DNA of 64,000 nt from Trichoplax adhaerens (Eukaryota; Animalia; Placozoa): positions 7,442,643 to 7,506,642 of the forward strand of contig NW_002060945.1 in NCBI RefSeq assembly GCF_000150275.1, given 5' to 3'. Both the position numbers and the translations under genes were made by a program. Shown one piece after another: positions 1-64,000 of this stretch; the first letter of the stretch is position 1, and each line of letters opens with the position of its first letter. The notes under the pieces were generated by a model, which worked only from the letters and a program-made list of their open reading frames with translations, made no database searches and had not been told where the DNA came from.

Positions 1-1441
1 ATGTGCAAACCTTGATAATAATTCTAGTGATTCCTCTTTACTTGTTATCAGTGATTCTTGGCTCTATTTGAGATAAATATTATTTGAGTAACAAAATGTT
101 TGATTCTAATACTTAATTTCTCTATTGACGGACTGTTGTGTACGCATCTATCATACCCAATACTAATGCTAGGTTAGCACCAATTTCGAATCAAATTCTA
201 TTTTGAGAAGTTAATGAACTAAATGTATACCTTATTTATAATTTGATTCTGTAGCATTTCAACCATATCATTTAGCGCCGATATCTGCAAATTTGATAGT
301 TCTATCGTATCTTGTAATCTTTCATTTTCCATAGTAAGTCGCTGCAAAATTAGCAATGTATTCATTTATCTTCTGAATTTGTCAATAAATAGAATTAACA
401 TTCTGCATTTTATTTTTACTATTTAACATATTTCACTTCTATTTGTTGTTATTTTGACCAAGTTATGAACATAGAATGACCAACTTTATTTTTATCCTGT
501 TCTTCAGTTGCTTTTTCTTGCCAAGTTCTTTCCAGATTTCTGCTTATATCATTACCGATGTACGCTCGCAGTCGGGTAATTTCATTTTGCAATGTTTGTT
601 GATTTTGGTATTCATTCCTAAATTTTCAAATGTTATTCAGTGTACTATGGCTACTGGTATACATCAATTACGTTAATCTCCTAGATGAGAATTTTAACTA
701 ATTTTAAGGTGAACCTTAATTTTTGCTCCAACTGGTGTCTTTCTGTTTCGACAATTATCTTATCTCTATTAGCATTTTGCTCCAAGATTCTCTTTTCCTT
801 TTCAGTTTCCGAGACTCTTTCTAGTGCTCGCATCCTTTCTTCATCTAATACAATTAGCCGCTCATTTAATTTTGCAAAATGGATAGTATTTTGATTTAAT
901 TTTGCCTGTTAAAAGATCGGAAAATAATAATTATAATTAGTGTACAACTGTATATAATAAAGTGGTTTCTGATAAAGATATCTCCTAATCGATGTGTCTA
1001 TTTTGTACTAAAAGTTTTAAGGTAATAGCTGTTACTGCGAATGGGTTTAGCTTTAATTGGAAATAATTTCTACTTCTCGTTACGTGATAATAAACTACTG
1101 TATTTTAAGGATAATTTATCTTTATCAACAATACAGATAAAAGGCTGTATCACTGAATCCTCTATGCATATTATAGAGGAGGAGAAAATATTGACGATGA
1201 GAGGACTGTAACATGTAGCGGAGATTATTGCTCGATTAACCTCTAAATCAGATATTTTCAGTTGATAGTCATTCTTGTCTTTTTCTCTTGATTGGCAATC
1301 ATTGATTTCTTCCTGTATCGATTCCAATTTAGAATTAGAGCGATCGTTGTCAACATTGAATTTTGATGGCGGCCAAAGGAGACTCTCCGTCATATAGGAG
1401 TCTTTTTCAAAAAATTCTGGCGGTTTGGGACTAGTCGTCAT
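1..1441 (-). CDS. CCHCR1: Coiled-coil alpha-helical rod protein 1 (CCHCR1/HCR)-like, 5' part; continues past the left edge
   Basis: Hand-spliced exons 1441-1241, 905-715, 617-485, 341-231 and one ending near 11, with GT-AG and consistent phases. Peptides LLWPPSKFN and ITRLRAYIGNDISRNLERTWQEKATEEQDKNKRLTMENERLQDTIELSNLQISALNDMVEMLQNQIINK resemble, from memory, human CCHCR1 LIPPSHFQ and [48 protein letters not shown]. Confidence 0.65.
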
Positions 1442-1833
1442 GGTTTTACAGCTTATTTTACCTTCTTGAAAGTATTTAATTTATAGATTACGCCATAACT
1501 TGTCAATTTTGTCTTTTAAGAATTGTTGAAATAAGTTCCATTAGTTCATAACCCGCCATATCGTTAACCGCTTGCGATAGTGAACTAACCAAGGTAAGTA
1601 ACAACTTTCGACTGGAAAGGAATACGTGTACGAGACCCTGTCCTGGATGAGCTATGATCAGAAAGGATGGCACCGCCTATACGGTTGCTATAGAAACAAC
1701 GGCGATTGACAAGGAAATGAATGAAGGAATGCAAGCAATTGCGCAGTACTATGTGCCATACGGTAGTGCCTAGCCCAGTGTAAATGGACAGACAGACATC
1801 CTCAGTCGATGCATAAAGCAAAAAAGGGAAGGC

Positions 1834-1933
1834 GACTCGTATTTTGCTAGCAATTGATACTTTTTATATTCAGCCATTTTCTTAGACTCGTATTTTGCCA
1901 GCAATTGATACTCTTTATTCAGCCATTTTCTTA
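1834..1933. repeat. Two-copy ~51 bp tandem duplication
   Basis: gactcgtattttgc(t/c)agcaattgatac...ttcagccattttctta starts at 1834 and again at 1885. Confidence 0.8.
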
Positions 1934-2220
1934 TACTGTATGGCATACATCAGGCTATAGGCAGAGAGTGAGGAGAACGTGAAAGTGTGTATCGAAATCG
2001 CATATTCAGACTCCTGCATACAGTATAAATTCGCCTAACAGAACGATCCTGCTATTGCAGTCGTATACAGTATCTTCATTCCAGTCTCTTTATTATAAAG
2101 AGGACGCGATTTGCTCCTCTCTGAGTAGTCCTATATCATTTTACATAACATTCTTGCAATAGAATATAGTCTACAGTATATAACCTATATATCTCTCTTT
2201 ATATGCTATATATATATAGT

Positions 2221-2941
2221 GCAGCAAAGAATTTCATGCCAAAATGATTGCATATCATACAGTACGGTTAACTGCAATATATTTCAGCTAACCTGACGTC
2301 ATTATAGAGATGTCTACTACTGTGCAGCAAAGAATTTCATGCCAAAATGATTGCATATCATACAGTACGGTTAACTGCAATATATTTCAGCTAACCTGAC
2401 GTCATTATAGAGATGTCTACTACTGTGCAGCAAAGAATTTCATGCCAAAATGATTGCATATCATACAGTACGGTTAACTGCAATATATTTCAGCTAACCT
2501 GACGTCATTATAGAGATGTCTACTACTGTGCAGCAAAGAATTTCATGCCAAAATGATTGCATATCATACAGTACGGTTAACTGCAATATATTTCAGCTAA
2601 CCTGACGTCATTATAGAGATGTCTACTACTGTGCAGCAAAGAATTTCATGCCAAAATGATTGCATATCATACAGTACGGTTAACTGCAATATATTTCAGC
2701 TAACCTGACGTCATTATAGAGATGTCTACTGCTGTACAGCAAAGAATTTCATGCCAAAATGATTGCATATCATATAGTACGGTTAACTGCAATATATTTC
2801 AGCTAACCTGACGTCATTATAGAGATGTCTACTACTGTGCAGCAAAGAATTTCATGCCAAAATGATTGCATATCATACAGTACGGTTAACTGCAATATAT
2901 TTCAGCTAACCTGACGTCATTATAGAGATCTCTACTACTGT
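2221..2941. repeat. Minisatellite, 7 x 103 bp near-identical head-to-tail units, each containing TGACGTCA
   Basis: Unit gcagcaaagaatttcatgcc...tgtctactactgt starts at 2221, 2324, 2427, 2530, 2633, 2736 and 2839. Only a few substitutions, in the last units. No spacers. Confidence 0.97.
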
Positions 2942-3336
2942 ATAAAAAGAAAGAGAAAGACCAGAAATGGTCTTACAATATGCTACAATTTGGAGACTGA
3001 CTATTTTACAGTTTCTTCTAACTACAATAACGTGTGCCTACAACGAATAAGCTCGCTATATGCAATTAGATGCAGTCGATGGTTGCCGTCTAAATTAGCG
3101 GCTAGATTGGTTTTGTACAGTATGATTGACCATTTCAGTGATACCGTAGAGTAGAATGACCAGAAAGATGATAGTCCTGGTTATTATTTTGCGCTGAAGG
3201 GCCAGTTATCGTCTCGCTCTCTTACCTACTACTCATATAGTAGTCAAGGTTGCAGTGTTTGTATACAACTACTGTAATGCCACGCTATTAGTAAACTGTT
3301 ATTAAGGATTCTAGTGTGACACCATCAACTGGTACG

Positions 3337-3630
3337 TACTGAACTGAACCGAACTGCACTGAACTGAACTGCACTGAACTGAACTGCACTGAACTGAACT
3401 GCATCGAACTGCACCATACTGAACTGAACTGAACTGAACTGCACCATACTGAACTGAACCGAACTGAACTGAACTGAACTAAACTAAACCGAACTGAATG
3501 GAACTGCACCTTACTGAACTGAACCGGACTAAGCCGTGCTGAACCGGACCAGCCTGAACTGTGCCGAACCGAACTGTACTGACCTGCACCGTGTCGTACT
3601 GTAACGCGCCAGACTATACCGTACCGTACC
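3337..3630. repeat. Degenerate pentanucleotide microsatellite (ACTGA)n with ACTGC/ACCGA variants
   Basis: Runs such as actgaactgaactgcactgaactgaact; this explains the spurious SSVQF-repeat ORF 3288..3725. Confidence 0.9.
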
Positions 3631-3942
3631 CGTCGTCTCTCATCATACTGTAGAATAGAGTGGAGTCGAGCGTCGAGCGTGTTGAGGTCGTTGAAATGCC
3701 CAAATACACTAGTCAGCCTGATCATTTTTCAGTCATTCTACTGTACTCTACCACTCCAACCGTATACTATACTGCCTTCTGAAGAAGAGACACTGGTACG
3801 CATGCGTGAGATCTTCAAACAAGGGACAGAGTCGACAGACATGCTCAGCAGATACTGAGTACGGAACGCATTTCCAACAGACTGTTTTCACCAAGCTTTT
3901 ACTCCATTGCACACGTTCAACGTTGGCCTTGAATTAATCGAC

Positions 3943-6485
3943 ATGTCTACCGATGCTTTACCTTATTTTGATCGAGAGTATGAAGATGCATACATTAAAG
4001 AGATGGTAAGTTTAAAGGCTAAATGAGTATACTATCAATGCTACAAATGAGAATATTCTGTCTAGTGTTGGGAAGCAGTGATGTCCACGTTCATAGGATA
4101 CTGAAATTGATGATCGGCTTGTATTTTCTGCATGAAAACGACTGACGATCTTGCCTAGAAATCAATTCTTCATGCTTGAACGACAGACAATTGAAATTCC
4201 ATATTAGACTTTCGTAATCAATATCAGTTATCTAGTTCATTCCATTGGCGATACATATCGTAGTCAATAGGATGTGAAACGATTGTCAAAGTGGATCATT
4301 GAAACACTGACAGTAGATTTTGTGTTAGAAATTTGCGACAATTTGTAATCTCTCTTATAAGTAGTGCGTTAATAAGACGGATGAAATCGTTCACACGCTG
4401 AGAATTAGCTTTAGAAAGTTAACGACAACGATGTTGAAGTTTGAATAATTGACATTAATTTACAATGGATGTAGTCTGCGTGGAATAGAAATAGTTCTTA
4501 ATCCATGAGCAATGATGAACATATCGTTTTCAAATGATTTATATTATGCTTTTATTATCGTGCAGGTACACCATCTACTTGAAGAAGAAACGAAACGTTT
4601 TCGACCTTCTAAGAAATATTTAGAGAATTTACCACCACCGAATGATAGCGCCTTCGTAGTAAGTTTCTACGGTTATTTTTGAATAGCTTCAAGCGAAATA
4701 TGGTTATATTAACGACGTGTTAGTAACTGAAACTGAAATACAACTACCTTGATGACGATTACAGTACAAGGCCTTTAGTGCTAAAATTTCACTGTAGTCA
4801 TGATTAACATGCGTAAAGTACTCAAAGTGTGACTATTGTCGAGCTTTCATGGATACTTATTCATCTCAGCAACATGATAATGTCATATTGTTAGCATTTG
4901 ACTAAGATAACTTGATAAATCTTGATATCCCTCAGTTTGATAATTGACCAATGCGTACTAGCTAATGGCGATAGATGTAATTTGTTCGTGCAGCAATGTT
5001 GCAGTATTAAGGCTATCCATGACATTCAGATATTACTCATTTCGTGATGTTAAAGCTCTACTAATGATAATGATATAAATGGATTAGACGCCTATTATGA
5101 AAAAAGAATTTGAAAGAATAGCTGCTAATCAACCCATGGATCTTCTCAGTATGAAAAGGTATTAATATTATACGAATATGTTCTTAATAATAACTAATAC
5201 ACTGAACAATGGCTACTAGAACTTGCAAACTACTAGCCAATTATATGGTAGTGATCAAGCATAAAACTCTTGAAAATTATTGACAAGCGTATAGCTTATA
5301 CAAAATGATGGTTTATTGTGGTTGTTTTAATCTTTTCCTACACTCTTATTAGGTACGAGTTGCCTCCTCCTCCCGTAACTCAAAGAAATGACCCGCATGC
5401 TTGGAAAGAATGTGTAGATAATTCTTCGGCGCAACTAGAGCACCAGGCTGTTAGGTATTTTATGGCCTCAGTAGTAGTATAAATTTATTCAATCGTATTA
5501 TAAGCCAAGGATATTTTAATGTTTTGATAGATCTTATGTTTAGATGTAACTTTACTTCGATAGTGCACTTTTTGTTGGTATATTAGCTAGTCTTCACTCA
5601 TTGACTATATGATGGAATTTTTTATTGTTTCAGGATTATTAATTTACAACTATTGACAAAATATGGCTCTAATTCATGGCGGGTCTATATAGAGTAATAA
5701 TCTGACGTTAAAGTTTATATAATCTGACATCATCGATAGCGTTACATGACTAAGGCTTGCTGTATCTTACTTGTCTGTGATGTAGATTACTAAATGAAAT
5801 GCTAACTAACCAAAGAAAAGAAGTGCAAGGATTAACGTAAGCGTAATTTGTTATTTGTCGGCTATTTTCTTCTCTATTACATTCTCAGCAATGAGTGGTG
5901 GTAATATTTTTCAAGTTATCGATAAGTTTGTGGTACCTTATTCACGTTATGGAAAAAATTTCTGATTCTTTTATTGTACAGGAGAAAAATTCAAGAAATT
6001 AATTGGCAAAGAAAGAACGAGCAGGTAGCGTAAATACAGTAATTTATACTTTCGCATAGGTATTTGCGAAATGAATTTTATATTTATCTATCGTCTGCTA
6101 TACACATAGACAAACTGTGGAAGTGAATTGGCTAACTTAGAAGCTAGGTAAGTGAATTCAGAGTACAGTTTATTGCTGCTGAAAATAAAATATAATTCTA
6201 ATGGTTATATATGAGCAACCAGCGTCATACAGTTTCATGGTATAGACAAGGTTTTATTGATGTTTTAGGTTTGAGGCTAAATACGTTATTTAAGAGCAAA
6301 CTTATACTACATTTCTGTTCTTTTACTTCATAATATTCTTACATGTATTATATAATTACAGCTGGTTTGCTATGGTGCGAAAAAATTACGATATTGAGCA
6401 AGCATGCTTGGAACTCGAAGCCCAAATTGACGCTTCTAGCAAGGAAATGGGCACTAGGTATGTTGATAGTCCAGTATTGACGTAA
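3943..6485 (+). CDS. BCAS2: Pre-mRNA-splicing factor SPF27 / BCAS2 (Prp19 complex subunit), about 9 coding exons
   Basis: Exons 3943-4005, 4566-4658, 5088-5158, 5353-5454, then exons starting at ~5634, ~5786, ~5982, ~6110 and ~6362. They splice to [119 protein letters not shown], matching SPF27 motifs. The last exon or stop could differ if a donor just after the Thr-Arg codons near 6458 is used. Confidence 0.95.
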
Positions 6486-7842
6486 TATTGTTTAACTTCT
6501 GAAGTATTTTCATAATCTTCTTAGTGCACAGAACGGGAATAACGTCAATATTCAAGAAGAAAGTTAGCGTCTCATTGCCATCTGTAATATTCTGTAAATT
6601 TTTATTGTAACTACCCATAATATAACAATTTTCTATTTCCTGAAGTACATTTAGCATTCATGTTAAATACTCAATTTCTACTAATATCTGTAGAATTACT
6701 GTTTTACATGAATACATCGGATGGATATTACCTAATTATTTGTTATGAAATTGCTGTAGAAGCATCCCAGAAGGCAAGCTTCTGGGATCTCCCAGTAAAT
6801 ATCTCCGCATATAAAATGATTATTACTAGTTTGTTGCAGACAGTTATATTGTCTTTCATTTTTAGTACCAACCATAAATTTTTCTAAGCTTACACGTATT
6901 AGTGATGTTTTGACACTTAGAATAGTTAGTCTAGCATAGTGAAGCGTTCGTGTCGTTGTTACTTCTAGCCATCTGATGGTACTTACCTGTGATTTTTAAT
7001 TTTTGTGTTGCTTTTTTTTTACGTTATGAGGTTGCACAATCGTACCTGTACTATGAAGATTTTGTATTATATGTACCTTATCGCGTATATCATCTTAATT
7101 ATACAGTAATACATATTATTCATTTAGTACGGTGTACTAGGCCACTTTCTGGCTATTTTATTATTTTTAAAACCATGTGAATGCTTATCCGTGATTCGAA
7201 GATATATGGTTCTTGTGGTATATTGATCTCATATGAATACGTAAGAGTGCCGACGTCATAATGAATGCGAATAGGGTCGATGATGGTTCGTCGGGTTAGC
7301 CCTGATTACTTCTACTTGAAAATAAAAACTGTTAATAATCTCTGTTGTTAAATTTAAAATTTTTAATGTTTTTTAATACATTACATGAGTGAAAAGCAAG
7401 AATGTGTTATATACGCATAAGTATTATTAGGTTTTGCATACAAAATATTAATAAATGAGCCCGAGATTTACACAAGGCGTTATATTATAGCATTTCTAAC
7501 CAAAAGGCAAAGCTAAATTCAGTTTACAATTACTGTTTGATAACAATGACCTTCCCAAATGAGTAACACATAAACTTAGAGGAGAATTTACAATTGGGCA
7601 ATTTATAATCTAATATTACACCTTATCTAACCGCCAACCGTAACTATAGCAACACAAGTTATTAATATTAAATTCATACGCGGAACAGGAGGCAGTATTC
7701 CAATCATTATATACGCTCTTGGCTAATAATTTTTCATAGTATGATCTCTCTAGTACCGTAAATATTGCCTTTACAATATAGCAATCTGTAAACATCGATA
7801 TACCCACTAAATACGTTTTTGTTACCATCTATAAAAAAATGT

Positions 7843-8976
7843 TTAGTTGCCAAACGCTTTAGAAATCCTGTCGGGTTGCAAATCAGTGCTTAAGCTGATT
7901 TTCATAAACTTACTGCTGGAATATTTGGTTCTTACAGCCTATGAGTTAAAGCAGAACTAGCGATTAATAAGTGTCTTTTGTCTAGAAGTATATTAGATAG
8001 ACATTAAGCTGTGATGTAAGCGATAAAGTGCAGGAAGAAATTTTTAGTAGTATTAACCTGATATTTGGATGTAGCTGATTTAGATACTATATTAACAATT
8101 TTTCGAGCAATTGGATATAGCTTTTCTTCTGTATAACCGCTGTAGTGTTGTAAAGTTGCGTTCCATTCGAATTGATTACAAATTTTAACAGCTAGTAAAA
8201 GAGATGCACTGGCAATTTCTGAGGGTAAAAGAGAGACCATATCGTATTCTGGTAAGCATAATTCCATGAAATACTTCGCCATGGTGTGGTGTTGGCTATC
8301 GACCTAAAGGAATTGTAAATATATCGTATACTGTATAAGTGCTATGGAACAATATGAGCACATAAGCTATAATTTTATAATTATCAAATAAGTTCATTAG
8401 AAAAATTTGTTAGCTTCTTCAAGGACTACCTAATTTGAATATTTTGGGACTAAGCTTTACGCTCTAAATTTAATTATAGCAATTTTAAAGATAACTTACA
8501 TTTCCAGCTTTTGAATTACGCCGAAGAAAGTGTAAACTCAGAGGGTTTCCTAAGTTGAAATTTAATGTTTTCAACATAGTCACCTCCATGTCTAATATTT
8601 CATTTTTGGTGTAAGCATTGTCTGTTATATACACAAAATCTGCCACTTCTGGTGCGTAAATTTCTTCATATTTTGAAGCTATTAACATAGCAGTTACACC
8701 GACCAATTGTAGTTTACTTCGATGAATTGATTGGGTCTAAAACGATTTTTAACCAGACAAATAATTAAGTCAAGACGTATTATTATGATCGGATAATTTA
8801 CAACGCTAATACAACAGTTCCAGCAATGAAATTTGCTTGTATGCCACAAATACACAAGGTAATTATATACAAACAAAACTCGATTATTAAAGCCTAAAGC
8901 TCTAATCAACTTACCTGTAAAAAGCGGTCAATAATATTGACGGTCAAGTAGAGAGTCTCTGTAGGAGGTGAAATCT
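7843..8976 (-). CDS. CCNB: G2/mitotic-specific cyclin B, 3' half; N-terminal exons fall in the assembly gap
   Basis: Exons 8976-8915, 8736-8500, 8303-8058 and 7938-7843 give [96 protein letters not shown]. FLRRxSK is the B-type cyclin signature. Confidence 0.95.
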
Positions 8977-9026
8977 NNNNNNNNNNNNNNNNNNNNNNNN
9001 NNNNNNNNNNNNNNNNNNNNNNNNNN
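8977..9026. other. Assembly gap (50 N)
   Basis: Run of 50 N. The real gap must be longer, because the cyclin B N-terminal half is missing. Confidence 0.99.
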
Positions 9027-9317
9027 CATATAAATAGTCAAGTGTCAACCAGATAGTATGCAGAATATGAAGGCAGACATGAATCTATCCTACTTTGGGT
9101 GTGATTTCTAACTTCCAGCCAGTCAGTAAAGTTTGTATGGACTGCAGGAGTCATTTCAGTATATAGATTGGTCGAGTTGGAGATGAATGGATGACTGCAC
9201 TCACTCTGGTATCATTGGAGGTGTACAATTGAAAAGTTGACGTTTTTTTTAAATTCGGCGACGCATCCTTGGCTGGCATTTGATTGGCTAGTTTGTCTCA
9301 GTGTCGTAACCGACCAC

Positions 9318-9390
9318 CAGTACGGTACAGTACAGTACAAGTTGAAAAGTACTGTAGCAGTACAGTACAGTACAGTACTGTACTGTACTG
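9318..9390. repeat. (CAGTA)n/(TACTG)n pentamer microsatellite
   Basis: cagtacagtacagtac..tactgtactgtactg; scattered copies also near 9800-9870. Confidence 0.8.
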
Positions 9391-12300
9391 CATTTGTTGG
9401 ACGGTAAAATGCGCTGTAATACTGTAGCGAATTTACTGTTACACGATACAAACTTGTCATTATAACGCGTTGTAAGTGTGAACGGCATACAGTACGTCTA
9501 TGTACACAGTACTGTATAGAGAACATAGACAATAAAGAGAGAATAGGACTTAGTGATAGTTTTAAAATAACTTCAACTATGTGTACAATCTCTTGTCTCC
9601 CATACTAATTGAGAGTAGTAAGAACCTTCAATACAGTTGTTAGTATTAATTCTACAGAGTAATATAATACACTGTGTAATCAATCAAAATTCCCCCTTGC
9701 ATAAAGGCTGTCACCCACGCGCTAGAAAGACAAGACAAACCCTTATTCCCTCTCTACGACAAGGGTGACAATTTGGATACACGTACACAATAAATGGACA
9801 GTATAGTACAGTACAGTACCGTCCATAAAATGTCGTCAACACTGTACACTGTACAGCAAGTACTGTACACTCTGCGTTTTGTAGGTCTGTTTACTAACTT
9901 ACTGCTAACTAATTGAAATGAATTAATTAATTAAATTAAGCAGAAATGATAAAAAGTTTCAACGTGATATTACTTTATTTAGAAAATATTAGTCAATTCA
10001 AACTCGACCGTCTACTTGCTAAAGTACTTAAATTTTCTCAAATGTCAATGTTTTTAATAATACCGTACACAGAGTACGGGCAGTAATGTCAATGCTGTCT
10101 GTCTGATTATCAAAATCATGGACAGTTGAAGCAATTCTCCTCCTTCAGTATTGCCATAACGAAGAGAGTCATCAGTCTACGTACAGTAGGTCTTCTTCGT
10201 CTACAGTAATCCATGACTATAGTCAATTCATTAAGGTTAAGGTAGTCCTTGGTCAAGACCTTCGATCGTAATTAGTGGTGCATACTGTCCGCGTTCATAG
10301 AATTACTATATGACCGTTCGTAGACGGTTTAACGGTGCTTTTTATTCAAATAAACGGTCTGCCCTTCGTCCACAATGTTGGGACCTTGAATTCCATGTAG
10401 AACAGTAGCTCTAGCAGGCTATTTCGTTTAATTGAATTTGAATACGGTCTACTGTATGTTTCTGTGTTGTTCATTTAAACTGTCAGGGTTAAATGCCCGT
10501 AGTCTTTGACTGTGGAAATTTTCACGTACCATCGCTGCAGTCCTAATTCTGTTAATGTATATACTGTAGATTCCGCTATGTTGTTTGTTGCAATGAACAG
10601 TATTTACTGTTAATAACTATAAAGCGAAAGAAAAACCACTTCACAGGATCTTATAATTAATCAAGTATTCTCCGTAATAAAAGATCAGAAAGTTGGTATA
10701 TTATTAAGCAACAGAATACAGTAGATCATCTCAGTGTGTGTTTAAAAAGTACGTCGCTGCACTATTTAAAAGAGATTGTATTATGAAAGCACATAAGATC
10801 TGAAACTAACGTTTTCCATAGTCAAATTTACATCAAAATAATATCTCTAAGGTATACTAATGCACAGATCTTCATTCGCCTTTTTTCGGTTAATGAATAA
10901 GCTAAACAACCAACTAATCATAATGCTTACTAAGCTAGCTGTGTCTACATAAAATCTGCAAACAAGAACTATCGTATACTATTCAATATCCAGACTGTAG
11001 ACCGATCCCAATCTATTTTACAGTCCAGTGTATAACACCCGTCAATTAGTGCAACTGCACAGCCAGCTCCAGCTTATTGTAAATACGCGTATAGCTGATC
11101 TTACGATACTAGAAATCATTCAGATCTCATCAATTACCCACATAAAAGTGAAATTTCTTCGAAAGAATGTACTTTCGACCTACTATAGGTAAGTATACTT
11201 GATCATCTATTAATAGCGATAGCTCTAGCTATTAGAGTAAGCTATCCAATTCCTAAATATCAAATGATGGTTAGTGCAAAAATGCTACTGTAAAAATAGT
11301 GCGGTAAATAGAATGCTAAACATAGCAAGAGGAGAATTATCGGTCGAAAATGCCGTATTATAAAATAAGTGAGTGGGTCATAGTAATTATGGTAATACTG
11401 TCATGGAATAGTAATCAGTCACATCTGAAAATTTCTTTTTCCATCGTTTGTAAAATATATCTTATTTGTTTGAACAGCATTTTAAATTTAAATTCAACAA
11501 AACTGAATTTTATATCTTTTAACCTACCTATCCGTCCATTACTTTTTAAAATATTACAAGCTATAACACTAATTTAAACGTTTGAACGTAATAATTTAGA
11601 CCTGATTCTAAAAATATTACAATATCACTACGGTACGGTAATTAACAACAAAGGCTAATCAATGATTAACAATATTTCGAGTGCAAAGAAAATTGAGTGG
11701 TGTTGGACAGTTAAGATTACAAGATCTAATATCTTTTCGATTAGACTACCAGGTTAATAACTATTTATGCTGTTCTACGTATGCTGGCAGTAAATACTAA
11801 CAAATGAAGTAGGTTTATTAATCCAGCATCACACCGCCTTTCACTTTGCTACACTCTTTCAGCTAGATCGGCGACAAACCCATATGATATGTGTGTTGCC
11901 TGGACAACCTTTCTAATATAAAAGTAGTAGATAGTTACACGACAGTCACTGACTTCCATAATTAGCTAAAATAATATAATGGACTAGTGATAGCTACTAG
12001 TATATGAAATGAAGTCATTGGGTTGATTCTATTTTCCCCCCAATAGATGGATAATCTAAGCAAGACTAAGCGAAATTTTAATAAGTTTACATAGCATCTT
12101 CTTCCGTATGCTATAAAAAAATTTGAAGGAAGTTGTTGTTATTCTCGTTGGTTCCTTACTATTGTTTCGATATGATTGTCTAAATTATTGCATCTTTTAT
12201 GAAGTTTGCAGAGGAAAGTCATGTATTATTTTGCTCATTTGTACTTATTTAAAATTTGAAGGTTGTTTTTCTCCTCTTCCATACTTTACCATTGCTTTTC

Positions 12301-15300
12301 AATTTAACACAGGTTATCGTCAAAGTATATATAATAATAACATACATATTCGCCAGCTAATAATCTTTTGTTAAAATTGGCTAGTAGGAACGAAGTTTTT
12401 TGTATGCGTATGATCAATCCAATAAAATCACCCGAGTGAATGAATATTATAGAAATCGTTCTAGTTGATTTACATGATAGCGTAGGTAACTCTTGTATTC
12501 TAATGCACTATAATGTCTGGAATAAGTAAGTTATTGTTATAAAAGGGTCTAGTTTTCTACACGCTCTTTGATACATAACCGCTTACTTCATAGCAATAAT
12601 TTGAAAATTGTAAGCCAAATTGCGTTCTACATAATCATCTATCCGTTCTGTAGTACTTTAAATTTATTTCACGAAACTGTGGCCAAAGGCTCTTCTCCCC
12701 TATACTAATTGGTGAACATGATTAATATACTATATTTTACACATGGACAGGCACTTCATAGTGATCTGCTTAATATTATGCAGTAATTCAATTTACTTTA
12801 TAGTAGAATTTGTCAAACGAAGAAATTATCTTATATAGCTTTAGTAAACAATAACAAATTCTTTTGTTTCATAGTTTAATTATATTTTTTGCATACAATC
12901 TAATAGCAGGTTAGAAGTGTAGATGCTAGATAGATATTACAGTAAAATTTAATTAAAATCTCCATTAATCAAATATTTTTCGTTTATTAAAGTGAGTGCT
13001 GCACCTTTCTTCAGAATTTGGATGTAATATTTGATTAGATGTCTTAATAGCAGAGCTAGATTACTATAACAAGAACTAAAAACGTCTGCTTAAATTAACT
13101 TACCATGAAATCTAAGCCGCCTATATTAGACTTTAATAACTTTGCAGGATAAGCTAATTTGCATAAGAAACTTTGCTTAATACTATACATCGGCTTTTAT
13201 TGTACTTACTTACCTACCATTTAAATAAAATTGTTGTCAGATACATAAAATAATTACGCTTTTTTCCATAATTTATTCACTGTGAATTATAAAGTAGATC
13301 TCTGCAAATACAAAAACAGTATAGTATACCTTATTACTTTAGCTTTCAGCTAAAAAGCACAACATTTAATATAATTTTTTTTAACACCTCTTACAATAGC
13401 ATCGACTTTCAGTTGCTACTGTTATTATTTATCATAATTATTGAAATTTAAAAAAATTCTGGCAGTGCATAAAAGTTTCAATCTGTTACATCATCTTTAA
13501 GTTTGATCTATTAACACTGTATTGGTCTGGATTTAATATAAACTACAGTGAGAACTTGAGGGTTTGTGAATAGTGTAAAATACTGATAAAGAGATTCGTT
13601 GGAGCTTGCTATTAATTTAATAATCTAAACAACAATATATACGATTAAGGTATAAATCTTTTCATGTAATTTATTTTCATTGATTTTGGGATAAGTCTAT
13701 AATATGCGTTCATACCACCTGTTGGCTAGACATAATACGTCCTCAGCACCTACCGAAACAATAACGTAAGTTCTGAGAATTCTCATACATTTAAAGTGAT
13801 AGCATTTATAATATATTTAATAAATATTAAGAATTAATATTAAGTATTAAGCTAAGTGAAATTTTAATTAGTTTGTATCTACTTTCGCTTGTTCTTAAAT
13901 TTTTCAGGGAATTTCTGTCAGTCATGTAGGATTCTGGTACGTTACTTTTATTTCGAAGCAATAATTATCTATATTATATTATATCATACATGAGGTTTGT
14001 TTGTTAAGTCAGATATAAAGAGCGCAGCGCCATAGCTATATTTTAATAACTCTAAAAGGAAATCGAATGTTATTTTACTCATTAGCATCTATCATATTCT
14101 ACTTGAATTTAAAGGTTGTCTTCCCTGTCTATCCTATTATATCTTTGTTTATTATTATAGTTAATGGTTTAAGTTAAAATCTTTAAACAATAATATTTTA
14201 TTAAAATAGATCGATCAGAACAATTACCTTGATTACTTTCGTACACATAGTGACTAATTGAATGAGATGATTGCGGTAAATAGTTAATAGATATATAAGT
14301 GCAATCTCACTTGCGTATATCCTGGCATGAATTTGAAAACTGTTTGCTAAATTACGATCTATGTCAATTCATCTTTCGATTCTGCGAGTTTTTGACAGCA
14401 ACAACATTTTTTAGCTTGTTTCATGAAAACTTGATCAGTAGATCTATTTTTATCGTGCTAACATGCGTATATAACTCATATACTATGCATGTATGTCATT
14501 GAGCATTTCACAGTCCGTTCCATTAACGAAGAAATTGTCACGTAGTCTTTTGTCGACAATAATTACTTATACAGTTTTACAGTTTAGTTTTTATAAAATC
14601 TATCAATAGGTCAGCAGTAAATTGATAAGTGGTATAAGTGCATTGTGCGAATGATTTTATCAATTGAGAACTTTTCCTTTATAAGAATTAACTTCGTAAG
14701 AATTTGGATATAACATTTTATTCGATGCCTTTATAGCTGGGTTACTAAAATAAGAATTAATCCGAACAAAACGTTCAAATAAAAACGTTTTTTCGATCTC
14801 CGTGCATTAATTAAAGTCTAGATTGTCTGAGTTAGATATTAATCAACGACGTTAAAGTGAAAACTAATTCATACAAGAAGCTTTGTATACTATATTTTTC
14901 AATACTATATTGCTTGTCTACTATTTCAAGTGAATTGTTCTCAAATATAATTATGCTTTTATTTCTTCACAATTTATTCACAGTGACTTTATCAATATAA
15001 TCCTGTAAATACGTAAAACAAAACGCGTTTATTGCACTAACTTTTTAGCTCTTGGCGACAGTACGTTTCTTTCGTATTCCGAAAGGGAAATCATACACTA
15101 CATTGCGTATTTTTAAGATCTACCATAGTAGGATTAACAATCAATTACCAAAATGATAATTAAATGTACAGACAATATATTATTAAAGGGTCCATGAAAA
15201 GGTAATTCTGGTATGTTAGTGCATTAGCTTTTAATCTGACACATAAATTTAATTCTAATCTTTAACATACTGACCGGAATACTTGTTCAATGATCGGGTT

Positions 15301-15625
15301 TGATATTGTAAGCCTTTGAAACTTTAGGATCTTGCAGATAATCCTTGAGCCAAATAATTCAGCTTCGTATTACTTAACTTACTAGTAATCGTGTGTGTGC
15401 GATTAAAGCATAAAATCTTTTGTGTAATTGGTTTCCGTTTATTTCGAACAAGTTACAGTACTTGACAACATACGATCATTGCCACCTGATGGTTAGATAT
15501 AATCTGTCTCCTACAATTAATTATTAGACCAATGGAGTTGATTACAGGAATCCCTGAGATTATAATAATGGATTCAAGGAAAGGTATTACAGTACCGCTA
15601 CCTAATTAAAATTTAGTGGCGAATA

Positions 15626-15633
15626 TATAAATA
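15626..15633 (+). promoter_or_regulatory. Putative TATA box of gene A
   Basis: TATAAATA about 77 bp upstream of a GTAAG donor (15703) of a non-coding first exon. The same layout recurs at B, C, D, F and G. Confidence 0.55.
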
Positions 15634-15870
15634 GCAATTACTCCATACCCAAATCAGTAGAAGCGATTTAGAAATAAGCAATTATCGGAAACTAATTACA
15701 ACGTAAGCGTATGGAAATATGCGTATATTACTTGTTGGAACTAGTATCGACATCTGTGCTATTGCATTATATATTCTCTTTTTATTTTAAATGCGATATT
15801 CGGTTTGTAAATATGCAATATTCTTATATAGTCTATAGAGACGCACACGTATATACAAGGGTATAAAAGT

Positions 15871-17449
15871 ATGAAATTTTATCTTGGTATTCTTCTTGGC
15901 CTCTTTTGCTTACTGGCTATTGCCACCGCAGCAGAAGTTGATCAGTTGAACGATGGAGCATTCGCGGGATTATGGGATGAGCCTGAGATTGATGAATATG
16001 ACAAGGAAAAGGTCAATCAGGTACATTAATAGAATAGCTTACTTGGCTAAATTAAGTCACATGTAGAAGTTAATATTCTGGTATTAAAAGCAAACAGTTC
16101 TAAAATACTAAATTAATATAAATCATAAAGGATGAACCAGTTAACCGAGATGATTCACTAGCAGAATCTCATGATGTAGATGATGTAACCGGCGAAACAA
16201 CAAAGTCAGAAGAGGCTGGTCGCCAAAATGGTTTAGATGTGATAAAGGATTCATCAGAAGAATCCCCTGACTCAACAAATATCGTAGTAGATGAAACTAC
16301 TAAGAAAGAAGAAGTAGATGGCCAAGAAGAATCTAAAGGCCAAAATGATTTCGACGAGTTAACGGCTTTTACTCCAACAAGTAACACAGAATCAGAAGTC
16401 AAAGAAAATGAAGATCAAAATGAACTTACAGATTTAACCGCTGATAAAGAAAGTGATATCGATGAAATCGAGGTGTGATTATATGCTAGTTGATGATTAC
16501 ATATTATAAATGATTTTAAACTTGTTTAATCTACCTATAATTAGAGTCTGCTATTAAAGTAGCTACTCAATTTGTCAATATTTGCATACATCCTATTTGA
16601 CGACGTTAATCTGCATTTGCCTATATTAGGTTATACTTTCCTAAATAGTTCAATCAGAAAGGTGAATATTTCCTTAAATTTAGTTGATTTTTTTATTAGT
16701 CTAATGATGATCACTTGGCTAAGAGTGGAAGACGTCGCAGAAGAAGGCGAAGAAGAAGACGTTGGGTCAGTCGTCGTCGTCGTCGTCCTGTTGTACGCCC
16801 AGTACCCTGCCAAGCTATTAGTCTGAAACTTACGGCCTGTAAGAGCAACAATGCAGCATTAACAGCTAAGAATAGACGATTGAAAACGGATAAGACTCGA
16901 TTGGAAACACAAGTTCGTAGTCAGGGTAGTACAATCGGCCGACAGAGTGCAGAAATCACAAATCTGAAAAACGAATTAGCGGCATTAAAAGGGAAATATA
17001 ACAACTTAAATGCATCGTATGCACATATAAAGCGGGACAATGCTCGGTTGGCAGATCAAAAGCGTTTACTGATAAAACAAAAAAACCTCTTACGTATGGA
17101 AAATGATGAACTAAAACGGAATAATGCAACACTACATACTGAGAATGACCGATTAAGAAGTCAGTTAATATCGGCTCAGGCGAATAATCAACGTCTTCAA
17201 AATCAATTAAATACAGCTGAAAATAGTTTACGATCATGTAATGTAACCAAAAGCCAGCTGCAGGCATCAGTACTGCAACTTCAAACTGATCTTGCTCACT
17301 GCAACAGCCAGCGCTGCGTGAATTGCAAATGTAAGGCAGTTCCCATCACAAACAGGGAAATTCGAAGCGAAGGAAATTCAGCTGACGTACCGGTAGCAGA
17401 TGACTATGGCAGCGATGAAGAAAAAGTCCAATATGTTTCTTATGAGTAA
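15871..17449 (+). CDS. Gene A: secreted precursor with signal peptide, acidic pro-region, R11-W-V-S-R5 head, coiled coil and Cys cluster (~413 aa)
   Basis: Exons 15871-16020 (MKFYLGILLGLFCLLAIATAAEVDQ..), 16131-16472 (acidic) and 16700-17449 (SNDDHLAKSGRRRRRRRRRRRWVSRRRRRPVVRPVPCQAISLKLTAC..HCNSQRCVNCKC..). All introns are phase-0 GT-AG and in frame. Confidence 0.85.
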
Positions 17450-20400
17450 TATGTAATAGGAAGTTAGCAATATATAGTGCTAGTAGTTGTTGTAGTAGCG
17501 CAGGTAGTCCATAGAACAGTACGGTCTAGAATTTATTTTTAATAAGGATATTGATAAACTGATATGTTAGATCATTTTTTGACATTCAATATTTAAAAGA
17601 AATATGAATCTATATCAACTTTTCAAACGGTTAGAAAATGATTTACATAAAGTTGTCATTCTTATGGATTTTACTTCTTAAAAAATAAAGTAAACGTTTG
17701 ATCAGCAGCTTAATAATATTCATACACGATTTACCGTTTTTAATCCATTTGTTCGACAAAATATCGAAACATGGTTGATTCATAGCATCCATATACAGTA
17801 CAATAATAATTCAATTCTAGTCTGTAGTAATGCAGCAATGAAGTAAGTTTAGTAAAATATGAGCTATTTATTTTAATCCATAGATGTTTATCATTGCAAA
17901 ATAAACGCTTTATTAACGTTTATGGTAGCGCTAACATTTGCAGCAGTGGTAATGAGTATCGGACATTATCCTAAACAAAAGCTAAATTAACTATTTAAGT
18001 CCTTTAGTCGTGATGTAATATAAGTACTTTACTGAATCTATCAATTAGCCGTTACAAGCCGATAACAATTGATAAACTGGGTCACTTTTCTTAATGCGAT
18101 ATTTATGTTCCAACCTTAACCTTTGCATTTCGCAATGAAAACATGGCTCATAAAAAAAAATATATATATCTAGTAGAGTTTAGTTTATCATAGTCAACTT
18201 AATACATGTACTGTTTGTTTAGGTGTTGTTATAGTCCATACATTGCATTAGTAAAACTTAATATACGGTATATGTAGCTTTCACGATTATTTGATATGCT
18301 CGTAGTTTTATAATGAGAATCGATACCTCACAAATTCTTAAAATTTAATTATGATCTAATGTTACGTAGTCCTCTTGAACATAATTCTATAAATGATATT
18401 ATGATTAATATTTTCTTCTGATAATTAATTTTAATTTATTGGGTCAATGAAAACGGTTACTCGATTACAATTTTTGGAATGAGATTGTAAGCTTCCAACC
18501 ACGATACGTCTACGATATATGTCTCAATATATAACCATAGAATAACAATTCATGCTCAACCAATGTTTCTTTTACTTCAGGCTTAGTTACTGCAACTATC
18601 TTGGGTTCGATAAATACCAGTTGCTAGTTTCGAAACTAATTTTGAGTTAGGTAGTGAGATACCATATGATAATTAATTAACCTCTCATATATAAGAAGTT
18701 AGTTGACTATATTGTTAGATGTTTATTATTATTGTATTGTTACCGAAGAAAATTGTTACTTATGTGTATCTACCTTTATTTAGATCAATGCATACAGTAA
18801 TATATCATTTGGTTAACTTAACAATTTGGTTTGAAATACATATCTGATGCGATGATAGAAATACTATAAAGTTTTACATCAACCGTATAAAAATGTGGCA
18901 TAGAGTAAATATTGGACAACAAGATTGAACATATGTAAGTTAACTATTTTAATTTTAATATTGTAACCATTAACCTAGAATTCTATCCTAATTACGAATA
19001 ACATACTGGAACGATGTACTGAAGTTTCATTAATTGTTATAAGGATAATTTTATACTCTGTATGTAATTACATCTGTAATGCTGATTCTATGCCAAGTGA
19101 GCTTAAAATAATTTTACAATGCGCGAAGACGAGTAATTCCAATAAATTTATTTTCTATTTGGAGAAAACATTATTAGCTTAAGGTGTTTCGCAGTATTAT
19201 TACGATAGAGAGTCTACTGATATGTGGTTTCCTTTTTAAGAATGGACTTTACTACAACAACATTATCTATTTGGCTTATGATTGTACGAGTCGTATGATG
19301 TTTACTTAAACTTTACTCTAATCCTACCTTATATCCTTGCCTTATTATTTATCGTGGGAGGTTGAAGTTGATTGAGTCAGCAATCGTTACCATGCTTACT
19401 TTTACGCCAATAACCAGACTATAATGTTCAAGAATAAATTAATTATAGAAGGAAAGATTTCACCATCTTGATATTAAAGAAAATATTCTTACACCTAACG
19501 TTATCATTAAGTGTAAACGTCTATTATAATGATAGTACAACTGATAGTTCTACTTAGAAAAAGTGTTCGCGTAGAGCGATACTATAATATCAGGAAATGT
19601 AGTCATATTAGCAAGGGTAAGGCGTCAATGCAACATCAGAGTCGATTCTATTCGTAATCAATTTATCAAGATAGTCGATTAAAGAATTTCATGATGGAAA
19701 ATAGCAGAGTAATTGAGTAACAACGCAACATTAAATGTTCAATCTTTCATTGTATTCTATTATTGTACAGCCTTCAAAATAGTAATATCTAGAACAAAAC
19801 TTTTTGGAAACATGTCCTATATCACTTTATTTAGCGCAGTTTATATCCAATAAAATATGCAAAATCAAAAACAAAAATTGATCTGGCAATTACATTCAAC
19901 GCAGTTACCAGGGAATCTGACAAATATTATTCGTCGTGAATACCGGATGATCTGCTAGGACGGTAATAAGTATAATAGTTATGGACATTAAAAGCAATAC
20001 AGACAATTTTAAACGCTAAACCAATTTTTATCGGGAAATTGGTGTATGAGTCAATCGCTATCAATAGAAAATTATCAGCTATGAAGCTTTTACTTTATAA
20101 ATACGACTATAAAATTTTCTCTAACTCCATTAAATCATAACTATTTCTTATGAATGAATTTAAAATTATTTTTTTATTTGTTTACATGTTTAGCTATAAT
20201 TTTCTCCATTTACTTTCATTAGTGAGTCTTTTAACTTTCTAGCTTTTATTAATTAAAGTATGTAATCAGGAGTAAAATTATTTCCCTATGGGTGTTTCAA
20301 ATCTATAGCTTCAATGCTGGTTCTCCTATCTTTAAGAGGTAGATTTAAATATTTTTGTAATTTATCATCTCCATAAACTATTTAGTTATGAATTTATTAG

Positions 20401-23400
20401 TATAGATACAGTACTACTGATCTTATGTTATTAATCTAATCATAACTACATATAATACATATTTCATATGCTCGAGATACTGTAGTAGATACTCGTGCCT
20501 TAACATACTGTATGCTACGGTGCTGCGAAATCATTTGAAATTTTAAGGAGTCATTCTAAACGGAGATAGAAAGAACCAATCATTGGCTTTACGCAAATGT
20601 CGCAAACAAAAATGATTTAGTTATCGGAGATAATTTCAGATATCGACTATAGCTTAAAAATTTATCTGAGGTTATAGGATAAGTTTGTTCCATTTTGAAT
20701 GTTAATTATACTCCTAGGTTATAGCTAGTGGCAATATCAATATTATTACTTATATGAAGGTATCGCATATCATCAGTTTTCATTTATATTGATCAATTAC
20801 AATACTAGATTCGGGTAATAAAATGCTAAAGACAACTCCAAGATAGCATGTTAACAATATCAATACGTTGCAGAAAATGGAAATCAAACACTGAAGTATC
20901 AAACTAGCATGAAAAATAATTGTTCATCATAGTCAAGCAGTAGAGCTGAATACCAGTACCTAGTCAATCCTCCTCTGATCAATTGAAGAGATTGTGATCA
21001 ATATGTAATAAATAAAATGGTAATCAATTACCAATTTAACACTGCAGCAATTTCTGGAGACTGAGAAATCAAGAAGTTATAGTCGAATAGATCTCCGTTA
21101 TAAGACACTATTATCCAGTATGCTCACAAACGAAATTTTTAAAATTACGGTTAGTAAGGCTTAATTAAAGCTGATAACAAAGTCAATCGAACTGTCAGAC
21201 TTGAGGCCTAACTTGTGAAAGTAGCGTTTTATAAATTTTGCTCTATTCAAGATGTTAGCTATACATATTTATTCCACCTTTACAAATTTCAAAACGTATC
21301 TATGATTTTATATTGATGAAATGAGCACAGCAGTAATTTGTAATAGCGCTAAATTAATTAGACCTCAAGGTCAATGCCTGAATAGCCACTAATCAGCGTC
21401 GGGTAAGACATTACAGAGTTCAGTAGCAGATTATTTAATTAGTCCTAGTATTCAATAAATCGGCAATTTTACAATTACGAAATGACCTGTCACACTTTCG
21501 TAGAGTGTATATATAATTCAGCCATGAAAAAAATTGGGGCTTGGTCGTGGTCTAAACAAAATAGCATTTTGCAGACCTAATCATGTGATAAACAAGAGGT
21601 ATTACTACGATCAATATAGGACGATAGTGGCTATTTTATGATCTTTTCAACAAGTTTAATGACGTTTGAGTTCTCGGAGATATACTGCAAGGAGTTATAA
21701 TCTCTTAAAATTCGTTAAAATCAATAAATATTATTATTATTAACTAGTTTATATGACCGTTAGGGCCATTGTTAATCGAAAATAATTTAAAATTTTAATT
21801 AATTACATTCCTAGGAGTATTGTCTTTGACTATGGTACTTCTTGATCTGTTTCTCTTTATCATAAGTTATTATTAGGAGTAGACCCTCAAGATGATATCT
21901 GAAAATGACTTGTTAGCGGTAATTGATAACGATGCAAAAAATGACTTCTTTTGATGGCTAGATGAATAAATTATATCTTTCCATTCAATTGATAGTTTTA
22001 ATAAATGAATAGTTCAACTTTATACTACCAATAATGTTAATTAATTTACTTGACCTATATGATAGTAATCGTTGACTTGAAGCTGCTTATACATAATTAA
22101 AGAACTCTTCATTTAAGAAAGAAATAATTACATCCTAGACTACTATTACGTTTACGAGATGCCAAAAAGCAACCTACGGTGGATAAAGTCATCAGCTGTG
22201 TATAAAAACGTGTACTTCCAGGGCTAATCTTGTTCGTGTAGACAACAGTTCTACTCCCTGGCAGTGTCTTATGTTCGATATTACCAGCTTACCGAGATAT
22301 CAAAGGCACCCACCAAGAGTTGCGACTAGTATTATCTAAATGATTTATGCAATTCAAAGCCATGGATTGAAGATACTTTCGAAGAAAAAGGCATTATTAC
22401 TTCAGAACCTAAAGGAGAAATATATAAAGCAATAGATTATTTTCATTCTTTATTTTAAGGATATGAAATTGTTTTACAATGAAGCTAGGTGAGAATGATG
22501 AACGATGATTCATTAAGTAGTAAACTGTCGACATTCATTTAATAAAGATAAGAAAAAAATTCCTATACATAGCGGATGTGAAATACGATTCTCTTGCAGA
22601 GATTTATAAATCACTTTCCGCATGATTACTTGCCATAGGTTACGCCTATTATCTAAATGTAACGTGATTAAAGCTATTGTTTTAATTAGATAGTATTATT
22701 ACAGATTGATCCGCTATCCTTGAATGGATGCATTGTTATTGTTGATATGGAAATTTTCCTCAAAATTTAGCGATGATTGTCGTTAACTTTCTGTTAACGG
22801 TAGTTTAATCATAAAGAATGTTGTGCCGTAGTTAATATAAATTAAATTCGTGATAACTAAGAAATTTTGTACCATCTGCATGGTTAACACAGAATGTTAC
22901 TATTTCTTATCTTAAACAATAATTTAATATTAGAGTACCCTACAGTCGCATCGTTTGTGCTCTTTATTTGTTAATGAATAATTATATTAACAATTATTTA
23001 GTGGCAAATGATAATATATTTATAGCTTTAGTGTATTCACCGGATGAACCTTTCAGTTCCGTAAAAGAAGATTGTTTACTAAGCGGGTCGTACTTTAAGT
23101 ATACCTTATATCCCTCGTATCAGATTTCAATAGAGTCACATTGTAGACCCACAGTACATAATGTGTCATGAAACCATAGCGATATTTCATCAACTTTCGA
23201 TAGATCTTTAAGTGCAAGCGAGCTGTCGAAAATAAACATAAAATTAGAGTGATGTTGTCAAGCGTCTCCTAGTTGTCCAAATAGACATTATTTTTTGTCT
23301 TAGAATTTCGAAAAGGAGCCATAAGGCGATAAAAAAGACCAGTTTACGAAAGTAGTTAGCTATTACATAGGGAACTAAATTAGTGTAGCTTTTGTATATA

Positions 23401-23780
23401 GCTCAACCTTTTTAATATTGTAACCATTAACGCGGTTATTATAAACAATTTTAAGAGTTCTATGGGTGATACTAATATCTACTTTCGCTAACGCTTAGAT
23501 ATTCCTGTATAATACTGAAAATTATTATGGTAATTCTTGCATGTTGTCCCGGCATTAAAAATTGGCTGATAGTGTTAATTATGTTACGATTATACTACAA
23601 TAGTTTTCAATGATAAATTACGGTACTAAATAGACAGTCAGAATTTTTAGTGATTAATGGTACTGTAGTATGAACTTACATCTTGGTGAAAAATAAATAC
23701 TTTTGATATGATAAAGCGAAACTACATAATTCTCGGTATCAAGATAATTATAACAATGAACTTAATAATCTTGCAAAGAC

Positions 23781-23788
23781 TATAAATA
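23781..23788 (+). promoter_or_regulatory. Putative TATA box of gene B
   Basis: TATAAATA, then donor GTTAGT at 23874 and acceptor ending 23975, just before the ATG at 23996. Confidence 0.55.
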
Positions 23789-23995
23789 CCACGCAATTTG
23801 CTATCCTTAGCAGATTTTGATTTGGGAACTAATCAGATTTTCGAGCCAAAATTAATCCGTCTCAACTGGCTAGGTTAGTAAGAAATTTATCTCCATAATG
23901 CGCCTAACGTAACTACTCACCTTTTTTAAACTAGTTGATAATTATTTATTATCTTTTTGCGTTATGATTGTGTAGGCTTGGTTGGAATTATAAAG

Positions 23996-25290
23996 ATGAA
24001 GTTCATTGTTCTTGGATTGCTTTGCTTGTGCATCTTTAAAGCATCTGGAGATGCCACTAATCCTTTAAATAATGAGGATAAAAATGCTGAGAACTGGAGT
24101 GCAAATCCTGATCACTCCTATGACGTACCGGTAAATAGCGGTGAAGATGTGGCTAAAGACGATGAAGGCCAAGAACTTAGCGATAAAAGTACTGAAGAAT
24201 TACAAGAGAAATTATCCACAGAGGATGAATCCGAAGAAAACAAGGAGGTCGAAATACCAGAATCTGCTAACAAGGAGGAATTCTTTGATGAGAAACAATT
24301 GGCAAGTGATAGTGAATTGAGTGAGACAGAGGTGGCGGATGATAAGGTCAGTACCGTTTGCTAATATAACAGCGAATATTGCACAAAATGAGGAGTGCTT
24401 CAAGTTTACATGCAAATCTAACTCTAGTATTGGTTCCACGCCACTAGTACCGATCTGAATTGTTCTTGCTAGCTTTACCTTCTCTATATCTGTACAGTGC
24501 TATGATTAATAATCTAGCAACGAGAACAATCTTCACTAATATGGATGATTGCTAGCCATAACTATATCCTGTTTGCTTACTTTAATGTTTTTTTCCTTTA
24601 TAGCAAGCTAAATCTTGGGGATGGCGTCGACGAAGACGCTATTATATCCGTAGACGACGTTCTGATCCATGCTTGTCAATTAGAGTTAGTCTAAATCGTT
24701 GTATTCAACGAAGAAATTGGCTACAAGCTAAAGTTAATCGATTAATCAATAGAATCAATCGGTTAAAGAGTAGAATTCAAAGAAAAAACGTTGTCATCCA
24801 AGGTTTAAAAACGCGTATAAGGCAATTGGTGAGCGTAATCAACAATTTACGAGCTCGCATCCAAAACTTGAGAAATTCCTTGAACCACGTGACACAAAAA
24901 CATAATGCCCTTGTTCAAAGATTTAACAAATTGCTCGCTTTAACACGAAAGCTAAAAGCGAAATACTTGATTCTGTCGGCCAAGTATAGGCAAATTTTAA
25001 CCGAAAACAAGCAATTACGAGCTCTGGTCAAAACGCAATCCAATCAGATTCAGTCTTTAAAGGGGCAAAATGCTCAATTACAAACACAAATTGTACAACA
25101 CGTACTCGACAAGAAGGCTTTGCGCGTTCAAGTCAAGAAGTACAAGCGTAAGTTTTACAAAGCTCAGTATGATCTTGAAAAATGTCGTCTCTGTTGCGAT
25201 GCATGTAGTCAAAAATATCCTGCTGGCAAAAATAGCACTGTTACAAATGGTGGAAGCACTAAAGCAGAGTTGACTGTTAATGATTTTTAG
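23996..25290 (+). CDS. Gene B: secreted precursor with signal peptide, acidic pro-region, SWGWR5YYIR4 head, polycationic coiled coil and CCDAC (~345 aa)
   Basis: Exons 23996-24346 (MKFIVLGLLCLCIFKASG..VADDK|gtcagt) and 24604-25290 (QAKSWGWRRRRRYYIRRRRSDPCLSIRVSLNRC..KCRLCCDAC..). Phase 0, in frame with ORF 24673..25290. Confidence 0.87.
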
Positions 25291-28200
25291 TTCAATGGCT
25301 TCAGATAAATAAAATATCTTCTTGAGGTAGTTAAATTTTAATAGAATTTGTCTTTACATTTAGATAAGTCCTCATAGTAAAGCCTTCAGTCTTTAATATC
25401 GTTATATATTGATTGCATAACGTAGTGTATTTAATAGGTTTGTTACTAATTTAGTATTCATTTTTAAAGACTATTCTATACTTACCTCATCAATGATCAA
25501 CTCAACTTATTTTAGATTATATATGTGTAAACTGAAAGTCATAGGTCTGTTTAATCATTAAAGAGTAGAATTATTGCTGCATTAAAATTGTCGCTAATAA
25601 TAACATGATAGAATTCACTGGTGTTGTTTATGTTAAACTTTAAGGTTGTCTTAATTAATAAAAGTATTTCATAACAGAAATATACCTGGCGTATTTTATA
25701 TATTGAATTTATAGATTTTGAAAAGGATTATTATAGTTAAAATATTTAGCAGAGATTTTCTACCGAAAGATAGCATGTTTATAGTATTACTTGCTATTAC
25801 TACAGGCAGATGTGATAAGGCATGAAGTAAAAAGTATTGATTGGTATTGAAGTTGATGCTTACAAACATTCATGTAAATCTTACATAAGATGATAGTGCT
25901 GTGTCCCTTAACACTTTAATTTAAGCCATAAATTTTTCTATATTAAGCTTTAACCAGCGAAAAATTCTGTTACAGTCGTGGTGTGAGACTATTACTAGAA
26001 TCTGAACTTAAATTAACTCTACATAGTTATAGTTCATCAGTTACTGTTTCATCATATTATGATTGCAGGTATATGTCACTAAAATGCTACTTCTGAAAAG
26101 TAATGAAATCAACTGCTGCACTATAACATGTCGTAAGTAAATGATTCAGTGAATTTATCCTTAACTTTACCCATAATCTTAGTCAAATTATCATCTTAAA
26201 GCAGTTATATACGTGTAAAAACTAAACATTAATACATAGTTTCACTTATTTATCTATATGATAGTATAAAGTAGCCGTGAGAAATTTTACCTTAAATTGT
26301 GAGGGTAATGCTTTTTAGCAATTCCTGCAATTTTGTATAACGATTAATTAAATAATTAATCTCTGCTATTAATACCCGAGAAAAACTAAATGTATCTATA
26401 AGATCTCGCTCACTTCTCTTCACTTCAATTTGATCAATTCGCTAGAATTAGCAAAACACTATCTTATCTCAAAATATACTACATATAACTAGGAGTACTG
26501 ATATCTAATACTATTATAGTGATACAATAGTCCAAATGTGAATTAATGCTGTTATAAAAGTCGTAGAATAAGTACTATAATTGAATTTGATCTTAAAGAG
26601 CAAGTTATTTTAAAATATTAACTACCGGTAATTGAAGGCGTTGAATTTTATTGCTAGATATAAGGATTTTAAACAATATAAGCTATTGTCCTTTTATATC
26701 TTCCGAAATAAGCTATAGACAGAACATCATGTCGCCGAATAATTTAATGTTTCATCCGATAAGACAACTTTAAGATCAATAGTATTACTCTTAACTGAAG
26801 CTCTGTCAAGCTTTAAATTTTGCTTGATGTATGCCTTTCTGCTATAGTTACATGATTTCAACGTGGGGCACTACTCCTACTAATTTGCTTGGCATATTCT
26901 GCAATTAAGTGTCTTGCTAATTAGCTGCTAATTTATATATCTTTGTTTTATAACTTGTTATAGATCTGTCAGGATATATTGAGTAAGAGGCTTTTTAATT
27001 ATGAAAGATATTTATATGGGTAAAATTTATTCTACTTGATCCGTACAGCGTGTAGTATTCTAATTCTATAGTAGTTTCACGTTCTAAAAGCTATCCGTAA
27101 CTTGATTTCATTAAGATGCTTATTCACTGATTATGGAGCATTGTTGGACCATGATTAATGTTATATTCGCAGTATAATGACCAATGAATTAAGAATCAAG
27201 ATACCGATGCCATACTATTCTTATCATGCTCGTAGAACATTTGAAGTGAATGTATTGCCATTTACAACTTTTGCAAAAGTCGACTTATTTTCTTATTATC
27301 TATTGCATAATTCTGAGTTTTCAGCCAGATGAAGTTATGATTTTTTCATACAATAATTTTTTAAATTTATGATAGAAGTAAAAGAGAATGTTTATTGAAA
27401 TAGCCTTATAAGGTGCAAGCTAACGCTATATTATCCTCTTCGAGATTCTATTAAGATAATCCAGCATTGTGTTTTAAACTTATTGCACGGCATAAATATT
27501 TAGAAGGCCCCATAAAATAAAACAAACCGGTTTTCAAAGAGTGTTACAATCGGTTTGTAATAGAGATGCCGAAACCTGGATAATTAGGAACGAATATCCT
27601 TTCTAACTAACTGGTAAAGTCTAATCAATCCGTTCACAATAGACTTACAGCGATTTGATAGGCTTAGATTAAACTATTTCTGGTAAGACTGTTTAGAATG
27701 GTCTTGCCAACCAAGACAAATATTACTACCATGAAAGATACAGCATACATCACAACGCTGAGAAAAGGAATATTTCCTATTTGAAGTGCAACGCTTTCTA
27801 CACTCTCGCTCCGCTATCCTCCATGCCTGGCTACACATTCAAAGTTGAGACAAAAAATTTTTATACTGCAGTTTGTAAACTATTTATAAAGGTTCAGTAA
27901 ATTAGAATTAAACATTAATTAAAAGCCTAGAGAGTCTTAGTACCGTAATAAGAAGACTACAGAGATATTTTCCTAGGTATTCTTGCATGTGTGCATATTT
28001 TACTATTTAATTTGCCTACAGTAAATACAAAGACATAAAAATAAATAAAGCAACATCATTACGTTTGTCGATAATTTTGTTTAGCAGGGTTCAAAAATAG
28101 TAGTAGTAGTAGGAATGGCTTTTAAAGACTCTTTATTGAGTAAACTGAGTATATCTTCCTATTTTACTTGCAAATAAACTATTTTATTTTGCTCATACTA

Positions 28201-29895
28201 CATACAGTACTTCGATGTACTGTATAAAGGCTTAAGTAGATTAAAAAATAAGACCAGCACAAATTATTGTTGGGCGCTTCTATTAAAAGAGCTATTATTT
28301 AGAGGATCGATAAAATAAAAAAAATCATTTATTTGGATGTCATATACCTTAGAGAAATTTACTGTACTATGTATTTTTCTTCTGCTATATACGTACAGAG
28401 TGATACTCTTCAGTTTCATTAGCAATATCTGATGTTTAATTTACTTGTCTTTAACTAGATAAACTTATGAAAGCAAGCTATTATGAAATGCCTTTTAGAA
28501 CACCTGCAAAGGAAATAACAAAAATTATTTTCTTTTTGAAGTTCTTCTACAGTTCATCCGTATTACTTGCATTACAGTCTATATTAACTAAGGCAAGGAG
28601 TTTCTACGAAGAGTGAGATGGTATAATTACCTGAAGGATAACAATAAATTTAATGGGCACAGATCATGTCATTATTTTCCATAGCCTCAAGCAAAATTAT
28701 GTATCAGAGAGCGATTACGCATATTCACTTAACCAGTTACAGAACAAGCTATAACACAAAAAGGGTTGCCTGCTGTTTAGGTAGCGTATCCAATTTTGGA
28801 GTAGGAAATAATTTAGAATGTCGTACTAATGTTAAGAATCCGTAAAATTCTCTAACTGTATGCTCCGATTGAAGATACTTCTATATCATCTTTGTATTGG
28901 AGGAATTGTTATATCTGTCTAGAGACTATTTAACATTAAAGGGACATAAATCTAAAGTATGCTGAAAGTTTATGAACCGATTATTTATACTGACAATGAC
29001 TGAATATCGTTAAGAGATTAGTGGGAAATGAACAATTAAAATAGATCGACCTAATAATGACACCCAGTATTTTATGAGACACTTTTATTTAAATTCACAT
29101 GGAAAAATTCTAAATTATAGTTGATGTGTTCGCATTATACACATATATGAAAGTAAAATAAATGCTTAATTTTATTTTGGTGGCATAATCTGTATTATGT
29201 ACTTTAAATATATTTTTAATAATTCTTTTAGTTAAGAACTTTTCATCATTCTTCCTTGAATTCTGGGGAAGTAATGAATGTAAATTTGTGATTTACTTTC
29301 GCTTTAGGTAAAGTTTGAAGGATATAAATGTAAATTATTGGCGTGATGATTTACATTCCTCTATTCTCTTATTCTCGAGTTAGACTCTGCTGCAGATTGA
29401 TACCGTAATTGTTGAAACGCAGGTATAAAGTTATGTTTTTCTCACTTTTACCATTTTTATATTTAAGATTTTCATCCTATAGAATACGATAAAATTCAAT
29501 TTTGTCGTGAAAGTAGGCTAAGCTAGAGTGTCATTAAGTGTATTTGATTACGCTATGACATTACATTAACTGCTCAAGATGTCACTTACAGTAGGTCATA
29601 ACTTGTTCTAAAAAAATAATCGATAGCGCAATGCAGTCTAGTACTTCAATTTTACTCAAAGTACAGATAAATGTTATTCGAGAGTAATGTAGAAGGCTAT
29701 TTAAATCTAAACCTTAGAGACTGGATTACCGTAGTTGGTAGCATAAATTTAGGATATTGATTTTAGCCAGTATTCAATGTTAATATAAATCATTTCAAAA
29801 GGTACGCATAAACTGTTTGATTTTCTAGAAATAACTTTCTATTCTCTTCTCTTTCGATTGCCTTTCAGTCCATCTATAAGGATACATGCTGAAAG

Positions 29896-32800
29896 ATGAA
29901 GATTCGCCTTTTGGCCTTGATTTTTCTACTTGTAATCTCCACTGCTTATACAGAAGAGATTCCATCATCAGATAAAACCGAAAATGACTTTCTCAGAAAT
30001 ATCGCCAGTTCAGCAGTTGATAACGTACTATATAAGGAGACCAATAATCAAAATATCGACGATAATTCAGATAGTCAGAGCACCGAATCGGATAAAGCTG
30101 AAACGGAAGATACCAGTCTTCGCGAAGTAGAATTTCAGGATAACAAAGAAATTATTGATGAAGATGGTTTAACCAAGTTCGATAATGAAATAGAAGAAGA
30201 TAATTCGAATAAGGATGAAGACGAGCACGTAAATATCGATTAAATGATTGCTTAAAATATTTGATACTAATTTATATAGAATTAGTTTATAATAAGCATA
30301 GGCAGGTATTAAATTTATGGGATAGCATAGAGATCGTTTATTAAGTGTAGACGATTCTTCTAGTTCAACGTGTATAAATCTATGATTACTATTGCTACAA
30401 CGACGATAACAGATTGAGAATTAAGTAGAAAATTTCCTACGAGTATTTAAGCACAGAATATTAGCGTACTGTAAGCATATTACAAAAGGAACTTGACCTG
30501 TTACGAGCAGAAAAATATTTCAGTCGTAGAAAACTTTAACCTGTTAGTTGTGGGTGGTTTTAATCAATTATGATAGTATTCTAAATGGAAATGCAACAAA
30601 AAGAATTGCACCTGTTAAAAGTTATTAATATCATAGAATGATAAAGTTATCAGTTCAAATAATACTCGTATAGCTTTCAGAAGAAGTATTACCACTGGCT
30701 ATTAAAAATTGAGAATAGAGTTAATTTATATTGAAAGATACTTGGAAGTAGTTTCGTTCTACATATTAATTGCTTCCTTGGAATTGAAATAGAGGGGATT
30801 AATTTACTGAATGTTGATTTATCAGTATAAACTAATTTACAGCTAGGTATGTACTACTTCGGTACTGACAATTATTTGTGTGTTGGAATAGCAAGTCTGA
30901 TTTCTTTATCTGGATAATTAAGGAAAACATATTTATATACTGTAGTATTTCTGCAGTACACATTTATTTTAAATCTACGAGGAGTAGGATTAGTCGATCT
31001 TAAGCAATGTTTATATCATTCAATGCTAATCTAGATTGTTATTTTTCGTGCCTGTTTATTCGAATTTGAGTAGAAGAGATTAGCCCATCCTGAACGAAGT
31101 TATATCATACCAACAGTTTATTTATTTATTAAATTATGCAAGCTTAGGCTATTATTACAAATGCTTATTGGGAATAAGAGACGAACTTACATATATGCAG
31201 TACAATTTTATATAATCAAAGTGACTTTAATTACAATGTATATCTATATATAAAATAAAGATGCGCTTATGTGTTGCTGATAATATCTTAATGTAGTTCT
31301 AGTTCTCCATAATCTGATATAATCATTGTACCTACATATAACCTCCATAGAAATCATCTTGGGGTCGTCGTCGTCGTCGTTGGATTAGACGCCGCGTCGT
31401 CGTCGTCGCCGAACTCCGACAATCAATCCTTGTACCGGTTACATAACAAGTTTAAGACGATGCCAAAGTTCACGCAATGCTTTGCAAAGGCAAGTTTACA
31501 TACTAAGAAGACAAAATAGTATATTGCGTCGAACAGTTTACAATCAAGGGTTAATCATTCGTCGATTAAGAGCCAAAAATGTGCGTCTTGTTCGACAAGT
31601 GGCCTCACTTACAAGACAACTTCTCGTCATAAGGCGACAATATGCCGGTCTACGAGTGTGGTGTAATGGTAAGATAATCATATTAAAGCGAAGGATAAAA
31701 GCACTACAAGTGCAAATTCTCATACTTAGGAGGATAATTGCTACTAAACAGGCCCAAATCAATCGATTGTCTGCTGTAATTCGTGTTAAAAATTCGATTA
31801 TTAAACGGCTAAAAATAAGACTTATTTCCAAAGATGCCTTTATTCGTGGTCAGAAAATGATAATCGTCTTAAAAAATCGTAAAATTGCTTCCCTAAAAGC
31901 CCAACTATCTAGCAAAAACAGTGCCATTGGACGGTTACATCAAACCATTGCCCGTAAAGATGGCCTCATTCAGCAGTTATACGGTAGAATAGCTAAGAAA
32001 GATCGAACTATTTCTCAATTGCGTACAACCATTAACACCAAGAATCAAGAAATCACACGACTTAAAGGAATTATCTCTAATAAAGATCATAATATTACTC
32101 AATTGCAGCAAACTATCAGCAATAAGGAAACCACTATCGATCAATTACGACAAACTATAATCGTCAAAGATAGTCAAATCAGCCAATTGCAAAGTACTAT
32201 TAAAAGTGTGAATGCAGTAATCAATCAATTACGAGGTACAGTTGCCAATCAGACTGCTACTATCAGCAGCCTGCGACAAACTATCGGCAGTCAAAATGCA
32301 ACAATTCTGGAATTACATACTAAGGTTTTTAGTCAGACTCAACTTATTGGCCAACTTAATGCAACTATATTAAATCAAAGAATTCAAATTAATCAGTTAC
32401 ATGCCGTTATCGCTAGTAAAAATTTCACGATTGATAGTCAAAGTCAACAAATCACTGGATTGACTGGACGTCTTAGTAAGCTAAGAGCTAGAGTACGAAG
32501 GTTAAGATTTTCATTACAATCTCTAACGGCAACTGTAGGTACATTACGACAAAAAATTTTAAGATTAAATGGGAAGTATCAAGTGTTAAAAGCCAAAATG
32601 GAAACTCTCAATATCCAACATCGACATGTCCAAAATGAAAATACTCGCTTGAACTCAACTCTACAAGCTAAAAATAGTCAGATTGAACAATTGAAATTGG
32701 ATAAAATACATTTAAATAAGAATATTACGATATTGAAAAATCAGACTCGACATTTGAATCAAAAATTAGATGATCAAAACGAAAAATTTAAAAATCTGAC

Positions 32801-33074
32801 CGCAAGATTCGACAAAGCCGATATTTGTTGCCAGGCTTGTAATAGAAAACCCATATCCGAAAATCCGTTTAATGTAACATCGTCTAGTAATACTAAAAAT
32901 GAAGACGAAATAGCTTTTCAAGTGATATCAGAAGATGAGGTGAATGAAGAGAATCCATCGGAAAATTCGATAGATGAGAAGTCATCCGGAATTGAATCCA
33001 AAAAGAAAGATTCGAATGATGATCTTTCTGAAAGAGATTTTGATGAGAATACTTTGGAAATGAGTTTAATCTAG
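29896..33074 (+). CDS. Gene C: secreted precursor with signal peptide, acidic pro-region, SSWGR5WIR head, long coiled coil with 14-aa repeats, CCQAC and acidic tail; apparent 1-bp frameshift near 31394
   Basis: Exon 29896-30228 (..KDEDEH|gtaaat). The exon from 31351 reads KSSWGRRRRRWIRR but stops at 31444-31446. The long ORF frame reads RRRRRRTPTINPCTGYITSLRRCQSSRNALQRQ.. through to 33074. Close paralogue of D. Confidence 0.8.
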
Positions 33075-36000
33075 GCGCAAATACAAACTAATAAGTCTGA
33101 AAAATGATTAACAATATGTGTATTTATGCAACTAACTCTTCTATAAGAATAAATTATAGTGCAGGCATGCAATAGAAATATAGAATAAATTGCACTCTTT
33201 ATAATAGCCCAGGGTTATAGATTTAGCTTTCAGTTGTAAAAGTATCGAATTTCGTATTTATTTTGGCATAATGTTGCTGTATTTATTCTCTAGTGATATA
33301 ACATACTATAAATTTAGATATATAATAAATAATGCTTAAATGAAATGATTGCTCAGATAACTACCCTTTTTTCTGCCTGTTTACCTGTATTTGAAAGCTG
33401 TGCTTTATAGCTCTCTTTTAGGATAAAACGTTAGTAATTATCATGATACAATATGTATCATTAATTTGATTGTGCTGTCACATTGTTCGTCAATTTCTTA
33501 TAGGGTACATCTTAGTAAAATTAATAAATATACTATGAGTGCATAGAGTCCAAAAATAAAAAGAGCATGAATTTTCTCTACATAAATGTTGTGTTCCGTA
33601 ATTTTAGAAAATGGGAAACTACATAATATATTAAATTTATTCCATGTTAGTAACATTTAGATGCTCGCAGAATCTTACTCGAGAAGATATAGTATTGCAG
33701 GCCTTCATGTAGCTACCTTTTATTTTACATACCATAACATTTCTCTCGTTGATAGGCTTTAAAAAACACTTACATGAATAATGTAATACCGTATATTTTA
33801 CGCGTGATTTTATTTCACACGATACTAAAAGTAATTTAGCTATGTAAGCGATTTGTAAAATATTGTATTGAGCTAGTCGTAGTCATTGTAATTTTTTTTC
33901 TTCCCTACATACAATTGACAAATACCTTAATTGATCGATTCAATTATTTACAGGCACTAATAAATTTAGTGTATGCGAGAGGTGATCAAAAAGATCGAAA
34001 AGCTATCTTTCATATAATACATCACAAAAATGATCTCTCTTGAATCCTGTTTATCATTGTAAATTATTTAGTGTACATAAAGATTAGTAGCTGGTCAGGA
34101 CTCCAAGATTTGTCATCAAGCTAAAGTAGGACCATAAAATTTTAGTTACCCTAACCAATGACTATCGTTAAAAAGTGATTAGAAGAGATTAACAATTCGG
34201 TACTATAACTGAGGAGCAGTGTAGTTATACAATTAGAGTAGCAAACACTCATGATGTCTTCCTAATCGTAAGATACAACGTTTGAAGTAAACTAGTGCAA
34301 ACTCCCTTCGCTTTGCTGACGGTTTACGATAATGTGCTCATTTAACAGATAGTATTACCATTTGATAGACCTGTCAGAGGTTCAGTAACTTTTTACCGTG
34401 TACTGTATGCTGTACAAAAGTACTGTTTACTTAACAAAATCTTCCTATATTAAAAAGAAAGAAATAGTAGTATATGGTAGTTGTAGTGTATTTAGAATAT
34501 ACTGTAACTATATTCTACTCTTAAATATAGACATGTTGTATTGCTCTTATATTTAGACAGATCTACAGTCCGCTTACTCTACATTCATATATAGGCTACT
34601 GTATTTAGTTATTACGGTACTCGCTGTTTTCTACAATCATCTACTATTTTGTAACCTGTTATGGTATATGTTGTATCTAATTCCACAATCCTATTCTCTG
34701 CATGTGCTCTATCTTTAAAACTATAAATACCGGCGATTTCTACCTCAGAGTCCGTTAGCCTCTCAGTTAGTCTTCTAGTTAGTCTCTCACAGTCTAATAC
34801 TTCTACTCGTTACTCACGACAGCTTGCGCGCTGATCTACCGTAACTACCTCACTGTACTTCACATTACTAACCTACAATAAGGCATAACTTTTATAAACT
34901 CTTTGGTGTAATAATTGTAAATGGCGACTAAATCTCAATCCTCTGAGATATTGAACCCTCCATCACAGTAGTATAGTACTTCGATTTTGAGTTATAAACA
35001 TATTTTACGACATGTTGTTTAGTAGGTCGATAAAAATATAAAAGGGATGAAAGTGATGAAAGAGATTTTTCCTGATCCTCTCCACATGGAGCAAAAATAT
35101 TACTGGTATACAGATTTGAATGCTTACTGTTTATCTATTTTGTCTGCTTAAAATTCAAATTATAGACGTATGAAAGTATGCAAAGTTGCGAAAATTGTTT
35201 CTTGATGATATTAAAACTTTTAAATACATATTAGAGAACTTTTCATAAATGTTCTTTGCCTTACTAAATGTGTACATTAGTTTACTAGAGATGTACTATC
35301 TTCTGTTTTCTTCATCCCTGTGACAAAATTTAGTGAATGTAGCTTGAATATATTAAAATTAAGACCGATAAATTGCTGTAAGCTGCTACTCTTGAAAGGG
35401 CTGTTGTTAGAGGTCTGTAATAGAATTAGAGGGAGTATCAGTAGTTTATTTGAATATTATTTGCCTTGCAGGGAGTCATTACTGTATTATTTATTTATCT
35501 TCTGAGATACGCATAGATTATCGTACATTCTAGTTTTCATTTCCGACACCTGTTATTTAATTTACATATTTTAAACTCGATAACTTATGAAAGTAAGCTA
35601 TTACAAAGAAATTTTTAGAAGGTTTCTAAGAGAACTAACAGAAAGCGTTTTCCTTTTAAGTCCTTGCATATTATTATTTGTACAGACTAAGCAATCAGTT
35701 TCTACTTAAGAGTGAATGATATATATTTAGCGGGGAGATGAAAAAAATTGTACGGCAATACTCATAAATGATATCATAGTATAATGGAGTTTCGGACTGT
35801 TCTAATATCCGAAAGCAATTATGCTTACCCGGTATACGCTTAAGTAGTTACGAAAAATTATCATACGAATAGTGCTGTCTATTGTTTAGATTGTTTATCC
35901 AGTTTTTAAATAAAGAATAATTTTGTAAACAGCTTTGATTCCAAAGAGCCGTAAAATTCATTGGCTGTTTGAATCGGTCAAGATGGTTTTATGTTATCTT

Positions 36001-36999
36001 TGAGTTAAAGTAAGTTATTATCATTATTTTCTATACTTAGCTTTAAAGGTGAATTGAATCTAAAGTACATAGAAAGTTTGTTGTTAAAGGTAATGATTAA
36101 ATGCCATTAAGAAAAATAATGGAGAATGAATGATTGCGATAGATCAGGATAAAAAGGACAACAGTAATGTCTTGTTTCCTTAAGACCGTTTTAATTCAAT
36201 ACATGGAAAAATTCGTAATTTTCTTTGATATGACTGCATTAAATGTACACATAAAGTAAGCGCCCAATTTATTTCAGCATAATAGTATACCAGATAACCT
36301 GTAATAATTCTCTAAGTATATTTTGGATAGTTCTTTAGTCAACAATGTTTTACTGTTCTCTTAAATCTTTAGAAAAAGGAATGAATGTAATTTCCTGATT
36401 TACTTTCAGATTAGCTAAATTCCGAATATAAAAGTTCATCATTTAGCCATATGATTATATTCATCCATTCTTTTATTCTCGAATTGGCCTTTGTCGCCGA
36501 TCGATAATTGATATAATTATCGAAATACAGGTATAAGATTGCTGAGCGAATTTCTTGTGTATTTGTCATTTTTCACATACGTGTATAAGATTTTCATCTT
36601 TTAGAACGCCGTACGGTGCAATTTTAGCTTTATTATGAAACTAGGTTAAGCTACCGTACCGGAAAATTTATTTTATTGCACTATGTAACTATGTACAGGG
36701 CTCGAGATATTATGTCTTACCTGTAGTTTGTTATAATCGATAGTGCAATACGGTATTTCAGTGTACTCAAAGTATGGGCTAGTATTATTCATAAGTAATG
36801 CACAAGGCTATTTAATTCTAAATTTTTTATATTATTGCAGTTGGTAGTGAAAAGTTATGGTGTTGATTTTAGTTAGTATTCAATGTTAACTTACATCTTT
36901 TATAAGGTACCAATAATCTTTTCAGTTTTACTGAAAAGTATTTTATTCTGAAATTAGTATATCGCCTTACAGACTATCAATAAAGATACGTACTGAAAG

Positions 37000-39900
37000 A
37001 TGAAGATTCGCCTTTTGGCCTTGATTTTTTTACTTGTGATCTCCAATGCTTCTGCTGAAGAGATTCCATCATCAGATAAAACCGAGAATGACTTTCTCGG
37101 AAATACTGCCAGTTTTGCAGTTGACAGCATACTAGAAAACACTGAATCGGATAAAGTTGAAATGGAAGATACCAGTCTTCGCGAAGTAGAATCTCAGGAA
37201 TACAAAGAAATTGATGGAAACGGTGTAACCAAGTTCGATAATGAAATAGAAGAAAATAATTCGGAAAAGGATGAAGATGATAGCATTGATGGTGAAGGCG
37301 AGCAGGTGAATATCGACTAAAAGATCGCTTAAACATTTGATATTAAGTTAGAGAGATTAGTTTATAATAAGCTATGGTACCGGTAGGTTATTAAATTTGT
37401 ATGATGGTATGGAGATAGTTTATTAACTGTAGAGGATTCTTTCAGTTTAACGGGTATAAATATATGATAACTATTACTACAACTGCGATAATAGATTGAG
37501 AATTAAGTAGAAATTTTTTCGGGTATTCAAGTACGAAATAGTAGCATTCGGAACTAGCCTATTTGATCAGAAAAATATCACAGACGCGGAAAACTCTAAT
37601 CTGTTAGTTGAGGATAGGTTTAATCAATCGATTATTGTAGCATGCTTAATGGAAAGGCAATAAAAAGAAATGCGCATGTTAACAGTTACCAATGTCATAG
37701 AATGATAAAGTAATCAGTTGAAAGGAATACTCGTATAGCTTTAGAAGAAATATTGTACCTGGTTATTAAAAATTGGAAATAGAGTTAATTTAAGATGAAA
37801 GATACTTGGAAGCAGTTTCGGACATTAAAGTTCCGTACCTGCTCATTGAAGTTACAATATGGGCGTTTGTTCGTATGTTAGAGTAGAAAGCTCAGTCCCT
37901 CGAATCAAGAATAATAAATTAAAACTAGGTTATGCTTTCATAGTAATTATTTATTTGAAGCGGAGTAGAAGTGATTCAATTTGAAGAATGTTAATATCAA
38001 GAGAAATTAGGCTAACTAGGGATTATTGTGGTACTTTTTGCACATGTTTATTTAAATTTCATCAGAAGTGATTAACCCATCTTTTGAATTATATCAAATA
38101 TCACATAAACAAATCATTTATACCTCAACTAAGCTTAGATTTTCATCACACGCGGTATGTCTAATCGGCATGATCTAATCCTATGTAATCATGGTAATTT
38201 ATATGGCAATGTATACTGGATATAGTCCAAATATTTCATCTACTAGCCTACAGTCTAGCGGCATCTAATGAAATCGTGTAATTAACGGACAAGATATTTA
38301 TTCGGATAATGGGCGAAGATCGTATCTTTCAATGACTGTATTCGATCTCGGAGTCTATTGCGAGTGTTGTATGTAGATACTATGACTAATGGATTGGCTG
38401 CAATATGAAGTGGCGGCTTACAAACTTGCCTATATGTATTGTCGATAAAATCATAGAATAGTCCTAAATCTATATAACACTGATTATTATTTTTATTTAT
38501 ATGTTGTTTACCGTATAGAAAACTTTTAAATCATCTTGGGGCCGCCGTCGCCGTTTTCGTTGGCTTCGTCGTCATCGTCGCTATCGCCGCCAACAACCGT
38601 TTGTAAATTCTTGCTCTGGCTACATAACGAGTTTAACGCAATGCCAAAGTTCGCGTAATGCTTTGCAAAGGCAAGTTAATAGGTTAAGAAACCAAAATGC
38701 TCGCTTACGTCGAAAACTTTTCAATCAACGCTTATTAATTAGTCAATTGAAAAGTAAAAATATGCGTCTTTTTGGAAGAATAGCGATACTTAGGAGGCGA
38801 CTCCTCAACTTAAGACAACGATATACTAATCTACGAGGGTGGTATAATAGTACGATTATCACCTTAAAACAAAGAATAGCGATATTACGAGCGAAAATTC
38901 TCAGACTTAGGAGGATTATTGCTGTTAAACAAGCCAAAATTAAACGATTGATTGCAGTAATTAGCGTTAAAAAATCGATTATTAGACGCCTAAAACTACG
39001 ACTTATTTCTAAAGATGTCACTATACGTCGTCAGAGAACGATAATCGCCTTAAAAAATCGTAAAATTGCTACTCTACAAACTCAACTGGCCAATAAAGAC
39101 AATACCATTATACAGTTATATCAAACTATTGCTACTAAAGACAGTCTCATTCAACAGCTCTATGGTAGAATAGCTACTAAAGATCGAACTATTTCTCAAT
39201 TGCGTAGTACAATTAACACCAAGAATCAAGAAATCACACGACTGAAAGGAATTATCTCTAATAAGAATCATCGTATTACTCAATTGCAGCAAACTATCAG
39301 TCATAAAGATACTACTATTAGTCAACTACGACAAACTATAATTGATAAAAACGGCCAAATTACTCAATTGCAAAGTACTATCCAAAGTAAAAATGCAATA
39401 ATCAATCAATTACGAGGCACAGTTGCCAATCAAGCTGCTACTATCAATCATCTGCGACAAATTGTTACTAGTAAAAACACGACCATTCAGAAATTACAGG
39501 CTAAGGTTTCTAATCAGTCTCGACTTATTGGTCAACTCAATACAACTATATTAAATCAAAAAACTCAAATTAGTCAGTTGCATGCCATTATTGCTAGTAA
39601 AAATTACACGATTGATAGTCAAAGTCAACAAATCGCTGTATTGGCTGGTCGTATTGGTAAGCTTACAGCTAGATTACGAATATTGACGGTTTCATTAGAA
39701 TCTGCATCAGCAACAGCGGATACATTGCGACAAGAAATTAGAAAGCTTAACGGTAAATATGAAGTGTTACAAGCTAGAATGGAAACTCTCAATATCCAAT
39801 ATCAACATTCCCAAAATGAAACTGCTCATTTAAATTCGACTCTGCAAGCAAAAAATAGTCAGATAGAACAATTAAAATTAGATAAAATACAGTTAAATAA

Positions 39901-40282
39901 AAATATTACGACACTGACTAATCAGGCTCAAGATTTAAATCAAAAACTAGATTATCGAAATGAAGAATACAAAAATCTAACATTTAGATACGATAAAGCC
40001 GATATTTGCTGCCAGGCTTGTAACAGAAAACCCATACCCGATAATCCGTTTAATGTAATATCGAATGGTAGTACTAAAAATAAAGATGAAAAGGCTTTTC
40101 AAGCTTTGCTGGAAAATGAATTGAATGAAGAGAATATTTCGGAAAACAAGATAGATGAGAAATCGTCAGAAATTGAATCGAAGAAGGAAGATTTGGTTGA
40201 TAATCTGTTTAAGAAAGAATTTAAAGAGGACTCTTTGGAAAATGAGTTTGATCTATGGCAGACAAAGACTGATAAATCATAG
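37000..40282 (+). CDS. Gene D: intact paralogue of C (~689 aa)
   Basis: Exons 37000-37305 (MKIRLLALIFLLVISNASA..GEGEQ|gtgaat) and 38519-40282 (KTFKSSWGRRRRFRWLRRHRRYRRQQPFVNSCSGYITSLTQCQSSRNALQRQ..DICCQACNRK..). Phase 0, in frame with ORF 38663..40282. Confidence 0.88.
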
Positions 40283-42625
40283 TAATGGCTGATAAGTTGC
40301 ATACGTACTTATTTAGTGTCCTCGTATGCAAGAATAAATTATAGCGTAGACATGTAATGAGAATGTAGAAAGATTAAAATTTATAAATTGTTTGGATGAT
40401 GTTTAATTAAAGATTTAGCTTTCAAGTGTAAAAGTTAAGTATTAAGCATCGACTTTTATACATATTTTAAAGTGATTTTGCTATATAAATATACATTCAC
40501 TTGTGATGTATCCGATAAACTTAGGGTAAATCTAGTAACGCATTATTAAAATGATCACTCGGTTCATTACTCTTTTTCTGTTTGTATACTTGTATTTGAA
40601 AGCTATACCTTACAGTTCTCTTTTAGGAAAAAACTTTTATAATTATAATGATGCAAATTACATCATTAGTTTAACGGCGCTATCATGTTGTCTATGGTCT
40701 TCTTATAGTATCTTAGTGAATTACTGGTAATATACTTTACGTGTATGAGTATGTGTGCAAAGTCCATCAATAAAAAGAGTATGAATTTTCTCTATATCAA
40801 TATTGTGTTCTATAATTTTAGAAAACGGATCTTACATTATATCCTAAATTTATTCCATATCAATAACATTTGGATGCATACAACTTTTATAGGATAGATA
40901 CCATGGGATGCCAGCAGTTTAATGTGCAAGTTTTAAAGCTAGACAAAGCTACGAAATAGACTATGGTAGAATATCATTTTTAGAAGGTTTATAGCAGAAA
41001 TGATGGAAATAGTTTTTTCTTGAGTATTTTTCGTTTTAAAATTTCTTCTAATTAGTTAAAATTTTCGGTCTGCATGATTTAATATAATAGCTTTTTTAGC
41101 TTTTACTAAGTCAAAATGATAGACTTACTGACAACAAAAAATTTGGTAGGAGAGCACAATGATAGAAAGCTCGTACTTGTCAGCTTCTTAATACCGTAGA
41201 TGCTATGAACCTGTTTTATGCAGATATATTACAGTATTATTTTGATCCCGTTGACTGCAGTATAGAATATTTATTTCATTAACAGTTCCATTGCTATAAC
41301 AGTAGATCAGGATGTTTTCCTATTCTCAGATGTTCTGTTCAGGCGTTGTTGTTACATTGTTATTATTAGGAACATTAATGGACTTATTTATTAATCAATT
41401 GGGGAAATTTCTGCAAATGCCTTCGTTAAATAATTAAATAGGAAACAATGTGTATTGCAGTTCATTGTAATATCCACACTTCTATTGAAAAGCTGTTCGT
41501 AAGATGAAAGGAAAATTATACTTACAATATCAGTTTAAGCACTAGAATTAGAAAGATAGTTTTATTGAGTGACAACAACGTGGTAGATTTGCTAAATTAA
41601 TGAAGAAAAGGTACAGATACTTTGCAGTATCTTCTCATATCACAACTAGGGTTAATAGTTACAACCTCAGCTAGGACAATAAATAAAGATGCTCTACATT
41701 ATCTTTAGACTATAACAATCGACCCTCATTGCGTTTATTCCCTATCGTCAGCTTCAAAAGGATATTTCAAAGACCATTGCAGGGAATGGACAGTTATCAT
41801 AGACCAAAGTTTTGCAATGACATTTAGTTTTCGTGAAATTCTTTTATTTAAAATCACGGAAAATTATAACATGACAATATTTAATATAAAGGTAAAATAA
41901 GAGCATAGTCTTGGACTCTTTTTATAATGGAATAATTTTCAATAATCCAAATATTTATTTTAAACAATTTAGAAGTCAACAAATATTGTATCGATCTTAT
42001 TAAAATCTTGGAAAAGCAATGAATGGATTTCATGGGTTACTTTCATATAAGCGAATTTTTCGAAAGGTATAAAATTGAAACATTCGAACAAGCAATCTAA
42101 TTCCTTTATTTCAATTCTCGAGATTGGATGGAGTAGCAGGTCAATAATTCTCGAAGCTATAGGTATGAATAAAGATTGCTTCTACAAACGTTGTCTGCAT
42201 TAGCTGTATTTCATACTGGAAATTTTATCTTGTAAAATGCGATAAAGTTTCAATTTTATTGTGAAATTAGGCAAGTTACCGTACAATTAAGTTACTTGAT
42301 GAAATTACCGTATATTATTGTGCTCTGTACGAGACTTACATCTGTCTTAGCATCGCTTTCGATGATACCGCATCTTATAATTTTAATTTTATTCATGGTA
42401 CAGGTAGGTATTTTTGGCCGGTAGAAGTTTATATCCTAACTTTAAAGTTTATACTATCGTAATTGTTAGTAATCGTAGGGTTTTGGCGTCTGGTTAGCAT
42501 TTAATATTAACTTTATTCTGTTATAGTATAGCAGTGATTATTATAGTTTTTGCTGCAATTAATTATATTTCTTATGATTCAATTAATTACCTTATAGCCT
42601 GTTATAAAAAACGACGTGCTGCAAG

Positions 42626-44900
42626 ATGAATATTCGTTTCTTGACCCTGATTTGCCTACTAGTTATCTCGAAAGCATATACTGATGAGATTCCGTCATCG
42701 GATGAAAAAGATTATGATTTCTTCAGAAATACCGCTTATTCTGCGGTAGATCACGTATTAAGTAATGAGGCCAAAAAAGAAAATGACGAAGATAACGTTG
42801 ATAATAAGAATACCGAATCGGATATGGCTACTATGGAAGATGCTTGTTTTGACGAAGTGGAAATAAAGGATGGTGAAGAAATTATCACTGAAAATGGCTC
42901 AAATGCTTTAGAAAAGTTTGATAATGAAATCGCTAACGATAATACGGAAAGGGATGGAGACGATAGCATTAATGATGAAGATAAGCAGGTACTATACATA
43001 TCGACTAAAGAAACCGATTATGATATTTAATATTTATGAGGATTGGTTGTTCCTACGAAAAAGTACAGTTCAATTTATATGGTACCTTATGTATCCTATG
43101 TGGGGTATGAAAGATTCTCTTAACGCAATGTATATGAGTATAGGCTATTGCTATTACAACGATTATCGCAATTTCAGTAAAGAGTAAAAATTATTACGGG
43201 TACTTTAGTACAAAATCATTATTAAAGCTATTTTTATGATATAGCAAAGAATGATTTCTTTCATTAAGACAAATGTTTAAAGTCGCAATTTCCCGTACTA
43301 TATAGTATTAATGCATGCTAATTGAAATGAATGATTACCAGTACAGTATGCTTATTAAGAATAAAATAAGAAGGAAAACTGTCTTGGAAGTCATTTACCG
43401 TATGAAAATACGAAGTTACTAGTTCAAAGGGATTCACCTTGGAAATTGTACCATAATGTATCTGGTTGTTGCAAATAGAATTTACGATAGAGGATATTTC
43501 GAAATCGAATTCAACTAGTAAATAGTATCATAATATACCGTATTTAGCTGTTTGTAATAGAATTTTCGATAGAGGATATTTCGAAATCTTTGGCGATATC
43601 ATAGTATATGCCTATTAGAGATGAAATAAGATACATTAATCTATAAAATATAATAATCATTCATCAGTTTAAGCTAATTTACGTTAGATTTTCGCGATAT
43701 CGGTGCTTGTTCGGTTGTTAGAGTAGGAAGTTTAGTCCTTTTATGAGATTGTTAAAACTGTGAAAACAAGTTTAGATTTCAAGACGCGCGCAGTACCCTT
43801 TTATATCGAAATGTAATAAAATTTCTCCATCCTAAACAATATTGCTATCATAAGCAACAAATATTTCTCTATAGAAACCATGGAATGGCTCTATCTATTG
43901 ATTCTACAGTAAATAAACTGTGTCGGTATATTCTATCTTTTAATACCTATAGAATTCAGCTTCTCGGCATCGTCGTCCACGGCGGCGACATAGTCAAAAT
44001 TCAGGTAATGCTTTACGAAGGCAAGCTAACCAGGTGAGAAGACAAAATATTCATTCACGTCGAAGGATTCACTCTCAATGGGCTCCCAATCGTCGATGCA
44101 AAGTCACAACTGCGTGTCTTATTCGAAAAGTAACAAGGCTTAAGGGACAACTTACTACCGTAAACAATCAATATAGCAGTCTACTAGTATGTTGTAAAAT
44201 GCAGCTCACTGTATTAAAGCAAAAAATAAAACATCTACAATCAAAAATCACCCGTAAAGATGCGATTATTGCCGCGAAAGAAGCTAAAATCATTTTATTG
44301 AAAAGTCAAGCTGCAAAGGTGAACAGATTGCGACGAAAAGTTCGAAGACTAAAAGTGAAAAATCAGACCTTAAAAGCCTCGATGGCAACTGTTAATGCCC
44401 AACATCAATATGTTCGAAATGAAAGTATCCGCTTAAATTCGACTTTACAAGCTAAAAATAGTCAGATTGAACGATTGAAATTAGATAAAATAGAGTTGAG
44501 TAAAAATATTTCTATATTGACGAATCAAACTCGAGATTTGAATCAAAAATTGGACCATCAAAATGAAGAATACAAAAATCTGACCGCAAGATACGATAAA
44601 GCTAATATTTGTTGCCAGGCTTGTAATGGAAAACCAATTTCTGATAATCCGTTTAATATAACGGCGACTACTAATAGAACCGAAAATGAAGATGAAGAGG
44701 CTTTTCAAAGTGTGTTGGATAATAAGCTGAATGAAGAGAATATATCGAAAAATGGGATTGATAGGAAATCTTTAGAAATTGTATCGGAAAAGAAAGATTC
44801 GAATGAGAATCGTTCTGAAAGGCAATTTGAATCGAAAAAGAAAAGTTTGCGCGATGATCTCTCCGAAGAAGAATTTAATAGGGATTTTTTTGAAAAATGA
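42626..44900 (+). CDS. Gene E: shortened paralogue of C/D (~436 aa)
   Basis: Exons 42626-42988 (MNIRFLTLICLLVISKAYTDEIPSSD..DEDKQ|gtacta) and 43953-44900 (NSASRHRRPRRRHSQNSGNALRRQ..LNSTLQAKNSQIERLKLDKI..NICCQACNGK..). Phase 0, in frame. Confidence 0.85.
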
Positions 44901-46716
44901 GTTTAATCTAATGCAGACCAGTAAGTCTGAGCAATAACTAATTACATATATATACAGGAATAAATTGAGGGACGGACACGTAATAGAAATATCGAGTAGA
45001 TTAAACTCCTTACAACTGTCCTGGAATATAGACTTATCTTTCAGACGTAAGAATTAAGTATAATTGTTCATTTCTGTCTATACACTTGCATCTGGAAGCT
45101 GTGCCTCATATATCTCATTTAGGATAAAACTTAACCTTAGTAATTATCATAATAATTGTGATTGATCATAATTATTTATAGTATTCTAAAATTGTATTGT
45201 TTAGATTTGCTTATTCTACGTGTTCATTTTGCATCTATACCACGTATATTAATTAATCTACAGACCTATAACATGTAATTATTCCATGTTGCAAGTGTGA
45301 CCGACCACGTGTATAAGCCGCCACTTTCAGATCAATAAAGATAGAGTAGGAGTGCAAAATTTGTTTTACAAGAACTTCAACTATTTGATCAATTTTCTGT
45401 CTCCCCTACGAATTGAGAGTAGCACTTCAATACGACTGCTAGTATCGACTCTACGTATGAAATTAAACATAAGTTTGCAGTTTGAATTTATGTGAAAATT
45501 TTCGATACTGCTACGTGTTGCTGATACTGAAGAGTATGCTACAGAAATTCGGAAGGTTGCATAATAAAACCCGGCACTCTCATTTTTAATTAACGTAAAA
45601 CAAAATAAGTCCATGCCACTGGGAGGTTTTTAACTTACAGAGATAAGTAGTTACACCAAATTTCATGGGCTTACAGGTCTTTTCCATCATATTCCTGTTA
45701 ATGGTTGATTTGCAACAGCGATACGAGAAATCAATTGGACGAAAGGTTGTGTAATAGAATGGGATTATTTAATGAAATAATCGAAATATAGTGACGCTAA
45801 GCTAAAGGAATCTATCCTGTAAAATTAACCTAGGTGGAACTGATAGTTTAGCTAAGCTAACAGTAATCTTTCCTTCAAAAGATGTGGTGTAAGAGATGAA
45901 CATAAATATCATATTTGATAATCTATAGAATGAAAATTAACGATCAAATAACAGAATGAAACTATTTAAATTGTCGAAATAGTTTTATCCCTCTGAAGTT
46001 TAATGTAACATAAAAAGTAAACGAAACGTAATTAAAGCTTAGTCTAAGACTAAATTCTACGCAAATAAAGAATATAGAATCATATTGGAGATATAGCAGT
46101 TATTAAAGTTCGATCAATTGGGTTAATGATGTGTTCCGGCACAACACTGGTATGTTCATAGACAGTAATAGCAAGAAGTTATTTAAACATCAAAGGATTA
46201 CGATACAATTATTCTAATAATCCGATAGAATGCTGTTTGAAAAATGAATGAAAAGAAGCCTAATTAATGGCCATTCTATAATTAGCTTACTCTAATCGCT
46301 ATCTTAAATAATATTATAAGCGATGGACAATATAATGATATCTTATTACAATCAATTAAATAGAAATTAATAATAATCTCATGGTATGAAGTTATTTCAA
46401 GATAGCAATTGCTAGCTAGTGAGTATACTAGTAAATTTTAACTTCTAAACTGTAATTATAATTAATATATATATATTAACATATATATATATATGATTGA
46501 CAAGAAGAAAGAGATACTAATTAACAGTAAAGGTTGTACATTGAACGAATAATCAAAGCATTATCCTCTCGATGATATGACAGAATCTGAAATGAAAAAT
46601 AAGCTGAAAAGTAAATAAGGCGTAGTTTAGTCGCTATCTTGAATTCTTTTAGAAAATATGCCTTTAAAGAATTAAGAAATTTACTTTCTATTTACATTGC
46701 GTTTTCTAAATTACCT

Positions 46717-46724
46717 TATAAAAG
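46717..46724 (+). promoter_or_regulatory. Putative TATA box of gene F
   Basis: TATAAAAG, then donor GTATG at 46806, acceptor ending 46944 and ATG at 46982. Confidence 0.55.
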
Positions 46725-46981
46725 CAGTTACGTTCCTGTTATCATTTCATTCTTCATAGGAGTCGTTCGGTAGTTTTTCTTGTTTTTTTCTATCGTAACT
46801 AACAGGTATGTTATAGTATCTTTAATGTTTTTCTTCATCTCTTCTACATTCATCTTCTACGACTTTAATGCAGTCTGAATATGAATAGTGTTTCGATTTT
46901 AGTTCATTTCAAACTTTCAAAACTTTCTTTTTCTGTGTAATCAGACTTTACAAGAGCTATAAAAATATCCTTATAGCGATC

Positions 46982-47678
46982 ATGGTTCTACCATCGAATA
47001 ACGGCTTAGTTGTACTGGTGTTATTGGTAGCTTCTTCACCAATTGGGGACGTAATTGCATTGACTAATGAAGATATATCAGACAGAAAACAAATTTTCAA
47101 TGCCTTAGATGAACAAATGAGCAATCATGTTGATGAAATGGAACCTATTGATTTTTTGAATCTCCAGCGAGAATTTGATGACACGCAAGAAGAACAAGAT
47201 AGTTTCCTTTATGGACTACAAGATAAAAACGAGATTGAAGACAAGAGTGAGATTAATCCTTGGTGTAATTTCAAGGAAACGAACAAGAATATGGAGAATC
47301 AGAATAATTTAATCAATCCAAAGATGGTCCCTACTAAGAACAAGGTGATTTTCCTGTGATATGGATTTTTTCAAATTAAAATATTTTTTATGAGTTTGAT
47401 AGCGAAAATTACAATATCCTTATAGTAAATAATAAATCCATAAATAATATTTTAACAGTGTGTTTCTTACTTTACTACTCAATGATCTACAGAAAATGAG
47501 GATATCATGGGGTCAACGACAGCGGCTTCGATATTTTGCCTATCGTAGAACTATATCTCAGAATGCCGGCGGTACAGTAGTTTTGACTGCACGAAGACGA
47601 AGTTCAAGTATACGACACAGATCTACTTCCATACGACGTAGAAATTGGAAACCTTCTTACCCTTTATTTTTGATATGA
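46982..47678 (+). CDS. Gene F: secreted prepropeptide with acidic pro-region and a 61-aa cationic C-terminal exon, no coiled coil (~182 aa)
   Basis: Exons 46982-47344 (MVLPSNNGLVVLVLLVASSPIG..PTKNK|gtgatt) and 47493-47678 (KMRISWGQRQRLRYFAYRRTISQNAGGTVVLTARRRSSSIRHRSTSIRRRNWKPSYPLFLI*). Phase 0, and it shares the SWG head. Confidence 0.75.
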
Positions 47679-50600
47679 GATTTACGATATCGAATGAAAC
47701 CATAAATATCTCATACCACCCATGCTGTAAGTCTTTCATAATATCCCATAAACAAATGCACTGCCTACACGTACACTAAAAACATTCTGCGATTTTATAC
47801 ATAAATAATAAACTGTAAATCAACTGGTTTGAAGTTTTAATACAGTCTAGCATATCTAATAGATAATTCTGCTTTATCTTGTTATGGATTTTGATAGACT
47901 ATACGAAAATCTTCTTGCTTGATCATTAATAAAATATAGTCAATAAAAATAGATTTTACTTGCGCGAAAAATTTACTTTTGCGATGCATCCGATAGTTTA
48001 CATGTCATTAATGGTATGATAGATAATCGTACCTTGAAAAGAATATCAACTAAGATTGTTTTTCCTATAATTTCATCTAAGCTAATAAAATATGGCTTAG
48101 GCATGAAAGAAAACGGACTGCAATGGCTGTAGACTAACGTTTTAATAAAATTGATTTGTTTCCCTACGTCATCAACTTTTTGATACTTTATCCATGCACG
48201 GTGCTTCGTAATATTACTTTTTAGAGCGAAATAAAACTGCCACAATTTGTATGTAGTTTACTAATATAAAATGTATTCTAGTATACTTTTGCTTAACCTC
48301 ATTCATTTACAAATATCATGGAGATTTTAGGTTCGACATATAAGTATTGATGATCTCGCAAGTTTATGTGAGTTTATTCATGGCTCATTTCCAGATGAGA
48401 TAAATACAGAGTTAAAACGACTTTTCTCTCTGATTAACTATACACGGTAGAGTACGATATCTAATAAAGGAAAAGAGGAAAATGATTCTGTATACACCGT
48501 TTGCTATCCAGAATTTTTCAATAGTTTACATTTGATATATACTGACATAAATTATTACCACTTTTGAAATGTTGACATTATCATTTCCTTTATGACTTGG
48601 TAAACTTTATTACACATTTTACAAATGCATACGAAATAATATACGCCTACACTAGAAGTATGGCACTCAAATTAGTCCTAGCTCATGCAGTATACATTAC
48701 ATTATACTTTCTTAATTCAGTCTGGTTACGCATCTGCCCAGTAATCGAATGTGCAAGTTTTAAGTAATACTACACTACATTTCCCCAACTATTTAGGAGT
48801 ATGTCCATGGCAAACTAATTTTGCAACTTGTTTACCATAATTATCGTAGAAATGTTCTAGATTATTTCATTACTATCGTAATATAGAATTATGGCGTTTC
48901 CTCGACGAATTTTGAAGCTAGCATTCTTATCCACCTTTAAATTCCTGCCATCGCGACTGAAGGCCTTTTACCAAATATCTGAAAGCTGTGATGGCGCAGT
49001 TTCTAAACAATTCGCTAGACGAGATATCAGTAAAGAATTTCAGATGTGTGAGTATTAAAGATAAGTAAATTAATAAAGGATGGTGAGGGAATTAGAGCTA
49101 CTTACAAATAAGATATTTCTTACATAAATGAATAGAATTTCGAAAAAAATGTCGACTTTCTAATCTACGATTCTTAATTTGGTTACTAGGAAGTAAAGGA
49201 ATATTTAAATTGTCCAAGAAAGACGTTTCAAGGTTGTAGTGCTTGGGTTCAACAATCCCTAATTATACACACATAATACGAATAGTATAAGTACACCGTT
49301 TCATCAACAGCAATCATGAAATTACCGTATAAGTATCGTAGACTATTCTACTTCTTAATACTACCGTACTTCAATTACTACTGTAATTAGCTGAAACTAC
49401 TACAGGAGTGTATCGATTTGAGCAGAAATTTTAGTTAAATTTAATTTGTACTGTAAATTATTTTTGGAGCTTCACATACGATTAGGATTAAATTCATGTC
49501 AGTAATTGAACAGTGATAAAAATAGATAAATTAATTGAAGCCTAATTGATAAATAACCAACGAGTACACTTACAAAAACATACGGTAAAGGATTTTCCAC
49601 TAATGCTGTATCTAGAGCATTCATGTTTTAGCTGTCATCTAATCACTCCAACTCTATGATATCGTACAAATAGCGATCTAATGCCATGTAAGCCTGTATA
49701 AATCAGACCTTCATTGCTGCGAAGACAGTATATTTCAAGGTTAACTTTTACATAACACTTAGCATCCTGTAGATTAGCATTTTCATTAGCTGTTATTGAT
49801 AATAATAAAAATATTGTTGCTGTGTGGGCGATCTGCTATAGCTTATTCCGCTCATTAAGTATGTCAAACTCAATTTTTAAGATAATACACCCTTCCATAT
49901 TTAATTACAGACCCTTCAAGTTGGCTAGTCAGTCTTTTTTTACAACATCTTTATTACGAATATTATTTATTAGTAGATTAGAATCTAATGTGATTCATAC
50001 TACTACTTCCTTTCTCCCGTTACTATTTTCACAACATATACAATTACGCTTAAATCTATTTATGATTGTTATAAAATTAGTTTATGTCTCAATAAGCGTT
50101 TTCAAAATTTAAAATTAAGAGTATATTTTTAATTCCGTCCCAGTAAATAAAATCGGAGGTTACTACTTTCATTATATTAACAGATCACACGACAAGATCA
50201 TCGGATATAATACAGCAACAGTAATAACTTAAGCTATAATCTGATATGAATGCTTTACCCAAAATCATTGCTTTAGATTTGATACAAGAGCAAATGGATT
50301 GTTTACACTATTTCATTCGTTGATCCATACGCGTTCATCGCATATTTATTGATTTATTTTCCCGAGATTGAATCGAACCTTATCACAAATATGCCCATGC
50401 CACTCTCTTTGTAAAATATAGGGTAATGTGTTATAGAATTAGCAGTAGACTTCTTTTTTAATTGCCCTACGATTCTGATCATGAAATAATTTAGCCTAGT
50501 TATTATCCTGGAATAGTATCTTACATTGAGAAAGTCCCTTTGCAGCAAATTATCATATTGTAGGAATGCAGTAATCATGAGATCATGGATTACTGCGCTT

Positions 50601-52357
50601 TCTCCTTTTTGTTATGTAAATATCTATTATTTGGAATAATAGTAAACGGAAAGCAGTTTTTCTCTTAACGATACATGTCATCCCGTTTTTCGATCGTTAA
50701 TGTTGCAAACCAGTTTTGCAACCAAGGTAATATACATAATCGCAATAGCTCTTACTGTAAGTAGTTAGTCTCAACTACGATATCTTCTAAGAACATTATA
50801 TTTATTAAACCTAGCATGAGACCAAGACTTGATCAAATCATGACTATTCTATAAATATCTATCTTTAGCAATAGTTTGTATCGTGACAATAGATATCAAT
50901 TAATAATAGTTTCACAAATACAAAGATTATATAGCACCTGAATATCGAGAAACACCTAACTTTCGATAAAACTGCCCTGGATCAGAATTTAAGATCTATT
51001 TTACACTTATAATTTAATCATTATAAACTGATTATGGCGATTAGCTGTACTGTATAGAAGATAAATAGATAAGCTTTTCGAATTTTATTAGAAGGTTTTT
51101 GAAACGAGCTGAATGGTAATCGATACTTATAGTTTAAGAATACAGAACCAAATCGAAAATTTCATCCTAGTTATTCGTTAAACTGAAGATATTATATAAT
51201 TAAATCATAAATTGATAAGCATTACGTAAAATTATATTTTATTTTATATTTCGTATTATTTTTTTATTCTTATAAAAGCAAAGAAAGCATAGGGTTAAAA
51301 TGCTAGGTTTAGTTAGTTGTGTCTATCGAAAGTATTTACTTTATTTGTATTCTATCGAAATCTATTCCATATTAGTGACGCATGATAAAGTAGGAGTATG
51401 TTGATAAAGGTTCCGGCAATTCTATCGAATTATGATCATTCATTCGAAAGTCGGCTTGATTTCTCTAATGAATATATTGAGAAGAACAGAGATCTTCGTA
51501 TCGTGTTTGGTTATGAAAGTTCTATACCGATTGTAATAATTTCTTTGCATTGGGTTAACAATAAGCTCAATATTGAACATAGAAATGAACTACAAAATAT
51601 CACCGTCCTCTATTCTACTTAATATTGTTCATGATGATCCTTGATCTACCATACCAATCGAAATATTACTGACTATAACGAAGATGATAGCTACAATTTA
51701 TGCAAAACTAGTATATTGTAAATTAATTCTTTTTAATTTACTGTTGGCCATCAGAATACTTTCTATCATTATTGTAAATAGCGTTTAATATACGGAAACG
51801 AAACATGAGAAAGAAATTTTACGTTTGGCTTGCATAAATCTTATACACTCTTCGAAAGTAATAATTGCGATTTAATTCTCCAATAATACGGATATACTTA
51901 GTGAAATGTGAATAGATACGGTATGTATTCGTACCGGTTCATCATCCAGCTTTTAAATCAATTTCTTCGTTATTATGAAGTCATTAAATTTGTTCTGGAT
52001 CATAATAGCTTTGATAATTATGCGTTCACCATGAAACAACAATACGCTCACTCTTAACTTTCGATAAGCTAAGACACTAAAGAGATATAAATTAGCTGTA
52101 GGTTAACAACTCTCCGCATTTTAGTTCTGCTATCTGACAACTTGTTCATAGTCAGTTTTATCCTGAAGGATTATCACCATTAATCAAATTAATAGCTATT
52201 GGTAAGTATCTTACGTAATGTTTTAGAATATCTTTGTAAAAATTCAATTATCAGTCTTTCTTATCACAGATGTGGACAACTAAGTTTGATCAACCAGTGA
52301 TCTAAGTAATAAACTCTCTGCATTTATTGCTTATATCGAATAGAATAACCAACCATC

Positions 52358-52777
52358 ATGAAGTCGTGCGCTGTCTTTCTGCTTTGCATGTTTATGTCCA
52401 TGGTTCTTTCCATTTCGGCGGAAGAATTATCAGTAAATGATGCTGAAAATCTTGGAGATAAATTTAATCTCGGTGATGTACCCGATTTGAAGGACATGGA
52501 CGAATTAAAAGAAGAAAAACAAGAGGAAATAGATGAACAAAAATCCAAGGAAAGTGATCAAAAAGTCAATGAATTGCTTAAAGAAGCTAAAAGAATAGAA
52601 AAAGAGATTGAATCTTTAAATAGACAGCTCGATAATGAAGTAAAGGATGCGAAGGACCTTTCAGAAACAAAAAGCAATCTTGAGAATGAGAAAAATGGAA
52701 TGAGTTCACTCTCTGAGGAGGCATTGGAAGATAAGGAAATGTCTGATGAATCAGATAAAAGTCCTGAATACGAGTAA
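52358..52777 (+). CDS. Gene G: secreted acidic, partly coiled-coil protein (139 aa); no cationic second coding exon found
   Basis: Hydrophobic signal MKSCAVFLLCMFMSMVLSISA followed by a D/E-rich body. TATAAAT at 52086 and a GTAAG 5'-UTR donor at 52202, as in the other cluster genes. A possible donor (GA|gtaaaa) overlaps the stop codon. Confidence 0.7.
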   Translation: MKSCAVFLLCMFMSMVLSISAEELSVNDAENLGDKFNLGDVPDLKDMDELKEEKQEEIDEQKSKESDQKVNELLKEAKRIEKEIESLNRQLDNEVKDAKDLSETKSNLENEKNGMSSLSEEALEDKEMSDESDKSPEYE

Positions 52778-54419
52778 AATTTTCAGGAGAAAGAAACTTT
52801 CTAACAAAGTGTAAGGATAATGATTAAGGTTATAGACATCCTTTCAAGTATTTTACATTAAATTCAGTGATAATATTCATTAGCTACAAAAGCTTAAATT
52901 CATGATTTCACTACCGTAGCTTTGGACATTAGTAGCCTTTTAGTTTTTCTTAATTTAGCTTTAGACTTGAGACGTCTTGCTCTAATCAGTGAACAACAAT
53001 GCTTGTAAAATTCAATGAACAACTTTAGCTAAGTATTTTCTACTGGTCAAAATATGATTTGGAAGAAAAATTTTCAACGGAATTTTATTGAATTATGTTT
53101 ATGATTGTAATAGAAATTAATTGGAACAATGACAGCAAATGTAGCATAACTAGACTGTTAATAAATCATTTATTTTCAAAATTGCAAGACTTGAAAGGCT
53201 GTTTTATGCGAACCTAGATATACTGCTTTATCATTTTAGTTGCTATTTTATTTACAGAATTTATTCAATAGCTACAGTGTATACGGGATTGCATCTGTCA
53301 ACTTTAAACCAGTTCTATCCTAATTATCCTTGCTGCCTCAATTAGCTTCTTGTAACTTAATTGATATCTATTGGCTGTTAAACTATTAATGCATGACGAA
53401 ATAATTCTTAATCGTTTTTCTTTTACTTCACGGGCCATTAAAATTTTACTTTAGATTCACTTAATGACAATACTAATTTGGGCATCGGTCGTATCAAGCT
53501 TTGCTAACTGCGTGCAGTATTTAATATCGGGAATTATCCATTAAAGCTGCATGATACAACTAGTGTAATGTAAAACCCTTTTCTGCAATTTAGATCCGTA
53601 GTAACTGTAGATTTACATAGAAATTGCGCTTTTAATCATATCAGTAATGATTATAGTGTGTATCAAGTAATCATAATAGCATACCATTATAAATTTTATT
53701 CAGTTCTGATATTCGTTATATGATAGTACTTGTGTAGCTTTATAGTCTCCATTTCTTGTGTATGTTACATTAACAGAGCAATCAAAAACAGATTGGCTGC
53801 TTAAGATTTTATAGACGAGGCAGTCATGCAAGTGCTCAGTATAAATATGTGATATCATTACTGAATTTTCAGCGGTGATTAATAATAATTTAAATAATCT
53901 TAAGTTAAAGAAAATTTAAGGAAACTCACCAGCAGAACAAAAAGAGTGACAGAAATTGGCTATACTTACTTATAGCAATTTGATTCTGATGATGACAATA
54001 ATGCATTGGATTATTAAGATGTTCTTGCCGTTAAATAACAATTTATATTAAATTTTAAGGTCGATCGTTAGTGATTATATTAATTTTATGATATTTAAAG
54101 ACATGCATACGTGTATGTTGAATCAATATTGTCGATGGCAATTTTGTGCATCTGTTACTTCTAAGTGTTTATACACGTATTTAACATGTGAAGAGCGCCA
54201 CCTAGGATAATATACTACAATTATAAAATTACAATACGACAATTATCACTAAGTTACCTCGCTTTAAATGTGAGAAAGTATACAGTTTAATTTTATTTCT
54301 GTCAATCATACAAAAAGTTTACCATTTACGTTCTGTGAAGAAGATGTTGCGATGCATTCCTTACAGTATTTTAATGTTCACGATATCTACAAGTGTCCAC
54401 GACCTTAGAGGGCTATCAC

Positions 54420-57400
54420 TCAACTACCGTAACTTGCCATAAATTGTCTTTCTTGTCCAATCTCTGATGCATTCTAGAGCTTTCCATAAAAGGAAATATG
54501 ATATTGATAGAAGATTTATAAGAATGAGACCTGATCAGAATCATATGTCACTACAGTATGGCTTTTCCGTCTCTTAGCCTCAGCAGCTGTTATTTCTTTC
54601 CCATCGATTTCGTTATGAGGGTTTATTAGATTTAAATCCATTGATTTCGATGAGGATATTGATAGCGTAGGCTTAGACAACATAATACTATCTTTGCTAT
54701 CCAGTAAATTAGTTTTATTAGGATTTGATGAAGCTATAATGTTTTGGCTGTCTGTTGGGCTTGCATTAACAGATTTGGATGCAAGGACATCTTTCTTACT
54801 AACAGCGTTGGAACCATTAGCTGCTAAAACACTGTCGTATTTGCCATTAGATTTAGCTTCATTAGGATTAGAATCAGCTGCTGAAAGAAACTGATCCCTA
54901 CGTATAGCATTTATATCATTAGCTTTCGATAACGGTAACGATAAGGAACTTCTATCTTTCTTTGTAGCTAAATTAATATTAGCAGGTGGAAGTTCCGATG
55001 CTGATACCGTTAATGCGGATTTTGATAATGATGTGTCCGTTAAATTTTCGTTATGAAAAGTTGACGGAATTTCCGATGATTGCCTCTTTGGTTGAAATCC
55101 TGAACTTGTTAAATTATCGCTATAATTTACAAAATTTGTCGTATTTTTATCCTTATTTTGCATAGATGCAATGTCAATATTGTGTCGCAATGATAATTCT
55201 TGTATGATCTGATCACTGGTTAAACTACCTTGGCCTTGGTAGTGCTTCAATGGATTTGTTCCTGGTGATTCTACTGGTTCAGTTTTGTAAGCATCTAATC
55301 GACGCTGAGCTGATGGGCTCTTTGACATGGTTTGAGATGATTGGATATCTCCATTTTCCGATTCGTTTGTACTAATAATAGATGATGGTCTCGATTTGGG
55401 TTGTGGGGACTCGTTCTTCCCACGATATAGAAATCCAGTGAGTTTATTAAATATAGCACCTCTCTTCTTTCCTGATTCAGTTGTGGTATTTTTATCCTGA
55501 TTAGTTTCTACATTTTCATCTACTTCTTGCCATACCGGTGGCGGTGGTGTCGTTGTAAACGAAGCACCAATATCTCGGCCATAAATGCTTGTTGTTGATG
55601 GAATCGAATCTACAGTTGATAAATTTTCCAATTTTGATATGGATAAATTAGAATCATGAATTGTTGGCTCAGTCGCTAGACTAGAATCAATAACTGAGTT
55701 TGTTATATCTTCATTATGGGATTCATGCTGGTAACTATCCGATTCATTCGAACTAACACCAGATAGGCCATCGTCATCATCGTGTTTATTTTCATATCTT
55801 ATTCTTAATTCATTTATGAAAGCTCGAACTTCCATAGCCCTCTGTCAAAATGTCAATATTTCAGTTACTTATATGCACAGAATAGACTACTTACTGTAGT
55901 ATAACTGTAGGAACAGAAATTAGACAATAATTCATTGCAAGTACAGTAGGAGGTAGGCTATCACGCCAATACCAGCAGTAAAACACTTAAATGAGAACGA
56001 AGTTTGACAATATATGATCAAAAAATTCATTGTAACTATCACTAGTAAATAAATCATTTGATTGTAAAAAGTGAAATATAAACTATGATGTGTATAGTTT
56101 AGTACGAATAATTACGAAACAGTAATTTGCTCTACTGAAAATATACTCGTATTCGATATTATTTTATTAGTAGCCATCAGAATATTCTAATAAGATTACA
56201 TGTTAATTTTATACGGTACAACTTCTAGTCATTTAATTTCTGCACAATTTCATATCTTTTAACTTAAAAGTCACAGCTTAAACCTAGTTTGGGATCCACT
56301 ATTGTTATGTAATGTGAAGAACCAATCTAAACTTTCTAATCGTCAACTTCCAGCTTTACCAGTAGACTGATAAATGCTGTTATTAGGATATTTTGTCTAG
56401 AGAACTTTAATATTTGATAAGATAATCAAAGTATTTTCCAGCTTAAATTGATACTGTAATCCGTAGTAGTGAGTTCCAATTTAGAAATGGGTTCTATTTT
56501 AGACTATTTATAAGGGTGTTCATTTTAAAATATAACTTTTATTTTAATTGGAAAAGTTAATACTTAAATTTCTCCAGAACCCTATATGTGCAAGTGTACA
56601 AGAGTTACCTACCTCTATGGACGACAAACGCTTTTCATGATTGAAAGCACTAGCAATTTCGATATTAGCTTGTAGAACTGATTTTGCTTCATTAGCTTCA
56701 TAGTCATCTTGTGCTTGCCGTTGCAATGCCAGTAAATTAATATAATCTGCTATGTTGCTAGCGCGATTTCCACTGCGTTGCTTCTTAGCATTAAGTTTAA
56801 CGGATGCTACTAAACTATTCATATAAGACATTAAACGTCGACACTGATCTAAGGCTGATTCTAATCGCTCTGGCTCTGATAGAATAAATTTTTCATCCAT
56901 CACAACTAACTTCTGCTCTTTAATTAATACCTCCTTTAATTCTGATTTGATTTTAGGGAATTCTTCTGTAAGTCCATTGCAAGAATAGCGATACCATCAG
57001 TTTCAATTATTACATAACGAAGTAGTTTATCAGGTGTATTATAATGCAATTTATACTAAATATAGCATGAGCAAAATGATGAATTAAATAGGAAAATACC
57101 TTGTGCTAAACTGGTAATAGAAGAATTAATTTCGATAATAGCCAACTTTAATGCCTTAATAACTGAGCTGTCGATTCTACAAAAGCGCTTACGGGCATCG
57201 TACTCCAACACAGCAATCGCTCTAGATAACAATTCTACTTCTTTAGTGAGTTGGTTAGATTGCTTTTGGTAGTTAAGTTTAGTTTTATCGGCAGCTAATC
57301 TTTCATCTCGGACAATATCTTGCCCTAATCATTAAAAGATATTGATCAAGAAAGTTATTAACATCATTGATGTTTGCTTAAGATCAATTATAGCTAAAAG

Positions 57401-60400
57401 GGGTTTTTAAGAGTAAAGTCAAAGATGGAACTTATGCCAATTAACTTTCCTGAGGTTAATTTCGCAAAAAATAAAGTTTTAGCAATTTCTGTTGTTAAAG
57501 TGAGCCGTATAATATGACTACTGATACTTTGATAGAGCAGCTTATCATCGATACAGATATTGATGTAATCTTGAGAATTAATGCTAGACGATGACACTAG
57601 AGAAATATTTGCAAATGGTAACTAAGACGTAGGTCTACCGTATTCATTTGTTACTGAAACAGTTTTAACGACTGAAGTATTATGATGCAAAGTAAGATTA
57701 GAATAAGTTGGGATTTATACCTCTTGTCATCACAGATGTCGCTGTTCGGATTGATTTAATCGTATTAGCTAACGTTATATCGAAGAGTTGCTGCTGTATT
57801 TCTTGTTGCTGACGAAGGCTAGTGTATTCCTCTCGCAACTTCGTTACGTCCTTAAGGATATTAGTCGCGATAACTTGAATTTTGTCTTTGAACTGGTTCA
57901 TTTCTGTATTCAATTCTGTCTCTTTGGCTATAAAATATTTATGTTTAGTGACACTATCTTTATGTCCATAACATATTTGATTTATGAAAAATCATTTCCA
58001 GTTTACTCAAGGTAGAAACTACAAGATATATAGATATCATCTCATGTGTTTTATTTTGCTATTACTTTTCTATACTCTGTGGGCATGAAAATGTGATCAA
58101 GGCCACTAGATAGTTGCTGATTTTTTGCTGAGCTTATTTATTACTGTATTATCTCTTGTCAAAATATTACTTCCATAGTATAACAGAATCGAAGGTACAA
58201 TTTATTATACTGTACATGACAAAACTAATTAAGATAGCCACTAAGCAAGTTAAATTTTGTATTATGAGATGCATGGTGGACGCACAAGACGTGGAATAAA
58301 TTGTTACTAATTCAGTAGCGTGGTTATTTTTTCCGTAATCCTAATTGTTCATAAGTCTATTGTACAAGATTTGCAATATTCTTGAAATTAATTTATTAAT
58401 ATCGAATTTTTTTACTACGATATAATACTATAGCATGTAATACCCTGCGCTAGAGGCGTTTTGAAAGGGTTGATTACATATGGCACATACCTTGGAATTC
58501 TCTTACAGTTTCTTGGTTCTTCTGAGTTAGCATAAGCGTAAGACTTTTTAGCTGTTGTTCAATATTATCAATTCGATCCGATTTTTCTCTGAGTAATTAA
58601 ACAAAAACAGATTATTAGTGCCACTATATTGAAGTGAATATACAGTATAATGCTTAAAGTACTGAAATCTAACCTTGATTCTGTCGGCGATTGCTTACTT
58701 GAAGTATCGCCTGGACTTTTATATTGTTCGATGAAAGCATCTATCAGACAAAAATTCAGCAGAAATTCAATGGAAAATTTGAATGAATAAAAGTACAGTA
58801 GCTTTTACGACATAACAGTTATATCTGCTCAATTGATTATATACCAGCAGCTTCAAAAAATTAGAATAAAACTGCAAACTAAAATTGGGGCTGTTAAAGT
58901 ACCGATGTCACGTCGTATTTTACTTTTTAATATACTATTTATCATACCTATAGCTTCTGATGAACTGTTAATTCTTTGCCTATCAACAGCTTGGATATCG
59001 TAACCCTCTGAATCGCTAAATACTGACGGTTGATTTAGTGAAAATTGATATTCAAACATATCAATTTCATCCTCGCTAGCTATATCTACGTTGTCACTTT
59101 CTTTTGCTTTCGAGGCTGCACTTTCTGAAACAACAATGGCGGGTTGACCATCAGAATTTGTTTCATTCTGTTTCGGGTTATCACGTTGCAGTCGTTTTAA
59201 TGATCCAAATTTTGGCTTTTTACCGGATTGAGTATCAATGTTTTCTTTATAATTAATATCTTGCCATGGTAATATTTTGTCGCCTTTATTTTCTTCGAAA
59301 ACTTCGCTATCACCTTGCAGTCGTTTTAATGATCCAAATTTTGGCTTCTTACCGGATTGAGTATCAATGTTTTCTTTGTAATTAATATCTTGCCATGGTA
59401 ATATTTTGTCGCCTTTGTTTTCTTCGAAAATTTCGCTATCGGAATCGCTGGCGTTTCTGAATTGTTGTATGCTAGCAGCTTTGGCGATATTCATCATTTC
59501 CATCGATTTGCTAAATTTCTCATCAAGTGCTGGCTTGCCTTGAAATTCATTAGATGATGCTGAATAATCTTCAGCCTGCTCCTTGATGGAGAAATCAGAG
59601 TCATCCTTGATTAGCGTATCGTCAGGATTTGAATATTTTGCCGGTACTAATTTATCGATCTTTCTATCAGTAGGACTTTTAATGTTAGTTAAACCGTAGG
59701 TAGACCTGTTTTGCGAATGATTTTTAAATTCTTGCAACCTACGCTGGCTTGGTGGAGTATGCAAAGATCTAGGAGGTTTGCTACGCTTGGGTTGTAATGA
59801 TTTCATAGAGTTACTTTCGCTGTTATTTGATTTAAGCGTATTTTCATCATCTATATCGACATCTTGATCAGATGAAATTTTCGCTGTATTCCTAATAGCA
59901 ATTCTACTTCCTTTCCTGCCTAAGCTAGATTCTTTGTCGATGCAATCAGAATCTGGGTTCGCCTTATACATTGGCTTACTTCCTTTACTTTTTTCTTCAC
60001 CTTCTGAGGGTTTAATCCGATTAAATTTGGAATAGGATTCAACAGAAGATGTAGATGCATGGTCGGTACTGGATTGCATATTAACACTGCGTGTATCTTC
60101 TATTGGAATTGGAGCTTTTTGTGAAACTTCTTTCGATTTAGGATTCTCAGTCGTTTTAACAACTTTCCTAGTCGTGATTTTTACACTTCTCTTATGGTTT
60201 TGTGGTTTCTGAGGTACTAGTGATTGATGATGAATATTCCGATTTTCTGTATGAGAATAACCACTGTCCATACTCGATTGCTTTTTCAATAAAGGTTTTT
60301 TAAATGATGAAAAGCCATTATGCTCAAATGAAGACGAATATGATAAATTTTCCGTTGATCTGCCGATATTTGTAGAATTTAAGGGCACGTTTTCGTTTGT

Positions 60401-62800
60401 TGGCGACGAACATGAAGACGTTGGAACGGAATGGATGCCTGATCTTTTATTTGGGGATCGAATACGATAAGGATTGACTTTTTGTGGTGGTATTTTAGTA
60501 CCAAAATCAATGGGTCGAAATTTAGGACTATTCATGATAGGTGTAGGATTTTCTGACGGTGAATTACCGGGTGCATTTGCTTCCAGTTGAAGGAATAATT
60601 GTTTATTGGTATTGAATTTTGAACGATAATCTTTATGATGGGGATTGATAGGAGAAGTTGTAGATTTATCATTCTCAATATCGCTGGTATCTCTTGAACG
60701 AGATTCTGGAATAGAAGGTTTTAAGCCTTTGTACCTTTCTGCTGCACTAACAGCTCGTCTTATACTAGATTTCTTCGATGAATTCGGTGTGGAGATTTCC
60801 GCAGATGTCTTATATGAGCTCATTAGATTGTTAAGATCTTCATTACTGAATCTACGAAGATCTATGGCTGCTCGCGATCTTGGCATTAATTTTTTACTTT
60901 CTTCGCTTGATGATGGCGATGTATCACTTTTACTTGCCATTTCTTCATTAAGTAAAAATAATAGTATTCCTCCGGTTCGTATTTGACTGTGACGAATGAA
61001 ACAAATATAGCAATATATAGTATTAAATAATTTTAAAGTTTTTAATTTAGGTGTTAAGATTGGTGAAGGCAGACCTTTTTAGTTCTAGATAAACTACAGA
61101 TTACAACAACTACCTTAAGTGCGTTAAAGTTTCAAAGGAGGAATCATTTTCATTACGAAAGTAAATGTAGCCTCGCTCAGGAGTTACTTCATGATGTGAT
61201 TGAAAGACGTCCGGAAAATAGTCATGGAATAGTCTCTTTAGATCTTGATATGTCAAACCCGAATGAAATGGAATTCGAATTTGACGGCGATTGCATTGCA
61301 GAAAGATAGACTCTTCAATCGTATGATCTACGTTTAAAGAAAATATTTTTATGAACTCATACTTATAATATTATCGATATTTTTAACGAATTGTTTTAAG
61401 TTAACTTCGCAAGTAAGTCGTACAACAGTTGCTCTATCTGGCAATCAATGGCTTTTTATCATATGCGGTAGTGATTAGGTTACGTTATTTATATAGTTCA
61501 TAAACTCAATATTATTTGACCGTTATACTGTCCGTGCAAAGATTAACGAAATGCTTTAAATAATCTTCACAAGCAAGTTATGCAATAGTTGCCATATCAG
61601 AAAGTAAATGATTTTTCTGTCTTATACAGTTGTGATTTGATTACGTTATTAACGTTAATTATTTGAAGTGCAAGGATTAGAAGGAAATTGCTATATTCGT
61701 AATTTTTTAAGACAACTAAAGGTGTGTGTGAAAATTCTATCATTAAGAATAGGAGATGCTTGTTTAATCATTGAAGTCCAAGGATTAGAAAGAGAGTACT
61801 GTATTCTTAATTTTTTTTTTGAGACAGCTAAAGGTGTTCCTGAAACATTCTATCCTCAACAATGGGATACAACATTTGCACAATGTAATATAACCTTGGA
61901 AGACTCGTTTCATCAAAGTTCAGGTAGTCATAATATCCTATGAAGATTTCGAAACCATGATGGCTACCTTTTGTAAACATTTCTTATTTTATGATACGGT
62001 GCATTTTAAAATGCCTTTCATAAATGGATAGATAACAGTTTTGACATGGTCCCCTCAAAATCATTATCCCTGGATTACATTCTATAATCATTCTACTTTA
62101 ATAAGCCAGTCTTATGATTGCTGACTTAGTAAGGAGTGATTCATTATGATAGCATTGTGATCTCAGTATATTATAACTGGGGTGGAAAGCATAGAGTGTG
62201 AAAATAATCAAATTCATATAGTAATTAGTATCAATGAATATAATTTTATCGTGATAACTTAACGTAATGTTATTATGCTTAGAGTAATTATAGCATCGAT
62301 AAAGATTCAATACTCTGTAATAAGAATTGATTAAATCTTTTGATTTAGCTAAAGTACTCATTCAAATAAGAATATTACACGTACCTTACATCAATAATAA
62401 TATTTGAGTCTTAAAATTTCTTATCACGTAAAACTACCGTAAATTATCATCACTAATCGTTTAAAGTAATTGGTAAATCACACCGAAACTAATTCGTACT
62501 CTTATCAATATCATAAGAAGGATTTATACCTTAACAAGATAGACTGAAATTGTGATCTCAGGAATTACCGTACTTTGTTGTTCAATAGAAACGCCATGAA
62601 GTTTTTAAATTTAATATAAGTACAATACTGACGATCATTTTAAAGTAAAAAGGTATTGGTACGTATTTTCTCGAATTTCATACTGGATTTGCTCAACAAA
62701 ATAAATACTCAAATAAGCTTAATTATTTGATCTTACTTGATACTCTTCTAACGTAGTCTGTTGGGAATGAAGTTGGATGTTGAGGATTAATTCTTGACAT
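54420..62800 (-). CDS. AIP3-domain actin-associated adaptor of the SRCIN1(p140Cap)/KIAA1217(SKT)/Drosophila CG32809 family, multi-exon
   Basis: Exons include 62800-62737, 61327-61114 (SIFLQCNRRQIRIPFHSGLTYQDLKRLFHDYFP..GYIYFRNENDSSFETLTHL), 60986-~58903 (long Ser-rich), ~58742-58675, ~58586-58491 (DRIDNIEQQLKSLTLML), the ~57.7-57.9 kb exon, the ~57.1-57.3 kb exon (DIVRDERL..RKRFCRID), the ~56.6-57.0 kb exon (EEFPKIKSELKEVL..EKFILSEPERLESALDQCRRL), ~55840-54531 and a tentative last exon ending at 54420. These resemble remembered family motifs such as FLQYG, ERMEAMEKQIASLT and KFLKEEPxRLxxxLxRC. An 18-bp exon at 63682-63665 may supply an earlier ATG. Confidence 0.75.
59186..59440 (-). repeat. 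In-frame 129 bp (43 aa) tandem duplication inside the large exon
   Basis: DSE(I/V)FEENKGDKILPWQDINYKENIDTQSGKKPKFGSLKRLQ occurs twice; DNA offset 129 bp (59186 vs 59315). Confidence 0.95.
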
Positions 62801-64000
62801 CTATCAAATTAAGACCGTCAATGATTTTATTATTTAGCAGTAAAGTTTTATCACATTCAATAAATCAGTAGTTTATTTTTATCCACTAAAATATACCATG
62901 AGTTAGAGCTGGATCAATTGCCATTGAAGTAATAAATTGCAGGAACTTTCCAAGATCGTAGTTATTGAAATGGAATCAAATAGATCATGAAGTAAGTGTG
63001 GACAAACTGTAGTACCACGAGAGAGTAGGTACCGTTCTACTTCATTTCAACTTTGACCTACAGACTAATATTGATTGAAATGATAAAATCGATTTAAATT
63101 CACTCTTTAACCGTCTACTGATAGTTTAAACTTATTTTAGGAAACGATATTCAGGTAAACCATATGTTTGTTATCAATTATGAATTAATTGAGCTTATAG
63201 CTTTGCAAAATTTGACTAGTGTCTTCAAGGTAGCATATGGTTGCACAAGTTGATTCCATAAGCAATGCCATCATACGAGATAATAAGGAGACTACGTCAT
63301 TTATGGCGTTGTGCAGTATTTAGCTTAAGAAATAGAAGGAAGAATTTGATACTAGATATACTGGCACATTAATTGCATTACTCTTATTGATAGACTGCAA
63401 ATGTTATTGCTCAAGAGTAGGATGATGATGATATTGAAAGAAATTTTATGTACTACATGTTCTAAAATATCAAAATGAATCAGTAATTATTAATTTCTAG
63501 TGAATTTGGTAATAATATCTCTTTCAGACGGTTAGAGATCAAGATATGACATATAATTAATAACAAATAGTTTTTAATACATCTAATATTTGGAGCATAA
63601 TCAGTTTTTCAATCTTCGATATTTTAAAAATACGAACATAAAATGGGCATAGATAGGTACTTACCATTATCGATACGCTGCCCTATAATAACCATAAATC
63701 GAATGTAATTGCTTGTACATCTATGCACAGATTTGGTAATAGTATAAAGCTTTGTGTGATATAGACATTAATGCGAACTCTTTCAAATAGTCGAAAGACG
63801 ATAGAAACCACCTGTTAGCAAGCCGTATTTTCTTATGTATTTAATCAAGTTATTTTACATTATTCTTAGTAATATTTTAGACTTTGAACCTATTTAAAAT
63901 TAATTTCTATTAAGTGTACAAAAGTATAATGCCATTATTAATTACGCGTACTGTATAATTATAATTATCGGTAATGACTGCGATTGATGAATGAATGAAC

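Follow-up and report, generated by a model that had tools for sequence, protein, structure and literature searches.

What kind of protein is encoded by a row of neighboring genes that each begin with a signal peptide and an acidic region, and most of which continue into a strongly basic exon, is the question raised by a 37-kb tandem cluster in scaffold DNA of Trichoplax adhaerens. It lies in a window of 64,000 nucleotides, the whole stretch of DNA analyzed, and comprises seven genes, A to G, all on the forward strand (coordinates are those of the window):

15871 to 17449, forward strand: gene A, with coding exons at 15871-16020 (signal), 16131-16472 (acidic, net charge -29), and 16700-17449 (head, coiled coil, and Cys cluster).
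23996 to 25290, forward strand: gene B, with exon 1 at 23996-24346 (signal and acidic, net -24) and exon 2 at 24604-25290.
29896 to 33074, forward strand: gene C, with exon 1 at 29896-30228 and exon 2 from 31351, the rod frame being open over 31389-33074.
37000 to 40282, forward strand: gene D, with exon 1 at 37000-37305 (signal and acidic, net -21) and exon 2 at 38519-40282; the model in Trichoplax sp. H2 has 689 aa.
42626 to 44900, forward strand: gene E (TRIADDRAFT_54838, XP_002110630.1, 436 aa), with exon 1 at 42626-42988 and exon 2 at 43953-44900.
46778 to 48166, forward strand: gene F, with a 5'UTR intron at 46803-46941, exon 1 CDS at 46982-47344, exon 2 CDS at 47493-47678, and a poly(A) site at 48166.
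52358 to 52777, forward strand: gene G, a single exon for a secreted acidic protein of 139 aa (net -21), also 139 aa in the H2 model.

Coordinates, hydropathy, and composition confirm the original prediction that all seven co-oriented genes encode a signal peptide and an acidic region, and six of the seven (A-F) reach an Arg-rich exon through an intron; every splice junction in the cluster is GT..AG and in phase 0. The predicted splice models are shown directly by RNA for E and F, and those of A-D are backed by junctions that match database gene models. For gene E (splice 42988|43953), spliced RNA contigs of three studies lack 42987/9-43950/2, a gap bounded by GT..AG, the transcript extends to at least ~45148, and the database protein P0001 is identical to the splice product. 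For gene F, the splice 47344|47493 was seen in spliced contigs, likewise from three studies, and the poly(A) site was taken from the loose end of a contig. Gene A has one extra intron and three coding exons, with identical junctions in the H2 model P0007 (413 aa). All seven genes are present and spliced in the annotation of Trichoplax sp. H2, where they are labeled hypothetical proteins (413, 345, 685, 689, 436, 183, and 139 aa for A to G) and, going by order, bear the identifiers TrispH2_002206-002212, with 002207, 002210, and 002211 confirmed; the claim that ORF calling hides these genes thus does not extend to the eukaryotic annotation, the sole exception being the H1 model of F, an unspliced 125-aa read-through where the H2 model P0004 has 183 aa. 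Nor is the head of gene C continuous with its rod in the reference assembly, as had been assumed: a frame break within a (CGT)n tract at ~31376-31392, which lacks one base relative to strain H2, parts the two, whereas the H2 allele is intact and encodes 685 aa. The full-length proteins analyzed below are the database models (P0001, P0003-P0007).

The N-termini of all seven proteins contain a 10-residue stretch with a mean Kyte-Doolittle hydropathy of 2.8-3.7, and their first acidic residue stands at position 19-23 or later. The acidic parts after the signal consist of 23-35% D+E and have a pI of 4.0-4.3, against 10.3-12.0 for the cationic exons, so that the proposed layout of signal, acidic pro-part, and cationic part, as in peptide precursors, is real. 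The cationic exons of C, D, and E begin with 102-165 residues entirely free of Asp and Glu. The description of the precursors as charge-masked holds in that an acidic pro-part does precede the cationic part, but full compensation is ruled out by the net charges: they amount to -13 to -36 in the pro-parts and +28 to +67 in the rod-bearing exons, only one third to half of the positive charge of B-D is neutralized, and the whole precursors remain clearly positive, at about +23 (B), +41 (C), and +46 (D). No significant similarity links the acidic exons of A, B, F, and G to one another or to those of C, D, and E. N-glycosylation sequons are significantly enriched in E only (p ~0.1 in C and D, not significant).

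Our reading of the Arg-rich heads agrees with the predicted one: K-S-G-R11-W-V-S-R5 in A, K-S-W-G-W-R5-Y-Y-I-R4 in B, K-S-S-W-G-R5-W-I-R.. in C, SRHRRPRRRH in E, and SWGQRQRLRY in F. The underlying design, W-G followed by an Arg tract, three hydrophobic or aromatic residues, and a further Arg tract, starts the cationic exon after the phase-0 intron. A genome-wide search for the pattern W-G-R4 gave 19 matches versus 3 in the control, and at least four of these are short cationic exons located 3' of signal-plus-acidic exons outside the cluster. One such short gene repeats the arrangement of heads A-C (Arg tract, three hydrophobic residues, Arg tract), and in one short gene exon 1 is similar to that of C (BLASTP E = 6e-6). 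The phase-0 intron is common to the cluster genes and the short W-G-polyArg genes, which end in G-K-K(K/R). The two groups agree in how the cationic exon starts, in where the intron lies, and in one match between first exons, the full-length alignment being not significant. Because the head and the exon layout recur in these short signal/acidic/cationic precursors, the cluster is probably, judging by motif and exon structure, the long, rod-bearing form of the short W-G-polyArg (arminin-like) precursors. Genes F and G belong to the cluster through position, orientation, and layout only, F additionally through its SWG motif: F combines an exon 1 of signal and acidic region (net -13) with a 61-aa exon 2 (net +16) that contains no acidic residue, and G, which has no cationic part, is tied to the cluster only tentatively.

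Genes A-E encode strong heptad coiled coils whose two ends both carry Cys in the core, in agreement with the five coiled-coil genes and the Cys cluster predicted originally. The power at period 3.5 exceeds that of shuffled sequences by z = 7-32 in these proteins (7.7 in A, 32 in C); the same test gave no excess and no heptad signal for F, which has no rod, or for G. Gene D maintains a single unbroken register across ~375 residues, in which position a is Ile in 37 of 53 cases and position d is Leu in 30 and Lys in 15. At the N-terminal end, C-x9-C occupies a and d in A-D, and at the C-terminal end, CC-x-x-C occupies g, a, and d in B-E. In exon 2 of gene B (product XP_002110627.1), the head is followed by C-x9-C, a 183-residue helix, and C-x2-CC-x2-C, and AlphaFold2 predicts for this protein a single helix over residues 139-321 (pLDDT >90) behind a disordered stretch (17-136) that covers the pro-part and head. 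Exon 2 of gene D encodes the head, C-x9-C, and a basic coiled coil whose first 165 residues are free of D/E, then 14-residue Q/T/N-rich repeats, a mixed-charge coil, CC-x-x-C, and an acidic tail.

Heptad periodicity combined with Cys at core a/d positions of the rod ends is found in parallel disulfide-stapled extracellular coiled coils, a structural class, and the end Cys registers fit a rod of parallel chains that are aligned in register and stapled to each other by disulfides. The preference for Ile at a and Leu/Lys at d suggests a two-stranded rod, that is, a dimer, so the several heads per rod claimed before are less well founded. We also considered the beta-layer alpha/beta coiled coils (MATKDD), in which hexads or nonads, insertions of 6 or 9 residues, interrupt the heptad pattern (Hartmann et al. 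2016, PMC4786415), for the I-A-T-K-D-like repeats of C and D. This was rejected because the 14-residue period corresponds to a pair of plain heptads in which d is Lys; the register shows no break, and hexad or nonad insertions are absent.

Do the rods then belong to a known family? All Pfam matches of the full-length database proteins fall below the cut-offs and are generic coiled coil. Matches to Fib_alpha, ANG-1, and PAN_4 score far under their cut-offs. Single exons gave marginal passes for SlyX (C and D) and HALZ (A), again generic coiled-coil matches, and a PDB sequence search gave two weak coiled-coil matches. A profile of the C-terminal 148 columns searched against 1.84 billion representatives retrieved Trichoplax members only, followed by coiled coils of bacteria and phages that do not share the architecture. 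Word-indexed protein searches returned proteins of H1 and H2 only; the libraries of both kinds of search may lack the Hoilungia and Cladtertia proteomes. Within the T. adhaerens genome, no further member of the rod family was found outside the cluster; a candidate (L005) proved to be an unrelated Ser/Arg-repeat gene.

With Pfam matches confined to generic coiled coil, one could regard the locus as an orphan or decaying cluster without a specific function, or as mis-annotated intracellular coiled-coil proteins. The 20 nonsynonymous and 8 synonymous changes between strains H1 and H2 (dN/dS ~0.8; divergence 0.69% in coding vs. 0.81% in non-coding DNA) and the broken frame of C in the reference would agree with decay. 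Yet in all members the frames are open, the splice sites canonical, and the signal peptides and core Cys pairs preserved, although the paralogues are just 20-26% identical; spliced transcripts exist for E and F, B strongly marks a specific cell type (see below), and C is intact in H2. As for an intracellular role, the Lebercilin match of E, which UniRef names "Lebercilin domain-containing", reaches just 17.4 bits against a cut-off of 34.3. We therefore consider this explanation highly improbable. The weak constraint between H1 and H2 is usual for secreted defense genes, and low constraint of any kind fits equally.

The family is not unreported. Gene E is TRIADDRAFT_54838, and gene B is very probably Ta 63786, judging from an accession offset that was checked with one other pair. 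Mayorova et al. (2025, PMC12013895) used Ta 63786 as a FISH marker for one type of ciliated secretory cell in the epithelium, and the ventral cells expressing it coexpress the arminin-like peptide AMP4 and an intelectin, 64393; the name arminin-like putative antimicrobial peptides was given there to the short signal/acidic/cationic class (PMC12013895). Neither 54838 nor 63786 is present in the cell-atlas supplementary files that we checked. Both the term "candidate new effector system" and the statement that no named family was recognized went too far, the genes being already annotated as hypothetical proteins and one of them a published cell-type marker.

The metacells that express B were classed as "peptidergic" (PMC12013895), which raises the prospect of a prohormone-type product, with the Arg tracts serving as convertase sites and the Gly before them in A, C, and D as amidation donor, so that processing would release the acidic peptide, a small peptide with an amidated end, and a rod without its head. 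S/W-G followed by at least four Arg in these three proteins fits the classical X-Gly-basic signal, and the short relatives have G-K-K(K/R) at their end. The Gly-basic arrangement is, however, missing from E as well as from B (W-G-W-R5) and F (W-G-Q-R-Q-R); Arg tracts of 5-11 residues and the conserved succession of Arg, three hydrophobics, and Arg exceed the needs of a cleavage site, and the putative small peptides differ between paralogues. This reading appears improbable to us.

The main rival is a structural cargo, in which the rods would form the matrix lattice of a granule, or a secreted fiber, adhesive, or mucus cross-linker, and the charge blocks would drive packing or coacervation without direct attack on microbes. 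In ciliates, the proteins of granule lattices and of the trichocyst matrix are made as coiled-coil precursors that undergo processing, and long, regular, disulfide-stapled rods are typical of extracellular structural coiled coils. Each precursor contains blocks of opposite charge, the separate acidic protein G could serve as counter-ion, and the ventral B-positive cells sit where Type 1 gland cells with large electron-dense granules occur. Lipophil cells, moreover, carry another secreted, basic, helical protein, Ta 63996, as major cargo (PMC12013895); it differs from the cluster in locus, cell type, and composition (Lys-rich vs. Arg-rich), and the searches of this genome for further family members detected no similarity. 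Against a purely structural role, the head motif also occurs in short peptides that have no rod, and F is rodless yet has the deepest RNA contigs, contig depth being a poor measure of expression. Such extracellular fibers have not been described in placozoans, and fast, weakly constrained evolution would be unusual for a lattice protein. We regard a granule-matrix or adhesive role as a possible but rather unlikely alternative.

Several known systems resemble parts of these proteins. Trp/Arg-rich antimicrobial and oligo-Arg cell-penetrating peptides (the lactoferricin core, indolicidin, R9-R11) are free short peptides; the cluster heads have a similar composition, with Arg tracts of 4-11 flanked by Trp or aromatics, but form the N-terminal end of a long rod. 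Eosinophil pro-MBP and alpha-defensin pro-segments place a charge-neutralizing anionic pro-piece ahead of the cationic mature part, a layout alike without homology, although neutralization is incomplete in B-D. SP-D collectins, scavenger receptor A, laminin, and fibrinogen are disulfide-linked extracellular coiled-coil oligomers that display binding ends. The secreted rod with end Cys and multiple copies of polyanion-binding or recognition ends is alike (the binding ends being putative here), but the cluster proteins contain no collagen, lectin, laminin, or fibrinogen domains. Closest in layout are the arminin-like precursors (Hydra arminins and Trichoplax AMP1-4, the latter putative antimicrobials), whose signal, acidic pro-region, and basic C-terminal region recur in A-F, and one of which, AMP4, is coexpressed with B. 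They measure about 150-250 aa and have a mature part of ~30 residues with a terminal Gly for amidation, whereas A-E have 345-689 aa and a cationic exon of 230-590 residues that forms a rod with Cys staples, followed by an acidic tail in C-E; F, at 182-183 aa, ends in ..L-F-L-I, and a terminal Gly is found in none of the cluster proteins.

Taken as a whole, the observations are best explained by a placozoan-restricted, tandemly duplicated family of secreted pre-pro-proteins that would act as polyanion-binding defense proteins, a proposal to which we give slightly less than even chances; among the functions considered, such a defense role is the most likely. The acidic pro-part would keep the polycation soluble and harmless within the secretory pathway and would be removed close to the exon junction, and the freed rod could then offer polyanionic targets at least two Arg/Trp heads, together with an amphipathic basic helix of 100-165 residues that has no acidic residue. 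Microbial envelopes and biofilm polymers would be candidate targets, and the protein may bind, agglutinate, or attack membranes in defense. The earlier functional interpretation survives in its precursor layout, now joined by the recurrence of the head in the short genes; the charge masking is partial, the several heads per rod are less well founded, and the claim of newness went too far. More tentatively, and with considerable doubt on our part, the cluster may represent an unrecognized class of animal host-defense protein, in which an Arg/Trp head of the antimicrobial-peptide type is permanently displayed in at least two copies, collectin-like, on a disulfide-stapled rod of 25-55 nm and is shielded by the acidic part in the precursor. 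In placozoans, a short arminin-like gene may have been extended into this form, or, as F suggests, the short peptides may have come from such a gene by truncation.

The claim is for now a modest one, as the genes were annotated already, one is a published marker, and the function is predicted; what is new is the link to short precursors through head and exon layout, together with the finding, in the libraries searched, of no homologue outside Trichoplax. Placozoans are among the simplest animals, and their surface defense and feeding are barely understood. If the defense reading is true, an orphan cluster would tie short putative antimicrobial peptides to large rod-shaped proteins, and the Ta 63786 secretory cell type would gain a molecular product with a testable activity. 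A natural case of poly-Arg/Trp heads displayed multivalently on a rigid coiled coil would also interest designers of antimicrobials and biomaterials. If the rods are instead structural, they would constitute an animal counterpart of the ciliate granule-lattice proteins.

Our analyses show that the cluster (genes A-G) holds a tandem gene family restricted to this lineage, transcribed and spliced, whose secreted products combine an acidic pro-part with a W-G-polyArg head, continued in A-E by a long, regular coiled coil (the rod) with core Cys at both ends. Stop-to-stop frames place all seven in the same orientation on the + strand of the window (G000:C1412:7442643-7506642; GC ~32%). Every N-terminus starts with Met and carries 10 residues in a row whose hydropathy averages 2.8-3.7, with the first acidic residue never earlier than position 19-23; the remainder of the first part is 23-35% Asp+Glu (net charge -13 to -36), and the set of seven co-oriented genes with signal peptide and acidic region that had been noted is recovered. 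In A-F the acidic part closes at a canonical GT donor in phase 0 and the Arg-rich exon opens at an AG acceptor, as had been proposed for six genes, and the head sequences were re-read as first written; the pro-part of A is interrupted by an additional intron. Among the acidic exons, clear homology links C, D, and E (E = 1e-27 to 1e-42); the acidic parts that A, B, F, and G carry have no significant match among the acidic exons of the cluster. F is a member by position, exon structure, and an S-W-G motif, and G by position and composition only. The surroundings of the cluster include the following features.

3291-3728, - strand: open frame composed largely of V-Q-F-S-S-type five-residue tandem repeats, with raised local GC (0.40)
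8007-8736, - strand: pair of open frames that clearly encode cyclin-box sequence and belong as exons to an A/B-type cyclin gene; lies upstream of the cluster
54519-55844, - strand: long Ser/Asn/Lys-rich open frame, 442 aa
58856-61078, - strand: long Ser/Asn/Lys-rich open frame, 741 aa, with an exact internal duplication of ~40 residues

In Trichoplax sp. H2 (H2), the counterpart of the region of the last two is the start of a 1531-aa minus-strand gene.

RNA contigs from three independent studies contain the GT..AG joints of gene E (42986/8 to 43951/3) and gene F (47342/4 to 47491/3) and confirm the proposed splicing of these two; for F they further reveal an intron in the 5'UTR and a poly(A) end at 48166. 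The splices, including those of A-D, are matched by database gene models.

Gene models in the reference strain (H1) and H2, with net charge of pro-part versus cationic exon. Searches were run with unjoined exons, and with full-length sequences only for natural database proteins (P0001, P0003-P0007).
A: H1 model not found; H2, 413 aa (P0007); -36 vs +28
B: H1, XP_002110627.1, 345 aa (P0006); H2, TrispH2_002207, 345 aa (P0005); -24 vs +47
C: H1 model not found; H2, 685 aa; -21 vs +62
D: H1 model not found; H2, 689 aa; -21 vs +67
E: H1, XP_002110630.1, 436 aa (P0001); H2, TrispH2_002210, 436 aa (P0003); -24 vs +34
F: H1, 125-aa exon 1 read-through (P0002); H2, TrispH2_002211, 183 aa (P0004); -13 vs +16
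G: H2, 139 aa

The claim that ORF calling hides this architecture applies to prokaryote-style ORF lists and to the H1 model of F, but fails for the H2 annotation, which holds spliced models of all seven genes and no further gene calls among them. The head of gene C runs into its rod in H2 but not in this assembly, where head (from 31351) and rod (open from 31389) lie in different frames and a (CGT)n tract has one base fewer than its H2 counterpart, which may reflect an assembly error or a true lesion of strain H1. We regard decay or mis-annotation of the genes as very unlikely. In the C-D spacer (34162-34421) the H2 alignment overlaps itself, suggesting a ~260 bp tandem duplication in this assembly relative to H2. 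Just downstream of E, at 45148, a 234-bp stretch is missing from this assembly and present in H2 (L017:12524-12757, an H2 DNA piece), and apparently also in the sequenced laboratory strains, as the loose ends seen in RNA contigs suggest; it lacks a terminal inverted repeat and occurs nowhere else within the window. These strains are not identical to the reference, since RNA contigs of the three studies depart from it at six sites in the rod of E (44138-44403), three of which (44138, 44367, 44403) are H2 alleles.

H1 and H2 diverge by 0.69% across the compared coding sequence and by 0.81% outside it, with 20 nonsynonymous and 8 synonymous changes and a one-codon indel in the cationic exon of F. 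The dN/dS of ~0.8 indicates weak constraint or a mixture of selection regimes, and such rates would fit fast-evolving secreted defence genes and, equally, generally low constraint.

The five predicted coiled coils are well supported: hydrophobic periodicity in A-E has its maximum at exactly 3.5 residues, where it exceeds shuffles by 7 to 32 standard deviations, and is absent by the same test in F and G. Gene D has a single unbroken register from exon residues ~106 to 480 and a second at ~36-100, with Ile at position a in 37 of 53 heptads and Leu (30) or Lys (15) at d; under the classical GCN4 core rules such a composition would favour two strands. Fourteen-residue repeats make up the mid-part of C and D; a MATKDD beta-layer reading, which needs 6- or 9-residue units, was dropped because each repeat spans two plain heptads and has Lys at d. 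Cysteines occupy a and d in an N-terminal C-x9-C (A-D) and g, a, and d in a C-terminal CC-x-x-C (B-E), which would look like the pattern expected of parallel, in-register chains with interchain disulfide staples. For B, AlphaFold2 predicts disorder throughout the acidic part and the head (residues 17-136, pLDDT <50) and a single helix (139-321, pLDDT >90) that takes in both Cys groups.

The cationic exons have a pI of 10.3-12 and begin with acid-free stretches of 148 (C), 165 (D), and 102 (E) residues, that of B containing one acidic residue only before residue 134. The description "charge-masked" suits the heads and genes A, E, and F, but is unfair to B-D as wholes, where pro-parts offset the cationic charge only in part. 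Charge blocks of opposite sign, the regularity of the rods, the adjoining acidic protein G, and the existence of rim gland cells with dense granules would all suit a structural role, whether in a granule matrix, as a fibre or adhesive, or in cross-linking mucus; this is the main rival interpretation, which we consider possible though rather unlikely. That the proteins are prohormone-type precursors, cleaved at the Arg tracts and using Gly as the amidation donor, seems improbable: A, C, and D fit, but B, E, and F do not.

No rods were found beyond the cluster in the genome (105.6 Mb, 1414 contigs), and a profile run against 1.84 billion representative proteins returned Trichoplax members only, then generic bacterial and phage coiled coils. 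The rod-bearing exon 2 of D has TRIADDRAFT_54838 of Trichoplax adhaerens as its sole named database match. Full-length proteins reach the Pfam cut-off for no family; with single exons, SlyX (C, D) and HALZ (A) alone pass, marginally, as generic coiled-coil matches. The pattern W-G-Arg4 has 19 genomic matches versus 3 in a control. Apart from C and D these are short exons starting (W)W-G-polyArg and mostly ending G-K-K(K/R), with a signal+acidic exon upstream at at least four loci. One, L028, has an Arg tract, three hydrophobic residues, and a second Arg tract, the design of heads A-C; another, on contig C1411 near 7.419 Mb, is like C, D, and E in the signal peptide of its exon 1 and in the E-E-I-P-S motif that comes next (E = 6e-6 with C exon 1). 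The cluster shares sequence motif and gene structure with these short precursors and is probably akin to them; among them are the following.

C1411:7419451-7419871 (L032:4452-4872): three short W-G-polyArg cationic exons 202 bp apart, after one signal+acidic exon
C1411:7396093 and 7396238 (L030): two such exons 145 bp apart, after one signal+acidic exon
C1410:626823 (L028), C1331:25345 (L022), C1364:36601 (L023), C1378:45592 (L024): short W-G-polyArg exons ending G-K-K(K/R), an amidation signal

The C1411 copies may be tandemly duplicated exons of arminin-like peptide genes, perhaps mutually exclusive. L022 and L023, near-identical on two small scaffolds, may be alleles of one locus assembled twice.

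"Arminin-like" putative antimicrobial peptide precursors have been described in Trichoplax (Mayorova et al. 2025; PMC12013895). Gene B (XP_002110627.1, "expressed hypothetical protein") is tied by an XM-to-XP offset of 36 to XM_002110591.1; the same offset ties the astacin XM_002110640.1 of that study to XP_002110676, listed as a Trichoplax astacin in another paper, and we therefore take B, by strong inference, to be its marker gene Ta 63786. Ta 63786 labels small ciliated cells scattered in the dorsal epithelium and ventral cells 10-40 um away from the rim, these ventral cells co-expressing AMP4 (Ta 64402); its metacells express an intelectin (Ta 64393) seen in no other metacell, and Hoilungia H13 is reported to have an orthologue, Cladtertia H23 to have none (Mayorova et al. 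2025). Through this identity, the producer of B would be a specialised epithelial secretory cell. Ta 63996, the protein that lipophil cells chiefly secrete, with extended helices rich in basic residues (Mayorova et al. 2025), is taken as a parallel case (secreted, basic, helical) rather than as a demonstrated relative.

We tentatively favour, with a little under even confidence, a family of secreted rods whose pro-part would be cut off near the exon junction, where the preceding acidic residues recall acidic processing sites mentioned by Mayorova et al. (2025), whose mature chains would form parallel disulfide-linked dimers, and which would bind polyanionic targets in defence. Earlier publications cover both the layout of the precursors and the short peptides; the genes themselves carry annotation, and one of them serves as a marker. 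What appears new to the literature searched is the long form with its rod, the Cys geometry of that form, and its tie to the short peptides.
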